DNA of 64,000 nt from Ascidiella aspersa. Lineage: Eukaryota. The translations under genes and the position numbers were made by a program. The stretch is taken from positions 27,404,001-27,468,000 of the forward strand of contig OZ004613.1 of the NCBI GenBank assembly GCA_963924565.1. Reading direction: 5' to 3'. The notes under the pieces are model-generated. The model was given only the letters and a program-made list of their open reading frames with translations. It was not told the origin of the DNA and did not search any database. Below are positions 1 through 64,000 of the stretch, in pieces (position 1 is the first letter of the stretch; every line of letters begins with the position of its first letter).

Positions 1-363
1 AACTTCGGAAACTTTCGCCACAACTTCGGAATCGTTCGATATTTCTCCACACAAAACACCAAAGAGCTCAACGGCCTCTAACAACTCAATTGTTTCGCCC
101 GAGAAATTAACCACCGTTGGCTTGGTACTCATAATTTTCTTGGCGATTTTATTTTTCTAACGCATTTAATGTGTATATCTTGTCAGTCGTCATTTGAAAT
201 TAGAAACAAAACTAAGTCCAATGCTGCTTGGCAGATATGAAAGCCATCACATGACGCTTTGTAACAACAGCAATATTCCTTGTTTAGTTTTCAACTTAAA
301 TAATAAAATTGAAAGCCGAAAATCTGTGGCACTATTAATCTAGTAATATAATCGAATCTAGAG

Positions 364-713
364 CAGTGTTCTTAACCTTTTTAGCGCTCGTACCCTTTGA
401 TCTTTCATGGAATTTTCTCCAACCCGCTGCCTACACAGTAACTAAAATTGTAATACCAGGAAAATAAACTCAGTGTATTTCTGACTTACGTGTTGGATAC
501 ATGCGTTAAATACAGTCGTGTAGGTTCAACAATATTTAAACAAACAATCCGCCAATTTACTAATGCCTTTTTTGTTGTTGCTTTTAGCCAAGTAAATTAC
601 GCATTCTTTACAAATATGCCTAAATAGCGCATAATTTCACTTTGCATGTCGCATCCCTGCTTTGGTGCTTCGTACCACCAAGGTGTACACATACGCCTGG
701 TTAAGAACACCTG
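364..713. mobile_element. Non-autonomous hAT-like MITE
   Basis: Termini CAGTGTTCTTAACC...GGTTAAGAACACCTG; imperfect 8-bp TSD atctagag/ctccagag. Confidence 0.7.
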
Positions 714-1292
714 CTCCAGAGTATTATCATCATAGGTTAATCTAGTATATAATCGTATCATTATAATAAATGGCAAAGTTTGTCCGCCGGTCGCCGGTTC
801 ACTTTAAGAGACAGACAAAGCAACTCTGATCATCCTGATTCCTTTTAAACGTCTTTCTTCCAGAGAAAAACGGATCAACAAGCGAGTCAAGGGGGCGTGG
901 TCGCACAACTGTTAAACATAATCATACCAATTTTTACCTTTAGAATTCGGCCTAATGTCAGGTTGTAAAATTCATTTACAAAAGTTTTATCAGTGTTATT
1001 TCCAGTGACAAAGAAGGATATTTTAAATTAGTTGAACAAATCTGATGATGTCTGCTGGTTTCCCATGCCCAAACATTAAACGAAGTGGCAATTAACTGTG
1101 ACTTATTAGGTCTTGAGATGGTATACTGGTCAACTTATGTGTTTAAAGGGGACAGAAATGTGTAGTGTTGTGTATCCAGTATATGTCTAGCCAGTGCGTT
1201 TGGTTTTAAATAAAAGCAACTTGACCAGCAAATTCAATTTAAAAACAAAAATAATAATAAAATTAACATGAATAAATCACTTTCGTTTCACA

Positions 1293-1378
1293 TTACTCTG
1301 CGAGCCCGAACGGGTAACTGGATGATGTGATCCAGCCTTCCGATTCTGGATTTAGTTCAATCTCGCGGTCACAAGACG
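1293..1378 (-). pseudogene. Orphan truncated CUB-domain exon
   Basis: After a ttag acceptor (phase 1) it reads ASCDREIELNPESEGWITSSSYP, homologous to the CUB2 exon ASCDRDVKLIPGSEGFINSPNYP at 13839-14013. It then diverges and stops (TAA 1293-1295). Confidence 0.7.
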
Positions 1379-2047
1379 CTAAGTTATTTGCTGCTTGGTA
1401 AAATTAAATTAAGACGTTCAAAGGTAGTTTTTCCCAGGTTATTAACAGAAAATTAGCTTTCCATGAATCTTTAGTTGAAAACGTAATATTTTAATTATTT
1501 TTTTTATGTTTTAAAGTAGAATAGTTGCGTTTGGTCGTAAATCGTGGCTAAAAAATCTTATTAAATTAGTATCAGAACAACACTCACAGCACGTCTCTTT
1601 TTGCTGCTTATACTTTTTCCGATTGGAAATCACCGACACTGCGCTTAGTCAGAAGGTACATCTGCGGGCGCTTTCCTTCAAAAGTCCAAAACGGAGGCAA
1701 TTTGATACAGTCAGGCTTTTCTCCTCAGCAACTCGTATCTGCGTCAAACCTCAACCAGTGGACGAAAATTGTGACGCAGTGTTAATTATATCTTCGCTGC
1801 GTCACGTCACTGACAGGAAGCGTGGGTTAAACAGACAGGCTATCAATGCACATTACTCAACGTACGCAAGTCTTAGAAATTAAGCCCTATACAGAGCGCC
1901 GTGTCTGCATATTAGACTTCGCAGAGGAATAAAGTTGTTTAATGACCGAGCTAAGAAAATCTGGAATTTTGGTAACTTTTAGAAAGAATATAAAATAAAA
2001 GTTAGGTTTTTCATATTTACTTTTGATGCATGAATGGCGCCATGAGC

Positions 2048-5000
2048 ATGTCGGACAAACTACTCTCATTAGTATTTTACACTGCTTTATTTCGGATGGC
2101 AATGAGTGCAGGTAATTTGTGTGTTTTGTAGTAAAACAACAATAAGAAATAAGTGTTGGTGTTTTTTAAGGTTTTGCATCAAAAGAGCCATAAAAACTTG
2201 CGAAATATTCAAACTGCAACTTTTGAACTATTTATTTCGGGTATTTTTACTGCCTTTGAATTGGCGTTCTGTCGGAAAAGTAAATACTACAAATTTAGCT
2301 GAATTATTTCCTTGTCTAACTTTATCTTTTTAAGTTTGGAACAGCATTTTAAACATAGCTATTCTATTTAAACTTCTCCTAGGCTTTAAAAACATATATG
2401 GATAAAAAATGTGAGTTCTATGCAAAACAGCATTATGGGGGCTAATCGGTTAGTCATATAATAATTAACCAACGGTGACAAAAATCGTGCGATTTGTTAA
2501 TCGTAAACAAGTTTTTTTTATGCCATTGCATTTTGTTTTAGATAAGTTGCTAAACTGCAAAACGATGATTTAGTGAAACCAACAGTTTAGGAAACCCAAC
2601 CAATTAACTAGGAATATAATATACATTAAATATTTTTTAAGCATCAGCTCGCATTTAGGCTAATAAAATTGTTTGAACGAAAAATCCGACACTTTGCACT
2701 CTCAACGTGCGCCCTATCTTGGTTGTGTTATTGAACATTACTCAAGCCTATCGTAGCAAAACACCCACATCCTAATCAAGTGCTGATGTAGGCGGCAGTT
2801 TGCCTGCTGCAACGTTTGCGTTGTTGGTGGTTTTCAGGAAGGTATATGATGTCATTGCTGTCTCCGTGATAAGGTGTGTGGTGAAACGGTTCTCAAACTG
2901 TATAAAGCGGCGAACAAAATTATTAAGTGCGCTGTGAAATTTTTACTTCGGTAAATAGAATATTACAAACAAGAATGCAGACAAGCATTTTTCGTAAAAC
3001 AATAAAAACAAGCAGATTTTTTTTTAAATATTTAAAAAATAAAAATGAACGCTTTATTTAATCAATATTTTTTGTCATCAAATTTGGAATAAAGCATAAC
3101 CTGACTGTAAAATACTGTGGCGCTATGATAAAGTAAACCGATTTTATTAAGGTTCGGGTTCCGTCAACAAATATATTAGGTTCAGTTCCGCTTTGTTTCC
3201 TTAAATATTACGAAAACGGTTCAGGTTCGTCTACGGTTCGGGAAAAAAACTAGCCAAAAACCGGTTCATAAAGTTTCGGTTCGGGTTCGGTTCATCTTCC
3301 TGATATTAATGTATCTTGTTCCTTCAGTGTAGCGATTATAATTTGGCACATTTTTTGCTCGTTGTTGCAATGAACTTTTCATGTCACTTTTAAGATGCAT
3401 TTACGTTTTATACGCTGTTTTATCCCACGGTTTAAAAAATTGATAACATTGTTCTAAAACACTGTTGTTTTGTATCTGTTTATTTTAAGCACTTCCGGGT
3501 TCAATTTATTTTTACCGTCACGTTCAGGCAAGATGCCAATTCGTGCGGGCAACCGTGTTTACTGTTTTCTGTCCATCGGGATGAAGAAATGATAATAAAA
3601 AAGTCAATTTATTTTTACAGTCACGTTCAGGCAAGATGCCAATTCGTGCGGGCAACCGTGTTTACTGTTTTCTGTCCATCGGGATGAAGAAATGATAATA
3701 AAAAAGTCAATTTATTTTTACAGTCACGTGCAGGCAAGATGCCGAGTCCTTGTGGAGAATCGTGTTTACTGTTATCTGTCCATCGGGATGCAGGAATGAT
3801 GATAAAAAAGTTTGGGGAACTGATATTTACACTTCTGACTCTTCAATTTGCAAGGCGGCCATCCATGCCGGCGTCATCACAAGTAATAGTCAATCTCTTT
3901 ATTAATTCCGTTGCCATTTTAATCCTCATATCTCAGTGTTTCTCAACGACCTAATATTGGGTCGCCGTTTAAATTGGTTGGGCCGCGGGATACAGTAGTT
4001 TTTAAGGCTTAGATTGCTATGTATTGATTCTGATAAAGATTGCTTCAATACTTGAGAAAATTGCGGAAGTAACACGAAAATTTGGCTTATCTTATCAAAC
4101 TTGGAAGCTGTTTGTGCTAATGTGTTACGTGGTGGTCGCTTACAAATAGTTCAATGAAGAGAGGTGGTCGCCAAAATTTCGCTGTTAAACTTATGTATTT
4201 GGGTCGCCGCGTAAAAAGGTTAAAAAACACTGTAATATCTGGTACTTTGTTGTTCTTTCAAATACTCTTTCACCTTTTTGATACCGTGCTTCTATTTTGT
4301 TAAATTGTTGGCGTGTAACATTTCATTTTTTTCAGATAATGGAGGATCTGTTATTGTTCAAAAAGTCACTGGATTAAACAGTTACGAGGGAAGTGAAAGA
4401 AACGGAATAACCACCCGAGGGTGGAATGACTACTATGATGCGTTCAAAGTGTTTGGTAAGGCGTGATTCTGCGATGCTTTCCATTGCATCTGAACTTGTA
4501 TTTTGGGGGACAAAAATATAACTATTGTTACTTGTTTAGCAAAGCAAGCTCTACAGGTAAAATACACATCAGGGTTGTCAGTTTGGATTTTTTAAAGCCA
4601 AATTTGAAAACTAGGCTTCATTCAAACCACTTTAGATTTATTTATTTAAAAAAAAATTCAAACGAAATTTGTCGTTTTTAGGCTTTTTTGTTTCATTCAA
4701 AAATTAAAAAAAAAAAAAATTGCCAAGCAAAATTTACAAAAAAAATTGAAAAAAGAGAAATTCAATGTACCAGCATGACCATTTATTGGATTATCTATTT
4801 TCAGCAAAAACATAGGCTTGTTAGCGTTTGTAGCAGATTAGGCTTCTTTTGGCCTTTTTTAGGCAAGTTAAGCATTTTTTACTTTGGCCATCTGGCAACC
4901 ATGATACACATGTACAGCGTCAAACAATTAACACACATTGGTTCGGTCATGTGTGCGATATCTGGCTGGCTTAACACTTTACATTTGGGCAGCATAAACT

Positions 5001-5972
5001 TGCCGAATAATTTACTAATGCTTTAGTCATATGCGTTAGACAGCCGTCCCTTTCTGGTTTTGTAAATTCATTTGTTAATGACTATATTCTCATTTTAATG
5101 GCTGACACGCGTACCCAATGTGAAAAGCCAAATAATCAGTAGACTCTGTGCCGGTCATGCTGTACATCACATATTTGGAACGGTATAATTACATGTAAAA
5201 AAACTCTCTTTATTAAGATTAAGTTAATTTCTCCTTAATGCACCAGACCTAAAATTTGTCAAACATTTACAAAGTCATTGTTAACCCCCATAGGGTAAAG
5301 GTTATGTTTATATTAATAGCAGTAATAACTACAACAACTTCAACAACAAGGAGTACTATACGCCCAACGTCGACGATTTCATCAACAACCAGGCAATCAT
5401 CAACAAGGCAATCCACAACTAACTTGTCTCAATCCAATCAGACATTTTCGACTCAAGCAAGTGTACCCCAAAGCAACGCGCAGACTTTCAACTCCGTATC
5501 CTCTACTTTGCAGACCTTCAACGCCAGCCTTTTAACTTCCCAGCCAATCAACGATACGTCACAAAATGGCGGAAAAGTTGAGGGGAATTCCCTTGACACC
5601 ACGAGGCTGGCAGCAGGATTAGTCTCGGGTGCAGTCGCAATTGTACTGCTCATCTGTTTAGCTTTGCTTATTATAAGAAGACATAAAAGACAGAAGCTGT
5701 CCGCTAAAACCGAGACACCAATCTCCAATGCAACACAGAACCATAGGGAAGTCGTTAATAACGTGCTATACACCAGCTATGATAACGAACTTGCCACTGA
5801 GAATGAAAATACTTATCAAGTTGTAGATAATGTTGTTGAAAACGAAAATCACGCAGTGTACGAAGTTCCGGAAAGAACAAGCGAGAAAGAAGAAGTGGAC
5901 AATATTTTATACGGCGACACAAAAGTAAGCGACCAAAAGGAAGAAGTTGTCAACCCGCTGTATGACTTGTGA
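2048..5972 (+). CDS. LCCL-domain type I membrane receptor (signal-LCCL-S/T stalk-TM-NxxY-repeat tail), ~331 aa
   Basis: join(2048..2111,3724..3882,4336..4455,5320..5972); all introns GT-AG, phase 1. Signal [21 protein letters not shown] (in-frame ATGs also at 2030 and 2042). LCCL motif [69 protein letters not shown]. Tail NVLY, NTY, VYEVP, NILY, NPLYDL. Confidence 0.88.
3501..3706 (+). repeat. Two 103-bp tandem defective copies of the acceptor and 5' half of the LCCL exon
   Basis: Units start at 3501 and 3604; the functional copy starts at 3707. The dead copies carry TGC>TTC, TGC>TGA and a 1-bp deletion; the first has ccg in place of the cag acceptor. Confidence 0.9.
3934..4232. mobile_element. 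hAT-like MITE in intron 2 of the LCCL gene
   Basis: CAGTGTTTCTCAAC...GTTAAAAAACACTG termini; TSD tcatatct/taatatct. Confidence 0.75.
4570..4903. mobile_element. hAT-like MITE in intron 3 of the LCCL gene
   Basis: TIRs CAGGGTTGTCAG/CTGGCAACCATG; perfect 8-bp TSD atacacat. Confidence 0.85.
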
Positions 5973-6714
5973 AATGCCTCCTAACTATTAATCCAATAGG
6001 CGGAAATTGGCATTATACATAAAACAGCGTAAGGTGGAATATGTTTCAGTTGTTTGTTAATTTTTAAACTGATTTTTGTTGTTTTGTTATGCCTAAGTCA
6101 AACTACTTTTAGTAATATTGTGCCACTTTTAGAAATGATTAGTTTTGTAAAATTAAAAAATCATACGTTTTTTTAACATTTGGTTTGCAAGTTAGGGAGT
6201 GTTCTTTAGTTAATTGCGAACTCTGGTTGCTTGAAGTTCAATTGCTGTCAACATATCATGGTTACTCAAATGTACTGAATCACTACCATGGTCACTGAAA
6301 TGTACTATAATTTTGGAAATAAAGACAAAAGTCGATTTTAAGTGGTTAAGACATTCGAACAAGAACTGGCGATTCACGGAAATTATATAAAAATCCTTGT
6401 ACACTTCCATCAATGTAGACAACATAACACGACATTTTAGTCAATGATTTATGGATTTTAATTTTTAAGAGTCCCTAAAAATGTTGCAGAACCGCAAACG
6501 GGCAAACAAAATGTTAAATTTATAGATGACTGTTTTGTTTTAACTTTATTTAACCAGGTACGCCAACTTGATCTAGCCGTGGAGTACCAAGTAAGTTTAA
6601 CGTAAAACCCGAACAGAAATCTTTATGAACCGGGTAAAGGCTGATTTGGTCGGACTTGAACCGATTTTTTAAGGCTTTAAGACGTCGAACCGGAACTGAA
6701 TAAACAGTTTAAAG

Positions 6715-7150
6715 CAGGGCTGCGGAGTAGGTTAAAACAAACTCGAGTCCGAGTCCCGGATCCGACTCCGGCAAAATGTGCGATTTCGTCAAGTCCCGAG
6801 CCCGGCTGCCATTCTACAGTTTGTATTCCACCCATTTGCATAAAATCAGGTGAATGTTCAGCAATCCACTCATTGGCGTGTTATATAATTCATCCACCCA
6901 CAATACATATAGTTGGAAAATATTCCAGCATATGTTATTCCCCTTTACACTTTGCGGCCTTGTCGGTTTCGAATTTGGTACTGCGCATGTGCAATTCGAA
7001 TTGGGTACTCGCGTAGTATTACGTATAGTCTTACTCGAGTCCGTGTACCGAATGCGACTCAAGCAAAATAAACCGATTCCTTCAAGTCTTGAGTCCGAGT
7101 CCGAGTCCAGAGTCCAAGTCCATGTCTGGGCCCGGGTCCCGAGTTCAAAT
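6715..7150. mobile_element. hAT-like element remnant with GAGTCC subterminal repeats
   Basis: Starts CAGGGCTGCGGAGT; arrays of gagtcc; related right ends (..GCAGCCCTG) at 8408 and 63848. Confidence 0.55.
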
Positions 7151-7465
7151 TAAAGTAACATGAACCATTTCTTACAACATATTCTTAAAACATAGGCGTT
7201 TCTATATTGTATGTAGTGTATATTTTTTACCCCTGGTATGTATTGTTAGTTGATGTTATTGTACAAGATATACTTGTTTAGTCCAAAAATTGGATCTCTA
7301 GGAGCTGATTGAACTTACCTAAGATTTTATAAAATACAGCGGCTGCAGAAACAGAAAAAAACTTTAGGTTTGAAACACAATTTATGGATCGACGACAAAG
7401 TCTATTTAAAACCGGTGTAAAAAGATGAATTTCCTGTCGCAAAACATAAATTTATCTATAAAAAC

Positions 7466-7700
7466 GAATTGCAAAGCCAAATAGGTCAAGTAAACCGACA
7501 ATTAACTTACATAAGACGTTTCGATAACTTTTGTACTATCTTCAGTTAACGTGACCGAAATTGCTTTGATCTTTTATAAGTGATGCTGTAATTTACTTCC
7601 CAGTCACTTTAACTGAAGATGCTAAAAGTTCGTGCCAAAACGTCTTGATCAAAATGAAGTCGATCTAGTCGAATTTTTTGGCTTTGCAATTCATCATCAA
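7466..7700. mobile_element. Foldback MITE (family also at 45066-45260 and 62487-62679)
   Basis: gaattgcaaagcc...ggctttgcaattc inverted termini shared by three dispersed copies. Confidence 0.65.
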
Positions 7701-7989
7701 GTTACATTACAGATTTGTATAAAGTGTACCCAAGTATAAACAGTCCTGCTATGAAGTTCTGTAACCCGAGATAAAACAATGTTTGTTAAGTTTTTCCAAT
7801 TCATATTTAGCGATAAATCGTTGAACATTTCGCTTGCTTCCTCGCAGTATCGCCTGCTCCGAAATATATGAGAAAACATTTTAGAGATGCCGTCATTATG
7901 TGATTACATAAAACAAAGGGTCACGAAATTTCGGCCCATGTCATCCCCAAATAATGTTATTTCAAGTTTTAAACGTAAAACTTTATTGG

Positions 7990-8780
7990 GTACAAATCCA
8001 AGCTAAATGTTTCATATGTGATATGATCCGCCGTGGTAAAGAGTCTGCAGGTGCATCTGGAGTTTGCTGGGTACTGGTTCGGAAACTTGGTCGAGTTAAT
8101 TAAACCTTCGGATCCTGGGTTTAGCTTAATCACTCGATTGCAGGACGCTGTGCAACACCAAATAAAAAGTACTACCCTCTTGTGATTTTTCTTCCTTGAA
8201 ATAAATTTAGATTGCTGCAGGTAAAAGGTAAAGCTTTTGTTTCATCGCTAAATGAACCCAAAACCGGTGAAAAATGTCATGGGGATTTGTATTCTTGTTA
8301 TTTTATTAGGTGGGAGTTAATTTGTAACAAGGGTGGGGGCTCGGGACTCGGGTAGTTTTACGCGGTCTTACTCGAGTCCCGAGCCCCGAGTCCGACTCGG
8401 CAGCCCTGACTCAAACAGTTGTAATATCCACAAAACAATAAGTGCTCCAGAGTGATGTAGCCTACGCAGCCAAACCAAATGGTGTTTTTCAGGTTTATTT
8501 ACTGTTTGTAGTTATGCTGGAAACGGATCTATCTCTTCTACCAATTGACGAAGGTTCATATTGTTAATGCAAAAGTTAGGCTGATTTCAACCCGGCGAAT
8601 GTAATAGATTCTTATAGTCAATTGGCATTTGGCAGAACTATGACTTCACATATCATTTATTGGTACATTCTTTAGCTCGAATGTTATTGAATGATATTAC
8701 AATCTCGCATCTACTGTACAAAATACCTTCGAACCTATAGGCAGAACATTTGGCGTGCTGAGATTATATTTTTTATGTAG
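7990..8780 (-). pseudogene. Truncated paralog of the CUB gene: first CUB exon plus intron and upstream remnants, leader exon missing
   Basis: From the acceptor at 8147 it reads ASCNRVIKLNPGSEGLINSTKFPNQYPANSRCTCRLFTTADHI and then degenerates. 8150-8330 resembles 14930-15150; ~8490-8770 resembles ~15930-16160. Confidence 0.75.
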
Positions 8781-9567
8781 ATGCAGGCATCCGAGGGGAG
8801 TGGAAGTTGTAGCATCGTTTGAGATTGATCACGAGCTGCTATAATCTATTTATTAGGCATCGTTTTGTTTATTACATCTTTTAATTGAAAAGTTTTGCCA
8901 AGCTTTTTGATTGGACTGGATTTTAGTTCTATGTTTGCGCACGAGTTCGCTCGAGAACAGCAGGTGTTTTTGCGATGTGTAAAATAATTTGTGCCAGTTT
9001 ATGCATTTTCTGAGTAGGTTATTGGAAAATAAAATAAACACACAATAAACACGAATATTGCACACAATATTCACATGATAATTTTACAAGAAGGGTGACG
9101 TCTAAAAAAACTACGGAAAAATGAAAACACAACAGTTTTGCCATATAACCTTGTTTTCGTAATTGTGACCGCTTAAGTTGATTGTAATGTACAGCATATA
9201 GTGTTTTCGTCAACAACAGGACTGAAAGTAGAATACTTTTTTTAGATGAACTATGAAAAATTGTCTTACGGGAACGTGTCAAAATTTCAAAGATGACAAG
9301 ACGTCTAAGACAATTAATCTCAGGAAACATAAGGCTAACATTCGGATTTGTGCAGAAATGTGCATCTGAAATCTTAGTTGAAATACAGTCAAGGGGATGA
9401 AGGGAAAATTGTCTTGTGAAAAAATATTTTTTTAAGTTCCGCTGTACTGAAAAATGATATTTTACCGGATCGCCGTTCCACGTTCAACACTGGTCGAGAA
9501 CCATAACTTTACAAAACAGCATCGATATTGTGTAAAGTGTAATACGTGGCAAGACGAATCAAAGAAA

Positions 9568-12500
9568 TTAATTGTTGACGAGAAGAAATAGTGATAAAAG
9601 GATGAGTAGAACTTTGCAGATTTGAAATTCAGTTTGGTCAAGAGTTCCTATTGCGTTGTTTACACTCGTGGGAATAGATGTTGTTGAAATGTTACAGTCA
9701 GTTAACATTTTGTCGTGTGTTTCTTGGTAAACTGTAAAAGTAAAAAGGGCAATTGTTGTGAAAAATACGTCGTATAATCTTGTAAAGCCATCTGTGTGTT
9801 ATGCACGCACAACCAACCAAAACAAACGAATGAACGAACTCTGGTGCTTTTCAATTAACGCACTGTGTGTCTCATAAAAAAATAACAAGTCCATTCCTAA
9901 CCCTAAGCCATCAGCTGCTGTTAAGTCATTATTAGACCAGTTCACCTCCAAGCCAAATCAATGATATTAGAATAAAAACAAAAAATATTTAGGTCAACTA
10001 AAAAAATAACAGAAAAACAACAAGGAACAATCTATTTTTTTGTAAGAGATAAATATCTCAACTTTATAATAAATATCTCAACTTTCTATTATATCATAAT
10101 AGTTATAAATAAAACCACTTATTTCTAAACGTTTTGAATCAGGAATTAAGCCAATTCATTTTACCAAAACCAAATGAGTCAAGTCAAGTCATTTAAAATT
10201 AGTGACTCAATTTCACTTAATTTAGTCATTGACTTAAAGTCATTACAATACTGCATGAAGCTTCTTATACTATTGAAGTCATACATCTGGTTGCACCACG
10301 ATTGATTATTATCAACTGTCTGTAGACGAGAACCAACATACTGGGGGAGATTTGGTTAGAAATGCAACTGAGGATGCTTTTGGTCGGACAATTCGTTAAA
10401 ATTGTACCAGGAATGTATCTGACACTGAAACCATAAAAGTAAAACACTTGTAAGGTGTGCGGTGAATTATATAATGTTTCACCTATGGAATGATTATCGT
10501 CAAGAGCCCTCATTGGTATTGTTTGGTCGAGTTTTGTCGATACGTTGTACTTCATTCTGGTAGAAGATGTTTCAAAAGTACTTTCGTCGTTTGAGAAAGG
10601 CGCATTTGCTGCTTTGTAGGCTTGAGCAACTTTTCAATGCAACAAATGGAAACAATTCAGAAATCTCAACTTATTTATCATTTTTATTTTTATTTAGTTA
10701 AAATATTCTTATTTGTTTCCAACCATTATTGTACACGCATATTGTCAGTGTTGTAAACAAGTCATTTTGAAATGACTTAAGTCCCAGTCAAGTTATTTAT
10801 AAAATAACTTAAGTCCAAGTCAAGTCTTTTCGAATAAATAACAAGTCAAGTCCCAGTCCAAGTCATCAGTTGCTCAAGTCAAGTCCCAGTCAAGTCATAA
10901 CTAGAGCAAGTCAACTTCAAGTCATCTCCTTGTCATAAAAATAAAACGTTAAACTATTAGAAATTTCAAACTCGCATGATTATGAACAATAACTGAACTA
11001 AAAAATAAGAAAAACGGAACATATAGCAAGCAATTTGTTTTTTGTTGGACAAACAGCTCAATTTAAAAAAAAAATACTTGAAGAAATGCTTTATTTCAAC
11101 CCAAGTCATTTGTTCAAAAGACTTAAGTCAAGTCAAGTCATTTCAAAACAGTGACTTAAGTGCACTTAAGTCAAGTCATTACAACACGCATATTGGTGTT
11201 ACAATCAAAGAAATAATTCAGCGAATCCTGTTTTCAACTTAACACTTCACGTACCAGTTGCAGAATGTATCCGATGATTTTTAAATAGTCGAATTACTGC
11301 ACATTTGTTATATATGGTATATAGCAAAGTAGAGCCCAAATTTTAAGTTTCCCACTTTAATATTATAGTGAGATTGCAGTTGTTGGTTTAATAAAAAAGT
11401 TATTTAAGACATACCTGATTTGTTGCGTCCTTGTTCATAATTTTAACGACAAAATAAAACAAAACAACATCGTGCATATATCAATAAATTCCAACAAGTA
11501 GATTAATTATTATCACCTGTGAAAGCCACTCCACTAACGTTCCTATTGCTTGGTGTAGTTCGGTCGAGCTTTGTTGAAACATAATTCTTTATTCTGGGAG
11601 TAGGTGCTGTCAAAGTACTTCCATCGGGTGGGGACACTGGATTAAAGTAACAAAACAGGCACGTGTTTGGGGAACCAAGGTATGGGGGCTACAAGGAAAT
11701 TTCCATACCCCAATTTCCAATAGTGTCTCAGTGTTTTAAAAATAATTTAAGTATGCCAGGACTTTTAAGTATGCGAGGACTAATTGACCCGGTTAAAAAT
11801 ATTTTTTGTCAATTTTTCTTTCTCAAGTATCATGTTTAAACTCTCTATATTTTCGAAGATAATATAGTGTGTGGTTTATTGTGTTTATGTTTTGATACAT
11901 ATAGCGAACCCAAGTCTTAATTGCTTAGGGCCTCTGAAAAGCATGATCTGGCCCTGAAACATATTTCTCGCTTGGTTATGTCAAGCAACTTTACAAAGCA
12001 AAAACAACGTTACAGCGAAAGAAAGATTTCCTTTTTTTTCCATCAGTAAGTCATCGAAAATTTGATTGAAAATGTTAATTTAAGTTATTTTGCTTCTTTT
12101 CCACAAGGTTACAACTAACCAGTCAGTGGCGTAAGTCTCATTAATAAGACACACTCACCAGCTCATTACTAGACTTCAGTGTTGTAATGATTTGAGTGCA
12201 CTTAAGTCACTGTTTTTCAATCACTTAACTGAAGTCATTTGGGAAAAATGACTTGCGTTGACTTATGTCTTTCGGACGAATGACTTGGGTTAAATCACAG
12301 TGATATTTGAAAGATTTTTTTGTAGGTATATATCCTAATTTTTCTAAATGAAACGGTAAGCTTGCTATATGTTGCGATTTTGTTATTTTTCTGAGTATAG
12401 GTATTGTGGCAATCGAGTTAGTTTATCTCTTCTGGTAATTTAACGCGTAAATTTCGTAACAAGGACTTGACTTGGAATTGACGAGCTATAATTATGACTT

Positions 12501-15500
12501 CACTTGTGATTTGTTGACAAAGACTTGACTTGGACTTACGTTATTTTACAAATGACTTGAATTAAGCTTAAGTTATTTCAAAATGCCTTCTTTACAACAC
12601 TGCTACACTCACCACATTTGTATCTGATGAGGAAACCAGAATAACGGTATGTCGTATCAGATTTAAAGTATAAAGTCAAATATTTTCCACTGCTGGAGTA
12701 GGGTGGCGGGATTATGTAACCACAATCCTTGCCCAAAAAAGTGGCGTCGCTACTTGAGCCGTCGTACACTGAGATGTAGTCGTTGCTATTCAAAATAAAC
12801 TTGCAGTTCAGCTTTACGAACAAAAAAGCTGTTTGGTAATTTTACGCCACACAACCTTCCAGAAAGCGTTGATGTCGTATATGGCAATATTTGAAGTGCA
12901 TATGATGTTTATTTGAGGTATTCTGACGATTCTCAGTTATTCCGGTTTTATATTCCAGTTTTGGACTAAGTGTAAAGCTTAACTAATCCCGTTTTATTTT
13001 AACAGTTTAAGAAAAACCCTTCCTTAGGTAGGGTTCAGTAATATAAGTAAATAGTTCGTACATGTCAACACATTCGGTGAGTCTGCGATGGCTTTCGGTG
13101 TACTAAAGTAAATGATATGGTACTGTGGATCCCCTTCAATGAGCTTGCTTGTACTCACAAATTGAGCAAGCATTGGCGTATGGTTGTTTCTCGACTCGTT
13201 CCCTTCTGAGCCTGCATAGCTCAGTTGGTAGAGCGACGGTCCCGGCTTGACCGGAGGTCGTGAGTTCGAACTCACTGCAGGCTAGTTGTTTTTCTACTTT
13301 GCCTTGCTTGCATCATAGATCAACACATTCGACGAGTCTGCGATGGCTTTCGGTGTACTAATGATACGAAAGCCGTAGTCGTTGGTCAAAAAGCAGCTTC
13401 GAAGGGCCAGACTTCAGCTATTAACACACATATGTGAATGTTTCATTAAATAAATCATATGGTACTGTGGATCCCCTTCAATCTGGTTGCTCAGTTATCC
13501 CGGTTTTATATTCCAGTTTTGGACTAAGTGTAAAGCTTAACTAATCCCATTTTATTTTAACAGTTTAAGAAAAACCCTTTCTTAGGTAGGGTTCAGTAAT
13601 ATAAGTAAATAGTTCGTACATGTCAACAGATTCGGTTTTGTATTTCCAGTCCCGGTTTTATATTCCAGTTTTGGACTTCAGTAATATAAGTAAATAGTTC
13701 GTACACGATCTTTCTTTCTTTATGTATATTTCGTTTAATATTTTCGTCTAATCATATTGTCATTCAATTTTTTATAAAACTATATACTGAAAGCTTTAGG
13801 GCCAGCAAAGCTATCCCTAACGTTTAGGGTTAACTTACTCGCAATACCGTGATTGTCTAATGTCCAAAACTGCAAAGTTGATTTCTATGTGACCGGCTGT
13901 AGTAGCGAGTTTGTAGGTGCACTCCGAGTTTACCGGGAACGGGTTTGGGTAATTCGGTGAGTTTATGAAACCTTCGGATCCCGGAATTAGTTTAACATCG
14001 CGATCACAAGACGCTGTATGATACAAGTAAGTGTTAACAATTTATTATTTTACATAAAACGATTCTCAGCATGACTTGTATTTTTAGTTTATCAGAAATT
14101 AGGTTCAATGAATTTTCAACATACCAACTCGGTATCTGATGCTGAAGCCAGGAAATTGAAGTTGGACGTCAGATTTAAAGTAGATTGTCATATGCTTTCC
14201 ACTGCTGTAATACGATTGCATCAATTGTAAACCACAAAACTTTCGCATCGAATTGGCGTAAATGCTCGAACCGTCGTACACTGACACGTAGTCATTGCTA
14301 TACAAGATTAATATGGTCGTTAAATAACATCCTATTTTGTCTGATCAAAGTAACAACCAAAAACAATATGGTTTGTTATGGGGGTATTCATATTATGTTA
14401 CATCACAAAATTGACGAGAGTTTTCAGTATTTCGTATTTACGTGGACACGATGCTTTTTTGTGTTAGTTTTATTTTTGTGACTTTCGTAATTAAGCTTCC
14501 TTCAAACTAATTCTGTCAGGAATGGTTACTGTTGCATTTGTAGTTTCATGCACTAAATATAATTTAGTCTCAACCCTTTTTGAATTGAAATAGACAGAGG
14601 TATTTGTTGATCGGCATGAGTTGATACATACAAAACTTGTCAGGTTAAAATTGACAAATATTTTAAACGTTTTCCGTTTTTTGAATAGAGTTGGTGCAAA
14701 ATGCTCTAGGGCTATCACCCCTCTCGGTTTGCTACGGTATCTAAGATACTTACTTGCATTTGTAAGAATCCTCAAGGCTAAATGCTTCAAATGTGATTTC
14801 AATATGATCTGCCGTAGTGAAGAGTCTGTAGGTGCATCTGGAGTTTTTGGGGTACTGGTTCGGAAAATTGGTCGAGTTGATTAAACCTTTGGATCCTGAG
14901 TGTAGCTTAATCACGCGATTACAGGACGCTGTGTAACACAAAATAAAATGTATTACTCTATCGTGATTTTCATCCCTTGAAAGAAAGTCGATTTAGATTG
15001 CTACAGGTAAAGGTAAAACTTTTGTTTCATCGTCACCACATGAATCAACTTTCCTAAAGATCTAACTTAAACTGTAAAAACGTCTTAGTTTAGAAAATAT
15101 GGGAATTGATATTCCTGTTATTTTATTAGGTGTGAGTTGATTTATAACAGGCTGCGGGACATGCGGTCAAAGATGATAAAATATTTCTCGAAAAAGGGTG
15201 TACTTATAGTAAAAATATAGTAATGAAAATGGTAATCACTGTATTAAATAGCAAACCAAAATATTATATATGACCTATGCTGCTTCAATAGCATATAATA
15301 TGATTTACAGAATATACCTTGGGCATTGTAAAATGTTATGAATTTAAAGAGACGAAATAATTGTAAAGTCTCATTTTACAACGTGAAATTTATTCGATTT
15401 TATGTAAAAAAATTACAAAAAATACACGGATTAAAGTTTGCAATGTAGATAAACGTTGCCATTACATGAGATCCAAATTGTAAAATTTATCGTTGCCGAA

Positions 15501-15624
15501 TTGTGGACGTTACTATTATTTTGTTTAGAAGATTGTTATAGGCAATAAAAATAAAGATATAGGTGCTACCTTCACATTTCACAAGCAAAATTAGGAAAAT
15601 GGAAAGCAATAATTGATTTTCCAT
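9568..15624 (-). CDS. Predicted GPI-anchored protein with two CUB domains and an S/T-rich stalk, ~393 aa
   Basis: complement(join(9568..9731,10483..10629,11517..11636,12613..12785,13839..14013,14125..14297,14754..14928,15570..15624)). Signal MENQLLLSIFLILLVKCEG. CUB motifs INSPNYPNPFP..CTY..C.NDYISVYDG..CG..YFKSD..GF.IRY. Two homologous stalk exons (STKLDRTTP/STKLDQTIP). C-terminus NNAIGTLDQTEFQICKVLLILLSLFLLVNN* looks like a GPI signal. The stalk exons are less certain than the CUB exons. Confidence 0.8.
10746..11188. mobile_element. hAT-like MITE of the AAGTC/GACTT-repeat family
   Basis: CAGTGTTGTAA...TTACAACACG termini; many aagtc repeats; TSD catattgt/catattgg. Confidence 0.8.
12177..12602. 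mobile_element. AAGTC/GACTT-family hAT-like MITE (opposite orientation)
   Basis: CAGTGTTGTAA...TTACAACACTG; degenerate TSD ctagactt/ctacactc. Confidence 0.8.
12932..13710 (+). repeat. Nested direct repeats around a SINE in a CUB gene intron
   Basis: ~145-bp block at 12932-13078 recurs at ~13491-13635 with further partial copies; inner ~40-bp and ~26-bp blocks are also duplicated. Confidence 0.75.
13210..13283 (+). mobile_element. tRNA-derived SINE or tRNA-like element
   Basis: A-box TAGCTCAGTTGG, B-box GAGTTCGAACTC, acceptor stem GCCTGCA/TGCAGGC. Non-canonical anticodon loop and 6-nt T-loop. Diverged minus-strand copies at ~32852-32918, ~45720-45780 and ~57972-58037. Confidence 0.75.
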
Positions 15625-17184
15625 CTTCTTTGATTCTTCAAATTTTATTTGAAACACTTGGACTTGAGATATTTAAGTTACAAAAATACACAATTTATAA
15701 ATATCTTTACGACATAAGTAACCCTGAAAATTCGCAACAACCATCAACGTGACGTCAGACACTGAGCTATCCTTGGAAAACTTTTTCAAACCTGAATACA
15801 TAGCACCTTCACGATAAAGCACTAAACCTTTAAATTACGCCACACACTCAAAGGCTTACAGTCCCCATGCGCTTTAAATCAATAAAATGTCTGCATTGTT
15901 TCACGAACAATCCAAACGATTTTTTTAAGTTTGTTTACCGTTTGTAGTTATTGTGGAACCGGTTTCACAACACACGTACAAGTTGACAAAGGTTTATATT
16001 GTTGACACAAAGGTTGGACTGATTTAAACCCGGCGTAAGCCAACACTTCTCGTTAAAACCCGGCAAAACCTTACCGTTCGATTTGGTATTGACCTAACTC
16101 TAATTCATATTTCCGCTTTATTGCATATAGTTAGGCTGTGATGTTGTGTCTGAGATTATTGTATTGTGTTGACTGGAACGCACAACTTCAAGAGTGTTTC
16201 TCAACCCACAGGTCGCGACCAAAAGTCGGGTCAACGTTTGATTTGTTTGAGTAGCCGAATGCAATAATTATATATGGTTATATATTTTAAGATCGGTCCA
16301 GAGCACGATTTCTGTTGTAATGCTGCGTTTGAGTCAACATAATGCGGTAAACTCATACATACTGTAACCTTACAGTCTAACGATATACAATAAAGCGGAA
16401 ATGTTAGGTAAAGTTGCGACAATAGCAAATTGAACGGTAAGGTTTTGCCGGGTTTCAACGAGAAGTGTTGCCTTACGCCGGGTTTAAATCAGTCCAACCT
16501 TTGTGTCCACAATATAAACCTTTGTCAACTTGTACGTGTGTTGTGAAACCGGTTCCACAATAACTACAAACGGTAAATAAAACTTAAAAAAAAATCGTTT
16601 GTTTGTTCCTGACACCATGTAAAGCTTTTATTAATTTAAATTGCATGGGGACTGTGAACCTTTGAGTGTGTGGCGTAATTTGAAGGTTTAGTGCTTTATC
16701 GTAAAGGTGCTATGCATTCAGGTTGGAAAAGTTTTCCAAGGATAGCTCAGTGTCTGACGTCACGTTGATGGTTGTAGCGAATTTTCAGGGTTACTTGTGT
16801 CGTAATAATATTTGTCAATCATATATTGTTGTAACTTAAAAGTCTAAATGTGTTTCATAGAAAATTTGAAGAACCAAAAAAGATGGAAAATCAATTATCA
16901 CTTTTAATTTTCCTAATGTTGCTGGTGAAATGTGAAGGTAGCATCTTTATTTTTCTTTTTATTGCTTATAACAATTTTTGTAAAAAAATAATTTGTAATG
17001 TCCACAATTGGGCAAACAAAAATAAATAGTAAATTTCACAATTAAGAACTAATTTATTGCTACGTTAATCCACATTGTGAACTTTAATCTGTTTTTTTGT
17101 TGTTGTTATTTGTTTAGATAAAAGACGAATATATAACACGTTGTGAAATGAGACTTTATACAATTATTTCGTCTCTTTGAATTC
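15340..17184. repeat. Large inverted repeat (arms ~15340-16140 and ~16372-17184, spacer ~230 bp)
   Basis: Arms align as reverse complements, best conserved in the central part; each arm holds a MENQL... leader exon and a TGACGTCA site. Confidence 0.92.
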
Positions 17185-17997
17185 ATTAATATATTATCAA
17201 CATAATGTACACCTTTTTCGGTAAAATGCATCATTTATATTGCTTTCATAGTTACAAATACATTGATGTAGAAAATGAATAAAGAGTTATTCGAAACGTT
17301 CAAAATGATACACTTCTGTATGGGCTTTGATATTCTTATTACGTGTTACTACAACCTCCAACCATTATGCTCCAAAATATTATGAAATGATTTTAAAATT
17401 GCACTATGTTGTTTTTAAAATTTGATACAGATTGCCCAGCCAAAAATACGTCTGTGCTAACCAGTGGAAAAACGTTGGCAGCTTCTACGCCCGAAGTGAA
17501 AAAAACTTATCGACCGAATCTGCGTGAGTTCGTTCTAAAATTAGATCCTAAACTATTGTTATGCCTTATTTGTTCAGCTAAAATAGCTGCCTGATCTCAA
17601 AAATAACATAAGAAAACCCTAAGTGGAAATATCTAAGTGTAAAGTAGTGTTAGAATATTGTGAAAATTCGTCAGATTTTATTTAATTTGGCTGTAGTTTT
17701 CGAGATATTGGACAAGAAAAAAGGTTTCGCGGGCCGCATGTTTGACCTTTTTACAATCAGTGTTAAATGAATTGGAATAGGCTTTAAGTCTTTTTTGCGT
17801 TATTTACTGTTTTAAAATGATGTAGATTCTCAACCAACACATACGAATGTTAAAACGACAGTAGCACTTCGACAGCATATACTTCGACAGCTGTAAACAA
17901 CGCATTAGGAACGTTTGACCAAACCACAACTACATTCAGCGACATTGGAAAAGCGGTACTTGCCTTTTTTGCGACCATTCTTCTCTTCGACAGTTAA
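16883..17997 (+). pseudogene. CUB-less mirror paralog of the CUB gene (signal + S/T exon + GPI-signal exon); frameshifted or a minimal GPI glycopeptide
   Basis: Exons 16883..16937 (MENQLSLLIFLMLLVKCEG), 17431..17523 (DCPAKNTSVLTSGKTLAASTPEVKK..) and 17826.. The acceptor at 17826 gives a stop at 17894-17896. AVNNALGTFDQTTTTFSDIGKAVLAFFATILLFDS* (ends 17997) is in another frame and is homologous to the GPI exon at 9568-9731. Confidence 0.6.
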
Positions 17998-18794
17998 AAT
18001 ATCCAAAGCCTCTTTACGGTCAGCACTAAACGCAATATACCTATGATCAAGTCTGTGATTGTGACTATCGATACCAATACAGTATGTAACTATTGTATAT
18101 TAAAATCAATCTAAGTGCTTGTAATGGTTTATGTTTCTATTCTTAACTCTGATTTCTATGATATTTACCTCGGCGAGTTTCTCCTTTCATTGTTGCCTCT
18201 CTCCTTAATTATCATTATGAGTCCCGCGTCTCCATTGCATTTTTTCTTTATTACGCTTAGTCAGTTTTAGCTGAGTTCTCTATTTGGGTGCGGTACTCCT
18301 TATATATATATTCGTCATGTATTTAACACAGTTTTGTTACAGCAGCTATGTTGTAACTTATTGAATAAAGCTAGTAAAACGAAGTAAACGTACTTGATGT
18401 CGTTTATTGTTAGTTACTTCAGTGCTCAAGTTTATGGAAACAACTCTTAACCTTAAAACTCCTCTGATTTTGATTTTGTGTTATTTTTTCACAGTCGAAT
18501 ACGAATTGCGAAATCGCAATGTGAATACATAATGCATTATTCCTGTTTGGAGTATGTTTACTTCATTTACCGTAAGTGCAGGTATTAATTCGTCAAGTGG
18601 CCCAAACATTTTACCATGTTTATTGCAAACTCTCACGACCTTTTATGTTGTAATAATAAATATGTTTATATTAAACTTCATATTTTGAACATCAGTGGGC
18701 AACCCATCGCTTCTGTGCCTGGCCATTTGACTCGAAAAAAGCGAGATCATTTAGGAAAACTGAAAGTGACACCTTGTTTACATGATGGAAATTC

Positions 18795-18950
18795 GTTGTA
18801 CAGTAAAACTCTGAGGAAAAATTCAATCACTTGGGACAACTCTAAATCATTAAAAGACTACTTGATCTAACAATAATCTTTTGAAAAGTATTATATATAA
18901 AAGACCAATAATATAATCTATAAAAAACTACCAAAAAAGTATCCTGGATG
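18795..18950 (+). pseudogene. Possible decayed cytochrome c fragment
   Basis: YSKTLRKNSITWDNSKSLKDYL, then PKKYPG ~60 bp later, resembles the cytochrome c C-terminal half; no CxxCH found. Confidence 0.3.
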
Positions 18951-20633
18951 TGTAGACTACTGTGTATGTTTATGTAAGGTTATGTGACAATAAGGCTTAA
19001 AATGATCCGGCAGTTTATATCGTATAATTTTAAAACTATTTAAACGATGCTTGCAACCTAAGGGTTAAATTTTATTAAAGAATATTAATTTTTGACTAGT
19101 TTTCTATCTCTATTTGAGGGGGGACATAAACACATTTTCAGAGACGACGTGACGTCACAAAGTTACATCTAAACGTGACGTCATAAAGAAGTTATCTTAA
19201 TAACACCACACATTTCGATATTTTGTTATAGTTTTTAGTTTGGAGAGGGTTACTTTTAATCTAAATCCTATGTTACAAATATGTTATCAATTTACAAAAA
19301 GCAATAAACGCAAGCTAGAAATAAATGATATTTCGGTTGAATAGACGCCTTAAAGTTTATGTTTGTGTGTAGTTTATATTGAATTTTTATTTACAAACTT
19401 TACAAGTGCATTGTTTCCTTTTTGTTTTCATTAGAATATTTTTGCAAGCAGCTAGTTTTTTCTATACATAACTAACAACTTTAATGTAAAATAAATTTTA
19501 AGTTCACAAGAAGCAATAACGTATAATCGCTTCTCGCAAAACCTTTATGAAAGTGCATACAACCTACTTTCCACACATGTTTAATATTCATTGACGTCTA
19601 ACTGCAACATTCAGCCAATATGTTAAGTTTATTTCAAACTTACAACAATATATGTGACACGAACAAGCCTTTATTAAAGGCTGACCGTTGGTTGTGACAA
19701 GTTGCATTAAAATTAGTTCGAGAGCTTGTCGACGAAATCAGTGATGCTAGTTGCTGTGAACGCTGACTAAGCAATTGGAGAATCTATTAAAAAAGAAAAA
19801 AACACATTTCAAGTAAACTGATATTGTGACTTGGAATACACTTAGTGAATTAGATTGTGATTTATTATAGTTGTAATAACATCTTAAAGTTGTACATTTT
19901 CACTGACACAAAATTCGAAAAAAACCTTTTCAAAAGTAAAATATTTAAAGCACAATGTTTGGAGGTTGTAGTAAGACGTAGTAAACTACCGCAGCCAATA
20001 CAGAAGTAGGTATGATTTTTAAGTTCGAATATTTTTTTAATGAATAAAGAGTTATTCAAAACGTTCAAATTGATACCCATACTTTCGTATGGGATTTAAA
20101 ATTAAAAACATTTTTCATAAAACAATAAAAATGTATTATTAATATGCAATTGTCCATGTCAGCTGCCCAATTTAGTAAAATTACAATTAACGAATTAACA
20201 AGTTAATAAACAAGTGTGTTAGGTAGCTCTCGACTGTCACATGAACACGCGTGAATCGTGAAGTATTTTGCACCAACTGCACTCGCGCATACAATGGACG
20301 CATCGTAAGTTCACTTAATTAACCCGGGAATTTCGCGCTTTTCACTTTGAAATTTAATGGAATTCTGGCCTACGGGGCCAACTAGCGCCAATATAAAGCT
20401 TGCATTTTCTGTGTGTGGAGCAGTCGGCATCAGCACCAACTCAGTGAACTTCTACAACGCTGCAGAAACCAAACATAAAAGAGGAGAAAAATGAAACCAG
20501 ACGAAAAATCTAGACCTCAAACTTTGACGTTTCATTGTAACCAGGTTTGTGAATATATTAGATTTAATGTGATGAACCCTAATTTCGTTATAACTTAATA
20601 ATCGTTTAAACTTTAAACGGTACATTAAATGGC

Positions 20634-20960
20634 AGTGTTGTAATGACTTAAGTCAATGACTTTGTTTAAGTGCACTTAAGCCATTTTTGCAAATGACTCG
20701 ACTTGATTTAAGTTACAATGAAGGGTTTTCAGTATTTTTTTTTGAATTGAGTAACTTATCCTAATTTTTAAACATAAAACAATTTGCTTGTTATAAGGTT
20801 TTTTTATTCTTTTGTTCAGTTATTGCTCATTATCGTACGAGTTTAAATAAATTCTAATAATTTGGCGTTAAGGGCGTGGCTTGAAGTTGACTTGCTCTAA
20901 ATGTGATTTGACTGTAATTGACTTATTATTTGATTTCAAACGTTGATGATTTTCATGACT
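20634..20960. mobile_element. Partial AAGTC/GACTT-family MITE
   Basis: Begins CAGTGTTGTAATGACTTAAG and matches 28262-28640; right end truncated. Confidence 0.65.
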
Positions 20961-21271
20961 TTTAACTACGATATATAGAAAGTTATATACAACACAATTT
21001 TTGTAGTGTCTAACACACTGCGAAATTGGCGTTGTAGTGTTATAACAAAAGATGGAGTCATCATAATTAATCGAATCTATTTAAAACAAATACTTACCTA
21101 AACGAAGTATTCCTAATATTACGCAAACTCTTTTTGAAGGTAGGAAGCACTACAACGCAATACATACGTGCAATGTATTGTGCTTTCTTGAAACAATCAT
21201 CATCACTGAATGCCTTGTCGTGCATAGGACCCAAGTCGCAGTTTAACCGCACATAAAAATGCACAACCTAC

Positions 21272-23242
21272 CTGAAACTACGAATGCATTCCAGTACCAA
21301 ACGTAATCTACGCTGGTAATACCGTTCCTCGTTCCTCCAGGGAAACCGTCTTGTCCACCGTTCTTTTTGACAAAAACTTGTCCTCCGGTATCTAAAAATA
21401 GGTAAGTTCCTGATTTATTTAAATACAAAAAAAACTTTTTAAACATGCGTAATAAATAGATTGGCGCACACCTGACCAATGGCTTGACTGGAGTGCTAAG
21501 TCACTGTTTTTTAATGACTTTACTTGAGTTAAGTCGTTTCGGTAAAATTGTCTTAAATTTGTGGCATTTAGTCAACTTTTAAAGGTTTTCATTTAACACT
21601 TTGTAGTAAAACGGATTCATTTATTTCAATATTTGTAAGTAAATCATTTAAGATTGCGACAGTTTAAAAAAATTATTTATTGCTCAAAATCGGACGAGAT
21701 TACCAATTTTCATATTAGTATATTATTTTGGGTGTGTGCTGTATCGACCCTGTAATAAAAGGGCAAGCTTTAAACAAACTTCAACTTTCCGGAAATAATG
21801 AAAGATATACACACATACACGTGTTCAACAACTGTGATCTAGCCATCTATCTGAAGCTGAATTTTTGACCAACGATTACGGCTTAGTTATCATTAGTATA
21901 CCGAAATCCATCGCTTGCATCATTGGTCGACAGATTCGGTGAGTCTGCGACGCCTTTCGCTCTACTTTCGAATATAATGTTGAAAAAGGGATAACAAATT
22001 CGGTTACCTGTTATGACTCCAGCATGGATAGCCGCTCTGCAAATGGATGAGTCGATGGTGTAAATATCAATTCCCCAAACCAAATAATTAACCTCGTTTT
22101 GGCATCCGGCTGGACAGTCAATGCTAAATTTCTGGGCACTTTCGGAATTTGCCATTTTTGCGCAAACACCTGAGAAACGAAAGTTTTCATAATAGTTATA
22201 ACAGTGGATTTATAGAATTAAACTATTTAGAATACCTCTTCTATATCCAATGAAATAAAAAACATACTTTTCGGTTTTATCGTGATTTGTATAAAGCAAA
22301 ATCGATTTATTGCCGAAGTGAAATTGGAGTAAAAATGCCACGCATCTCCATCCAAAGCACATTAGGATAACTAAATCGCATTTATTTCAGCGAAAAAACA
22401 CATAACCTTACTCAGAAACTTCACCATTATATTTTTAGCTGTTGACATCTCTTAGATATGTTTATAGCGCTTAAGACAGCATACGTGACGAGCATCACGT
22501 TTCCAGTTTCATTTGCTGTCTCGAGGGACAAATGGCCGTAAATGTTAGACTGTCGGTATTCTAACCACATGTCGACTTAAGTCTTTTGAGCAAAGGACTT
22601 CACTTTGATTAATTATATCGTACATCTAAAAGCCTAGTTCGAATTTAACTGTGTTTTTTTCAACATTTTGTTAGAAAGCTAAGATTGTTTAACGATCAGT
22701 TTGTTACAATTGTTTTTTTTCTTCTAATTTTTTAGGTGTCGTATCATTTCAAAATGACTTAGTTACAGCATTGCTTGTCATTATTGTAAATAATGTTTTA
22801 ATTGCTCAATAATTTGACTTGTTTTTTCCAACGTACTATCCGCAGTGTCTTAATTGTATATTCCAACTAACTTTTTTCTATAACAATTTGTAGGGATAGT
22901 TTTCTTCCCTAAGCAGTATTGCTTTTGAGATGATTAGTATCGCGCTAACTACAAAAATCACTTGAATTGCATTACAGGAATTAAACTAATTATATATTAA
23001 CTAAAGTAATGTCCCCAGCTACAGATAAATGAGTTTCGAACGTTAATTCTATTTGCTATCGATCATGGCGTTCAGTTTTAGGTTTGGCAAAGCCTATCAT
23101 GCTGATGTACTATAAGACTTGTGTTAAAACAGTAAACTTATCTTAAATGTTTTTACCAACCATGCCACTTACTTGCACCCGATGCCATCCTGAGAAAAAA
23201 CATCCCAACAAACAACAACAAAAGTTGTTTTGAAATACTCAT
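21272..23242 (-). CDS. Divergent LCCL-domain protein, 3' exon(s) unresolved
   Basis: complement(join(21272..21391,22008..22169,23173..23242)). Signal [72 protein letters not shown]. Same exon phases as the other LCCL genes; no TM/tail exon found downstream. Confidence 0.8.
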
Positions 23243-25058
23243 TGCGCAATTAATACAACAGTCTTTTAAAATAGCAAACAACAAATAGTTTGAATTCTTT
23301 AAATTAAATATCCAATTGCCAACTCGATGCAACGTACAAAGCTCCTCAAGCTATTAGACACACACGCAGTGCAGAAAATGGGCCGTGAATGGTTTGCTCG
23401 TTATAATGCACGAGGAGTTGAAAAAAGTCAAGGGTCTCGGGAGACTAGCGATAGAGTTGCGCACGCATTCGCCTACGTGATTTTATGCAGGTCTACAAAA
23501 GTAACGCGGAAGGTGGATAGTTTCACTCTGGAAAGTAATACTCATCGTTGTAAAAATTATTTAGATATCACTTAATTCTCAGGAAGTCTTTTGTAAAAAA
23601 ACTAAATCTAGGTCGACAACTTAAGTCAAAGACGAGTCTTTTTGAATAAATAGCAAGTCAAGTTCCAGTCAAGGCGTGATTGAACAAGTCAATTCCAATG
23701 AATTCCGTGTCATAAAAATGTAAACTTTAAACTAATAAAATCGGCAAACTAGTCCGGTTCTGAGAAATAAGTCAAAAAATATCACGAAATGAAACATATA
23801 GCTACCAGACTGTTTCATGTACAAAACTTAAAATAAATTACTCATTTTTATAAAACAAATATAATGAAAGCACTTCCAAGTCATTTGTCCAACGACTTAA
23901 TATATTTCGTCTAACAAGTTAGACCACCAATGTGGCTATTATATACCGCAACGCAATTGCAACTGCAAAAATCGTTTTGTCGGTATACCTTTCTGCCCAT
24001 ATAATATTTTTATTTTTGGTGCTATAAATTAAAAACTTTACTGTTACGCAAGTGCACACACGATTTCTAAAAATAAGTATAGGTTCGTTTCACAGCCTAG
24101 CCATAAAGTGGTAACATTTTTTTCTACAGGAAAAACGTTTTTTTCCTCATTACAACTTGGTGTCCAGCGGTTACTTGGAAGTAACGCAAAACAATGTTTA
24201 CTTACAAAGCTCAAAATGTTTTTCATATTTGAATCTCATATTCAACCGTAGTAAAACAAAACATAATATCATGCTTATTTGATATATTATTTCACAGGTT
24301 TCGTATTTTTATGGCTACCGACTATTTTTGTCATGCTAAAGTCTTTTTATTGCATTTTGTCAAGTTTAAATACCCATGGGGCATGTAGTACTCAAATGTT
24401 AAATGTCGGCATATTGAAAACAATTCTTTGTGTGTGCGATCAAAGATATGTGCTGACCACTTATGTTTGCTGACATTAAAAATACTCGTGAGAACAGATT
24501 ACCTTTTTATCAGTGAACACGCACACTCGCACAGTAACAAATTTCGCGATAAAGTGCGTTTTATTGGAGTTTATACTTGATGCTTGGCTACAGTAGATGC
24601 TTTAAGTTGTAATTAATTGTTAACGATAGTGCGACCTTACTGCCAGCCTCACTGAATGTAATAAAGTATGTATAGTCTCAGTACGTATATAATTTTGTTT
24701 ACCAAACAAATACAATTATCTAAAACCGCAGAAATACGTGGGGCTACTACTAATAAATCACTTAAGCGTGAAAATTAAGTGTGGGTATCTTTATCAGATG
24801 TTAAAATAAATGTTTTCATAACAGTTGCTCACCGTTGTTTTCATAACAGTTGCTCACCGGAAGTATATGTCGCTAAGAATTATTGTTTTAGAAAATGGCT
24901 TATTGTGTTTTCTATTTTGTCGGAAAATTAGCTTCCATCACAGGAGTTGGGCGACAAATAAGTTTTTTTTCCATTAAATATTTTATAAAGCTAAAATAAG
25001 TTGTTTTGGTTATTCAATTTGTTTTTCATGTCGTTCATCTGTTCTTCGGTAGAAACAA

Positions 25059-27239
25059 TTACAATTCATACAACTGATTGTCAACTTCTCTTTTCTGATC
25101 TTCTAAATCTCTATCGCCGTATAAAACATTGTGAGCTTCTTCTTTATTGTTGTACAAAGCTTCGGTGTCTTCTTTTTTCTGATCGTTCGGTTTTGTCTGG
25201 CCGTATAAAATATTGTCGACTTCTTTTCTTTCGTCCTGATTCCACGAAGAGTAAACGGGATTGGATACAATTTCTCCTTTTTCAATATTGCTTGCAAATT
25301 CGTACGCGTTGTCAGATGCAGTTGTAATGTTTTTATCGTAACTTAAATACAAAACGTTGTTGGCCACTTCTCTTTCAACATGTAGTGCTGCGTCGAAGGG
25401 TTTTGTTTTATGTTCAGCAGACAGATTTTGCCTTTTGCGTCTTTTAGTTATGAAGCACACAACAAAGATAACTAACAAGATTGCGACTCCAGTTAAAACC
25501 AAACCAACAGCTAACCCCGTAGTGAAGGGTAACTGGCCATTCACTGGCGTTGTTTGGCGTTGAGCTGAGGTTGAGTTATGACTCGGCAAAGTAGATGGGT
25601 AGAAACTTATCGTCTGAGTATTACTTTGTACAGTTTTTATTAATGGTTTGAAGCCAGTGGTGGAAACTGCAATATCAATGACCTGCATGAAAGTTGTTGT
25701 CTGTTTTCTTGTTGAAATTAAATTCGATATTCTAGAAGTAGTACTTGCTGCTTGTGTTGATAACTTGGTGCTTGTAACAGCTATTTAAACAAAAAAGGAT
25801 CAGCACTTGGTTAGTAAATATGTTTAAAAAAACATTACTGAGATCAAGCTTAATAAAACATTCCAATCTTACTGCAATAGTCAATACTTAAAAATAAAAA
25901 AATCCTTCGATTTTTAGGTTTGTTTTAACAGGTAAAATTTTTATTCAACAGCATCATATCATCAGTGTTAAAATGCATGAAAGTTCTTTAATAGCGTCAA
26001 AAATTATTGCAGATGGAATGTAATATAAGCTTTACACAACAAAACGTAAACGATTTTACAAACTTTACCGGCAACTGAAAAGGAACTGTGATAACTCCCC
26101 CAATGTTTTGTAGTAATCTCATTCTTGGTACTTCCATCGTATCTGCTTAATCCCTCGATGTTATGAACAATAACAGGCCCTCCACTATCTTAAGGAAATT
26201 TGCCATTTTAGCTACCTAACATTACAATAAAACCTTTTGAACCATGATTGAGAAATAGAAATAATGTTGAAGGCCTTTAGTTCACTGAAATAAAATTAAA
26301 ATCTTTTCAAATACCATAATATTAATTGCGGTATTTATTTTTCTTGACTAAAATCCTGACTAGTTGCTTTATTATTGGAAACAAGTTACGAAGCAAAGTA
26401 TTTTGCCAAAAAAAGTAATTCCACGTTAAGTCACTTTCAATTAATAGCGCGCTAAGTGCAAGTGATATGCACACAAAAATAACTGTTACACTATTAAAAC
26501 ACCCTCGTCTCATTTTATCCAGACAAGTGTTTTTCGAGCAAATACCAAAACCTAAACATAAAGCATGGAAACTGATTTACGTGCACAGGTAAAAATATAG
26601 ACCCCTTGTGAAGATTTTGAACAGAAACCATGACATTCAGCTTTATGATTTTTTTGTAGATCAAATTATTATTGATTGAAATCACATCAAGTCAAGACTT
26701 TTTCAAGCAGTGTTGGACTTGAGGGTATACAAGTCATTAAATACTAATTTTTTGGCTACAGTTTCAAAAATCTAGTGTGTTATGATAAACTTGTTATTGC
26801 AATTACTTGTGATAACGCCGGCATGAATGGCCGCCTTGCAAATAGACGAGTCGGAAGTGTAAATATCGGTTCCCCAAACTCTTGTATTATCATTCCTGCA
26901 TCCTTGTGGACAGATGACAGTGAATATTTTTGAACTTTCTGAATCAGCCGTTTTACTGCAAGAAACTGCAAATAAAGTTCAATGTTACCATTATCATGAA
27001 GAAATATTTATAAAAAAAAATCATCTAAACAAAAGGTGACCACAACTGTTAACTGCTCAAGAACGCAAAATTCCTGTACACTTGTTTATAAGAAGAATTA
27101 TTTACTGAATTAATTGTCATGCTATTAGCAAATCACCTGCACTGTTTACCAATAGGGGTAACTCAATCCAAATCAATATCCATAACAGTTGTTTTGTTCT
27201 CAATCTGCCTTTCAATATAACGAAGGCAATTAAAGCCAT
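25059..27239 (-). CDS. LCCL receptor copy 1, intact (signal-LCCL-S/T stalk-TM-NxxY-repeat tail), ~367 aa
   Basis: complement(join(25059..25780,26069..26188,26807..26965,27137..27239)). [86 protein letters not shown]. Tail NVLY, NAY, NPVY, NILY, ALY, NVLY, NQLYEL. The ATG used by copies 2 and 3 is lost (TTG at 27203); an in-frame ATG lies at 27239. Confidence 0.85.
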
Positions 27240-28261
27240 ATTTACTATTTGAAATAAACTTCGTACTTATTTAATTGTCTTCAAATCAACTCTCTTCATC
27301 AATAAACAGATGCGCGGCCAGTATTTCTCCGCGGTTTTGTGCTTATTGTCGTATTTTAGTCTTTTACCTCCTGCTTTTGTAATGCAGCACAGTTCAATAA
27401 AGGTATACTTAATTTAACCGCTTGACAGGCTATATTACCTATGAATAGAGTTAGCTCCACCGGGCAACATATCAATAAATATAAATCGCTCTTCTGGTGT
27501 AAACGAAGTATAAACCGACGTTTATATTACCAATGGTTGATTTTTGACCAGATACGCGTTACAAAGAACAAAGAGGGAACGTATGACTACATCAAACTGT
27601 TCTTGCACAACATTTTACGCCCCTCATTATTCATACAACTATACTTTGTAATTATACCTACCTACACATTCTGTATACTATACATGTCTACAAGTGCATG
27701 CTGACAATATTAATAAGTGAATGCCTTTACATTGATTTAGTTTGTCGTTTATAAATTTCCCCATTAGTCTACCGATGTATACCTTTTTAAACAAGTAACT
27801 GCAGGTTCCCCATTTTCGTCGGCATTCTCGCATATACTCTATAAATTCAATCATTAAAAGGAAAATGGAAGACGATGTACAAAGTTTATTAAAAAAACGA
27901 AAAAATTATAATGATTTTTTTCTATATAGGATACCCAAATGAAGAGTTTATGTCGACTATCTTTGACGTAGTTTTGTGTAATTGGTAAAGTGATCCTTCG
28001 GAATAAAGTTCAGGCCACTTCACATAACGTGTATTCGCGAGCCATTGTACAAATTTAGTTGTACCATTTTGCTTTAAAATTCTCAAGTAAATCTAAGACT
28101 TACCAATTCTTGTTTTTATAACGCATTTCGAGTGTTGCTTAATATTTTATTGATTACAGATCATAACCTTCCAAAAAGTAAATAATAGAGTAGTTGAGTT
28201 GAGTAATTCTCACGAGTAACGTCACCTAAAAGGTATGGAACCACTGACATAAGGTCTGTAG

Positions 28262-28640
28262 CAGTGTTGTAATGACTTAAGGCAATGACTTGACTTACAC
28301 TGGTTTAAATGACTTGAATTGACTTTAAGTCTTTTCAAATAACTCAGGTCGGAATGAACTGTTTTCCTTAAGTATTTTTTTTAAATTGAGCTATTTCTGA
28401 AAGTCTTTGCACATAAAACAAATATTGTCTTTTTCTTACTTTTTAGTTTATTTATTGTCCATAATCGTACTATAGTTTAAAAGTTATAATAGTTTAACGT
28501 TTTATTTTTATGACAAGAACGTGACTTGAAGTTGACTTGCTCTAATTATGACTTGACTGGGATTATTGTGACTTGATTAGTTATTCAAAAAGACTTGCCT
28601 TGGACTTCAGTTATTTTAAAATGACGTGTTTACCACACTG
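28262..28640. mobile_element. AAGTC/GACTT-family hAT MITE (same insertion at 40773-41149 and 53553-53931)
   Basis: CAGTGTTGTAA...TTACCACACTG; perfect 8-bp TSD gtctgtag in all three units. Confidence 0.9.
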
Positions 28641-29800
28641 GTCTGTAGTATGGTATTACTAATCAAGTAACAAAATTCCTGGCCATAATTTGACATCGCA
28701 GTAGCATACCTCGATTTATTGTCACTATTAATAGCACAAAAACGCAAATGACAACGTCACAGGCACTAATGCCACAAAGACAGCACAAAAAACACAAAGC
28801 CAACATAGAGTAGGTGGTGAGGCAAAAGAGTTGGAGTGGGTGTTGAGTAATTATTTTTAGCCGCGGGCCGCATGAGGAAATTAAAGTGCTGTGGCGGGCC
28901 GAGTCAAAAATAGGATGTGGTATACACGCAATATGACGTCATACTAAATCAAAAAAGCTACCCAATTTGTTATTACGTTTGGAGTTGTGCAAAAATTTGC
29001 AATTTAATTTGAATTTAAAGTAGGTCACGAGACATCGTGCGAAGCGCGAAACAATTGCGGCTATGTTTGTTTTAAAGTGCAAAATTTAATTTAGTTTTGG
29101 GGTTACGTGAAGCATTAGGCAGAGGCAAAAAATGTACATTGCTTGATATATTGGCGTTTGTAGGGCGCGTTGACCCAAAAGTTTAGATTAAAATACGTAA
29201 AAATTCGGTACAAAAACGTAACATGTTTTTTATTCTTTTTAAAGCTTCAAGTTACCGATGTGTTACATGCGGTACAACGGCCACATTGCAAAGACAGTTT
29301 AATTTGGGAGAAATGCACAACAATTTTTCTGTAAAGATGCAAAACATCGCATGGAACATACGAGAAAGACAGAAGACAATCGCGTAAAGCGGGAAAACAA
29401 TTTTCGTTATAGTATTTAAATCAGGCTAAAAATCGAATTTGGTGGGGTCTTGACTAAATTATGTATTTTAAGCAAAATAGGCCGCAGGCCGGTTTAAAAT
29501 GCTTAGCGGGCCGTGCCGTATGTTGCCGCAATCTGGTCTACAGTGACCAAAACAAGACATGTTTGCGATTTCCTTTAATTTTTGAAGACTTAAGATACTC
29601 GGACCAGGTGACGACTGTGGCTTGACATTTTGTTTCTAAGCAAACAGTATAGAAATCATACGATTTTATAAATATTGTGTTTAAATGACGTTAAATTTGT
29701 ACAATTATTTTGTAAATGAAGGTGCAATATGATAGAATATAGTTCTGCAATATGATAGAACACAGTTGTAAAGAGCTGATTCCAGTTGTCAAAGCAAGAG

Positions 29801-32800
29801 TTAAAAGTGATTTTCGTACACTGGCGTGTTGTTTTGACTTGACTCGACATTGGCCGGGATGGTTACATATTCCACTTCTGCCTTGGAGGGCAGTTGTGGG
29901 TTCATTTCGACGTAATCCCCATCTTTGGAATGAACTGGAAAAACTGGATTGGGTTGAATGTAACCATCCTCTTCGTCAACATTTGACACTTTCCCTGTTA
30001 AAAATGCTCATATTGTTCGATTGTGTCTTTATTTGGTAAGCTTGCAAACACTAGAAAAAGGGTCGTGAAAACCAAAAGGTTGGGAACAATCGCTCACTCA
30101 TGTTGCTGTATGCCTTGACCATGGACCAATGTTCTCATTCGTGGGTCAGAGTTACAACCCGTATGATTATATTTTTTGTTGATATTTAGACTACTGAATG
30201 ACATATTGTTGCTTAAACAAATATTTTGCATTTAGATAACTTACTTTCGATATAGACATAGTTGTGGGGTTCTGATATTGCCAATGGATTTTCATTTGTA
30301 GTATCTTCTACTTGTTGGATTAATATCTGCTTCAGGCGACATCTGACACAAAGAACACAGTTCAGTATTAGTGCAAGATACTTATCGTCAGGGTTGGATC
30401 CAAGCAGTGAAAGGCATGAGGCCATTCTTCCCCTCCAAACTGTATTTTTGTCCATTTAAACTAGGCAAATGCATTTTTTCTTATGAGTTCAAATTATTGT
30501 CATACAATGTCTTGGCCCAATTTAATTAAATCGTTAAACCCAAAAGGCATCGTTCGTCCCCTCGCACCCTTCAAAATGGCAATTGGCATTTTAAACAATG
30601 TTTTTTCGCTGTGCGCGAATCGATACATCTTTGTAATGTAACTTTTTTATCGACAGTAACACCTCTGCAACCTAAAACTTTAACGAAATAAACGAACTTT
30701 AGGTTAATTTTCATGACGTTACGTTTACATTATATTTCGTGATTTCACATTTTAAAGTAACTTTTTGAAGTCAATTCGGACAAAACTTTACGGTCCACCC
30801 CCAAACAAAAATCCTAGATCCGCACGGCTTATCGGTAATAAAAACATAGGGCAACTTAATTTTTTTTATTAAACCACAGAGGAGAATTCATCAGCTTATC
30901 CAGACATAGGGATTGGGATATTACTATAACTCTATAAAGCCGCTAGGTACACTTGCGTCACGTAAGGTACTTACCCTCTACAGCGCCACCACCAAAGGGC
31001 AGCAGAGATGCACAGAATGATAAGTAGTATTGCGGATATCGCAGTTATTACTTCAACGTTCGAACGTTCATTGATGTGTGTGTTTGCTTCTGAAAATTCG
31101 GTAAAAACAAAACAAGATATACGTGAATTAAAGGTATAGTGGCCCTGAAGACAAATATGCAAATCTGATGACGTCACTGACAGTTTATACGTGATAAAAA
31201 AAATCAGTAAAACTAAAATTATAAATCTACAAACTAAAAAAATGTTAAATTTGTTCATTCTGTAGGCTATGTGATGTTATGGACTCCAGCCATAAGCCCG
31301 AAATAAGAACAACATCAACATCAAAAGGAAACAGTTCGGAATAAGACCAAAATATGTCTAACACCTTATAGCCGTAATACCGTCCATATCGAAATAAGTA
31401 AACCCGTCGAAATAAGAACAGCATCAACATCAAAAGGAAACAGTTTGGAATAAGACCAAAATATGTCTAACACCTTATAGCCGTAATACCTTCTATATCG
31501 AAATAAGGCCAAAATTTGGACATTGAGTCCTTATTCGGATGACTTTAGGACGTATTCCGGGTGGGTTTATGTCTTATTCAGACGATTTAGATCTTATGTT
31601 TTCATTATTGCGTACCGGTATTTGGCTTCATTATGTCGCTGATCTTAGTGCTATCATATTGTAGATTTTTCTGGTTTAGGATTGTTGCTTTTTAGGTATT
31701 ATTGTGTTCCCGATGTGAATTACTATTGTTTTCCTAAATATTATAATTCTAAGCACCGTCTTATTACTATTAGCGGTTGCCCCAATACCTGTCAAAGTTT
31801 GAACAGTTGAAGCCACAGACGCTGCGTTGGTTTGATTGATGAGCGGACGTGACCCGCTAGCTGTCGGCAACGAAGGAGCTAGAACTTAAACATAGCTGGT
31901 CTTAGAAAAACGAGGCCCAGTCAAAAGAGCAACCTGGATGTGTAGAATAAGAATACATCTCCACGCCCCTATTACACGTAAATGACGACAATGACTTCAA
32001 ATGGGAGCAAATATTCGTTGGACTTTCCTGTTTTGTCAAAGTCAGTCATTTATACATTCTATTCATTTAAAAGAGAAATATATTTTACCACAAAACAAGG
32101 TATCATCAGTGTCTTTATTTGAATGAATCTATCATGTCAAAATATGGCATTTTAAACGGACATTGTAATTATAGGAACAACTTAATGAAACGAGAAAATT
32201 ACAATTTATTGCATTACAAAGAAAAATAAACTAACTTTTGGAACAGGCGACAAAATGTTAAGTGCGACTTTCACGTAAAATAGAATTGTATTTGGTTGGC
32301 GCAAGTCAACAAATTATATAAGTCTTGCGTTTTAGGGGAAATTGTAGGAAATACGCGGAAAATTCACACGTTCTCTATGGTCTAACTAATTTTTTTTACG
32401 TTTAGGCGGCGAAATATTTGACTTAATTCCCAGTCAAGACATTCGTAAAATATCTGAAGTACAAGTCAAGTCTTTTCGAATAGATAACAAGTCAAATCTC
32501 AGTCCAAGGTAAGTCCCAGTAAATTCACAATTAGACCAAGTCGACTTAAGTCAAGTTAAAACTGGTAAAGTCGTCATATTATGAGCAATGATTTAAGCAA
32601 AAAAAATACTTAATGCAAGATATAGCAAGAAAGATGTTTTATGCCCGAAAATTAAGGTGAATTACCCAATGTTTGAAAAACCTGCTTGATGGAACACTTG
32701 TCCAAAAGAATTAAGTCAAGTCAGACATTTAAAATCTGCGACTTAAGTGCACTTTATTTCATTGACTTAAGTAAATACAATACTGATAGTATCACAATCC

Positions 32801-35233
32801 AAATATGCGACTACAAACGTAGTTTAAAAGCATTTTTAGAGAACATTTTTAGAGAGGTTCGAACTCACGACCTCCGTCTATACCGGGACCGTCGCTCTAC
32901 TAACTGAGCAACACAGGCTTAGAGAGGGGCGGGTCGAGAAACAACATGACACCAATACTTGATAAAATAAGGTTTTTAAAATTGCGCTTACCCTTACTGC
33001 AAGTGTAAGTGACGCTCAAGTATTTGTTCGTCGTTGAGCAATTGTTGCCAAATACATCATTCGTTGCGCTTAGCGTGCAGCTTGATTTACCGTCGCACAT
33101 CGATCTCACTTTGTTCAACACATTTGAAGTGCATAATATTATGAGTTGAATTATACCAGCTGAAATCGGACAGCTGAAATCGGAATAGTACAATTCTCAT
33201 CATGTTGAAAATGTATATTGTATCCCGTGGTAAGAATAACAAAGCCCATACAGAAGTATAGCTATCATTCTGAACCTTTCGGATATCTCTTTATTGATTT
33301 TCAACATATTGGTCGTTAAAATTGAATAAATATTTTTTTCGGAACGTTCAAACCGATCCCTAGTCTGTATCGGCTTTGATATTCTTACTACGTCTTACCA
33401 CAACCTCAGTCATTATTCTAGGAATATATTTAGGGCAAATTTATAAACGCATAGTTTTGGTGCTGTCGCTACAGATATTGCATAGGTATTAAAAACATAA
33501 TTATTTTGTTTTGATTTTGTCTTACCATCGAAACGCTTTAAAATCAACGGTAACGATAAGCATATGTTAACTACTTCGCGATGATCGTCTCGACCAATAA
33601 TTCTCAAACTGTGTTTGTAAGTTCGGAAAGAGAGTATTTGTATTACGAACAGGCATACACGCAAACATTTTAGACTTAAAAACGTACTATTCATTACACA
33701 ATAATAGTTTAAGGAAGATTGTAAAATAACTCTCTTTGTTGGTCTGTTAAAATTGTGCTGCGAAACAGTTTTTTTTAGTGTGCCGCGAGGCAAATAAGTT
33801 TGGGAACCTAGACTCTGGTTATTCATCTTTGGTTTCGCAACGGAGTTAAGTCTTTCCTTACATTAATGTATCTTTTCGTCCATAACTTGCACTCGTCACG
33901 TTAATATGATGATCTTGTAGACACTTGATTGTTAAAGTGGAACCCTCGCAAATGTTCAAGGTGTTTTGGCCTGCATTGGTAAAATAAATAAAGCATAAAA
34001 AACAGTGTTTTGTGACTGTAGTCAATGATTTTATTGAGGTGCACCTATAAGCTATTTTGACTTGGTTTTCGTAAATTAGATTAATTATTATTTAACTTGA
34101 GTCATATGCGCAAGTGACTTGATAATTAAGTGCATTAACTGAATATATTCAGTAAAGTAGGTTATTAAGTTAATTACAATGTATAAAAAATATTAAGCTA
34201 TTTCTTTCGTTATTGATGTTTGCTATGACAAGTATTGCTCAGAGTGGACAGTGTTCACCGGGTTTGAAAGTGTCCTATTTATTTTAAGTGTCAACGACGG
34301 TATTCGGATTTGCCTTGTTAAATGACTTATGCCCGAACTTAATTTATTCATGCCACAAATAACATCATGTAATGGATATTAAAATGGCATACATATTTTA
34401 ATTACCACTGTTGTTTCAGCATAGTAAAAGTAGGTGCAGGCTGTGATGTGACAAAATAAATCTTTAAAATAGCACAATCATTTCTTAATATTAAAGTTGA
34501 ATGGTGATCAAATACAGACTCGTGTGAATTACGCATGTTTAACAATAGCTGGTGTAGACCAATATGTTACACCTTAATCATACATATTTACATCAAATTG
34601 ATGTTGCCATCACATTACTAAACAGTCTAGGTCCAATCGCATACCACTTGTCTTAAATCGTCGCCAGCTGTTGTATCGCATTAATTACCGCGCCGCTCTT
34701 GTTGATAAAATTGCAATTAACATTTCAAAATCTCGACCGAAGCAAGCGCATATTGCAGCAGCCATATTCCTTAGAACTACGTCAGGTTATGCGCGGCGCT
34801 GCTTTGCATTAGATCACCTTCAAGAAAGCCGTGGTTTACTTCTGATAGTATGTTTTGTTTTTAAACTTTTCTTTAATCTGCACCGCTTTCTTTCATATTA
34901 TATTTTTTACTTTTTTATCAATTTTATTATTATTTTGCTTTGTACAGTCAAACTTTGATGTGTATGGATTTTACTTCACTTGTAGGAACGGGCGATCCCT
35001 ATAGGCAAAATATATATTCCTTTATAAAAAATCTCGTTTTACTCGGGGGTTTTAAACTTCGAACTCTATTGTCCTTATAACGAGGAACGCAAACCTGCTG
35101 TCGAATCTAAAGGAGTTTGTCATACAAAACAGTTATGTTAATAGTCAAGATACAAATTACCTGCAGCAAACTTTGCAATCCAAAGTAGATTAACCCAAAC
35201 AAATATCATGAATAGTTGCTTTAAAATCTTCAT
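29801..35233 (-). CDS. SUEL/rhamnose-binding lectin type I membrane receptor copy 1, ~310 aa
   Basis: complement(join(29801..29994,30245..30342,30975..31089,31616..31687,31789..31878,32992..33173,33862..33970,35161..35233)). Signal MKILKQLFMIFVWVNLLWIAKFAAG. RBL ICEGSTLTIKC..SASYGRKD..C..C..CDGKSSCTLSATNDVFGNNCSTTNKYLSVTYTC. TM VITAISAILLIILCISAALWWW, then CRGC. Tail YIQP, YVEM, VEYVTI, YEN. Frame open across all exons; the 72-bp stalk exon uses a weak aag acceptor. Confidence 0.85.
31300..31506 (+). repeat. ~109-bp intronic tandem duplication specific to unit 1
   Basis: gaaataagaacaacatcaacatcaaaaggaaacagtt... occurs twice here and once in unit 3 (~56474). Confidence 0.8.
33229..33390. mobile_element. 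Small hairpin MITE in RBL intron 2
   Basis: taagaataacaaagcccatacaga...tctgtatcggctttgatattctta; related pieces at ~17270-17380, ~19960-20090, ~46347-46500 and ~58346-58485. Confidence 0.6.
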
Positions 35234-36015
35234 TACGTGGCCAATGCACCAGTAGTTTGATATGATTAAAACAGTAAAAGTACTTTTTTATAAAAACTGA
35301 ATAACTCAATTTCATTTAAATATAATAGTTCTCTTCTTTTAAACAGGCGGTGCTCAGTGCTTTTTACTATACTTATTTGCCACGAAGTTGACTAAAGATA
35401 GACCTTATTATGCAGCCTTATTACCTTATCGTAAATCTTGTGCATATAGTAGGGGTTTGACGCAGTATTTCCAATACGCCTTAGCAATAAGGAAATCATG
35501 ACCACGTCAAACTGCCTATTCAACCTTTCACTTCCCCTTATTGTTCGTGCTGCTTTCTAATTCCCCATCATGTACTGTATTAATCTTATTTCCGCATTAC
35601 TTTACACCTGACAACACTTACAGGTGTAAACCTTTTGATCAAGTAAGAAATGTTCAGCTTTAAAACTTTAGCACGTGGATACAATCTGAATCAGTCTTCT
35701 GTAAATATTGATAACGCAAAAGATATTCCAACTCACCTATATAGGATTTACCGTATCTTTCTACAATATTTTAGTTTTTATCTCTCAGTGTTATTCGTTC
35801 AAGTTTTTCATAAATAAACCGATCAGATATCTGTAAAAATCAAATGCACTTTAAGGGGACTTAAGGGGTTTGTATATTGCAACCGCTTCATGATAAAATT
35901 GGCTCAGTAAGAAAGGGTTCAGCCACTCAACTTTAATTTAATGACATTTTCAACCGCGTCATGTTTCAACAAGTGTCACATCAGTTTAGTCAAACGTTTC
36001 CATACGAGAAAAAAA

Positions 36016-36380
36016 CTAATGATCGCCTGTAGTTGATTATAGAAAGTAATATTATTCAAGTCTGTTTGACTAAGTTTTGGAAATTCGGCTTCAAAATGAT
36101 ATGGTGCCCCTCACCCCTTGGTGCAGTGTTAAGCACGTGTTTATTTTGCTTAATGGTTGATCCAGACCTGTTTCATACCTTTTCCCACGATGTACCTATA
36201 GTGGTATTTTAAACTCCCTGCGTAACACCAGTTGGTGCCCGGTTTTAGAGAAATGTATAACCTCAACCTATTTTTTTAAAACAAAAAAGTAAACTCGATC
36301 ACAAAAAGAAATCACAAATAATTAGTCAAACAGAGTTGAATAAAATTACGTTTTATAATCAACTACAGGCGATCATTAGT
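36016..36380. mobile_element. MITE with ~60-bp TIRs (also ~49036-49248, internally deleted, and ~61133-61500)
   Basis: actaatgatcgcctgtagttgattata...tataatcaactacaggcgatcattagt. Confidence 0.7.
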
Positions 36381-37619
36381 ATATCACTGCTCTTGATTTA
36401 CGTCGCAAGTGAAGATTCCTTATAGGCTTCTTTCACTCTTTCGACAAGTTTAGACATGAATAAGGTTTCTTAGAAACGGTGACACACTGAATTACTAACA
36501 GCTTTAATTTAGCAAGGTATAGCACATGTTGCAAAACAATACACAGAAATAAATCGAACCCACATTTGCGATACAGAAGTCGCACACAGGATCATTGATA
36601 CTCATAAATTTAAAGCGAGCCATGCCTTTGTTCGACAGTCAAGCTGTTGCAGTATAGTTCGCAATTAGAGGCCTTAATACTTTGGTGCCCTATATATGTA
36701 ATTGAGGGTCAAGTTGTGATCAATTTTTTTGGAAATAATTCTCATACCTTTAAACATTTATTGCGAGGTTTCAGATGATACTTGAGAAAGAAAAATAAGC
36801 AAAATATTATTTCAACCTTGCTAATTTGAGGTCTGAGTCGTTTGCCTATAGTTGTTTCATTAAACATCGATTAGTTTATAAGGAACCTTTCACAACCGAC
36901 TATTTTTGTCATGCTAAAGTCTTTTTATTGCATTTTGTCAAGTTTAAATACCCATAGGGCATGTAGTACTCGAATGTTAAATGTCGGCATATTGAAAACA
37001 TTTCTTTGTGAATGCGATCAAAGGTATTTGCTGACCACATATGTTTGCTGACATTAAAAATACTCGTGAGAACAGATTACCTTTTTATCAGTGAACACGC
37101 ACACTCGCACAGTAACAAATTTCGCGATAAAGTGCGTTTTATTGGAGTTTATACTTGATGCTTGGCTACAGTAGATGCTTTAAGTTGTAATTAATTGTTA
37201 ACGATAGTGCGACCTTACAGCCAGCCTCACTGAATGTAATAAAGTATGTATAGTCTCAGTATGTATATAATTTTGTTGACCAAACAAATACAATTATCTA
37301 AAACCGCAGAAATACGTGGGGCTACTACTAATAAACCACTTAAGCGTGAAAATTAAGTGTGGGTATCTTTATCAGATTTTAAAATAAATGTTTTGATAAC
37401 AGTTGCTCACCGTTATTCTTCAGACTGGCGTAAAACTGTTAAAACGTAAGTCTTTCATGAAATGCTTGGACGGAAGTATATGTCGCTGAGAATTATTTTA
37501 GAAAATGGCTTATTATGTTTTCTATTTTGTCGGAAAATTAGCTTCCATCACAGGAGTTGGGCGACAAATAAGTTTTTTTTCCTTTAAATATTTTATAAAG
37601 CTAAAATAAGTTGTTTTGG

Positions 37620-39800
37620 TTATTCAATTTGTTTTTCATTTCGTTCATCTGTTCTTCGGTAGAAACAATTACAATTCATACAACTGATTGTCAACTTCTC
37701 TTTTCTGAGCTTCGAAATCTCTATCGCCGTATAAAACATTGTGAGCTTCTTCTTTACTGTTGTACAAAGCTTCGGTGTCTTCTTTTTTCTGATCTTTCGG
37801 TTTTGTCTGGCCGTATAAAATATTGTCGACTTCTTTTCTTTCGTCCTGATTCTACGAAGAGTAAACGGGATTGGATACAATTTCTCCTTTTTTAATATTG
37901 CCTGCAAATTCGCAGTTGTAATGTTTTTATCGTAACTTGAATACAAAACGTTGTTGGGCACTTCTCTTTCAACATGTAGTGCTGCGTCGAAGGGTTTTGT
38001 TTTATGTTCAGCAGACAGCTTTTGCCTTTTGCGTCTTCTAGTTATGAAGCACACAACAAAGATAACTAACAAGATTGCGACTCCAGTTAAAACCAAACCA
38101 ACAGCTAACCCCGTAGTGAAGGGTAACTGGCCATTTACTGGCATTGTTTGGCCTTGAGCTGAGGTTGAGTAACGAGTCGTTGAAGTAGACAGATAAAAAG
38201 CTTCCGTGTGAGGGTGAGCATTGCTTTGAACAGTTTTTATTAATGGTTTGAAGCCAGTGGTGGAAACTGCAATATCAATGACCTGCATAAAAGTTGTTGT
38301 CTGTTTTCTTGTTGAAATTAAATTCGATATTCTAGAAGTAGTACTTGCTGCTTGTGTTGATAACTTGGTGCTTGTAACTGCTAATTAAACAAAAATGATT
38401 AGTACTTGTTTAAATATATTATAAAAAACATTACTGAGATCAAGCTTAATAAAACATTCCAATCTTACTGCAATAGTCAATACTTAAAAATAAAATAATC
38501 CTTTGATTTTTAGGTTTGTTTTAACAGGTAAAATTTTTATTCAACATCATCATATCATCAGTGTTAAAATGCATGAAAGTTTTTTAATAGCGTCACAGAT
38601 TATTGCAGATGGAATGTAATATAAGCTTTACACAACAAAACGTAAACGATTTTACAAACTTTACCGGCAACTGAAAAGGAACTGTGATAACTCCCCCAAT
38701 GTTTTGTAGTAATCTCATTCTTGGTACTTCCATCGTATCTGCTTAATCCCTCGATGTTATGAACAATAACAGGCCTTCCACTATCTTAAGGAAATTTGCC
38801 ATTTTAGCTACCTAACATTACAATAAAACCTTTTGAACCATGATTGAGAAATAGAAATAATGTTGAAGGCCTTTAGTTCACTGAAATAAAATTAAAATCT
38901 TTTCAAATACCATAATATTAATTGCGGTATTTATTTTTCTTGACTAAAATCCTGACTAGTTGCTTTATTATTGGAAACAAGTTACGAAGCAAAGTATTTT
39001 GCCAAAAAAAGTAATTCCACGTTAAGTCACTTTCAATTAATAGCGCGCTAAGTGCAAGTGATATGCACACAAAAATAACTGTTACACTATTAAAACACCC
39101 TCGTCTCATTTTATCCAGAGAAGTGTTTTTCGAGCAAATACCAAAACCTAAACATAAAGCATGGAAACTGATTTACGTGCACAGGTAAAAATATAGACCC
39201 CTTGTGAAGATTTTGAACAGAAACCATGACATTTAGCTTTATGATTTTGTTGAGATCAAATTAATATTGATTGAAATCACATCAAGTCAAGACGTTTTCA
39301 AGCAGTGTTGGACTTGAGTGTATACAAGTCATTAAATACTAATATTTTGGCTACAGTTTCAAAAATCTAGTGTGTTATGAAAAACTTGTTATTGCAATTA
39401 CTTGTGATAACGCCGGCATGAATGGCCGCCTTGCAAATAGACGAGTCGGAAGTGTAAATATCGGTTCCCCAAACTCTTGTACTATCATTCCTGCATCCTT
39501 GTGGACAGATGACAGTGAATATTTGAACTTTCTGAATCAGCTTTTTTACTGCAAGAAACTGCAAATAAAGTTCAATGTTACCATTATCATGAAGAAATAT
39601 TTATAAAAACAATCATCTAAAGTAAACAAAAGGTGACCTCAACTGTTTACTGTTCAAGAACGCAAAATTCCTGTAGACTTGTTTATAGGAAGAAATATTT
39701 ACTGGCATAATTGTCATGCTATTAGCAAATTACCTGCACTGTTTACCAATAGGGGTAACGCAGTCCAAACCAATATCCACAAGAGTTGTTTTGTCTTCAT
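37620..39800 (-). pseudogene. LCCL receptor copy 2 with two frameshifts
   Basis: Exons 39734..39800 (MKTKQLLWILVWTALPLLVNSA), 39402..39558 (157 bp versus 159 bp: 2-bp deletion), 38665..38784 and 37620..38380 (16-bp deletion near 37912 shifts the tail frame). Confidence 0.8.
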
Positions 39801-41382
39801 TGCACGTTGTATCTGCCTTTCAATATGACGAAAGCAATTAAAGCCATAGATACTATTTGAAATAAACTTCTTACTTAATTAATTGTCTTCAAATCAACTC
39901 TTTCCTCGATAAAGGGATGCGCGGACAGTATTTGCCAAATATTTGTGATTATTGTCTTATTTTAGTCTTGTTTTGTCATATTTTAGTCCAACACTTCCTG
40001 CTTTTGTGATGCAGCAGAGTTCAATAAAGTTATGCTTAACTGAACTGCTTGACAGGCTATTGCCCGGTTTATATCAATCAAAAAATCATGACTACATCTG
40101 TTCCACAACCTTTTACGCTCCTTCATTATTCATGCAACTATGCGTAACTAAACCTACCTACGCTTTCTGTATACGTGTCTACAAGTGCGTGCCGACAATA
40201 ATAATAAGTTAATGTTTTTATATTGATTTAGTTTGTCGTTTATAAATTTCCCCATTAGTCTACCGATGTATACCTTTTTAAAAAAGTAACTGTAGGTTTC
40301 CTATGTTCGTCGGAATTCTCGCATATACTATAAATGCAACCATTAAAAGTAAAATGAAACAGGATGTACAAAGCTTCTCAAAAAGTAAAAAAAAAATGAA
40401 AAAAAAATAATGTTTTTTTTCTATGTAGGATACCCAAATGAAGAGTTTATGTCGACTATCTTTGACGTAATTTTGTGTAATTGGTGAAGTGAAAACAGGG
40501 ATCCTTCGGAATAAAATTCAGGCCACTTCACATAACGTTTATTCGCGACCCATTGCACAAACTTTAGTTGTACCATTTTGCTTTAAAATTCTCAAGTAAA
40601 TCTAAAACATACCAATTCTTGTTTTTTTATAGTGCATTTCGAGTGTTGCTTAATATTTTATTGATTACAGATCATAACCTTCCAAAAAGTAAATAATAGA
40701 GTAGTTGAATTAAGTAATTCTCACGAGTAACGTCACTTAAAAGGTATGGAACCACTGACATAAGGTCTGTAGCATTGTTGTAAAGACTTAAGGTAATGAC
40801 TTGACTTAAACTGTTTTAAATGACTTGAATTGACTTTAAGTCTTTTCAAATTACTCAGGTTGGAATGAACTGTTTTCCTTAAGTATGTTTTTTAAATTGA
40901 GCTATTTCTCAAAATGTTTGCACATAAAACAAATATTGTCTTTTTCTTACTTTTTAGTTCATTTATTGTTCATAATCGTACTATTTTAAAAGTTATAATA
41001 GTTTAACGTTTTATTTTTATGACAAGGACGTGACTTGAAGTTAACTTGCTCTAATTATGACTTGGCTGGGATTATTATGACTTGGTTATTAATTCAAAAA
41101 GACTTGCCTTGGACTTCAGTTATTTTAAAATGACATGTTTACCACACTGGTCTGTAGTATGATATTACTAATCAAGTAACAAAATTCCTGGCCATAATTT
41201 GACATCGCAGTAGCATACCTCGATTTATTGTCACTATTAAAGGTTACAAATAATAGCACAAAAACGCAAATGACAACGTCACAGGCACTAATGCCACAAA
41301 GACAGCACAAAAAACACAAAGCTAACATAGAGTAGGTGATAAGGCAAAAGAGTTGAAGTGGGTGTTCTGTGTTAATGTACAG

Positions 41383-42099
41383 CAGTGGTGAGTAATTATT
41401 TTTAGCCGCGGGCCGCATGAGGAAATTAAAATGCTGTGGCGGGCCGAGTCAAAAATAGGATCTGGAATACACGCAATATGACATCATACTAAAACAAAAA
41501 AGCTACCGAATTTGTTATTACATTTGGAGTTGTGCAAAAATTTGCAATTTAATTCGAATTTAAAGTGGGCCACAAGACGCGAAAAAATTGCGGCTATGTT
41601 TGTTTTAAAGTGCAAAATTTAATTTAGTTTTGGGGTTACGTGAAGCATTAAGCAGAGACAAAAAATGCACATTTCTTGATATATTTGCGTTTGTAGGGCG
41701 CGTTGACCCAAAAGTTTAGATTAAAATACGTAAAAATTCGGTACAAAAACGTACCATGTTTTTTCTTCTTTTTAAAGCTTCAAGTTACCGATGCGTTACA
41801 TGCGGTACAACGGCCACATTGCAAAGACAGTTTAATTTGGGAGAAATGCACAACAATTTTTCTGTAAAGATGCAAAACATCGCGTGGAACATACGAGAAA
41901 GACAGAAGACAATCGCGTAAAGCGGGAAAACAATTTTCGTTATAGTATTTAAATCAGGCTAAAAATCGAATTTGGCGGGGTCTTGACTAAATCCGTCAAC
42001 TTGCCCTTGTTTTCGGTTAGCTTATGTATTTTAAGCAAAATAGGCCGCAGGCCGGATTAAAATGCTTAGCGGGCCGTGCCGTATGTTGCCGCAATCTGG
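41383..42099. mobile_element. hAT (Charlie-like) MITE; 5'-truncated copies at ~28845-29535 and ~54135-54705
   Basis: Begins CAGTGGTG, has subterminal GCGGGCCG motifs at both ends, and ends ..GCAATCTG. Confidence 0.55.
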
Positions 42100-42332
42100 T
42101 CTACAGTGACCAAAACAAGACATGTTTGCGAATTAATTTTCGAAGACTTAAGATACTCGGACCAGGTGACTGTGGCTTGACATTTTGTTTCTAAGCAAAC
42201 AGTATGGAAATCATACGATTTTATAAATATTGTGTTTAAATGACGCTAAATTCGTACAATTATTTTGTAAATGAAGGTGCAATATGATAGAATATAGTTG
42301 TAAAGAGCTGATTGCAGTTGTCAAAGCAAGAG

Positions 42333-45300
42333 TTAAAAGTGATTTTGGTACACTGGCGTGTTGCTTTGACTTGACTCGACATTGGCAGGGATGGTTACAT
42401 ATTCTACTTCTGCCTTGGAGGGCAGTTGTGGGTTCATTTCGACGTAATCCCCATCTTTCGAATGAACTGGAAATACTGGATTGGGTTGAATGTAACCATC
42501 CTCTTCGTCAACATTTGACACTTTCCCTGTTAAAAATGCTCATATTGTTCGATTGTGTCTTTATTTGGTAAGCTTACAAACACTAGAAAAAGGGTCGTGA
42601 AAACCAAAAGGTTGGTAAGAATCGCTCACTCATGTTGCTGTATGCCTTGACCATGGACCAATGTTCTCATTCGTGGATCAGAGTTACCACCCGTATGATT
42701 ATATTTTTTGTTGATATTTAGACTACTGAATGACATATTGTTGCTTAAACAAATATTTTGCATTTAGATAACTTACTTTCGATATAGACATAGTTGTGGG
42801 GTTCTGATATTGCCAATGGATTTTCATTTGTAGTATCTTCTACTTGTTGGATTAATATCTGCTTCAGGCGACATCTGACACAAAGAACACAGTTCAGTAT
42901 TAGTGCAAACAGCCATTCTTCCCCTCCAAACTATGTTTTTGTCCATTTAAACTAGGCAAATGCATTTTTTCTTATGAGTTCAAATTATTGTCATACAAAT
43001 GCCCAATTTAATTAAATCGTTAGACCCAAAAGGCATCGTTCGTCCCCTCGCACCCTTCAAAATGGCAATTGGCATTTTAAACAATGTTTTTTCGCTGTGC
43101 GCGAATCGATACATCTTTGTAATGTAACTTTTTTATTGACAGTAACACCTCTGCAACCTAAAACTTTAACGAAATAAACGAACTTTAGGTTATATTTTCA
43201 TGACGTTACGTTTACATGATATTTCGTGTCATTTCGGAAAAAACTTTACGGTCCACCCCCAAATAAAAATCCTAGATCGGCACGGCTTATCGGTAATAAA
43301 AACATAAGGCAACTTAATTTTTTTTATTAAACCACAGAGGAGAATTCATCAGCTTATCCAGACAAAGGGATTGGGATATTAATATAACTCTATACAGCCG
43401 CTAAGTACACTTGCGTCACGTAAGGTACTTACCCTCTACAGCGCCACCACCAAAGGGCAGCAGAGATGCACAGGATGATAAGTAGTATTGCGGATATCGC
43501 AGCTATTACTGCAACGTTCGAACGTTCATTGATGTGTGTGTTTGCATCTGAAAATTCGGTAAAAACAAAACAAGATATACGTGAATTAAAGGTATAGTGG
43601 CCCTGAAGACAAATATGCAAATCTGATGACGTCACTGACAGTTTATACGTGATAAAAAAATCAGTAAAACTAAAATTATAAATCTACAAACTAAAAAAAT
43701 GTTAAATTTGTTCATTCTGTAGGCTATGTGATGTTAAGGACTCCAGCCATAAGACCGAAATAAGAATAACATTAAAATCAAAAATAAACACAGTTCGGAT
43801 GAAGATATGTCTAATACCTTATAGCCGTAACACCTTCTATATCGAAATAAGACCAAAATTTGGACATTGAGTCCTTATTCGGATGACTTTAGGACGTATT
43901 CCGGGTGGGTTTATGTCTTATTCAGACGATTTCGATCTTATGTTGTCATTATTGCGTACCGGTATTTGGCTTCATTATGTCGCTGATCTTAGTGCTATCA
44001 TATTGTAGATTTTTCTGGTTTAGGATTGTTGCTTTTTAGGTATTATTGTGTTCCCGATGTGAATTACTATTGTTTTCCCAAATATTATAATTCTAAGCAC
44101 CGTCCTATTTCTATTCGCGTTTGCCCCAATACCTGTCAAAGTTTGAACAGTTGGAGCCACAGACGCGGCGTTACTTTGATTGGTTAGCGGATGTGACTCG
44201 TTAGCTGTCGCTAACGAAGGAGCTAGAACTTAAACAGAGATGGGTTTAGAAAAACGAGACCCGAAGCACACTAAAGGTGTAAAATAAGAATATATCTCCT
44301 TGCCCGTATTACACTTAAATTACGACAATAACTCCAAATGGGAGCAAATATTCTTTAGACTTTCCTGTTTTGGTCAAAGTCAGTCATTTGTAAGTTCTAG
44401 TCATTAAAAAGGGAAATATATTTTACCACAAAATAAGGCATTATAAGTTTCTCTATTTGAATGAATCTACCATGTCAAAATATGGCATTTTAATCGGGCA
44501 TTGTAATTATAGGAATAACGTAATGAAACGAGAAAATTACAATATATTGTATTACAAAGAAAAACAACCTTTTAGAACAGGCGACAAAACGGGGTTGACT
44601 CTAATCAACAAATTATATAAGTGTATAGCTTTAGGGGAAAGCATGAAATACGTGGACATACTTCATTCATCGTTTTTGAAGTTCGCACGTTCTCTAAAGT
44701 CTAAATAATGTTTACGTTCAGGCGGCGAAATCTTTTGCGTTAGGCATGAGACAATATTTCACTGATACACAGTAGTATCAATAAAGAAAAACCTTTGGTT
44801 ACAACATTTCTGCATACCTTTTACAAAAAGTAATTTTAAATGTCAGATTGCCAAAATTATTTTTATAACCCAAGCATCGCCTAACGTTAGTTGTTGAAGG
44901 ATCTTGGGTTACTGGATTCGCAGAAGTGAATTGACTGGTGCTTGAAAGCGACATGGCGGAAGAGTGACGACACTAGAAGCCACGCTGAGTATTGCAAAAC
45001 AACGTGTGAACATTTATTATTTGTAAACCTGCTTGGGTACCCTATGCACGGATCTGTAACGTAGCTTGATAATGAATTGCAAAGCTAAAAAGGTCGAGTA
45101 TATCGCATCTCCTTGATAACGACGTTTCGATATGAACTTGTCTCATTTTCAAACTTGAACTTGTAACAATAACTGAAGATGATAAAAGTTTATATCGAAA
45201 CGTCTTAATCAAGATGATTTCAACCTACTCGGCCTTTTTGGCTTTGCAATTCAATATCAAAAAGCAATCCTACAAGGTCATACTTTAGAATGGTGTAACC

Positions 45301-48252
45301 CAAGAACAAGGCGACAAGCTAAAAAATGATAGAAAGCTATCCAGAGGTAACGTCGAATAACAACATTTGAACATTTTTAGAGAGACGTTGCAAAAGTTGA
45401 CGTTGCAAAGTTACGTCATGTCGGCTTTTAAAATAGGTAAGCTTTTCGAAATATTATCGTACGACGTTATGCACAAATATGCAACTGACAACCTAGTTTA
45501 AATGCATTTTATGGAAAATGGCAGGCTGGTTTGGTGAAAAAGCGACATAAACTGGTAAAAATAGAACATTTTTATACGTAAACGATGTACCTAAAGCCAT
45601 AATTTTACCGAAACGTGTAAAATAGTATAAACAAACGAATAAGAACCTTCGATGCGGTACACTGAAAGCCATCGCAGACCGAATCAGTCGATCAATGAGC
45701 AACAAAAACAACTAACCTGGAGTGTGGTTCGATTTTACGACCTCCGGCTATACCGGGACCGTTGCTCAAACAGGCACAGAGAGGAGCAAGTCGAGAAACA
45801 ACGATACGACAATGCTTGCTACATTATGTTAGTACAAGCAACTTCACATAGAAGGGATCTACAGTACCATATCATGTTTTTGGTTTTCGCTGTATTGCCT
45901 TTCGGCTGACTCCATCAATACAGCCATAAGGCTCGAAATGACATTTTAAATTACGCTTACCCTTACGTAGTACAAGCAACTTGACATTGTAGGGAATCTA
46001 CACAACCATATCTTCCTTCGGCGGAGTGTTTTCGTTTTTGCTGTTTTACCTTACGGACTTGAAGGAGTCACCCGAAAAGCGCCATGAGCCGCGAAATAAC
46101 ATTTTTAATTAATCTTACCCTTACTGCAAGTGTAAGTGACGTTCAAGTATTTCTTAACCGTTAAACAAGGGTCGCCAAATACATCATTCGTTGCGCTTAG
46201 CGTGCAGCTTGATTTACCGTCGCACGTTGATCTCACTATGTCCAACACATATGCATTTGAAGTGCATATTGTGAGAGTTGTTTTCTCACAGCTGAAATCG
46301 GAATCGTACAATTTTCACCTAATTAAAAATGTATTTAGTACCCCGTAGTAAAAATATCAAAACCCATACAAAAGTATAGGTATCATTTTAAACATTAAGA
46401 ATAACTCTTTATTCGTTTTTAATATTTTCAACATGAATAAAGATTTATTCGAAATGTTCAAATTGCTACCTACTTCCGCATTGGCTTAGATATTCTTATT
46501 ACGTCTTACTATAATCTCCAGCCATTATGCTCCAAAGTATGTAGTATCTCTTTAGGGCAAATATGTCATTGCATAGTTTTAGTACTGTCGCTGCGGGTAG
46601 TATAGATGGTAAAAATATTATTTTTATTTTATTTTGATGTTGTCTTACGTTTAACACGTTTGAAAATCAACGGTAACGGTAAGTGTACGTTAACTATTTC
46701 GCGATTATCGTCTATTTCGATCAATGATTTCCAAACTGTGTGCCTCGAGAGATTGTCAAGTGTGCTGTGAAACTTTTTTTAATTTCGGAAAAGAGAATTT
46801 TTGTATTGGCAATAGGCATACACGCAAGCAGACTCTATATACTGTTATTTATCTGTGGTTTCGCAACGGAGTTAAGTCTTTCCTTACATTGATGCATCGG
46901 TTCGTCCATAATTTGCACTCGTCACGTCAATATGATGATCTTGTAGACACTTGATTGTTAAAGTGTACCCCTCGCAGATGCTCAATGTAATTTGCCCTGC
47001 ATTAGTGAAATTAATAAAGGATAAAAAACAGTGTTATAATGACTGATGTTAATGACTTTATTGAGGTGAACCTAAGGTACTGTTTTAAAAAGACTTAATT
47101 TTCGTAAATTAGATTAATTAATCAACTTGAGTCATATGCGCCAGTGCGTTGATAATTACGTGCATTAACTGAATATATTCAGTAAAATTGGTTATTAAGT
47201 TAATTACAATGTATAAAAAATATTAAGCTATTTCTTTCGTTTCTGATTTTTGCTATGCAAAATATTGCTCATAATAGATTGTGATCAATGTCAACGAATT
47301 TTTAGTCTTAACGACGGTATTCGGATTTGAATTGTTAAATGACTTATGTATGAACTTAACTTGTTCAACCTAATCCCAATATATACAACAAATAACATGG
47401 AACGTAATGTATATTAAAATGGCCTACAGCATAGTAAAAGTAGGTGCAGGCTGTGATGTGACAAAATAAATCTTTAAAATAGCACGATATTTTCTTAATA
47501 TTAAAGTTGAATGGTGAAAAATACAGTCTCGTATGAAATTACGCATGTTTAACTATATCTGGTGTAGACCAAGATGTTACAACCTAATCATATATATTTC
47601 CATCAAATTGATGTTGCCATCACATTACTAAACAGTCTAGGTCCAATCGCATACCACTTGTCTTAAATCGTCGCCAGCTGTTGTATCGCATTAATTACCG
47701 CGCCGCTCTTGTTGATAAAATTGCAATTAACATTTCAAAATCTCGACCGAAGTAAGCGCATATTGCAGCAGCCATATTCCGTATAACTACGTCAGGTTAT
47801 GCGCGGCGCTGCTTTGCATTAGATCACCTTCCAGAAAGCCGTGGTTTACTTCTGATAGTATGTTTTGTTTTTAAACTTTTCTTTAATCTGCACCGCTTTC
47901 TTTCATATTATATTTTTTACCTTTTTATCAATTTTATTATTATTTTACTTTGTACAGTCAAACTTCGATGTGTATGTATTTTACTTTACTTGTCGGAACG
48001 GGCGATCCCAGTAGGCATATAGGCAAAATATATATTCCTTTATAAAAAAATCTCGTTTTACTCGGGGGTTTTAAACTTCGAACTCTATTGTCCTTATAAC
48101 GAGGAACGCAAACCTACTGTTGAATCTAAAGGAGTTTGTCATACAAAACAGTTATGTTAATAGTCAAGATACAAATTACCTGCAGCAAACTTTGCAATCC
48201 AAAGTAGATTAACCCAAACAAATATCATGAATAGTTGCTTTAAAATCTTCAT
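42333..48252 (-). CDS. SUEL/RBL type I membrane receptor copy 2 (canonical ANYGRTD and DPC..KYL motifs), ~307 aa
   Basis: complement(join(42333..42526,42777..42874,43433..43547,43960..44031,44133..44222,46119..46291,46888..46996,48180..48252)). ICEGYTLTIKC..SANYGRTDASICEKTTLTICTSNAYVLDIVRSTCDGKSSC..FGDPCLTVKKYLNVTYTC. Frame intact. Confidence 0.87.
45066..45260. mobile_element. Foldback MITE (unit-2-specific intronic segment)
   Basis: ttgataatgaattgcaaagc...gctttgcaattcaatatcaa, self-complementary over most of its length. Confidence 0.75.
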
Positions 48253-51152
48253 TACGTGGCCAATGCACCAGTAGTTTGATATGATTAAAACAGTAAAAGT
48301 ACTTTTTTATAAAAACTGAATAACTCAATTTCATTTAAATATAATAGTTCTCTTCTTTTAAACAGGCTGTGCTCAGTGCTTTTTACTATACTTATTTGCC
48401 ACGAAGTTGACTAAAGATAGACCTTATTATGCAGCCTTATTACCTTATCGTAAATCTTGTGCCTATAGTAGGGGTTTGACGCAGTATTTCCAATACGCCT
48501 TAGCAATAAGGAAATCATGACCACGTCAAACTGCCTATTCAACCTTTCACTTCCCCTTATTGTTCGTGCTGCTTTCTAATTCCCCATCATGTACTGTATT
48601 AATCTTATTTCCGCATTACTTTACACCTGACAACACTTACAGGTGTAAACCTTTTGATCAAGTATAAGAAATGTTCAGCTTTAAAACTTTAGCACGTGGA
48701 TACAATCTGAATCAGTCTTCTGTAAATATTGATAACGCAAAAGATATTCCAACTCACCTATATAGGATTTACCGTATCTTTCTACAATATTTTAGTTTTT
48801 ATCTCTCAGTGTTATTCGTTCAAGTTTTTCATAAATAAACCGATCAGATATCTGTAAAAATCAAATGCAATACAATCGACTTAAGGGGTTTGTATATTGC
48901 AACCGTTTCATGATAAAATTGGCTCAGTAAGAAAGGGTTCAGCCAATCAACTTTAATTTAATGACATTTTCAACCGCGGCATGTTTCAACAAGTGTCACA
49001 TCAGTTTAGTCAAACGTTTCCATACGAGAAAAAAACTAATGATCGCCTGTAGTTGATTATAGAAAGTAATATTATTCAAGTCTGTTTGACTAAGTTTTGG
49101 AAATTCGGCTAACAAAATGATATGGTGCCCCTCACCCCTTGGTGCAGTGTTCACGTGTTTATTTTGCTTAATGGTTGATCCAGAAATAATTAGTCAAACA
49201 GAGTTGAATAAAATTACGTTCTATAATCAACTACAGGCGATCATTAGTATATCACTGCTCTTGATTTACGTCGCAAGTGAAGATTCCTTATAGGCTTCTT
49301 TCGCTCTTTCGACAAGTTTAGACATGAATAAGGTTTCTTAGAAACGGTGACACACTGAATTACTAACAGCTTTAATTTAGCAAGGTATAGCACATGTCGC
49401 AAAACAATACACAGAAATAAATCGAACCCACATTTGCGATACAGAAGTCGCACACAGGATCATTGATACTCATAAATTTAAAGCGAGCCATGCGTTTGTT
49501 CGACAGTCAAGCTGTTGCAGTATAGTTCGCAATTAGAGGCCTTAATACTTTGGTGCCCTATATATGTAATTGAGGGTCAAGTTGTGATCAATTTTTTTGG
49601 AAATAATTCTCATACCTTTAAACATTTATTGCGAGGTTTAAGATGATACTTGAGAAAGAAAAATAAGTAAAATATTATTTCAACCTTGCTAATTTGAGGT
49701 CTGAGTCGTTTGACTATAGTTATTTCATTAAACATCGATTAGTCTATAAGGAACCTTTCACAACCGACTATTTTTGTCATGTTAATGTCTTTTTATTGCA
49801 TTTTGTCAAGTTTAAATACCCATAGGGCATGTAGTACTCGAATGTTAAATGTCGGCATATTAAAAACATTTCTTTGTGAATGCGATCAAAGGTATTTGCT
49901 GACCACTTATGTTTGCTGACATTAAAAATACTCGAGAACAGATTACCTTTTTATCAGTGAACACGCACACTCGCACAGTAACCAATTTCGCGATAAAGTG
50001 CGTTTTATTGGAGTTTATACTTGATGCTTAGCTACAGTAGATGCTTTAAGTTTTAATTAATTGTTAACGATAGTGCGACCTTACTGCCAGCCTCACTGAA
50101 TACAATAAAGTATGTATAGTCTCAGTATGTATATAATTTTGGTTACCAAACAGATACAATTATCTAAAACCGCAGAAATACGTGGGGCTAATACTAATAA
50201 ACCACTTAAGCGTGAAAATTAAGTGTGGGTATCTTTATCAGATTTTAAAATAAATGTTTTGATAACAGTTGCTCACCGTTATTCTTCAGACTGGCGTAAA
50301 ACTGTTAAAAAGTAAGTCTTTCATGAAATGCACGGAAGTATATGTCGCTGAGAATTATTGTTTTAGAAAATGACTTATTATGTTTTCTAATTTGTAGGAA
50401 AAATAGCTTCCATCACAGGAGTTGGGCGATAAATAAGTTTTTTTTCCATTAAACATTTTATAAAGCTAAAATAAGTTGTTTTGGTTATTCAATTTGTTTT
50501 TCATGTCGTTCATCTGTTCTTCGGTAGAAACAATTACAATTCATACAACTGATTGTCAACTTCTCTTTCTGAGCTTCTAAATCTCTATCGCCGTATAAAA
50601 CATTGAGCTTATTCTTTATTGTTGTACAAAGCTTCGGTGTCTTCTTTTTTCTGATCTTTCGGTTTTGTCTGGCCGTATAAAATATTGTCGACTTCTTTTC
50701 TTTCGTCCTGATTCCACGAAGAGTAAACGGGATTGGATACAATTTCTCCTTTTTCAATATTGCCTGCAAATTCGTACGCGTTGTCAGATGCAGTTGTAAT
50801 GTTTTTATCGTAACTTAAATACAAAACGTTGTTGGCCACTTCTCTTTCAACATGTAGTGCTGCGTCGAAGGGTTTTGTTTTATGTTCAGCAGACAGATTT
50901 TGCCTTTTGCGTCTTCTAGTTATGAAGCACACAACAAAGATAACTAACAAGATTGCGACTCCAGTTAAAACCAAACCAACAGCTAACCCCGTAGTGAAGG
51001 GTAACTGGCCATTTACTGGCATTGTTTGGCCTTGAGCTGAGGTTGAGTAATGAGTCGTTGAAGTAGACAGATAAAAAGCTTCCGTGTGAGGGTGCGCATT
51101 GCTTTGAACAGTTTTTATTAATGGTTTGAAGCCAGTGGTGGAAACTGCAATA

Positions 51153-52653
51153 TCAATGACATGCATAAAAGTTGTTCTGTTTTCTTGTTGAAATTAAATT
51201 CGATATTGTAGGAGTAGTACTTGCTGCTTGTGTTGCTAACTTGGTGCTTGTAACTGCTAATTAAACAAAAATGATGAGTACTTGTTTAAATATATTATAA
51301 AAACATTACTGAGATCAAGCTTAGTAAAACATTCCAATCTTACTGCAATAGTCAATACTTGAAAATAAAAAAATCCTTCGATTTTTAGGTTTGTTTTAAC
51401 AGGTAAAATTTTTATTCAACAGCATCATATCATCAGTGTTAAAATGCATGAACGTTCTGTAATAGCGTCACAAATTATTGCAGATGGAATGTAATACAAG
51501 CTTTACACAACAAAACGTAAAAGATTTTACAAACTTTACCGGCAACTGAAAAGGAACTGTGATAACTCCCCCAATGTTTTGTAGTAATCTCATTCTTGGT
51601 ACTTCCATCGTATCTGCTTAATCCCTCGATGTTATGAACAATAACAGGCCCTCCACTATCTTAAGGAAATTTGCCATTTTAGCTACCTAACATTACAATA
51701 AAACCTTTTGAACCATGATTTAGAAATAGAAATAATGTTGAAGGCCTTTAGTTCACTGAAATCAAATTAAAATCTTTTCAAATACCATAATATTAATTGC
51801 GGTATTTATTTTTCTTGACTAAAATCCTGACGAGTTGCTTTATTATTGGAAACAAGTTACGAATCAAAGTCGTTTGCATAAAAAAGTAATTCCATATGCA
51901 CACAAAAATATTTGATATGCACACAAAATAATTGTTACACTATTAAAGCACCCTCGTCTCATTTTATCCAGACAAGTGTTTTTCGAGCAAATACCAAAAC
52001 CTAAACATAAAGCATGGAAACTGATTTACGTGCACAGGTAAAAATATAGACCCCTTGTGAAGATTTTGAACAGAAACCATGACATTTAGCTTTATGATTT
52101 TTTGAGATCAAATTATTATTGATTGAAATCACATCAAGTCAAGACTTTTTCAAGCAGTGTTGGACTTGAGTGTATACAAGTCATTAAATACTATTTTTTG
52201 GCTTCTGTTTCAAATATCTAGTGTGTTATGAAAAACTTGTTATTGCAATTACTTGTGATAACGCCGGCATGAATGGCCGCCTTGCAAATAGACGAGTCAC
52301 AAGTGTAAATATCGGTTCCCCAAACTCTTGTACGATCATTCCTGCATCCTTGTGGACAGATGACAGTGAATACTTTCGAACTTTCTGAATCAGCCGTTTT
52401 ACTGCAAGAAACTGCAAATAAAGTTCAATGTTACCATTATCATGAAGAAATATTTATAAAAACAATCATCTAAAGTAAACAAAAGGTGACCACAACTGTT
52501 TACTGTTCAAGAACGCAAAATTCCTGTAGACTTGTTTATAGGAATTAATATTTACTGGCATAATTGTCATGCTATAAGCAAATCACCTGCACTGTTTACC
52601 AATAGGGGTAACGCAGTCCAAACCAATATCCACAAGAGTTGTTTTGTCTTCAT
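51153..52653 (-). CDS. LCCL copy 3: predicted secreted truncated form (or pseudogene); out-of-frame TM/tail remnant continues to ~50540
   Basis: complement(join(51153..51256,51540..51659,52253..52411,52587..52653)). Signal and LCCL are intact. A 2-bp deletion near 51176 gives ..STRKQNNFYACH* before the TM. A second stop lies at 50609 in the old tail frame. Confidence 0.65.
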
Positions 52654-54970
52654 TGCACGTTGTATTTGCCTTTCAATATGACGAAAGCAATTAAAGCCAT
52701 AGATAATATTTGAAATAAACTTCTTACTTTATTAATTGTCTTCAAATCAACTCTTTCCTCGATAAAGGGATGCGCGGACAGTATTTGCCAAATATTTGTG
52801 ATTATTGTCTTATTTTAGTCTTGTTTTGTCATATTTTAGTCCAACACTTCCTGCTTTTGTGATGCAGCAGAGTTCAATAAAGTTATGCTTAACTGAACTG
52901 CTTGACAGGCTATTGCCCGGTTTATATCAATCAAAAAATCATGACTACATCTGTTCCACAACCTTTTACGCTCCTTCATTATTCACGCAACTATGCGTAA
53001 CTAAACCTACCTACGCTTTCTGTATACGTGTCTACAAGTGCGTGCCGACAATAATAATAAGTTAATGCCTTTACATTGATTTAGTTTGTTGTTTATAAAT
53101 TTCCCCATTAGTCTACCGATGTATACCTTTTTAAAAAAGTAACTGCAGGTTCCCCATTTTCGTCGGCATTCTCGCATATACTCTATAAATGCAATCATTA
53201 AAAGGAAAATGGAAGACGATGTACAAAGTTTATTAAAAAAACGTCTCTTACGTAATTTTGTGTAATTGGTGAAGTGAAAACAGGGATCCTTCGGAATAAA
53301 GTTCAAGCCACTTCACATAACGTTTATTCGCGACCCATTGCACAAACTTTAGTTGTACCATTCTTTAAATGCTCAGAGTAAATCTAAGACTTACCAATTC
53401 TTGTTTTTTATAGCGCATTTCGAGTGTTGCTTAATATTTTATTGATTACAGATCATAACCTTCCAAAAAGTAAATAATAGAGTAGTTGAATTAAGTAATT
53501 CTCACGAGTAACGTCACTTGAAAGGTCTGGAACCACTGACATAAGTCTGTAGCAGTTTTGTAATGACTTAAGGCAATGACTTGACTTAAACTGTTTTAAA
53601 TGACTTGAATTGACTTTAAGTCTTTTCAAATCACTCAGGTCGGAATGAACTGTTTTCCTTAAGTATTTTTTTTAAATTGAGCTATTTCTGAAAGTCTTTG
53701 CACATAAAACAAATATTGTCTTTTTCTTACTTTTTAGTTTATTTATTGTTCATAATCGTACTATAGTTTAAAAGTTATAATAGTTTAACGTTTTATTTTT
53801 ATGACAAGGACGTGACTTGAAGTTGACTTGCTCTAATTATGACTTGACTGGGATTATTGTGGCTTGATTATTTATTCAAAAAGACTTGCCTTGGACTTCA
53901 GTTATTTTAAAATGACGTGTTTACCACACTGGTCTGTAGTATGGTATTACTAATCAAGTAACAAAATTCCTGGCCATAATTTGACATCGCAGTAGCATAC
54001 CTCGATTTATTGTCACTATTAATAGCACAAAAACGCAAATGACAACGTCACAGGCACTAATGCCACAAAGACAGCACAAAAAACACAAAGCCAACATAGA
54101 GTAGGTGGTGAGGCAAAAGAGTTGGAGTGGGTGTTGAGTAATTATTTTTAGCCGCCGGCCGCATGAGGAACTTAAAGTGCTGTGGCGGGCCGAGTCAAAA
54201 ATAGGATGTGGTATACACGCAATATGACGTCATACGAAATCAAAAAAGCTACCCAATTTGTTATTACGTTTGGAGTTGTGCAAAAATTTGCAATTTAATT
54301 CGAATTTAAAGTAGGTCACGAGACATCGTGCGAAGCGCGAAACAATTGCGGCTATGTTTGTTTTAAAGTGCAAAATTTAATTTAGTTTTGGGGTTATGTG
54401 AAGCATTAAGCAGAGGCAAAAAATGTACATTGCTTGATATATTGGCGTTTGTAGGGCTCGTTGACCCAAAAGTTTAGATTAAAATACGTAAAAATTCGGT
54501 ACAAAAACGTACCATGTTTTCGCGTAAAGCGGGAAAACAATTTTCGTTATAGTATTTAAATCAGGCTAAAAATCGAATTTGACGGGGTCTTGACTAAATC
54601 CGTCAACTTGCCCTTATTTTCGCTTAGCTTATGTATTTTAAGCAAAATAGGCCGCAGGCCGAATTAAAATGCTTAGCGGGCCGTGCCGTATGTTGCCGCA
54701 ATCTGGTCTACAGTAACCAAAACAAGACATGTTTGCGATTTCCTTTAATTTTCGAAGACTTAAGATACTCGGACCAGGTGACGACTGTGGCTTGACATTT
54801 TGTTTCTAAGCAAACAGTATAGAAATCATACGATTTTATAAATATTGTGTTTAAATGACGCTAAATTTGTACAATTATTTTGTAAATGAAGGTGCAATAT
54901 GATAGAATATAGTTCTGCAATATGATAGAATACAGTTGTAAAGAGCTGATTCCAGTTGGCAAAGCAAGAG

Positions 54971-57900
54971 TTAAAAGTGATTTTCGTACACTGGCGTGTT
55001 GTTTTGACTTGACTCGACATTGGCCGGGATGGTTACATATTCCACTTCTGCCTTGGAGGGCAGTTGTGGGTTCATTTCGACGTAATCCTCATCTTTGGAA
55101 TGAACTGGAAAAACTGGATTGGGTTGAATGTAACCATCCTCTTCGTCAACATTTGACACTTTCCCTGTTAAAAATGCTCATATTGTTCGATTGTGTCTTT
55201 ATTTGGTAAGCTTGCAAACACTAGAAAAAGGGTCGTGAAAACCAAAAGGTTGGGAACAATCGCTCACTCATGTTGCTGTATGCCTTGACCATGGACCAAT
55301 GTTCTCATTCGTGGGTCAGAGTTACAACCCGTATGATTATATTTTTTGTTGATATTTAGACTACTGAATGACATATTGTTGCTTAAACAAATATTTTGCA
55401 TTTAGATAACTTATACTTTCGATATAGACATAGTTGTGGGGTTCTGATATTGCCAATGGATTTTCATTTGTAGTATCTTCTACTTGTTGGATTAATATCT
55501 GCTTCAGGCGACATCTGACACAAAGAACACAGTTCAGTATTAGTGCAAGATACTTATCGTCAGGGTTGGATCCAAGCAGTGGAAGGCATGAGGCCATTCT
55601 TCCCCTCCAAACTGTATTTTTGTCCATTTAAACTAGGCAAATGCATTTTTTCTTATGAGTTCAAATTATTGTCATACAATGTCTTGGCCCAATTTAATTA
55701 AATCGTTAAACCCAAAAGGCATCGTTCGTCCCCTCGCACCCTTCAAAATGGCAATTGGCATTTTAAACAATGTTTTTTCGCTGTGCGCGAATCGATACAT
55801 CTTTGTAGTGTAACTTTTTTATCGACAGTAACACCTCTGAAACCTTAAACTTTAACGAAATAAACGAACTTTAGGTTAATTTTCATGACGTTACGTTTAC
55901 ATGATATTTCGTGATTTCACATTTTAAAGTAACTTTTTGAAGTCATTTCGAAAAAAACTTTACGGTCCACCCCCAAAAAAAATCCTAGATCCGCACGGCT
56001 TATCGGTAATAAAAACATAGGGCAACTTAATTTTTTTTTTTATTAAACCACAGAGGAGAATTCATCAGCTTATCCAGACATAGGGATTGGGATATTACTA
56101 TAACTCTATAAAGCCGCTAAGTACACTTGCGTCACGTAAGGTACTTACCCTCTACAGCGCCACCACCAAAGGGCAGCAGAGATGCACAGGATGATAAGTA
56201 GTATTGCGGATATCGCAGTTATTACTTCAACGTTCGAACGTTCATTGATGTGTGTGTTTGCTTCTGAAAATTCGGTAAAAACAAAACAAGATATACGTGA
56301 ATTAAAGGTATAGTGGCCCTGAAGACAAATATGCAAATCTGATGACGTCACTGACAGTTTATACGTGATAAAAAAAATCAGTAAAACTAAAATTATAAAT
56401 CTACAAACTAAAAAAATGTTAAATTTGTTCATTCTGTAGGCTATGTGATGTTATGGACTCCAGCCATAAGCCCGAAATAAGAACAACATCAACATCAAAA
56501 GGAAACAGTTTGGAATAAGACCAAAATATGTCTAACACCTTATAGCCGTAATACCTTCTATATCGAAATAAGGCCAAAATTTGGACATTGAGTCCTTATT
56601 CGGATGACTTTAGGACGTATTCCGGGTGGGTTTATGTCTTATTCAGACGATTTAGATCTTATGTTTTCATTATTGCGTACCGGTATTTGGCTTCATTATG
56701 TCGCTGATCTTAGTGCTATCATATTGTAGATTTTTCTGGTTTAGGATTGTTGCTTTTTAGGTATTATTGTGTTCCCGATGTGAATTACTATTGTTTTCCT
56801 AAATATTATAATTCTAAGCACCGTCTTATTACTATTAGCGGTTGCCCCAATACCTGTCAAAGTTTGAACAGTTGAAGCCACAGACGCTGCGTTGGTTTGA
56901 TTGATGAGCGGACGTGACCCGCTAGCTGTCGGCAACGAAGGAGCTAGAACTTAAACATAGCTGGTCTTAGAAAAACGAGGCCCAGTCAAAAGAGCAACCT
57001 GGATGTGTAGAATAAGAATACATCTCCACGCCCCTATTACACGTAAATGACGACAATGACTTCAAATGGGAGCAAATATTCGTTGGACTTTCCTGTTTTG
57101 TCAAAGTCAATCATTTATACATTCTATTCATTTAAAAGAGAAATATATTTTACCACAAAACAAGGTATCATCAGTGTCTTTATTTGAATGAATCTATCAT
57201 GTCAAAATATGGCATTTTAAACGGACATTGTAATTATAGGAACAACGTAATGAAACGAGAAAATTACAATTTATTGCATTACAAAGAAAAATAAACTAAC
57301 TTTTGGAACAGGCGACAAAATGTTAAGTGCGACTTTCACGTAAAATAGAATTGCATTTGGTTGGCGCAAGTCAGCAAATTATATAAGTCTTGCGTTTTAG
57401 AGGAAATTAGGAAATACGAGGACATAATTCAGTCTTTATTAGTCCTTTGTTAAATTGACACGTTCTCTATTGTCTAAATAATTTTTTTTACGTTTAGGCG
57501 GCGAAATATTTGACTTAATTCCCAGTCAAGACATTCGTAAAATATCTGAAGTACAAGTCAAGTCTTTTCGAATAGATAACAAGTCAAATCTCAGTCCAAG
57601 GTAAGTCCCAGTAAATTCACAATTAGACCAAGTCGACTTAAGTCAAGCTTTTGTCATAGAAATAAACTTTTAAGTTAAAACTGGTAAATTCGTCATATTA
57701 TGAGCAATGATTTAAGCAAAAAAAATACTTAATGCAAGATATAGCAAGAAAGATGTTTTATGCCCGAAAATTAAGGTGAATTACTCAATGTTTGAAAAAC
57801 CTGCTTGATGGAACACTTGTCCAAAAGAATTAAGTCAAGTCAGACATTTAAAATCTGCGACTTAAGTGCACTTTATTTCATTGACTTAAGTAAATACAAT

Positions 57901-60355
57901 ACTGACAGTATCACAACCCAAATATGCGACTACAAACGTAGTTTAAAAGCATTTTTAGAGAACATTTTTAGAGAAGTTCGAACTCACGACCTCCGTCTAT
58001 ACCGGGACCGTCGCTCTACTAACTGAGCAACACAGGCTTAGAGAGGGGCGGGTCGAGAAACAACATGACACCAATACTTGATAAAATAAGGTTTTTAAAA
58101 TTGCGCTTACCCTTACTGCAAGTGTAAGTGACGCTCAAGTATTTGTTCGTCGTTGAGCAATTGTTGCCAAATACATCATTCGTTGCGCTTAGCGTGCAGC
58201 TTGATTTACCGTCGCACATCGATCTCACTTTGTTCAATACACTTGAAGTGCATAGTACTCCGAAATGAGTTGTACCAGAAATCGGACAGCTGAAATCGGA
58301 ATAGTACAATTCTCATCATGTTGAAAATGTATATTGTATCCCCTGGTAAGAATATCAAAGCCCATACAGAAGTATAGGTATCATTCTGAACCTTTCGAAT
58401 ATCTCTTTATTGATTTTCAACATATTGTTTTTTTTGGAACGTTCAAACCGATCCCTACTTCTGTATCGGCTTTGATATTCTTACTGCGTCTTACCACAAC
58501 CTCAGTCATTATTCTAGGAATATATTTAGGGCAAATTTATAAACGCATAGTTTTGGTGCTGTCGCTACAGATATTGCATAGGTGGTAAAAACATAATTAT
58601 TTTGTTTTGATTTTGTCTTACCATCGACACGCTTTAAAATCAACGGTAACGGTAAGCATATGTTAACTACTTCGCGATGATCGTCTCGACCAATAATTCC
58701 CAAACTGTGTTTGTAAGTTCGGAAAGAGAGTATTTGTATTACGAATAGGCATACACGCAAACATTTTAGACTTAAAAACGTACTATTCATTACATGATAA
58801 TAGTTTCATTACACAACAATAGTTTAAGGAAGATTGTAAAATAATTCTCTTTTTTGGTCTGTTAAAATTGTGCTGCGAAACAGTTTTTTTTAGTGTGCCG
58901 CGAGCCAAATAAGTTTGGGAACCTAGACTCTGGTTATTTATCTTTGGTTTCGCAACGGAGTTAAGTCTTTCCTTACATTAATGTATCTTTTCGTCCATAA
59001 CTTGCACTCGTCACGTTAATATGATGATCTTGTAGACACTTGATTGTTAAAGTGGAACCCTCGCAAATGTTCAAGGTGTTTTGTCCTGCATTGGTAAAAT
59101 AGATAAAGCATAAAAAACAGTGTTTTGTGACTGTAGTCAATGATTTTGTTGAGGTGCACCTATAAGCTATTTTTTTAAAAGACTTGGTTTTCGTAAATTA
59201 GATTAATTATTATTTAACTTGAGTCATATGCGCAAGTGACTTGATAATTAAGTGCATTAACTGAATATATTCAGTAAAGTAGGTTATTAAGTTAATTACA
59301 ATGTATAAAAAATATTAAGCTATTTCTTTCGTTATTGATGTTTGCTATGACAAGTATTGCTCAGAGTGGACAGTGTTCACCGGGTTTGAAAGTGTCCTAT
59401 TTATTTTAAGTGTCAACGACGGTATTCGGATTTGCCTTGTTAAATGACTTATGCCCGAACTTAATTTATTCATGCCACAAATAACAACATGTAATGGATA
59501 TTAAAATGGCATACATATTTTAATTACCACTGTTGTTTCAGCATGGTAGAAGTAGGTTCAGGCTGTGATGTGACAAAATAAATCTTTAAAATAGCACAAT
59601 CATTTCTTAATATTAAAGTTGAATGGTGATCAAATATAAACTCGTGTGAACTACGCATGTTTAACAATAGCTCGTGTAGACCAATATGTTACACCTTAAT
59701 CATACATATTTACATCAAATTGATGTTGCCATCACATTACTAAACAGTCTAGGTCCAATCGCATACCACTTGTCTTAAATCGTCGCCAGCTGTTGTATCG
59801 CATTAATTACCGCGCCGCTCTTATTGATAAAATTGCAATTAACATTTCAAAATCTCAACCGAAGCAAGCGCATATTGCAGCAGCCATATTTCTTATAACT
59901 ACGTCAGGTTATGCGCGGCGCTGCTTTGCATTAGATCACCTTCCAGAAAGCCGTGGTTTACTTCTGATAGCATGTTATGTTTTTAAACTTTTCTTTAATC
60001 TGCACCGCTTTCTTTCATATTATATTTTTTACTTTTTTATCAATTTTATTATTATTTTGCTTTGTACAGTCAAACTTTGATGTGTATGGATTTTACTTCA
60101 CTTGTAGGAACGGGCCATCCCTATAGGCAAAATATATATTCCTTTATAAAAAATCTCGTTTTACTCGGGGGTTTTAAACTTCGAACTCTATTTTCCTTAT
60201 AACGAGGAACGCAAACCTACTGTCGAATCTAAAGGAGTTTGTCATACAAAACAGTTATGTTAATAGTCAAGATACAAATTACCTGCAGCAAACTTTGCAA
60301 TCCAAAGTAGATTAACCCAAACAAATATCATGAATAGTTGCTTTAAAATCTTCAT
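54971..60355 (-). CDS. SUEL/RBL type I membrane receptor copy 3, ~309 aa
   Basis: complement(join(54971..55164,55417..55514,56149..56263,56681..56752,56854..56943,58111..58289,58977..59085,60283..60355)). Loop CPISGTTHFGVLC. Frame intact; last donor is GTATAAGT. Confidence 0.83.
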
Positions 60356-61499
60356 TACGTGGCCAATGCACCAGTAGTTTGATATGATTAAAACAGTAAA
60401 AGTACTTTTTTATAAAAACTGAATAACTCAATTTCATTTAAATATAATAGTTCTCTTCTTTTAAATAGGCTGTGCTCAGTGCTTTTTACTATACTTATTT
60501 GCCAAGAAGTTGATTAAGATAGACCTTATTATGCAGCCTTATTACCTTATCGTAAATCTTGTGCCTATAGTAGGGGTTTGACGCAGTATTTCCAATACGC
60601 CTTAGCAATAAGGAAATCATGACCACGTCAAACTGCCTATTCAACCTTTCACTTCCCCTTATTGTTCGTGCTGCTTTCTAATTCCCCATCATGTACTGTA
60701 TTAATCTTATTTCCGCATTACTTTACACCTGACAACACTTACAGGTGTAAACCTTTTGATCAAGTATAAGAAATGTTCAGCTTTAAAACTTTAGCACGTG
60801 GATACAGTCTGAATCAGTCTTCTGTAAATATTGATAACGCAAAAGATATTCAAACTCACCTACATAGGATTTACCGTATCTTTCTACAATATTTTAGTTT
60901 TTATCTCTCAGTGTTATTCGTTCAAGTTTTTCATAAATAAACCGATCAGATATCTGTAAAAATCAAATGCAATACAATCGACTTAAGGGGTTTGTATATT
61001 GCAACCGTTTCATGATAAAATTGGCTCAGTAAGAAAGGGTTCAGCCAATCAACTTTAATGACATTTTCAACCGCGGCATGTTTCAATAAGTGTCACATCA
61101 GTTTGCTCAAACGTTTCCATACGAGAAAAAAACTAATGATCGCCTGTAGTTGATTATAGAACGTAATTTTATTCAAGTCTGTTTGACTAAGTTTTGGAAA
61201 TTCGGCTAACAAAATGATATGGTGCCCCTCACCCCTTGGTGCAGTGTTAAGCACGTGTTTATTTTGCTTTATGGTTGATCCAGACCTGTTTCATACCTTT
61301 TCCCACGATGTACCTATAGTGGTATTTTAAACTCCCTGCGTAACACCAGTTGGTACCCGGTTTTAGAGAAATGTATAACCTCAACCTATTTTTTTTGAAA
61401 CAAAAAGGTAAATTCGATCACAAAAAGAAATCACAAATAATTAGTCAAACAGAGTTGAATAAAATTACGTTTTATAATCAACTACAGGCGATCATTAGT

Positions 61500-62039
61500 A
61501 TATCACTGCTCTTGATTTACGTCGCAAGTGAAGATTCCTTATAGGCTTCTTTCACTCTTTCGACAAGTTTAGACATGAATAAGGTTTCTTAGAAACGGTG
61601 ACACACTGAATTACTAACAGCTTTAATTTAGCAAGGTATAGCACATGTCGCAAAACAATACACAGAAATAAATCGAACCCACATTTGCGATACAGAAGTC
61701 GCACACAGGATCATTGATTCTCATAAATTTAAAGCGAGCCATGCGTTTGTTCGACAGTCAAGCTGTTGCAGTATAGTTCGCAATTAGAGGCCTTAATACT
61801 TTGGTGCCCTATATATGTAATTGAGGGTCAAGTTGTGATCAATTTTTTTGGAAATAATTCTCATACCTTTAAACATTTATTGCGAGGTTTAAGATGATAC
61901 TTGAGAAAGAAAAATAAGCAAAGTATTATTTCAACCTTGCTAATTTGAGGTCTGAGTCGTTTGCCTATAGTTGTTTCATTAAACAACGATTAGTCTATAA
62001 GGAACCTTCACTTGCGCCGTAAATCAAGAGCAGTGATAT
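61500..62039. mobile_element. Non-autonomous DNA transposon with ~45-bp TIRs; right TIR truncated in units 1 and 2
   Basis: atatcactgctcttgatttacgtcgcaagtgaagattccttata (from 61500) is the reverse complement of tataaggaaccttcacttgcgccgtaaatcaagagcagtgatat (to 62039). Confidence 0.8.
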
Positions 62040-62486
62040 TTTGATTTCCTATTCGCTTACGACTTTTCATTTAAAAGTTTTCTGGTGGAATAATTCTATA
62101 AAGTAGAGGTATCAACGTGAAAACAGGGAGAAAAAAGTGTTATAAAGCTGAGCAACAATCGTGTATAACTCTACGTCGAAACTTTTTATTAATGGGAAGT
62201 ATTGGCTTTATAAAGTCTACGATGGAGTACAACCCAGCGCTACCCATGGGCTACAGGCAAAAGATTTGTATTTAGTCATCAGTTATATAGCTGTAGTAAG
62301 TTTCGTCCACACTAAGTTATACCACAGGAAGCTACGCAACTACATCGAGGGCGGAGGAAATACGTTCTTTTGTTAAACATGGGATGCATATAATTTGAAT
62401 GACGCTGCTTAGCGCAACCTACAGTACTAAAGGCAGGATAAACAAACTATAGGCATTTTGGAAATTGTTAGAAGGAAGTAAAAGAG

Positions 62487-62679
62487 TTGATAATAAATTA
62501 TAAAGCCAAAAGGTCGAGCAGATCGAAATCATCTATCATCTTCAGTTAATGTGACTGAGAAGTAAATCATAGCATCGCTTATAAAATGGGAGACGCAATT
62601 GTTATCATTTTTGAGAAAAGTCTTAATCAAGATGATGTCGATCTACTCGACGTTTTTGGCTTTGAGATTCATTATTAAG
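62487..62679. mobile_element. Foldback MITE (same family as 45066-45260)
   Basis: aaagccaaaaggtcgagcagatcga...tcgatctactcgacgtttttggcttt. Confidence 0.6.
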
Positions 62680-62763
62680 CTAAATTTACAGTTCCGTGTA
62701 TAGTATACCCATGTAAAGGTGTTAGTTTTAGAGTATCGGGAAAGCACTGCTATCCCTTGAGCA

Positions 62764-62830
62764 ATGAAGATTTCCGAGGATATTTTGTTCCTTTGCATTC
62801 TGCTAATGTGGATTACAACATTACGTGCAG
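62764..62830 (+). CDS. Leader (signal-peptide) exon of a further gene, probably continuing beyond the window
   Basis: MKISEDILFLCILLMWITTLRA followed by a phase-1 donor GCAG|gtgatt. Same length (67 bp) and donor context as the leader exon of LCCL copy 3. No downstream exon identified. Confidence 0.55.
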
Positions 62831-64000
62831 GTGATTTAAGGATCTTGAATATAGGATAAAGGCTAGCCAGGGTGAAAACATTAATTGTTATGTTAAACTA
62901 TATTGACATATTTGAAGATATCGCTGTTTAACATAAAGTGCATTTTCTATAACCAATCGAGACACCTTACAGTCTTACACCCATTCTTGTTAAGTGACCA
63001 TAAAGTACATATGCCCAGGTATATTGAATATTTAAAAGTGTCCTATATAGCCTGGTAGCGGCATCGAAACTGGACTTGGGCCTGGGGAGGGGACAGAGGA
63101 TTTGAACTCGGGACTCCAGTAAGACTAATGCACTTGAGTCTGTATATTTCAACAGGGAAAACATGACCACCGTGCTATCTGACTCCACTAAATCGAAACT
63201 AAAACAAACTGCCATTGAAATTTAAAGAGCATACTGTCAGGTCGCTTATAGATTTATTGTACATTCACATAATTTAGCATATTTCGCTTTCAATAAAAGA
63301 GGTTACAGCGCAGTAAAAACACGTGTTGCCAGTAAGGCGTGCATTGTTGACTGTCGTTTTGTAGAATTCGGATACAACTAACGTTGCAGTAAAAGGGAAT
63401 GCGTTGGGGATTAAAACTAGCCAGTTAACGAGCAGGATGCAGGGAACAGGAAATACGCCAGAAAGACTTTAGCAGACTTTTAGCACACGTACAACAAACA
63501 CAGTACGGCAAATAACTAATACAGACGCTGGTTCGCTACAAGTCTTACGTGCGCTTTCTTAGTAGCAAGTTCGGAACCGACAAGGCCGCACACTGTAAAT
63601 CGTAAACGTGGGATTGTATACAGGGTGTGATATTTTCCCCCTGGTGGGTTTGGTGTATGACACTCCATTATGTGAATTGCCGTGAAATCAGCCCTATTTT
63701 CAGGTGGATAGATAATAACAGGACTAAAAATTGGGGCACGGAACTCAATAAGTCGGTTAATTTGTTTGAGTCAGACTCGACTTTATTTTTTCGCATTTTT
63801 TCATTTTGTTTTTTGTTTTTTTTGTTTTAAATCGTCTCAGCAGCCCTGTCCACTACCATTACATGGCTTGTATTAATGGGTGTATAGTTTCAATACATTT
63901 TTCTAATGGACTCTTCGATGGCTTATGTAAAGATAGATTAACACAAATAGATCCTTGCACGTGTTTCCTTATTGCTTTTATCTAAACGGGTCTCGTGACT

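What the first reader, a model, noticed from the sequence alone, without database searches (positions are those of the whole stretch)
2048..62830. Candidate undescribed innate-recognition receptor complex: LCCL and RBL receptors with tyrosine-docking tails beside a GPI-anchored CUB protein
Seen: about ten genes or gene relics share one plan (phase-1 leader exon, recognition module, S/T stalk, then TM+tail or GPI exon) but use unrelated ectodomains (LCCL, SUEL/RBL, CUB). Known: LCCL occurs in Limulus factor C, cochlin and LPS-binding CRISPLD2; RBLs are soluble pattern-recognition lectins in fish, sea urchins and ascidians; CUB domains mediate protein interactions. I do not recognise single-LCCL or single-RBL type I receptors with kinase-less multi-tyrosine tails as described families. 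Inference: a birth-and-death receptor cluster organised like vertebrate leukocyte receptor complexes but built from non-Ig domains, acting in microbe, self/non-self or gamete recognition.
Basis: partly seen in the sequence, partly recalled or inferred. Interest (0 to 1): 0.9.

Follow-up and report, generated by a model that had tools for sequence, protein, structure and literature searches.

The report
Modular LCCL and lectin receptor cluster
A sea-squirt chromosome segment holds a tandem cluster of small membrane-receptor genes that combine unrelated outer domains (LCCL, rhamnose-binding lectin and, just outside the window, WxxW) with two kinds of enzyme-free, tyrosine-motif inner tails; the genes look real and lineage-specific, but no transcript or function has been shown yet.

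Summary
Pfam confirms the LCCL, SUEL/RBL and CUB exons. Seven gene models pass an exon-by-exon check: AG/GT at every boundary and an open frame throughout. They are two LCCL receptors (330 and 367 aa), three RBL receptors (285-288 aa), a two-CUB protein with a GPI-type C-terminus (304 aa), and an LCCL-only gene. A 12.6-kb LCCL+RBL cassette is triplicated; two of its three LCCL copies are frameshifted.

The cluster runs about 80 kb past the window. There, RBL heads sit on the "LCCL-type" tail, and a four-repeat WxxW head sits on the "RBL-type" membrane and tail exons. Heads and tails have therefore been re-paired at phase-1 exon borders.

Tail A carries 3-5 conserved NxxY motifs. Tail B carries YxxP, YxxM, VxYxxI and YxN. 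Neither tail has a homologue in 5.8 billion proteins, and no paper in the searched library describes such receptors.

The kind is known, however. DCBLD1/2 are LCCL-bearing, kinase-less, tyrosine-motif scaffold receptors, and EVA-1/EVA1C are RBL-bearing type I receptors.

The one RNA run available (about 6% of it read) gave no reads on any exon. An immune or self-recognition role remains conjecture. This scan has already reported similar lectin receptors with swappable tails elsewhere in this genome.

The parts
2048..5972 (+). Gene A: LCCL receptor with tail A, 330 aa. Exons: 2048-2111 (leader), 3724-3882 (LCCL first half), 4336-4455 (LCCL second half), 5323-5972 (Ser/Thr stalk, TM, tail with 3 NxxY).
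   Evidence: Pfam LCCL 1.6e-17 and 2e-4. Splice sites read. Frame and AG/GT check. Tail alignment A1.
3500..3723 (+). About 110-bp tandem triplication: the end of the intron plus the first ~85 nt of gene A's LCCL exon. The two upstream copies are degenerate pseudo-exons.
   Evidence: Read directly. Repeated ORF fragments.
7972..8241 (-). Isolated relic of a CUB first-half exon, downstream of the CUB gene's last exon.
   Evidence: Pfam CUB 0.0071, below cut-off. phmmer 6.6e-33 against the CUB1 first half.
9568..15624 (-). Two-CUB protein with a GPI-type C-terminus, 304 aa. Exons: 15624-15570 (leader), 14928-14754 and 14297-14125 (CUB1), 14013-13839 and 12785-12613 (CUB2), 9731-9568 (short Ser/Thr linker, small-residue site, spacer, 13-residue hydrophobic end).
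   Evidence: Pfam CUB 2e-9 to 3e-10. Sequences read. Frame check. The GPI signal was judged by eye only.
16835..17994 (+). Headless inverted partial copy of the CUB gene: a leader exon (in 16835-17026) and a GPI-type last exon (17854-17994), with no CUB exon between them.
   Evidence: Inverted repeat 15326-16182 vs 17200-16324, 84% identity. ORFs.
21272..23242 (-). LCCL-only gene. Exons: leader 23242-23173, LCCL 22169-22008 and 21391-21272. The LCCL is intact with good splice sites, but no stalk, TM or tail exon was found downstream. It is either secreted or truncated.
   Evidence: Pfam LCCL 1.8e-15.. No tail-A hit nearby.
24317..62011 (.). Three tandem copies of a 12.6-kb cassette: 24317-36893, 36895-49761, 49763-62011. 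Each holds one LCCL/tail-A gene and one RBL/tail-B gene. The RBL halves of units 1 and 3 are closest to each other; the LCCL halves of units 2 and 3 are closest to each other.
   Evidence: Self-blastn, 91-98.6% identity with staggered blocks.
25059..27239 (-). Unit 1 LCCL receptor with tail A, intact, 367 aa. Exons: 27239-27137, 26965-26807, 26188-26069, 25780-25059. The tail has 8 Tyr, 5 of them in NxxY.
   Evidence: Pfam LCCL 1.6e-18.. Matches cochlin LCCL 1JBI at 6e-8.
29801..35233 (-). Unit 1 RBL receptor with tail B, intact, 288 aa. Exons: 35233-35161 (leader), 33970-33862 and 33173-32992 (RBL), 31884-31789 (stalk), 31089-30975 (TM, juxtamembrane CxxC), 30342-30245 and 29994-29801 (tail: YxxI, YxxP, YxxM, VxYxxI, YxN).
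   Evidence: Pfam SUEL_Lectin 1.4e-11.. Matches PDB rhamnose-binding lectins 5H4S at 1.8e-30 and CSL3 at 6.5e-16.
37659..39857 (-). Unit 2 LCCL gene, damaged. A 2-nt deletion in LCCL exon 1 stays in frame only if a second acceptor 8 nt downstream is used. A 16-nt deletion in the tail shifts the frame after the first NxxY.
   Evidence: Three-way alignments. Split ORFs 37623-38384 and 37672-37851.
42333..48252 (-). Unit 2 RBL receptor with tail B, intact, 285 aa. It keeps the canonical GDPC and KYL motifs. Its head is about 10% diverged from units 1 and 3.
   Evidence: Pfam SUEL_Lectin 1.4e-13..
50524..52710 (-). Unit 3 LCCL gene, a pseudogene. A 2-nt deletion in the stalk leads to a stop. The tail has a TAA and further 1-2-nt deletions. 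The LCCL exons themselves are intact.
   Evidence: Split ORFs.
54971..60355 (-). Unit 3 RBL receptor with tail B, intact, 287 aa. It is identical to unit 1 in the head except for one loop between the third and fourth Cys (58289-58240).
62764..62830 (+). Leader exon (phase 1) of the next LCCL/tail-A gene. Its LCCL exons (window-equivalent 65046-66027) and tail exon (67432-68142) lie outside the window.
   Evidence: Leader scan. phmmer map. Pfam LCCL 1.2e-12 on L003.

Best explanation
This is a lineage-specific, tandemly duplicating cluster of genes for small type I membrane glycoproteins. Each gene is built from interchangeable exon modules.

The plan is a signal peptide, one compact ligand-binding head, a mucin-like Ser/Thr stalk, one TM helix and a tail without any catalytic domain. 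The head is LCCL or rhamnose-binding lectin; just outside the window one gene has four WxxW repeats.

There are two tail types. Tail A is a single exon holding stalk, TM and a cytoplasmic part with 3-5 conserved hydrophobic-x-N-x-x-Y motifs. Tail B is spread over three exons, with a juxtamembrane CxxC followed by YxxP, YxxM, VxYxxI and YxN.

Shown:
- the domains
- the intact, phase-consistent gene models
- the triplication and the decayed copies
- the re-pairing of heads and tails at phase-1 borders
- conservation of the tail motifs across paralogues that share only 26-40% identity

Inferred: the proteins sit on the cell surface and bind a glycan or protein ligand through the head. They then act through the tail, either by recruiting PTB/SH2 adaptors after tyrosine phosphorylation or by NPxY/YxxPhi-type internalisation. 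Which ligands, which cells and which process are unknown.

The two-CUB GPI-type gene is a neighbour. No link to the receptors is demonstrated.
For: - Pfam domain hits.
- Seven models have AG/GT at every junction and open frames.
- The tail-A exons stay open for 237-243 codons in five paralogues of 26-40% identity, in 35%-GC DNA. At this AT content stop codons are common, so I take this as evidence of coding constraint.
- NxxY occurs 3-5 times per tail, with binomial p from 3e-2 to 4e-4 per tail, and at aligned positions.
- The TM and cytoplasmic exons of the RBL genes give pN/pS of 0.22-0.35, against 0.66 for the head.
- Tail A occurs at eight places, all within C7:27.409-27.544 Mb, plus one weak hit on another contig. 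It sits behind LCCL and RBL heads.
- The tail-B TM exon occurs four times in the genome, behind three RBL heads and one WxxW head.
- All head-to-tail borders are phase 1.
- The RBL half-domains match solved rhamnose-binding lectins. All heads keep the CEG and KYL positions. I mapped those positions from memory onto the sugar-contacting Glu and Lys of latrophilin RBL named in PMC2430599.
Against: - No RNA support. Run X3 gave zero depth on every exon of 25100-31099. Only about 6% of the run was read, and the tissue is unknown.
- No homologue of either tail in other species, so conservation across species cannot be shown.
- Two of the five LCCL/tail-A genes are frameshifted.
- Unit 1's LCCL leader lost the ATG used in units 2 and 3 through an 11-nt deletion, and now relies on an upstream in-frame ATG.
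- The tyrosine motifs are short. Their reading as PTB, SH2 or endocytic sites is by resemblance only.
- The domains are split across exons and I did not search or fold joined models, so no full-domain fold was tested.
Confidence: 0.6

Rival explanations
1. One reading: an innate-immune or self/non-self (allorecognition, gamete) receptor complex. It would be analogous to the vertebrate leukocyte or NK receptor complexes, with polymorphic heads sensing microbes or conspecific tissue and tails giving activating or inhibitory signals.
For: - Lectin-type heads closest to soluble rhamnose-binding lectins.
- Tandem expansion with pseudogenes.
- One ITIM-like VxYxxI together with YxxM and YxN in tail B.
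- A sharply divergent loop in otherwise identical RBL copies: 8 of 27 nt plus a 3-nt indel.
- Other lectin receptor families with tyrosine tails were noted in this genome by the same scan.
Against: - No expression data at all.
- Head pN/pS is 0.66, not above 1.
- The TM helices have no charged residue, so nothing suggests pairing with an activating adaptor.
- Polymorphism could not be assessed, because the variant contigs carry paralogue letters.
- The family is small: about 9 tail-A and 4 tail-B genes.
Confidence: 0.25
2. Developmental or adhesive co-receptors in the manner of DCBLD1/2 and EVA-1/EVA1C. The small heads would bind endogenous matrix or guidance proteins, and the tails would scaffold adaptors. 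There would be no role in defence.
For: - DCBLD1/2 combine LCCL with a kinase-less, multi-tyrosine tail.
- EVA-1/C21orf63 is a single-pass protein with RBL heads. The authors of PMC2430599 argue that receptor-borne RBLs may bind non-sugar ligands.
- Adhesion-GPCR genes lie inside the same cluster.
Against: - Not orthologues. There is a single head domain only, no FA58C, and no CUB in the same gene.
- There is 0 or 1 YxxP per tail.
- The FAM176/EVA1 match is noise tied to the TM helix, seen in 2 of 7 members.
- Developmental receptors are usually conserved and single-copy, whereas these are local, duplicated and decaying.
Confidence: 0.12
3. Largely dead DNA: a recently amplified array whose copies are unexpressed or decaying. 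Intact frames would simply reflect the youth of the duplicates.
For: - No RNA reads.
- Two frameshifted LCCL copies, a headless CUB relic and isolated exon relics.
- The unit-1 RBL loop has become strongly hydrophobic.
Against: - Old paralogues (26-40% identity) outside the triplication still have open 237-243-codon tail exons with aligned motifs and matching splice phases.
- The tail exons show pN/pS of 0.22-0.35.
- All three RBL genes and gene A are intact.
Confidence: 0.1

Closest known systems
DCBLD1/DCBLD2 (ESDN), vertebrate discoidin-CUB-LCCL scaffold receptors
   Same: A type I membrane protein with an LCCL domain outside and a kinase-less tail. The tail's repeated, conserved tyrosine motifs recruit an adaptor: YxxP binds the CRK/CRKL SH2 domain after Fyn/Abl phosphorylation (PMC6029619).
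   Different: DCBLD carries CUB, LCCL and FA58C in one ectodomain, with seven or eight YxxP motifs. Here LCCL is the only head domain, the CUB domains are in a separate GPI-type gene, and the repeated motif is NxxY with 0-1 YxxP. There is no tail homology, and these genes are tandemly duplicated rather than conserved orthologues.
EVA-1 / EVA1C (C21orf63), and the RBL domains of latrophilins and PKD1-like proteins
   Same: SUEL/RBL domains displayed on membrane receptors. EVA-1 is single-pass with RBL heads (PMC2430599).
   Different: EVA-1 has two RBL domains and a conserved tail. Here there is one RBL, closer in sequence to soluble egg and serum lectins (5H4S at 1.8e-30, CSL3) than to latrophilin RBL (about 3e-3). 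The tails are unrelated, and the FAM176 hit is noise.
Soluble rhamnose-binding lectins (CSL3, SUEL, ascidian RBLs)
   Same: Same domain, with the YGR, (D)PC and KYL signature region. They are the best structural matches.
   Different: Those are secreted tandem-domain lectins. Here a single domain is tethered by a stalk, a TM helix and a signalling-type tail.
Vertebrate leukocyte and NK receptor gene complexes, and transmembrane adaptors such as LAT, SIT and SCIMP
   Same: Clustered, duplicating receptor genes with tyrosine-motif tails and pseudogenes. The juxtamembrane CxxC followed by multi-tyrosine docking sites in tail B resembles LAT-type adaptors. Language-model look-alikes include SCIMP and LIME1, but all score below 0.9.
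   Different: The heads are neither Ig nor C-type lectin. No charged TM residue or partner adaptor is evident. The resemblance lies in organisation and motif type only.
NPxY-tail receptors (LDLR/LRP family, CED-1/Draper/MEGF10, integrin beta tails)
   Same: Hydrophobic-x-N-x-x-Y motifs, often repeated, read by PTB-domain adaptors for endocytosis or engulfment (established knowledge, not tested here).
   Different: Most motifs here are NxLY or NxVY rather than NPxY, and the ectodomains are unrelated.

Membership tests
LCCL domain (PF03815) | Match to the family profile above the curated cut-off | tested here: met
   First-half exons score 57-67 bits against a cut-off of 22.6. Second halves score 16-22 bits, continuing profile positions 59-96. 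Match to cochlin LCCL 1JBI at 6e-8.
SUEL/rhamnose-binding lectin domain (PF02140) | Match to the family profile; YGR, (D)PC and KYL signature; 8-Cys pattern | tested here: met
   Second-half exons score 45-54 bits against a cut-off of 31.4. First halves cover profile positions 1-21. YGR and KYL are present in all copies. DPC is kept in unit 2 and in the outside genes but is NNC in units 1 and 3. PDB lectin matches.
CUB domain (PF00431) | Match to the family profile above cut-off, with both halves present | tested here: met
   Four half-exons score 35-41 bits against a cut-off of 21.4, covering profile positions 5-55 and 54-110 twice.
GPI-anchored protein | N-terminal signal peptide plus a C-terminal small-residue site, a hydrophilic spacer and a hydrophobic end, with no cytoplasmic tail | tested here: inconclusive
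   The last exon, 9731-9568, ends with small residues (NNAIG), a spacer of about 10 residues and a 13-residue hydrophobic stretch, followed by NN and the stop. No GPI predictor or experiment was available.
DCBLD1/2 family | CUB + LCCL + FA58C ectodomain in one polypeptide | tested here: not met
   Only the two LCCL exons lie between leader and stalk. The CUB domains are in a separate gene on the other strand relative to gene A.
DCBLD1/2 family | Seven or eight conserved intracellular YxxP motifs | tested here: not met
   Tail A has 0-1 YxxP, and NxxY dominates. Tail B has one YxxP.
EVA-1/EVA1C family | Two RBL domains plus a TM helix plus a conserved EVA1/FAM176 C-terminal region | tested here: not met
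   The window genes have one RBL each. FAM176 reaches an E-value of only 0.017-0.03 in 2 of 7 tails, among other matches driven by the TM helix.
ITIM-bearing inhibitory receptors | (I/V/L/S)xYxx(I/V/L) in the tail, and recruitment of SHP phosphatases | tested here: inconclusive
   One VxYxxI is conserved in all three tail-B copies. Binding is not testable with these tools.
PTB-ligand / NPxY-type tails | Hydrophobic-x-N-P-x-Y motif, and binding by a PTB adaptor | tested here: inconclusive
   There are 3-5 NxxY per tail A at aligned positions. Some are NPxY-like (NPVY, NPLY, NPIY), most are NxLY. Binding was not tested.

The most novel reading that the evidence does not exclude
The locus is an invertebrate-chordate counterpart of the vertebrate leukocyte/NK receptor complexes, built without Ig or C-type lectin domains. 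It would be a rapidly turning-over recognition locus in which LCCL, RBL and WxxW heads are shuffled by exon exchange onto one PTB-type and one SH2-type signalling tail. It would serve blood-cell recognition of microbes or of non-self tissue or gametes.
Probability: 0.18. Interest if true: 0.8.

Novelty: new variant of a known kind. Interest (0 to 1): 0.5.

Why it matters
If these genes are expressed, they add two unrecorded receptor architectures: a single LCCL, or a single rhamnose-binding lectin domain, on a stalk with a tyrosine-motif tail. They also give a clean genomic example of exon shuffling. The same tail exon sits behind unrelated heads, and the same head type sits on two unrelated tails, all within 150 kb.

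LCCL has no agreed ligand. A family of minimal LCCL receptors would be a convenient handle for finding one.

For comparative immunology, the cluster is one more candidate among the lineage-specific receptor expansions of sea squirts, the closest relatives of vertebrates. Its value depends on expression and ligand data that are still missing.

Tried and rejected
- Homologues of tail A. I searched the whole exon, a 7-member profile and the cytoplasmic part alone against 5.8 billion proteins. Nothing was found. The tail-B exons are too short for that tool's length window.
- Full HMMER search with the LCCL first-half exon. It returned 2330 hits, but the 150 listed are all multi-LCCL proteins ranked by summed score. 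Only two have a C-terminal TM helix and none resembles tail A or B. The search therefore says nothing about single-LCCL receptors elsewhere.
- RNA support. One RNA run exists for the species, and about 6% of it was read. There was no read on any exon of 25100-31099. Reads landed only on two high-copy repeats. The leader, RBL and stalk exons of the RBL gene (31789-35233) were outside the 6-kb limit and were not tested.
- Polymorphism from the two DNA contig runs. Rejected, because variant letters such as 26927 and 26931, and the 30376-30421 joint, are those of units 2 and 3. This is paralogue cross-laying, not allelic variation.
- EVA1/FAM176 kinship of tail A. Rejected.
- ESM Atlas look-alikes of the tail. 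All score below 0.9, so they are leads only.
- Positive selection on the RBL head. Not supported; pN/pS is 0.66.
- A donor template for the divergent RBL loop. None exists within 174 kb.
- Steps left out. Spliced models were searched exon by exon only. The frame check carried only the split codons across junctions. For that reason no structure prediction of the split LCCL or RBL domains was run. No complex prediction was run, because no physical binding is claimed.

Full report
**What the window is.** The window is AT-rich eukaryotic DNA (32-38% GC) with no N runs. It is C7:27404001-27468000 of a 308.6-Mb assembly. Earlier notes of this scan call the organism a sea squirt. I did not verify the species independently.

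**Checking the observation.**
  - LCCL is always split into two exons. First halves score 57-67 bits against a cut-off of 22.6. Second halves continue the profile from position 59 to 96.
  - SUEL/rhamnose-binding lectin (RBL) is also split in two.
  - Four CUB half-exons make two full CUB domains.
  - The LCCL half matches cochlin's solved LCCL.
  - The RBL half matches solved rhamnose-binding lectins far better than latrophilin RBL (1.8e-30 against about 3e-3).
- I read the splice sites from the sequence and found the leader exons with a scan for ATG, a hydrophobic core and a phase-1 donor.
- An exon-by-exon check found AG/GT at every junction and an open frame throughout for seven models. 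Only the split codons were carried over junctions, and no joined sequence was printed or searched. The models are:
  - gene A, LCCL with tail A, 330 aa
  - a two-CUB protein with a GPI-type end, 304 aa
  - an LCCL-only gene
  - the unit-1 LCCL receptor, 367 aa
  - three RBL receptors, 288, 285 and 287 aa
All head-to-stalk borders are phase 1.

**The triplication.**
- Self-comparison shows that six of the "about ten" genes are one 12.6-kb cassette, holding one LCCL gene and one RBL gene, present three times (24317-36893, 36895-49761, 49763-62011).
- Identity is mosaic. The RBL halves of units 1 and 3 are 96-98.6% alike. The LCCL halves of units 2 and 3 are closest to each other. This fits unequal crossing-over in a tandem array.
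- The three RBL genes are intact. Of the LCCL genes only unit 1 is.
  - Unit 2 has a 2-nt deletion in the first LCCL exon, which stays in frame only if a second acceptor 8 nt downstream is used. It also has a 16-nt deletion that shifts the tail frame after its first NxxY.
  - Unit 3 has a 2-nt deletion in the stalk that runs into a stop, plus further lesions.
  - Unit 1 has lost, through an 11-nt deletion, the start codon used in units 2 and 3. It uses an upstream in-frame ATG instead.

**The other genes in the window.**
- The CUB gene has its own kind of leader, two CUB domains and a last exon at 9731-9568. That exon consists of a short Ser/Thr linker, small residues, a spacer and a hydrophobic end. 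This fits a GPI signal, but I judged it by eye only.
- An inverted partial copy (leader in 16835-17026, GPI-type exon 17854-17994) has no CUB exons. An isolated CUB half-exon sits at 7972-8241.
- The gene at 21-23 kb has a leader and an intact LCCL but no stalk, TM or tail exon.

**Beyond the window.**
- Searching the whole genome with the tail-A exon found eight places, all within C7:27.409-27.544 Mb, and one weak hit elsewhere.
- I fetched 110 kb of flanks and mapped them with the window's own exons and Pfam. The cluster continues as follows (window-equivalent coordinates):
  - two RBL genes carrying tail A (94.8-97.9 kb and 136.5-139.9 kb)
  - a duplicated RBL pair followed by a truncated tail A (106.9-111.8 kb)
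  - a minus-strand gene with four WxxW repeats (PF13330, 2.8e-20), each with a stalk exon, ending in a TM exon and tail like those of the RBL/tail-B genes (74.6-82.6 kb)
- The tail-B TM exon occurs only four times in the genome: three RBL genes and this WxxW gene.
- Splice phases fit in the outside genes too.
- So heads (LCCL, RBL, WxxW) and tails (A, B) have been re-paired. This is stronger evidence for a modular receptor family than anything inside the window.
- Two adhesion-GPCR-like genes also lie in the cluster.

**The tails.**
- Five tail-A paralogues share only 26-40% identity, yet each keeps an open exon of 237-243 codons. They also share a common layout: a stalk of 31-53% Ser+Thr, an uncharged TM helix, a basic stop-transfer and 3-5 hydrophobic-x-N-x-x-Y motifs at aligned positions.
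- Tail B has a juxtamembrane CxxC, then YxxI, YxxP, YxxM, VxYxxI and YxN. It is conserved in all three copies, with one to three amino-acid changes between any two copies across the TM, cytoplasmic and tail exons.
- Between units, the TM and cytoplasmic exons give pN/pS of 0.22-0.35 and the RBL head 0.66. This indicates constraint on the tail and no sign of positive selection on the head as a whole.
- The exception is one loop, where units 1 and 3 differ at 8 of 27 nt plus a 3-nt indel in an otherwise identical head. No donor sequence lies within 174 kb.

**Relatives elsewhere.**
- Three searches with tail A found nothing: the whole exon, a profile, and the cytoplasmic part alone.
- The exhaustive HMMER search with the LCCL half-exon returned 2330 LCCL proteins. 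The 150 listed are all multi-LCCL proteins, and none has these tails. It is uninformative about single-LCCL receptors.
- A weak FAM176/EVA1 hit on tail A proved to be noise tied to the TM helix.
- ESM Atlas look-alikes are single-pass adaptors such as SCIMP, but all score below 0.9.
- No paper in the library links LCCL or membrane-bound RBL receptors to ascidians.

**Expression.** One RNA run of the species was available. I laid it on 25100-31099, which covers the whole unit-1 LCCL gene and the TM, cytoplasmic and tail exons of the RBL gene. It gave zero depth on every exon. Reads fell only on two high-copy repeats. Only about 6% of the run was read and the tissue is unknown, so this is absence of support, not evidence of silence. 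The two DNA contig runs hold the locus, but their variant letters are those of the paralogous units, so they say nothing about alleles.

**Comparison with known systems.**
  - DCBLD1/2 are vertebrate type I receptors with CUB, LCCL and FA58C domains. Their kinase-less tail carries seven or eight YxxP motifs that bind CRK/CRKL after Fyn/Abl phosphorylation (PMC6029619).
  - EVA-1/C21orf63 is a single-pass protein with two RBL domains. RBL also heads latrophilins and PKD1-like proteins (PMC2430599).
- The present genes work like these in outline but are not members. They have a single head domain, different motifs, no tail homology, and local duplication and decay.
- The organisation resembles vertebrate leukocyte/NK receptor complexes. 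The same scan has already described C-type-lectin and lectin-Ig receptor families with swappable tyrosine tails elsewhere in this genome.

**Verdict.**
A modular, birth-and-death receptor cluster is well founded. "Innate recognition", a functional link to the CUB gene, and expression are not.
- Novelty: a new variant of a known kind.
- Interest: 0.5.

Noticed in passing
L004 (window-equivalent 74596-82648, minus strand): A gene with four tandem Mucin2_WxxW repeats (PF13330, 2.8e-20), each followed by a Ser/Thr stalk exon. It ends in a TM exon 64% identical to that of the RBL/tail-B genes and a tail-B-like exon, making a third head type in the same family. More WxxW exons lie at 101065-101400 and 123776-124291 (+). 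The genome has at least 60 WxxW exon matches.
   Followed up: partly
L007/L008 (window-equivalent 112365-116411, +) and L010/L011 (143133-145706, -): Two adhesion-GPCR-like genes in inverted orientation inside the receptor cluster (GPS motif 5e-10, 7tm_2 6e-11).
   Followed up: partly
window 33173-33125, 58289-58240, 46291-46250 (minus strand): The loop between the third and fourth Cys of the RBL domain differs at 8 of 27 nt, plus a 3-nt indel, between units 1 and 3, whose heads are otherwise identical. Unit 1's version is strongly hydrophobic. No donor sequence lies within 174 kb. Unit 1 also carries a direct 13-nt repeat that duplicates the acceptor site.
   Followed up: partly
window 3500-3723 (+): An approximately 110-bp tandem triplication of the intron end plus the first part of gene A's LCCL exon. 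It leaves two degenerate pseudo-exons upstream of the real one.
   Followed up: partly
window 27127-27249, 39724-39857, 52577-52710 (minus strand): An 11-nt deletion in unit 1 removes the start codon used by the LCCL genes of units 2 and 3. It brings an upstream ATG into frame, giving a longer leader with two hydrophobic stretches.
   Followed up: partly
window 27300-27700 and 28100-28700; also 10884-11187: High-copy repeats: contig word depth is 18,000-140,000 against about 80-120 for the flanks. These are the only places where RNA reads landed, and nearly all of those reads run on into unlike sequence. They are probably transposon fragments expressed elsewhere.
   Followed up: no
window 13209-13284 (+): ARAGORN calls a tRNA-Ala (GGC) inside the intron between the two halves of the second CUB domain (CUB2, 13839-12785). 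tRNA-like stretches also follow the RBL second exon (about 32880-32950). These are likely tRNA-derived SINEs.
   Followed up: no
G000, genome-wide: LCCL is strongly expanded, with at least 111 exon matches. There are dense arrays at C7:9.38-9.42 Mb, C1:36.49-36.51 Mb, C4:10.03-10.08 Mb and C4:8.44-8.53 Mb, spaced about 1.3 kb apart. The spacing suggests multi-LCCL repeat proteins like the top database hits.
   Followed up: no
window 15326-16182 vs 16324-17200: An 84%-identical inverted repeat places two CUB-type leader exons back to back. The plus-strand copy leads only to a GPI-type exon (17854-17994).
   Followed up: partly

What the first reader, a model, noticed from the sequence alone, without database searches (positions are those of the whole stretch)
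24317..62011. RBL and LCCL receptor genes duplicated together as a two-gene cassette, three times
Seen: each 12.2-12.9 kb unit holds one RBL gene followed by one LCCL gene on the same strand. The tails are complementary: SH2-type motifs on RBL and PTB-type NxxY motifs on LCCL. Inference: possibly a paired-receptor or co-receptor module, though simple hitch-hiking could also explain the co-duplication.
Basis: partly seen in the sequence, partly recalled or inferred. Interest (0 to 1): 0.75.

Follow-up and report, generated by a model that had tools for sequence, protein, structure and literature searches.

The report
Tandem triplicated lectin-receptor gene pair
A 12.5-kb stretch carrying two small lectin-type membrane-receptor genes is repeated three times head to tail, but only one of the two genes stays intact in every copy, so the second gene was most likely just carried along.

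Summary
The repeat is real in this assembly. There are three head-to-tail units (24317-36894, 36895-49762, 49763-62011; 12.2-12.9 kb). On the minus strand each holds a 7-exon gene (signal peptide, one rhamnose-binding-lectin domain, stalk, membrane span, tyrosine-rich tail). About 2.3-2.6 kb downstream lies a 4-exon LCCL-domain gene with an NxxY tail.

The pairing idea does not hold up. The RBL gene is open in 3 of 3 units. The LCCL gene is full-length only in unit 1. Unit 2 loses its tail frame (16-nt deletion) and unit 3 stops before the membrane span (2-nt deletion).

Within the next 80 kb the same NxxY tail sits behind RBL domains, and the RBL-type tail sits behind a WxxW domain. So the tails are shuffled modules, not a fixed complementary pair. 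Of 6 other cluster genes checked, none repeats the RBL-then-LCCL neighbourhood.

One RNA run shows no reads on any laid exon. One independent DNA run shows single-copy depth and no unit-1 letters at most listed sites, so copy number is probably polymorphic; an assembly artefact is not fully excluded.

Best reading: a recent segmental triplication inside a lineage-specific modular receptor cluster, with LCCL as a decaying passenger.

The parts
24317..36894 (.). Tandem unit 1 (12,578 bases)
   Evidence: Self-BLAST, repeat families, junction print.
36895..49762 (.). Tandem unit 2 (12,868 bases). It is the most diverged unit in the RBL lectin region.
   Evidence: Identity to units 1 and 3 falls to 53-89% per 500 columns between unit-1 positions 31644 and 34680.
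49763..62011 (.). Tandem unit 3 (12,249 bases). It is a mosaic: the RBL part is close to unit 1, the LCCL part mostly close to unit 2.
   Evidence: Unit 1 vs unit 3 is 95.8-100% alike per block from 28216 to 34680. Units 2 and 3 are the closest pair in 4 of 7 blocks from 24317 to 27737.
29801..35233 (-). RBL receptor gene, unit 1. Seven exons: 35233-35161 (signal peptide), 33970-33862 and 33173-32992 (RBL domain), 31878-31789 (stalk), 31089-30975 (membrane span), 30342-30245 and 29994-29801 (tail and stop).
   Evidence: Splice sites and phases, Pfam SUEL_Lectin, matches to solved rhamnose-binding lectins 5h4s and 2zx0.
42333..48252 (-). RBL receptor gene, unit 2. All 7 exons are open. The lectin exons are 89% and 83% identical to unit 1 at DNA level, and it has 'DPC' where units 1 and 3 have 'NNC'.
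54971..60355 (-). RBL receptor gene, unit 3. All 7 exons are open. It differs from unit 1 mostly in one loop of the second lectin exon (58111-58289).
   Evidence: 11 of 13 coding differences from unit 1 lie in exon 3.
25059..27239 (-). LCCL receptor gene, unit 1, full-length. Four exons: 27239-27137 (signal peptide, read from an upstream ATG), 26965-26807 and 26188-26069 (LCCL domain), 25780-25059 (stalk, membrane span, NxxY tail, stop).
   Evidence: (borders and phases), Pfam LCCL, signal-peptide exon alignment, motif counts.
37669..39800 (-). LCCL gene copy, unit 2, damaged. It has its own ATG at 39800. A 2-nt deletion in exon 2 stays in frame only if a second AG 10 nt downstream is used. 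A 16-nt deletion in exon 4 shifts the tail frame after the first NxxY motif. There is also a TGG>TAG change in the old frame.
50534..52653 (-). LCCL gene copy, unit 3, damaged. It has its own ATG at 52653 and an open LCCL domain. A 2-nt deletion 80 nt into exon 4 gives a stop after 33 codons, before the membrane span. Further on lie a GAA>TAA change and two more deletions.
27401..29600 (.). High-copy repeats (27401-27600 and 28201-29600) that fill most of the 2.56-kb gap between the RBL stop and the LCCL start in unit 1.
   Evidence: DNA depth is 75-1,926 there against about 6 elsewhere; hundreds of copies about 80% alike across the genome.

Best explanation
This is a young segmental tandem triplication, probably variable in copy number between individuals. 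It lies inside a cluster of about 140 kb of small, lineage-specific, modular type-I membrane receptors. The repeated unit happens to span two neighbouring genes of that cluster. One is an RBL-domain receptor whose tail carries SH2-type tyrosine motifs. The other is an LCCL-domain receptor whose tail is an array of (E)VxNxLY motifs. A first non-homologous duplication created the 'unit end|unit start' junction. Unequal crossing-over or gene conversion between units then gave the third copy and the mosaic pattern. After duplication the RBL copies stayed open: the tail is constrained and the lectin exons diverge. The extra LCCL copies collected frame-breaking lesions. LCCL was therefore co-duplicated because it sits next door, not because the two proteins must work together. 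Shown: the units, junctions, gene models, lesions, shuffled tails, lack of RNA in one run, and single-copy depth in one other individual. Inferred: the order of events, the signalling role of the motifs, and copy-number polymorphism.
For: Units and identical junction type.
Gene models: 11 of 11 exons with proper borders and phases; Pfam domains.
RBL is open in 3 of 3 units and LCCL is full-length in 1 of 3.
dN/dS for RBL outside the lectin exons is 0.29-0.42. The last tail exon, unit 1 vs unit 2, has 4 synonymous and 2 non-synonymous changes over 39.7 and 149.3 sites. The lectin exons give 0.69-0.87. LCCL gives 0.69-0.83 and has stops in the old frame.
Mosaic identity.
Only three copies of the RBL 3' part exist in the 308.6-Mb assembly.
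The NxxY tail sits behind RBL domains at 94.8-97.9 and 136.5-139.9 kb, with splice phases that fit at the first. An L4-like stalk and membrane span follow two RBL domains at 106.9-111.8 kb. The R-type membrane span and tail sit behind a Mucin2_WxxW domain at 74.6-76.9 kb.
The L4-type tail is confined to 7 loci of this cluster plus one weak hit.
A profile of 5 tails against 1.84 billion proteins gave 7 hits, the best at E 1e-7.
In DNA run X6 the mean depth over 24401-27400 is 6.29 against 6.27 expected for one copy (hand arithmetic).
In X1, five different contigs cross 25779. One contig would start at 24317 if it is colinear with the assembly.
X2 shows a single contig type at each of the 36 listed sites between 24433 and 25863. 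Its exon-4 contig has only the in-frame +6.
Against: No read set from the assembled individual was available, so three copies in one molecule rest on the gap-free assembly alone.
The lesions in units 2 and 3 could not be checked in reads: 56 indel rows were not shown.
The unit-2 exon-2 deletion can be bypassed by a second acceptor. Units 2 and 3 could therefore encode altered products (tail-shifted, or secreted) rather than dead genes.
The dN/dS counts are small (2-30 changes).
The absence of RNA comes from about 6% of a single run of unknown tissue.
Unit 1's own LCCL start is unusual: the canonical ATG was lost in an 11-nt deletion.
Confidence: 0.68

Rival explanations
1. Paired or co-receptor module. 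RBL and LCCL receptors act together with complementary SH2- and PTB-docking tails, and are kept and amplified as a unit by selection.
For: Same strand, 2.3-2.6 kb apart, and co-duplicated three times. The unit-1 tails differ in motif class. Both tails are conserved among paralogues.
Against: The LCCL partner is disrupted in 2 of 3 units. The NxxY tail occurs behind RBL domains elsewhere in the cluster, and the R-type tail behind WxxW. None of 6 other cluster genes checked has this neighbourhood. No RNA was seen for either gene. The gap between the genes is mostly transposon-like repeat.
Confidence: 0.08
2. Assembly artefact. Divergent alleles, or sequences from several individuals, at a single-copy (or two-copy) locus were stacked in tandem.
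For: DNA run X6 has single-copy depth (6.29 vs 6.27 expected) and no unit-1 letters at 33 of 36 listed sites. Run X2 shows a single contig type at those 36 listed sites. The units differ by 2-8%, which is in the range of allelic divergence in some invertebrates. Unit 3 looks like a recombinant of units 1 and 2.
Against: The window has no gap. The novel junction 'unit end|unit start' was assembled twice with different neighbouring letters. There are three distinct sequence types for both gene regions, more than a diploid single-copy locus can hold. X1 shows up to 5 contigs at one site and a contig that would begin at the unit's first base. X6 and X2 are other individuals: at 19 of the 36 listed sites the alternative letter matches none of the three units. 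The 36 sites are the best-supported of 441 and so are a biased sample.
Confidence: 0.12
3. Adaptive amplification of the RBL receptor. Selection favours more and more diverse RBL recognition domains, as in immune or self-recognition gene clusters, and LCCL is a passenger being lost. This refines the best explanation rather than excluding it.
For: RBL is intact in all units. Divergence is concentrated in the lectin exons (dN/dS 0.69-0.87 vs 0.29-0.42 elsewhere). Of 13 coding differences between units 1 and 3, 11 lie in one loop-bearing exon. The tail and signal-peptide exons are 97-100% alike. There are signs of copy-number and sequence polymorphism between individuals.
Against: dN/dS is below 1 everywhere, so positive selection is not shown. 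No expression was seen. The loop cluster could be a small gene-conversion tract. Only three sequences were compared.
Confidence: 0.25

Closest known systems
EVA-1 / EVA1C (C21orf63), a single-pass Slit co-receptor with RBL domains
   Same: A type-I membrane protein whose ectodomain is built from SUEL/RBL lectin domains. Passages of PMC2430599 read describe EVA-1 as a single-transmembrane protein with two extracellular RBL domains acting as an SLT-1/Slit co-receptor.
   Different: Here there is one RBL domain, not two. Pfam found no EVA1/FAM176-type family on the membrane-span piece or the last tail exon of the RBL gene; the first tail exon was not scanned. The tail is a tyrosine-motif array with no relatives outside this genome's clusters.
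DCBLD1/DCBLD2 (ESDN), LCCL-containing scaffold receptors
   Same: A single-pass receptor with an LCCL domain outside and a multi-tyrosine docking tail inside. The search listing and abstract start of PMC6029619 call DCBLD2 a transmembrane scaffolding receptor; its title says that phosphorylation by Fyn and Abl drives its interaction with CRKL.
   Different: The ectodomain here is LCCL only, with no CUB or discoidin domain in the gene. The tail has 5 NxxY and 0 YxxP. There is no sequence relationship beyond the LCCL domain.
Latrophilin/ADGRL and soluble rhamnose-binding lectins (SUEL, CSL3, PDB 5h4s)
   Same: The same lectin fold family. The second lectin exon matches 5h4s (E 6.9e-30), CSL3 2zx0 (E 1.5e-15) and latrophilin RBL 2jx9 (E 0.002).
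   Different: Those are 7TM adhesion receptors or secreted multi-domain lectins. Here a single domain sits on a stalk, one membrane span and a signalling tail. Units 1 and 3 have 'NNC' where the solved lectins have 'DPC'.
Tandemly duplicated, copy-number-variable innate receptor clusters (for example the NK-receptor complexes of vertebrates; recalled, not searched)
   Same: A cluster of small receptors with interchangeable ectodomain and tail modules, recent tandem duplicates, pseudogenised copies, and differences between individuals.
   Different: The domains are unrelated (RBL, LCCL and WxxW instead of Ig or C-type lectin). No immune role, ligand or expression is known.

Membership tests
SUEL/RBL lectin domain (Pfam PF02140) | Profile match above the curated cut-off | tested here: met
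   The second lectin exon of unit 1 scores 45.0 bits against a cut-off of 31.4. The first exon alone scores 20.1 bits, below the cut-off. Paralogue exons score 54.3 and 52.7 bits.
SUEL/RBL lectin domain (Pfam PF02140) | Eight-cysteine pattern with YGR and KYL motifs (motif names recalled) | tested here: met
   There are 2 + 6 cysteines in the two exons, and YGR and KYL are present in 3 of 3 units. 'DPC' is kept only in unit 2; units 1 and 3 have 'NNC'.
SUEL/RBL lectin domain (Pfam PF02140) | Binds rhamnose or galactosides | not testable with these tools
   PMC2430599 (passages) names Glu42 and Lys120 of latrophilin RBL as key residues. Their mapping onto this protein is my inference only.
LCCL domain (Pfam PF03815) | Profile match above the curated cut-off | tested here: met
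   Exon 2 of unit 1 scores 67.1 bits against a cut-off of 22.6. Exon 3 alone scores 19.3 bits.
EVA-1/EVA1C | Two extracellular RBL domains and an EVA1-type cytoplasmic region | tested here: not met
   There is one RBL domain per gene. No FAM176 match was found on the membrane-span piece or the last tail exon of the RBL gene; the first tail exon was not scanned.
DCBLD1/2 | CUB + LCCL + discoidin ectodomain and a YxxP-rich tail | tested here: not met
   Only LCCL lies between the signal peptide and the stalk. The unit-1 LCCL tail has 0 YxxP.
Obligate paired/co-receptor gene module | Both partners kept intact in every duplicated unit | tested here: not met
   RBL is intact in 3 of 3 units and LCCL is full-length in 1 of 3.
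Obligate paired/co-receptor gene module | The same neighbourhood recurs for paralogues or in relatives | tested here: not met
   None of 3 other LCCL genes and none of 3 other RBL genes in the 164-kb region has the RBL-then-LCCL same-strand arrangement. The only other RBL/LCCL proximity, on contig C4, is a single mosaic gene. Other species could not be searched.
Obligate paired/co-receptor gene module | Co-expression and physical association | tested here: inconclusive
   The RNA run X7 shows zero depth on all 6 laid exons of the two genes; about 6% of the run was read. Association cannot be tested with these tools.
Tandem segmental duplication / copy-number variant | Head-to-tail units sharing one novel junction | tested here: met
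   The same junction lies at 36894|36895 and at 49762|49763, and both flanks are unrelated to it.
Tandem segmental duplication / copy-number variant | Raised read depth in independent reads | tested here: inconclusive
   X6 has a depth of 6.29 against 6.27 expected for one copy. X1 shows several contig types (up to 5). X2 shows one type at the listed sites. None of these runs is the assembled individual.

The most novel reading that the evidence does not exclude
The array is the fast-evolving core of an undescribed, lineage-specific recognition-receptor complex. Small receptors are built by shuffling phase-1 ectodomain exons (RBL, LCCL, WxxW) onto two conserved tyrosine-signalling tails. Copy number and sequence vary between individuals, RBL lectin loops diversify, and redundant partners decay. 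This would be a functional analogue of vertebrate NK-receptor complexes, or of an allorecognition locus, built from different domains.
Probability: 0.2. Interest if true: 0.65.

Novelty: new variant of a known kind. Interest (0 to 1): 0.33.

Why it matters
As a co-duplicated receptor pair it matters little, because the evidence points to a passenger gene. The surrounding picture is more useful. This is a compact cluster in which lectin-type ectodomains and two tyrosine-motif tails are recombined by exon shuffling. It has fresh duplicates, decaying copies and differences between individuals. The tail family found no clear relatives among 1.84 billion proteins. That makes it a small, tractable case for studying how new receptor families are assembled and turned over in an invertebrate. 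It is also a candidate immune or self-recognition locus worth an expression survey.

Tried and rejected
One gene rather than two: rejected. The RBL gene ends in a stop after its own membrane span and tail, and the LCCL gene has its own signal-peptide exon. No RNA was available to confirm this.

The LCCL signal-peptide exon is broken in units 2 and 3: rejected. One search showed stops when the exon is read from unit 1's ATG. Units 2 and 3 carry 11 extra bases with their own ATG, which gives a canonical signal peptide. It is unit 1 that lost that ATG.

The unit-2 exon-2 deletion kills the LCCL domain: weakened. A second AG 10 nt downstream restores the frame.

A second RBL/LCCL pair on contig C4: rejected. 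It is one large mosaic gene with trefoil, discoidin, C-type lectin, RBL and LCCL exons.

Calibrating read depth with the intergenic repeat: abandoned. The genomic copies are about 80% alike and too many to count (913 candidates, 40 scored).

Relatives of the LCCL stalk/tail exon by word search: none. A profile search gave only weak hits to uncharacterised crab, mussel and krill proteins with ENSLY/DNILY repeats and no RBL or LCCL domain. I do not count these as family members.

Literature: one search for 'rhamnose-binding lectin' + 'LCCL' + 'transmembrane' found 2 papers, and neither title nor abstract start describes such receptors (listing only).

Not done. Spliced models were never joined for any search or fold. 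Every exon was searched on its own, so no structure was predicted for the RBL or LCCL domain, each of which is split over two exons. The RBL-type tail was searched only within this genome, not in public protein sets, because its exons are too short for the length window. No supplementary files were opened; Figure 1 and the supplement of PMC2430599 may hold the residue alignment that I only inferred.

Full report
WHAT IS THERE. The window (contig C7, 27,404,001-27,468,000, of a 308.6-Mb, 75-contig, AT-rich eukaryote assembly) holds three head-to-tail units: 24317-36894, 36895-49762 and 49763-62011. They are 12,578, 12,868 and 12,249 bases long. Self-BLAST gives long blocks 90.7-98.6% alike, and the window has no N. 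All 20 listed repeat families have three copies spaced 12.1-13.0 kb. The new adjacency 'unit end|unit start' occurs twice, with a few different neighbouring letters each time, and neither outer flank resembles it. That pattern fits one non-homologous founding duplication followed by unequal exchange between units. Only these three copies of the RBL gene's 3' part exist in the assembly, at 100, 99 and 92% identity. The other 37 matches are an intronic repeat.

GENE MODELS. Both genes are on the minus strand.
- The RBL gene of unit 1 has seven exons: signal peptide 35233-35161; RBL domain 33970-33862 and 33173-32992; Ser/Thr stalk 31878-31789; membrane span 31089-30975; tail 30342-30245 and 29994-29801.
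- The LCCL gene starts 2,561 bases downstream and has four exons: 27239-27137, 26965-26807, 26188-26069 and 25780-25059.
- All 11 exons have AG/GT borders (or ATG/stop) and compatible phases. The ectodomain modules are bounded by phase-1 introns.
- Pfam gives SUEL_Lectin at 45.0 bits (cut-off 31.4) and LCCL at 67.1 bits (cut-off 22.6). No family passes its cut-off on the stalk or tail pieces scanned.
- The lectin exons match solved rhamnose-binding lectins: 5h4s at E 6.9e-30 and CSL3 at 1.5e-15.
- I searched each exon separately and never joined a spliced model for a search or a fold.

THE THREE COPIES ARE NOT EQUAL. Projecting the exons onto units 2 and 3 shows the RBL gene open in 3 of 3 units. 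Its signal-peptide exon and first tail exon are 100% identical in all three. Its lectin exons are far more diverged in unit 2 (89% and 83% at DNA level). Unit 3 differs from unit 1 almost only in one loop of the second lectin exon, which holds 11 of 13 coding differences.

The LCCL gene fares worse:
- Unit 2 has a 2-nt deletion in exon 2, a 16-nt deletion and a TGG>TAG change in exon 4.
- Unit 3 has a 2-nt deletion 80 nt into exon 4, a GAA>TAA change and two more deletions.
- The unit-2 product keeps its membrane span and one NxxY motif, then runs into about 100 residues of frame-shifted Lys/Arg-rich sequence.
- The unit-3 product stops 33 codons into exon 4, before the membrane span.

Two caveats run against my reading. 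First, the unit-2 exon-2 deletion is exactly compensated if a second AG 10 nt downstream is used. Second, the apparent stops in the signal-peptide exon of units 2 and 3 disappear because those units carry 11 extra bases with their own ATG and a canonical signal peptide. It is unit 1 that lost that ATG and reads from an upstream one.

SELECTION. dN/dS is 0.29-0.42 for RBL outside the lectin exons. In the last tail exon, unit 1 vs unit 2 has 4 synonymous and 2 non-synonymous changes. The lectin exons give 0.69-0.87. LCCL gives 0.69-0.83 when read in unit 1's frame. All counts are small.

MOSAIC. Per 500 alignment columns, units 1 and 3 are 95.8-100% alike from 28216 to 34680, which covers the RBL gene and the spacer. 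Unit 2 is 53.5-98.3% alike there. From 24317 to 27737, units 2 and 3 are the closest pair in 4 of 7 blocks. All three are 96.3-99.6% alike from 34680 to the unit end. So at least one exchange or conversion followed the duplications.

CONTEXT: TAILS AND ECTODOMAINS ARE SHUFFLED. I fetched 100 kb around the window and mapped the exon translations. Positions beyond 64000 continue the window's numbering along the contig.
- LCCL + NxxY-tail genes lie at 3702-5969 (+) and 65.0-68.1 kb (+).
- Another LCCL gene lies at 21.2-22.2 kb (-).
- RBL + NxxY-tail genes lie at 94.8-97.9 kb (+) and 136.5-139.9 kb (+). At the first, the phase-1 donor and phase-1 acceptor fit.
- A gene with two RBL domains and the same stalk and membrane span lies at 106.9-111.8 kb (+).
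- A gene with a Mucin2_WxxW ectodomain (73.7 bits) and an RBL-type membrane span and tail lies at 74.6-76.9 kb (-).

The five intact NxxY tails share invariant blocks (NVLY, EVDN.LY, a C-terminal LY), whichever ectodomain they follow. Each carries 3-5 NxxY, including one NPxY. The 'PTB-type' tail is therefore not a property of LCCL receptors, and the 'SH2-type' tail is not a property of RBL receptors.

None of the 3 other LCCL genes has an RBL gene directly upstream on its strand, and none of the 3 other RBL genes has an LCCL gene directly downstream. The only other RBL/LCCL proximity in the genome, on contig C4, is a single large mosaic gene. The NxxY tail occurs at 7 loci of this cluster plus one weak hit on C2. 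The RBL-type tail has only 10 weak relatives, in a cluster on C2.

OUTSIDE THIS GENOME. A word search with the LCCL stalk/tail exon found nothing. Because the claim of lineage restriction rests on absence, I ran the exhaustive search with a profile of the five tails. It gave 7 hits at E<=0.001, none at E<=1e-10, among 1.84 billion proteins. The receptor-sized hits are uncharacterised crab, mussel and krill proteins with ENSLY/DNILY repeats and no RBL or LCCL domain. I treat them as motif look-alikes.

READS (24401-30400 of unit 1; likeness 88% or more).
- RNA run X7 (about 6% read, 7.8 million reads): depth is zero in 22 of 30 bins. These include every bin with an LCCL exon and the two RBL tail exons. 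The 8 bins with RNA are those where DNA depth is 75-1,926, that is, repeats.
- DNA run X6 (1,935.8 million letters read, against a 308.6-Mb assembly, so 6.27-fold is expected per copy): mean depth over the 15 bins from 24401 to 27400 is 6.29, and 5.34 over all 22 non-repeat bins (my arithmetic from the table). Three copies would give about 19.
- At 33 of 36 listed sites between 24433 and 25863, all X6 reads differ from unit 1. The alternative letters listed at these sites match unit 2 and/or unit 3 at 17 of the 36 sites, and none of the three units at 19. These 36 sites are the best-supported of 441, so they are a biased sample.
- Contig run X2 shows a single contig type at each of these listed sites. 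Its 826-base contig over LCCL exon 4 differs from unit 1 by 48 letters and a net +6 only. That is the unit-2/3-type stalk without their frameshifts. The RBL tail region differs by only 3 letters in 428.
- Contig run X1 has an exact unit-1 contig over the signal-peptide exon (342 bases, depth 25.8), up to 5 contigs at one site (25779), and a contig whose first base would fall on 24317 if it is colinear. A de Bruijn branch at the duplication boundary would give exactly that.

My reading of the reads: X1 is multi-copy, while X2 and X6 look single-copy and carry other haplotypes. None of the runs is the assembled individual. The array is probably a copy-number variant. A stacking artefact is unlikely, given the gap-free assembly, the two distinct junction copies and the three sequence types, but it is not excluded.

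WHAT IT WORKS LIKE. Each protein is a small type-I receptor: a signal peptide, one carbohydrate-binding-type domain on a Ser/Thr stalk, one membrane span, and a tail of short tyrosine motifs.
- The RBL tail has YIQP, YVEM, VEYVTI and YENH in 3 of 3 units (YQNH replaces YENH in unit 2).
- The LCCL tail follows the pattern hydrophobic-x-N-x-x-Y, which I recall as the minimal PTB-domain motif. This assignment, like the SH2 assignments, is inference from recalled consensus motifs and was not tested.

The closest known architectures are three.
- EVA-1/EVA1C has two RBL domains and one membrane span, and is a Slit co-receptor (PMC2430599, passages).
- DCBLD1/2 have a CUB-LCCL-discoidin ectodomain, are scaffolding receptors, and interact with CRKL on phosphorylation by Fyn and Abl (PMC6029619, listing, title and abstract start).
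- Latrophilin carries an RBL domain.

The defining features of the first two are not met (see the membership table). The resemblance is one of design, not of family.

VERDICT. It is wrong in implying three intact pairs. The duplication itself is ordinary. The modular, lineage-restricted receptor cluster around it is moderately interesting and deserves an expression and population survey. Notes of this scan on the same DNA (s1-801604, s1-801791, s1-802098, s1-801917, s1-802532) agree with the motif and cluster descriptions that I re-tested.

Noticed in passing
window 27137-27300 vs 39735-39847 and 52588-52700: Unit 1's LCCL gene lost its canonical start codon in an 11-nt deletion and reads in frame from an upstream ATG. 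In units 2 and 3 that upstream ATG opens a short separate reading frame. The unit-1 signal peptide is longer and has a Glu in its hydrophobic core.
   Followed up: yes
L007:596-2946 (window numbering 74.6-76.9 kb, minus strand): A gene with a Mucin2_WxxW ectodomain (73.7 bits), followed by a membrane span 67% identical to the RBL gene's and a related tail. The RBL-type tail module is therefore used with a third ectodomain.
   Followed up: partly
L008:798-3882 and L004/L010 (window numbering 94.8-97.9 and 136.5-139.9 kb, plus strand): RBL-domain receptors that carry the LCCL-type (E)VDNxLY tail, with up to four near-identical 'EVDNVLYGVSKVNDQKQ' repeats.
   Followed up: partly
window 3436-3796 (+): Two short extra copies of part of the LCCL first-half exon lie just upstream of the LCCL gene at 3702-5969. 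They look like a small local tandem duplication of an exon fragment.
   Followed up: no
window 7972-14992 (-): Several CUB-domain half exons (Pfam CUB, 37-41 bits) form a multi-CUB gene between the LCCL genes.
   Followed up: partly
window 15326-16182 and 16324-17200: An inverted repeat of about 870 bases, 84% alike, with arms 140 bases apart.
   Followed up: no
window 27401-27600 and 28201-29600: High-copy repeats between the two genes (DNA depth 75-1,926 against about 6). They are the only parts of the laid stretch with RNA reads.
   Followed up: partly
G000 contig C2, 5.88-6.32 Mb (minus strand): Ten weak matches (E 5e-4 to 9e-3) to the RBL gene's last tail exon, several with stops inside. 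This may be a second cluster of receptors with a related tail.
   Followed up: no
L005/L011 (G000 contig C4, 3,042,001-3,062,000, minus strand): One large mosaic gene with trefoil, discoidin, C-type lectin, RBL and LCCL exons. It is the only other place where RBL and LCCL exons lie within 5 kb of each other.
   Followed up: partly
L009 (window numbering 119.6-120.4 kb, minus strand): A lone RBL first-half exon lies downstream of an open frame resembling the second half of an LCCL domain. These may be gene fragments left by shuffling.
   Followed up: no
P0003, P0005, P0006: Uncharacterised type-I proteins of a crab, a mussel and a krill carry repeated ENSLY/DNILY tail motifs like the tail here, behind unrelated ectodomains. 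This could be a convergent or very old docking motif.
   Followed up: partly

Follow-up and report, generated by a model that had tools for sequence, protein, structure and literature searches.

Which proteins would read the cytoplasmic tail of an ascidian receptor in which one N-x-x-Y motif is repeated five times? The question arises from a 64,000-nucleotide stretch of Ascidiella aspersa DNA (contig OZ004613.1, positions 27,404,001 to 27,468,000; hereafter the window), in which a sequence-only reading had noticed such an array behind an LCCL domain and had proposed an endocytic or phagocytic receptor or, alternatively, a multivalent adaptor scaffold.

The focal gene and its tandem copies

As read from the DNA, the focal gene comprises four exons on the minus strand, with AG/GT ends and phase 1 at every junction, which yield a model of 367 residues (Table 1). 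The protein consists, in this order, of a signal-peptide-like start, a single LCCL domain, a Ser/Thr stalk, one transmembrane helix and a tail of 128 residues; Pfam recognised a single LCCL domain in the model, and CUB, discoidin, EMI/EGF and Ig-superfamily heads are absent from it. With regard to transcripts, the part of RNA run X7 that was read (about 6 in 100) gave reads only on repeats and none in the bins covering 24600-27126. Run X4, used as an other-species comparison, gave a single 49-letter piece at a depth of 2.1. The FE65 gene of this genome is closest to that of Phallusia mammillata (64%), ahead of Styela (42%) and vertebrates (about 40%), as befits an ascidian.

The gene belongs to a unit of roughly 12.6 kb, repeated three times in the window, in which the LCCL gene was co-duplicated with a SUEL-lectin gene. 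Both further LCCL copies are broken by frameshifts. The 16-nt deletion in the tail of copy 2 was also present in a contig of run X1, and the break is therefore real in the DNA and not an assembly slip. Three tail variants were found in run X1, and one tail-spanning contig with 10 differing letters and no gap in run X2. Raw reads of run X6 covered the focal gene 4.3-7.8-fold, compared to 6.3-fold expected for one copy; there are hints of copy-number variation of this gene, read depth being an unsafe guide here. Exon 1 of copies 2 (39734-39847) and 3 (52587-52700) contains 11 extra bases and a further ATG, from which a signal peptide of 22 residues begins, and exon 1 of copy 1 (27137-27239) is without those bases and has the upstream ATG in frame.

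Table 1. Features of the focal gene and of its relatives in the window (window positions)
Feature	Position	Strand	Basis or remark
Focal exon 1, signal-peptide-like, 34 aa, phase-1 donor	27137..27239	-	ATG and GT donor from sequence; prediction
Focal exon 2, N-terminal LCCL part	26807..26965	-	Pfam LCCL, E 9.7e-18; cochlin LCCL 1jbi, E 2.5e-07
Focal exon 3, C-terminal LCCL part	26069..26188	-	Pfam LCCL positions 61-96, E 0.00075, below cut-off on its own; AG/GT, phase 1-1
Focal exon 4, Ser/Thr stalk, transmembrane helix and entire tail	25059..25780	-	Sequence
Transmembrane helix, then KRRKR stop-transfer	25446..25514	-	Sequence
Motif 1, EVANNVLY	25347..25370	-	N, V, L, Y invariant in 5/5 paralogs
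Second motif class N-x-Y-x-(F/V), here NAYEF	25296..25310	-	N and Y invariant in 5/5 C7 paralogs; 7/7 rows including three C6 tails
Motif 2, IVSNPVY, sole strict NPxY of the focal tail	25251..25271	-	Sequence
Motif 3, EVDNILY	25203..25223	-	E, V, D, N, L, Y invariant in 5/5 paralogs
Decayed repeat EDTEALY (LY retained, Asn gone)	25152..25172	-	Aligns with NxLY motifs of paralogs
Motif 4, EAHNVLY	25119..25139	-	Sequence
Motif 5, EVDNQLY, with C-terminal Y-x-L-stop (EVDNQLYEL*)	25059..25088	-	Sequence
Tandem copy 2	37669..39847	-	Frameshifted in LCCL exon and tail
Tandem copy 3	50534..52700	-	Stalk frameshift; stop and frameshift after motif 3
Diverged intact LCCL paralog, three NxxY motifs	Exons 2048-2111, 3724-3882, 4336-4455, 5320-5972	+	
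Co-duplicated neighbour, six-exon SUEL-lectin receptor, 256 aa	29801..35233; copies 42336-48252, 54974-60355	-	Pfam SUEL, E 6.7e-12

Tyrosine motifs of the tail and selection on them

The five motifs quoted in the sequence-only reading were all recovered in one open frame of exon 4, and the three that it quoted for the plus-strand paralog were found in the last exon of that gene. Its general formula, (E)VxNxxY or NPxY, held only in part: N-x-x-Y is present in 5/5, Val occupies position -5 relative to the tyrosine in 3/5 (Ala in the others), and Pro occupies -2 in 1/5. Five N-x-x-Y were observed in the tail versus 0.86 expected (p 0.0003; 200,000 shuffles) and five N-x-[LVI]-Y versus 0.15 expected, a count that no shuffle of 200,000 reached, both patterns having been chosen post hoc with the tail already seen. 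A second conserved motif, N-x-Y-x-(F/V/M), missed in the sequence-only reading, stands ahead of the array on C7 and C6. In an allele with an in-frame 3-nt deletion (3/7 X6 reads), motif 1 loses one Asn and retains N-V-L-Y at the standard spacing. Four of the five intact C7 paralogs end in YEL, YDL or YHL, which we take to be a putative class II PDZ-type end.

In line with the earlier statement that no ITIM or ITAM is present, no ITIM, ITSM or dileucine pattern was found in any of the five intact C7 tails, and neither YxxPhi nor YxxL nor an ITAM in the focal tail, where YxxP occurs at none of the eight tyrosines.

The sequence-only reading had also suggested purifying selection on the motifs. 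When the five intact C7 tails were aligned, pairwise identity was 89% in the motif core (the Asn, -1 and Tyr positions of three aligned motifs), 41% in the 86 other tail columns and 54% in the transmembrane helix, for five related paralogs in an alignment anchored on the motifs and with small counts. Since 44% of the identical core codon pairs differ silently, the DNA had time to change, and on this sequence evidence the motifs are under purifying selection. The invariant columns numbered 21, with 18 lying within -7..+2 of a tail tyrosine; Asn columns were invariant in 3/4 cases within motifs and in 0/6 outside the core, and at the Tyr positions of the three aligned motifs all codons (15/15) encode Tyr and none Phe. 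Allelic changes listed for runs X2 and X6 comprised 11 non-synonymous and 2 synonymous codons, none of the 11 in a motif, a count that left out two rows from the L006 paralog and three found only in the copy-2 contig of X1. Some repeats have decayed (EDTEALY, LSDQLY, NHAVY), and single copies are thus dispensable.

With regard to residue preferences, the 21 C7 motifs have Val (18) or Ala (3) at -5, Pro at -2 in 5, Leu at -1 in 18, Lys/Arg at -8 in 20 and Glu at -6 in 13, and the 26 motifs of eight C2 exons have Val at -5 in 26, Pro at -2 in 23 and Leu at -1 in 26, although both sets include many recent duplicates (13 and 8 distinct motifs) and Asn at -3 follows from the definition of the count. 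As far as sequence goes, this agrees with the PTB/FERM-type ligand pattern Phi-x-N-x-x-Y, with Asn at -3, a hydrophobic residue at -5 and conservation beyond the flanks. It disagrees with the FxNPxY clathrin pattern, no aromatic residue occurring at -5 in any of the 47 motifs. Exact NPLY is present in 2/5 intact C7 paralogs and absent from the focal tail. Motif number varies among paralogs, as had been claimed, from 3 to 5 on C7 and from 2 to 5 on C2, the array growing by 51-nt units, which in L007, L008 and L009 are near-identical in DNA. The earlier suggestion of a putative multivalent adaptor scaffold is likewise supported.

Predicted reuse of one tail exon behind different heads

A genome search with the transmembrane helix and tail returned nine matches, namely the three tandem copies (four rows), four diverged C7 paralogs, all within 140 kb, and one match on C2. 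Of the five intact paralogs, three have LCCL exons ahead of the stalk-transmembrane-tail exon. In the other two (L008 and L007), SUEL-lectin exons lie upstream, with splice phases compatible with the tail exon; no LCCL match within 30 kb upstream of L008 or L007 was found among the matches listed (150 of 167 candidates scored). Over 43 residues, the SUEL heads of L008 and of the window neighbour share 63% identity; the neighbour's own tail differs from the focal one and carries YVEM, YENH and the ITIM-consensus VEYVTI. Going by the order and phase of the exons, the cluster is expected to contain receptors of three kinds (LCCL-repeat, SUEL-repeat and SUEL-ITIM), mixed and matched as in paired receptors.

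Several further features of this region were recorded. The lectin domain of the SUEL neighbour has NNC in copies 1 and 3 and DPC, a rhamnose-binding motif, in copy 2. A further stalk-transmembrane exon paralog lies downstream of duplicated SUEL exons at C7:27515288-27515818 (L015); its tail ends before the first motif, and adhesion-GPCR-like gene fragments follow. Mucin2 WxxW domain exons occur among the SUEL exons of the cluster (L014:1065-1400, L016:3776-4291). Within the window, a minus-strand gene at 8000-22300 contains an LCCL exon (about 22.0-22.2 kb) and CUB exons (12.6-15.0 kb, with a piece near 8.0-8.2 kb), and an inverted duplication is present at 15329-17196. To the left, single-exon ORFs of about 870 residues at C7:27369045-27371645 and 27381420-27384056 have, by inspection, a putative NB-ARC/NACHT-like P-loop start, and next to them is a CA repeat longer than 2.5 kb.

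When a C2 exon served as the query, 30 matches were obtained, and 19 of these fall within C2 6.0-7.05 Mb, where the exons upstream of the array encode C-type lectin domains and a transmembrane helix. In the two C2 genes examined, a tail exon with YxxL/I/V (SH2-type) motifs such as VQYSSI and AVYSAV precedes the array, and the AVYSAV type fits the 'core-2' motif of Botryllus FcoR (PMC12582321). In the C2 region (L024-L041, L065-L067), many C-type-lectin type I receptors are clustered, with YxxL/I/V motifs and with NPLY arrays of a 17- or 20-residue period; a neighbour, L024:2792-4620, has the ITIM-like VEYSTL and no array was seen in it. On C6, at 28.75-28.78 Mb, transmembrane receptors with another head carry M/T-V-x-N-x-L-Y at 17-residue spacing, and none of four ectodomain pieces matched Pfam, CUB included.

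The spacers of the C7, C2 and C6 arrays were alike in register (p 0.0003-0.0008 for +1..+10; 0.004-0.03 for +1..+8), and no such likeness was found between these and the crab arrays (p 0.57-0.89), the test resting on 7 (C7), 6 (C2), 3 (C6) and 5 (crab) distinct, mutually non-independent units. We read this likeness as putative common ancestry of the three arrays within the ascidian, and exon order and phase predict that the tail exon was reused behind different ectodomains.

Genome-wide, DNA patterns of the array showed no overall excess (299 versus 277 in the control; 215 versus 217). Matches were locally clustered, with 44 of the first 100 listed falling in C2 5.84-7.04 Mb, 3 of these being a dispersed repeat. 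Two sets of candidates were discarded: 'MVFNPLY', next to LCCL exons on C4, arises when an LCCL exon is read out of frame, and three C1 stretches contain no V-x-N-x-L-Y array. LCCL domains are much expanded in this genome: scoring of 150 out of 167 candidates gave at least 111 exon matches, and tandem runs lie at C7 9.39-9.42 Mb, C1 36.49-36.51 Mb and C4 10.03-10.08 Mb.

Similar arrays in other organisms

Protein searches with focal exon 4 (0/393 candidates) and with the repeat alignment (0/7995) returned no relative, and Atlas look-ups gave only scores under 0.9. A profile search of 1.84 billion proteins produced five matches, no ascidian relative among them: two crab receptors, a mussel receptor with one motif, an unnamed repeat protein without a clear transmembrane helix, and an ankyrin protein that proved spurious. 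The ENA model P0125, of 212 residues, has seven M-K-R-N-V-V-Y copies at 16-17-residue spacing.

The receptors of Eriocheir sinensis (LOC126997834 and LOC126993052; P0122, P0130) share with the ascidian ones a signal peptide, a small head, a Thr-rich stalk, a transmembrane helix and then a V-x-N-x-L-Y-type array, with V-V-E-N-S-L-Y at 17-residue spacing in 4-9 copies, numbers that differ between annotated RefSeq isoforms and may be tandem-repeat artefacts. They differ in an unrelated head and dissimilar spacers, and since the spacers are unlike in register, the crab array is likely convergent. The 17-residue spacing is not independent evidence, because the query profile partly selects it and one C2 group has 20 residues instead of 17. 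In literature on ascidian NPxY/PTB lectin receptors, tunicate ITIM lectin expansions and Botryllus co-receptors (titles and abstract starts, mostly open-access), no such arrays were found. The LCCL and SUEL versions, the predicted exchange of heads on a single tail exon, the cluster of C-type-lectin receptors and the common 17-residue unit appear to be new here.

A putative phosphotyrosine dock for PTB adaptors

Gene anatomy, selection on the motifs, array growth and candidate adaptor genes could all be read from the DNA. Our preferred reading of the tail, to which we give roughly even odds (about 0.5), is a multi-site phosphotyrosine scaffold for PTB adaptors of the Dok/FRS2 or Shc type, similar to CD200R. 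The LCCL or lectin head would bind a surface glycan or microbe and the receptor would cluster; a Src-family kinase would then phosphorylate the tail tyrosines, and each phospho-NxLY would bind one PTB domain, so that signal strength would be set by the number of 17-residue units. By analogy with CD200R-Dok2-RasGAP, a damping output would be likelier than an activating one.

Judged by the motifs, the largely proline-free N-x-L-Y is a better fit for Dok/IRS-type PTBs that depend on phosphorylation, or for the FERM domain of SNX17, than for the readers named earlier; neither of these was considered in the sequence-only reading. Dok1 reportedly prefers N-x-L-pY, as Songyang is said to have found in 2001, and the RET site shows Leu at -1 without Pro, like the C7 motifs. 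The frequent Leu at -1 with rare Pro at -2 on C7 matches this preference and counts for a Dok-type reader. Glu at -6 in 13/21 C7 motifs counts against Dok1-type reading, as the Dok1 consensus has Tyr/Met there. RET is a known Dok1 ligand (bioRxiv 10.64898/2026.07.03.735260), and IRS/Dok- and Shc-class PTBs bind phosphorylated motifs and Dab-class PTBs unphosphorylated ones (PMC3938774). The SH2-type motifs ahead of the C2 unit and VEYVTI in the SUEL neighbour suggest that the C2 and C7 clusters use tyrosine signalling.

Among potential readers, the genome encodes IRS, Shc, Numb and three Dok/FRS2-like PTB exons, which resemble the Dok homology motif (PMC7550416), as well as SNX17; introns interrupt the Dok and Shc PTBs, and the IRS PTB is single-exon. 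Two FRS2/Dok-like PTB genes, C3:16.085 Mb (L046) and C5:30.81 Mb (L048), are 61% identical over one exon and keep the RRYG arginines, while the second pair is absent (GNG and GHY instead of GRR); the third (C1:14.23 Mb) keeps one arginine of each pair, and no better-matching Dok PTB than these three was found in the genome. The second arginine pair is needed for phosphotyrosine binding in Dok1 (PMC4919572). The missing phosphate-binding arginines hence weaken the assignment to Dok or else point to a lineage-specific reader.

Foremost among the alternatives is that the motifs are unphosphorylated recycling signals, each N-x-x-Y being bound by the FERM domain of SNX17, which would hand the receptor to Retriever for surface retention, more repeats giving more avidity. 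SNX17 reads NxxY/F with no proline requirement stated (PMC11589680; PMC9006456), 21/21 C7 motifs fit, and SNX17 is encoded in the genome; nevertheless, Tyr is invariant where Phe would serve SNX17 equally, which counts for phosphotyrosine reading, and the conserved N-x-Y-x-Phi motif has no SNX17 reading. In addition, we know of no sorting signals that need three to nine copies, and we consider this explanation unlikely. By analogy with integrin tails, which swap talin for Dok1 on phosphorylation (PMC12173946 and bioRxiv 10.1101/2020.10.06.327742), a PTB dock and SNX17 recycling could coexist as a phospho-switch.

The endocytic or engulfment receptor proposed earlier, after CED-1/Draper and with motifs binding Dab, ARH, Numb or CED-6/GULP, fared poorly. 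Lectin-type heads suit uptake, Numb is present, and strict NPxY occurs once in the focal tail and in 23/26 motifs of the C2 receptors; yet the clathrin signal of Dab/ARH/Numb is FxNPxY (PMC2882754), and its aromatic -5 is found in 0/21 C7 and 0/26 C2 motifs. The focal tail is also devoid of YxxPhi, dileucine, YxxL and ITAM, and the head of EMI/EGF. An exon-limited search of the genome gave nine PID matches, none of which was recognised as Dab, ARH or GULP. A role in uptake or engulfment now seems quite improbable. Slightly less credible again is an integrin-beta-like adhesion tail, whose unphosphorylated NxxY would bind the FERM/PTB lobes of talin or kindlin as a link to actin: tandem NxxY together with a V-x-N-P-x-Y at the end is reminiscent of integrin beta tails, and the best IRS-family match in the genome is one that we take, from its sequence, to be talin, but acidic, variable spacers and an unconstrained number of motifs count against it, and no alpha-subunit-like partner was seen. 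That the array simply results from 51-nt tandem duplication and does little, a view to which the near-identical DNA units of L007, L008 and L009 and the breakage of two of three tandem copies would be congenial, is largely refuted by the conservation test and hardly to be believed, given residues fixed while motif codons differ silently, Asn columns invariant in 3/4 versus 0/6, 0/11 non-synonymous allelic changes in motifs and an independent array in crab receptors.

A wider version of the phosphotyrosine dock is that the 17-residue V-x-N-x-L-Y unit may be a third class of transferable immunoreceptor tyrosine module, alongside ITAM and ITIM, that PTB adaptors read, with an ancestral tail shuffled behind LCCL, SUEL-lectin, C-type-lectin and a fourth head, copy number acting as gain control and crustaceans having converged on it. 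We advance this tentatively and think it rather unlikely as a whole. Screens of invertebrate receptor repertoires for ITAM and ITIM would score such a receptor as having no signalling motif. To our knowledge, CD200R is the sole vertebrate immune receptor with a PTB-based pathway; if the dock is real, that type of pathway would be a reusable, dose-tunable module in the vertebrates' sister group, and natural tails with 2 to 9 copies would form a series relating motif number and spacing to signal output. Were the motifs a recycling signal instead, the array would merely be an unusual trafficking one.

Comparison with known receptor systems

SNX17-Retriever cargoes (integrins, the LDLR family and APP; PMC11589680, PMC9006456) share the tail N-x-x-Y, and differ from the receptors described here, which have a repeat array, invariant Tyr, Leu at -1 and a second tyrosine motif. 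CED-1, Draper and MEGF10 are likewise single-pass receptors with an NPxY-type motif (strict in 1/5 focal motifs), but combine an EMI/EGF head with a single NPxY and YxxL/ITAM (PMC8092387), none of which is present in this form in the focal receptor. The fester co-receptors (FcoR) of Botryllus schlosseri (PMC12582321) are also clustered ascidian type I receptors with tyrosine motifs; their neighbouring genes duplicate in pairs and vary in copy number, and the LCCL and SUEL genes, likewise co-duplicated, may do so too. The FcoR have Ig-superfamily heads, ITIM, hemITAM and core motifs, in contrast to the focal receptor, which has no such head or ITIM, and 'NPxY' and 'PTB' occur nowhere in the main text of that paper.

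DCBLD1 and DCBLD2 are LCCL receptors with a repeated tail tyrosine motif that is phosphorylated by Src-family kinases and Abl, and they illustrate that a receptor of this kind can serve as a multi-tyrosine scaffold (PMC6029619). Like the focal protein, they are type I receptors with LCCL outside and many conserved copies of one tyrosine motif; unlike it, they possess CUB and discoidin domains and YxxP for the SH2 domain of CRK/CRKL, whereas the focal repeat is PTB-shaped and without YxxP. Finally, CD200R achieves ITIM-free inhibition via NPLY-Dok2-RasGAP (PMC13613202) and is, as is the focal receptor, a single-pass protein without ITIM in which a PTB-type N-x-L-Y is the signalling element, putatively so in the ascidian. 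It differs in its Ig domains and single motif, where the heads of the ascidian receptors are LCCL or lectin domains and their tails contain three to five motifs, most of them without Pro.

What the first reader, a model, noticed from the sequence alone, without database searches (positions are those of the whole stretch)
29801..31089. RBL receptor tail resembles a built-in LAT/Gab-type adaptor: CxxC plus YxxP, YxxM, VxYxxI and YxN
Seen: after the TM the spliced product reads WWWRCRGCR, then DGYIQP, DYVEMNP, VEYVTI and PVYENHF. All motifs are kept in all three copies (YEN becomes YQN in copy 2, still YxN). Known: juxtamembrane CxxC is the palmitoylation signature of LAT, NTAL, PAG and LIME; pYxxM binds PI3K p85, pYxN binds GRB2, VxYxxI/L fits ITIM/SHP2 sites, and YxxP binds Crk/Nck. 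Inference: a lectin receptor that combines activating and inhibitory docking sites.
Basis: partly seen in the sequence, partly recalled or inferred. Interest (0 to 1): 0.8.

Follow-up and report, generated by a model that had tools for sequence, protein, structure and literature searches.

The report
Lectin receptor with shared tyrosine tail
Three near-identical neighbouring genes of a probable sea squirt encode a small membrane sugar-binding receptor whose tyrosine-rich inner tail is a cassette shared with dozens of other lectin receptor genes in the same genome, so it is probably a signalling or uptake tail, but no expression or function has been shown.

Summary
Seven GT-AG exons with matching phases give a 286-codon type I protein: signal peptide, one RBL/SUEL domain, Ser/Thr stalk, TM helix and a roughly 105-residue tail. 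All seven exons are intact in three tandem copies.

That the three copies keep the motifs says little. Tail exons differ no less than the introns around them (10/406 against 51/1423 bases).

Distant paralogs are more informative. The last exon belongs to a tail cassette shared with a C-type-lectin receptor array on contig C2 and with the neighbouring WxxW-repeat receptor.
- **Conserved across these:** Tyr1 (acidic-G-Y-Φ-x-P-N-P), Tyr2 (Y-Φ-x-Φ) and, in long tails, a C-terminal Y-x-N/D.
- **Found only in the three RBL copies:** the CxxC, the Met of YxxM, and the ITIM context.

The one RNA run was about 6% read and gave no read on six of the seven exons and no splice joint. No relatives were found outside this genome.

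Verdict: a real, probably functional tyrosine-motif tail. The LAT/Gab "built-in adaptor, activating plus inhibitory" reading is only an analogy. Other agents of this scan had already described the C2 array and its tails; the RBL and WxxW carriers are new here.

The parts
35161..35233 (-). Exon 1, copy 1: start codon and signal peptide (24 codons + 1 nt), GT donor
33862..33970 (-). Exon 2: first half of the RBL/SUEL lectin domain (…YGRKD)
   Evidence: (PF02140, weak on this half)
32992..33173 (-). Exon 3: second half of the RBL/SUEL domain, including the loop that varies between copies
   Evidence: (PF02140 E 1.4e-11)
31789..31878 (-). Exon 4: Ser/Thr-rich stalk
30975..31089 (-). Exon 5: TM helix (31051-30986) followed by R-C-R and 2 nt of the Gly codon; first Cys of the CxxC at 30982-30980
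30245..30342 (-). Exon 6: second Cys of the CxxC (30341-30339), basic/acidic stretch, N-Y-V-Y-I (Tyr codons 30260-30258 and 30254-30252); exon found only in the three copies
29801..29994 (-). Exon 7: shared tail cassette plus stop. Y-I-Q-P-N-P at 29962-29945; Y-V-E-M at 29914-29903; V-E-Y-V-T-I at 29875-29858; Y-E-N at 29818-29810; stop at 29803-29801
42333..43547 (-). Copy 2 tail exons (E5 43547-43433, E6 42874-42777, E7 42526-42333), splice sites kept
54971..56263 (-). Copy 3 tail exons (E5 56263-56149, E6 55514-55417, E7 55164-54971), splice sites kept

Best explanation
Each of the three tandem genes encodes a 286-residue type I membrane lectin. It has a signal peptide, one rhamnose/galactose-binding (SUEL-type) domain with a loop that differs between copies, a Ser/Thr stalk, one TM helix and a roughly 105-residue tail with six tyrosines.

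The last exon is a phase-1 'tyrosine tail cassette'. This genome also attaches it to a large array of C-type-lectin receptors (contig C2) and to the adjacent WxxW-repeat receptor.

The most likely mechanism is as follows. Multivalent glycan ligands cluster the receptor. Src-type kinases phosphorylate the acid-flanked tyrosines. SH2 proteins dock on them: a Crk/Nck/Abl-type on Y-Φ-x-P, a Grb2-type on the C-terminal Y-x-N, and an unspecified partner on the second Y-Φ-x-Φ.

Shown: the gene anatomy, homology of the tail to the other tails, which residues are conserved, and presence of SH2 domains in the genome.

Inferred: expression, phosphorylation, partner identity, and any palmitoylation of the juxtamembrane cysteines.
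For: - Coherent 7-exon model with AG/GT at every intron and fitting phases, intact in three copies.
- SUEL_Lectin match on the head.
- Genome search with the last exon gave 45 matches: 3 own copies, 41 on C2 at 5.87-7.00 Mb, and 1 just beyond the window. The reverse search with a C2 tail hits the RBL exon at E 0.023.
- Pairwise BLASTP gave 4e-8, 1e-7 and 2e-7.
- C2 loci carry Lectin_C heads and the neighbour carries Mucin2_WxxW.
- In the 30 loci fetched, Tyr1 and the following P-N-P are present in 30 of 30, and Tyr2 in 28 of 30 (Phe in L014 and L017).
- Of 6 non-RBL long tails in alignment A1, 4 end in Y-x-N and 2 in Y-x-D.
- The degenerate pattern for G-Y-Φ-x-P-N-P gave 43 genome hits against 7 for the reversed control.
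- Tail-exon acceptors are phase 1 in 10 of the 11 CTLD tails for which the filter found a candidate acceptor (12 examined), as in the RBL gene. The RBL acceptor itself did not pass the polypyrimidine filter.
- Heads diverge while tails stay constant: exon 3 is 84.7% and 93.6% identical between copies, tail exons 97-100%.
- 35 SH2 matches in the genome.
Against: - No RNA support. Run X3 has no depth on six of the seven exons and no joint, with only about 6% of the run read and the tissue unknown. The two bins that hold exon 3 carry RNA reads but lie in very-high-DNA-depth sequence.
- No relative outside this genome was found, so ortholog conservation is untested.
- The hits were found by similarity to the motif region, so invariance of Y-x-x-P-N-P among them is partly ascertainment. 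The WxxW neighbour has Y-L-Q-T-Q-P and Y-V-E-S instead.
- Y-Φ-x-Φ and N-P-x-Φ also fit sorting or PTB signals that need no phosphorylation.
- Between copies 1 and 2 the tail shows 5 synonymous against 4 non-synonymous changes, which is too few to show constraint.
Confidence: 0.45

Rival explanations
1. An endocytic or phagocytic uptake receptor. The conserved G/D-Y-Φ-x-Φ would act as an AP-2 sorting signal. The E-x-G-Y-Φ-x-P-N-P-Φ-F stretch would act as a PTB/FERM-F3 ligand, as layilin's ESG(F/W)V + N(D/E)IY talin-binding module does. The tail would then link bound glycans to clathrin or the cytoskeleton without phosphotyrosine signalling.
For: Tyr2 has a hydrophobic residue at +3 in most family tails: YVEF, YIEF, YIEL, YITL, YLRF, YVEM. 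N-P is invariant after Tyr1 in 30 of 30 loci. Passages of PMC2132847 describe layilin, a type I C-type-lectin membrane protein, with talin-binding ESG(F/W)V + N(D/E)IY and YXXΦ motifs, and suggest an uptake role. The family consensus E-(S/N/G)-G-Y-V-x-P-N-P-V-F resembles that module with one extra residue.
Against: - The aromatic position that is F/W in layilin is Tyr in every family tail seen, never Phe or Trp, which suggests the hydroxyl matters.
- The residue after N-P-x varies (F, L or P), so it is not a canonical NPxY/F.
- The C-terminal site keeps Asn at +2 but has His at +3 in the RBL genes, which fits Y-x-N better than Y-x-x-Φ.
- Neither the exon nor the profile matched any PDB chain.
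- The layilin resemblance is a 10-11-residue motif with an indel, not a tested homology.
Confidence: 0.3
2. One reading: a raft-targeted, palmitoylated LAT/Gab-like scaffold. It would combine activating sites (p85 on YxxM, GRB2 on YxN, Crk on YxxP) with an inhibitory ITIM (SHP2) in one lectin receptor.
For: R-C-R-G-C-R follows the TM helix directly. V-E-Y-V-T-I fits the ITIM pattern and Y-V-E-M fits YxxM. CXXC is the palmitoylation motif of LAT, LIME, NTAL and PAG (passages of PMC2803307).
Against: - The CxxC, the Met and the ITIM context are confined to three copies that are 96-99% (copy 3) or about 96% (copy 2) identical in the flanking non-coding DNA as well.
- The only diverged TM-exon homolog reads WW-RRRTTARH with no Cys.
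- 0 of 6 non-RBL long tails have an ITIM context, and no other tail has Met at +3.
- The ectodomain is not short.
Confidence: 0.1
3. Recently duplicated, unexpressed or decaying gene copies whose motif matches have no function.
For: No RNA read on six of the seven exons and no splice joint. Exon and intron divergence between copies are similar. No relatives were found outside the genome.
Against: All 7 exons, splice sites and frames are intact in 3 of 3 copies. The tyrosines are conserved in much older paralogous tails. The head loop has diversified while the tail stayed constant.
Confidence: 0.1

Closest known systems
Myeloid C-type lectin receptors with an integral hemITAM (Dectin-1, CLEC-2); oyster CgCLec-TM1 and CgCLec-HTM
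   Same: A membrane lectin whose own tail carries an acid-preceded tyrosine motif. Dectin-1 is described with a tri-acidic DEDG before its motif (passage of PMC11624271), and the RBL tail reads D-E-E-D-G-Y. Oyster membrane C-type lectins with hemITAM tails associate with Syk (passages of PMC13027682).
   Different: The head is an RBL/SUEL domain, not a CTLD. The topology is type I. Position +3 of Tyr1 is Pro and of Tyr2 is Met, so YxxL/I is not met. No homology has been shown.
Layilin (type I C-type-lectin membrane protein, talin-binding tail)
   Same: Type I lectin receptor with short repeated tail motifs. ESG(F/W)V + N(D/E)IY resembles the family's E-x-G-Y-V-x-P-N-P-V-F. YXXΦ motifs are present in both.
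   Different: One residue longer. Tyr replaces F/W and Phe/Leu replaces the final Tyr. The head is different. No sequence-search support.
Transmembrane adaptor proteins LAT, NTAL/LAB, PAG/Cbp, LIME
   Same: Juxtamembrane CxxC and several tyrosine motifs, including Y-x-N.
   Different: Those proteins have a short extracellular part, whereas this one has a lectin domain and a stalk. The CxxC is not conserved in the nearest paralog. No family match.
EVA1C / EVA-1 and latrophilins (membrane proteins with RBL-type domains)
   Same: An RBL/galactose-binding lectin domain on a membrane protein. EVA1C is described as a membrane protein with two such domains (passage of PMC8277382). That latrophilins carry one is recalled, together with the abstract of PMC4408839 in the listing.
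   Different: One domain rather than two, no GPCR part, and no Pfam family found on the tail exon. Relationship of the heads was not tested.
The C-type-lectin receptor array of this same genome (contig C2), described by earlier agents of this scan
   Same: Same last-exon tail cassette, same phase, same order of tyrosine motifs.
   Different: Different head (RBL against CTLD), different TM exon and middle exon, and a different chromosome-scale contig.

Membership tests
RBL / SUEL-type lectin domain proteins | Match to the SUEL_Lectin profile (PF02140) with the cysteine pattern and the YGR / KYL motifs | tested here: met
   Exon 3 open frame scores E 1.4e-11, 45 bits, above the 31.4-bit cut-off. 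The exon 2 frame is weak (E 8e-4, 20.1 bits). YGR and KYL are present. The 'DPC' position reads NNC in copies 1 and 3 and DPC in copy 2.
Transmembrane adaptor proteins (LAT/NTAL/PAG/LIME) | Short extracellular domain | tested here: not met
   The ectodomain holds a lectin domain and a stalk, exons 2-4. The feature is defined in passages of PMC2803307.
Transmembrane adaptor proteins (LAT/NTAL/PAG/LIME) | Juxtamembrane CXXC that is palmitoylated | tested here: inconclusive
   C-R-G-C is present across the exon 5/6 junction but absent in the only diverged TM-exon homolog. Acylation is not testable here.
Transmembrane adaptor proteins (LAT/NTAL/PAG/LIME) | Sequence relationship to a known member | tested here: not met
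   No Pfam family on the last-exon frame at E up to 1. No PDB chain for the exon or the profile.
hemITAM receptors | Single YxxL/I preceded by acidic residues | tested here: not met
   The acidic D-E-E-D-G is present, but +3 is Pro (Tyr1) or Met (Tyr2). Some CTLD-array tails do read D-E-A-G-Y-I-T-L.
ITAM | YxxL/I - 6 to 12 residues - YxxL/I | tested here: not met
   Twelve residues separate Y-I-Q-P and Y-V-E-M, but neither +3 residue is Leu or Ile.
ITIM | (I/V/L/S)xYxx(I/V/L), with SHP-1/2 recruitment | tested here: inconclusive
   V-E-Y-V-T-I fits the pattern. 0 of 6 non-RBL long tails keep that context. Phosphatase binding is not testable here.
Tail cassette of this genome's lectin receptor array | C-terminal phase-1 exon with acidic-G-Y-Φ-x-P-N-P, then G/D-Y-Φ-x-Φ, optionally E-Y and Y-x-N/D | tested here: met
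Layilin-type talin-binding tails | ESG(F/W)V followed by N(D/E)IY | tested here: not met
   The RBL tail reads E-D-G-Y-I-Q-P-N-P-V-F. The pattern is similar, but it has an extra residue, Tyr for F/W and Phe for the final Tyr.

The most novel reading that the evidence does not exclude
This genome has a portable signalling exon. One phase-1 tail cassette with an invariant acidic-G-Y-Φ-x-P-N-P site, a second Y-Φ-x-Φ and a Y-x-N has been moved onto at least three unrelated glycan-binding heads (C-type lectin, RBL, WxxW repeats). The result would be a germline-encoded, fast-diversifying lectin-receptor system with one common phosphotyrosine output. That would be an invertebrate-chordate counterpart of the vertebrate hemITAM/ITAM lectin receptors, and possibly related in origin to the DEDG-Y hemITAM or to the layilin tail module.
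Probability: 0.25. Interest if true: 0.7.

Novelty: new variant of a known kind. Interest (0 to 1): 0.45.

Why it matters
The rhamnose-binding lectins listed in the review whose passages I read are all secreted (PMC13027682). The membrane proteins with this domain that I could name are EVA1C and latrophilins. A single-pass RBL receptor with its own conserved tyrosine tail, in variable-head/constant-tail tandem copies, would be a candidate pattern-recognition receptor of a close invertebrate relative of vertebrates.

The same tail exon sits on C-type-lectin and WxxW heads. That gives a defined, testable module for how lectin recognition is wired to the cell interior in this lineage. It also offers a case of exon-level head/tail recombination in an innate receptor family.

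Tried and rejected
**RNA evidence.** The only RNA run offered (X3) gave nothing on six of the seven exons and no splice joint; the exon 3 bins carry reads but lie in very-high-DNA-depth sequence.

**Relatives outside the genome.**
- Pfam on the last exon: none.
- PDB with the exon and with the 16-tail profile: none at E up to 10.
- Profile search of 1.84 billion representatives: 0 at E up to 0.001. A 62-position profile of short motifs has little power there, and not even this genome's own proteins appeared, so the blank says little.
- Word search with the 64-residue exon: no candidate. It sees only proteins of 35-112 residues.

**Conservation among the three copies as evidence.** Rejected, because exons and non-coding flanks diverge alike.

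**Other sites matching the degenerate pattern.** Of 9 such sites outside the array and the window, only 1 (L073, C2 at 8.13 Mb) is a true two-motif tail.

**Layilin homology.** Kept only as a resemblance.

**Organism.** Not named by any tool. A GH6 match on contig C5 (28.1 bits, just over the cut-off) fits a tunicate. The link between GH6 and tunicate cellulose synthase is recalled, not tested.

**Literature.** The papers found by the two RBL searches show no membrane RBL receptor with a tyrosine tail in their titles and abstract starts. I read passages of only one of them (PMC13027682), which lists only secreted RBLs. I did not read the others in full. No supplementary file was asked for.
Full report
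**What is there**

The window is AT-rich (GC 0.32-0.38), has no N and is intron-bearing. It holds three tandem units of about 12.6 kb. Each unit has an LCCL-domain membrane gene and, downstream on the minus strand, an RBL gene.

For copy 1, the rulers and the numeric check give seven exons:
- E1 35233-35161 (Met and signal peptide)
- E2 33970-33862 and E3 33173-32992 (one SUEL/RBL domain; PF02140 E 1.4e-11 on E3)
- E4 31878-31789 (Ser/Thr stalk)
- E5 31089-30975 (TM helix 31051-30986, then R-C-R)
- E6 30342-30245
- E7 29994-29801 (with the stop)

Every intron starts GT and ends AG, the phases fit (1, 2, 1, 1, 2, 1), and the sum is 861 nt, that is 286 codons plus the stop.

**Is the splice real?**

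There is no direct evidence. One RNA run of the same species label was offered. About 6 in 100 of it was read and 71 reads were laid. The bins that hold E1, E2 and E4-E7 have no depth, and no joint was seen in the RNA run. Most RNA reads fall in bins whose DNA depth in runs X1 and X2 is in the thousands to tens of thousands, which I take for repeats. That includes the two bins that hold E3. This does not show silence, because the tissue is unknown and sampling was shallow.

The two DNA runs hold the locus. X2 carries the copy-2 base at 29927.

**What the three copies tell**

All seven exons occur three times with splice sites kept. The units are young, however.
- Copy 1 against copy 3 shows 19/1533 non-coding differences and 2/406 exonic differences in the tail region.
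- Copy 1 against copy 2 shows 51/1423 and 10/406 (the exon bounds there were 1-2 nt off the final model).
- Within whole codons, copies 1 and 2 differ by 5 synonymous and 4 non-synonymous changes.

So "all motifs are kept in all three copies" is true but is what recent duplication gives.

The lectin exon E3, by contrast, is only 84.7% (copy 2) and 93.6% (copy 3) identical, with indels. The loop between the third and fourth cysteine differs in all three copies. Copy 2 has the D-P-C form where copies 1 and 3 have N-N-C. The pattern is variable head, constant tail.

**The informative comparison: old paralogs**

A six-frame search of the whole assembly (308.6 Mb, 75 contigs) with the last exon gave 45 matches. 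Three are the copies themselves, one lies about 10 kb beyond the window on the same contig, and 41 lie on contig C2 between 5.87 and 7.00 Mb. The reverse search with a C2 tail returns the RBL exons at E 0.023. Pairwise BLASTP gives 4e-8, 1e-7 and 2e-7.

The C2 genes are type I receptors with Lectin_C heads. The neighbour on C7 has Mucin2_WxxW repeats. Candidate acceptors of the tail exon are in phase 1 in 10 of the 11 CTLD tails for which my filter found a candidate (12 examined). That matches the phase of the RBL acceptor, which itself did not pass the polypyrimidine filter.

The WxxW neighbour also shares the TM exon (64% identity, E 1.3e-5). It is the only other match in the genome (4 matches, 3 of them the copies themselves). 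E6 has no match beyond the three copies.

**Which residues hold**

In the 30 loci fetched (read):
- Tyr1 sits in an acidic run followed by G-Y-Φ-x-P-N-P in 30 of 30.
- Tyr2 (G/D-Y-Φ-x-Φ, mostly Y-V-E-F) is Tyr in 28 of 30 and Phe in 2.

These loci were found through similarity to that very region, so the invariance is partly ascertainment. The WxxW tail keeps both tyrosines but reads Y-L-Q-T-Q-P and Y-V-E-S.

Among the six non-RBL long tails aligned in A1:
- four have a third E/N-Y;
- four end in [V/M]-Y-x-N and two in V-Y-Q-D;
- none has an ITIM context.

No tail outside the RBL copies has Met at +3 of Tyr2. The juxtamembrane of the WxxW gene reads WW-RRRTTARH, without Cys, and the CTLD TM exons seen also lack a CxxC.

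A degenerate DNA pattern for G-Y-Φ-x-P-N-P hits 43 places against 7 for the reversed control. Of these, 31 are in the C2 array and 3 in the window. Of nine other places fetched, one is a further two-motif tail.

**How it most likely works**

The anatomy is that of a clustering-activated lectin receptor. It has a multicopy, diversifying sugar-binding head, a stalk, one helix and a disordered tail. The tyrosines are acid-flanked and conserved as Tyr rather than as any aromatic residue.

I therefore put phosphotyrosine docking first (0.45): Y-Φ-x-P as a Crk/Nck/Abl-type site and Y-x-N as a Grb2-type site. These specificities are recalled textbook motifs and were not tested. SH2 domains are present (35 matches, a lower bound, with two open frames holding tandem SH2 pairs).

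The main rival (0.3) is an uptake receptor.
- Y-Φ-x-Φ is also the AP-2 signal.
- The family consensus E-x-G-Y-V-x-P-N-P-V-F resembles layilin's talin-binding ESG(F/W)V + N(D/E)IY (passages of PMC2132847).
- Against this, the first aromatic is strictly Tyr, the residue after N-P-x is variable, and Asn is retained (with His at +3) at the last site.

The two readings can coexist.

The model comprises raft targeting through a palmitoylated CxxC, p85 on YxxM, and an ITIM opposing the activating sites. It rests on features confined to the three young copies. It also fails the "short extracellular domain" feature of LAT-type adaptors (passages of PMC2803307).

**Comparison with what is known**

Integral-motif lectin receptors are well known. 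Dectin-1 has a DEDG tri-acidic stretch before its hemITAM (passage of PMC11624271), and the RBL tail has D-E-E-D-G-Y, but the +3 residue is wrong for a hemITAM. Oyster membrane C-type lectins with hemITAM tails bind Syk (passages of PMC13027682). The same review lists only secreted RBLs. EVA1C is a membrane protein with two such domains (passage of PMC8277382).

Earlier agents of this scan had already described the C2 array as a sea-squirt C-type-lectin receptor array with interchangeable tyrosine tails, and had called the "built-in adaptor" idea an analogy. I reached the array independently before reading those notes.

What is new here is that the same cassette also sits on an RBL head and a WxxW head on another contig, and the sorting of this tail's motifs into old and private ones. 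A GH6 match fits a tunicate, by recalled knowledge.

**Verdict**

It is a new variant of a known kind (a membrane lectin with a tyrosine-motif tail). Interest is moderate, limited by the absence of expression, ortholog and biochemical evidence.

Noticed in passing
window 37623-39878 (also about 24858-27363 and 50333-52822), minus strand: Each 12.6-kb unit also holds an LCCL-domain type I membrane gene (PF03815, E 7e-18). Its tail region is open in two frames and carries repeated V-x-N-x-x-Y units, which recall layilin's N(D/E)IY repeat.
   Followed up: partly
L035 = G000:C7:27478001-27488000, minus strand (about 10 kb beyond the window end): A gene with at least four Mucin2_WxxW repeat exons (two scanned, E about 2e-20 each). 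It shares the TM exon (64% identity) and the tail (BLASTP 2e-7) with the RBL genes but has no CxxC. This looks like a head swap on a common TM-plus-tail backbone.
   Followed up: partly
window 32992-33173, 46114-46302, 58101-58299: The loop between the third and fourth cysteine of the RBL domain differs in length and sequence in all three copies. Copy 2 has the canonical D-P-C where copies 1 and 3 have N-N-C. Exon 3 is 84.7% and 93.6% identical while introns and tail exons are more alike.
   Followed up: partly
L052, L055, L057, L065 (G000:C2 6.45-6.59 Mb): Some C-type-lectin array tails end D-E-A-G-Y-I-T-L-N. This fits the acidic-G-Y-x-x-L hemITAM pattern described for Dectin-1 much better than the RBL tail does.
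   Followed up: no
window about 33226-33407 (intron between E2 and E3); also 31136-31327, 31520-31711, 31904-32095, 32288-32671: Very high word depth in both DNA runs (up to about 74,000 against about 60-140 nearby), and most of the RNA reads laid fall in such bins. I take these for high-copy interspersed repeats inside the introns.
   Followed up: no
G000:C5:19613851-19614090: A single Glyco_hydro_6 match (28.1 bits, just over the cut-off) in an animal-like genome. It is consistent with the tunicate cellulose synthase gene (recalled knowledge).
   Followed up: no
G000:C1:3416139-3416708 and C1:31715643-31716230: Two long open frames (606 and 608 residues) that each hold two SH2 domains in tandem without introns. 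These are candidate Syk-, SHP- or p85-like partners.
   Followed up: no
L033 3247-3593 (G000:C2:6208247-6208593), minus strand: A long-form tail whose final Y-Q-N motif lies in another frame than its first three motifs. This is either a frameshifted copy or a further intron.
   Followed up: no
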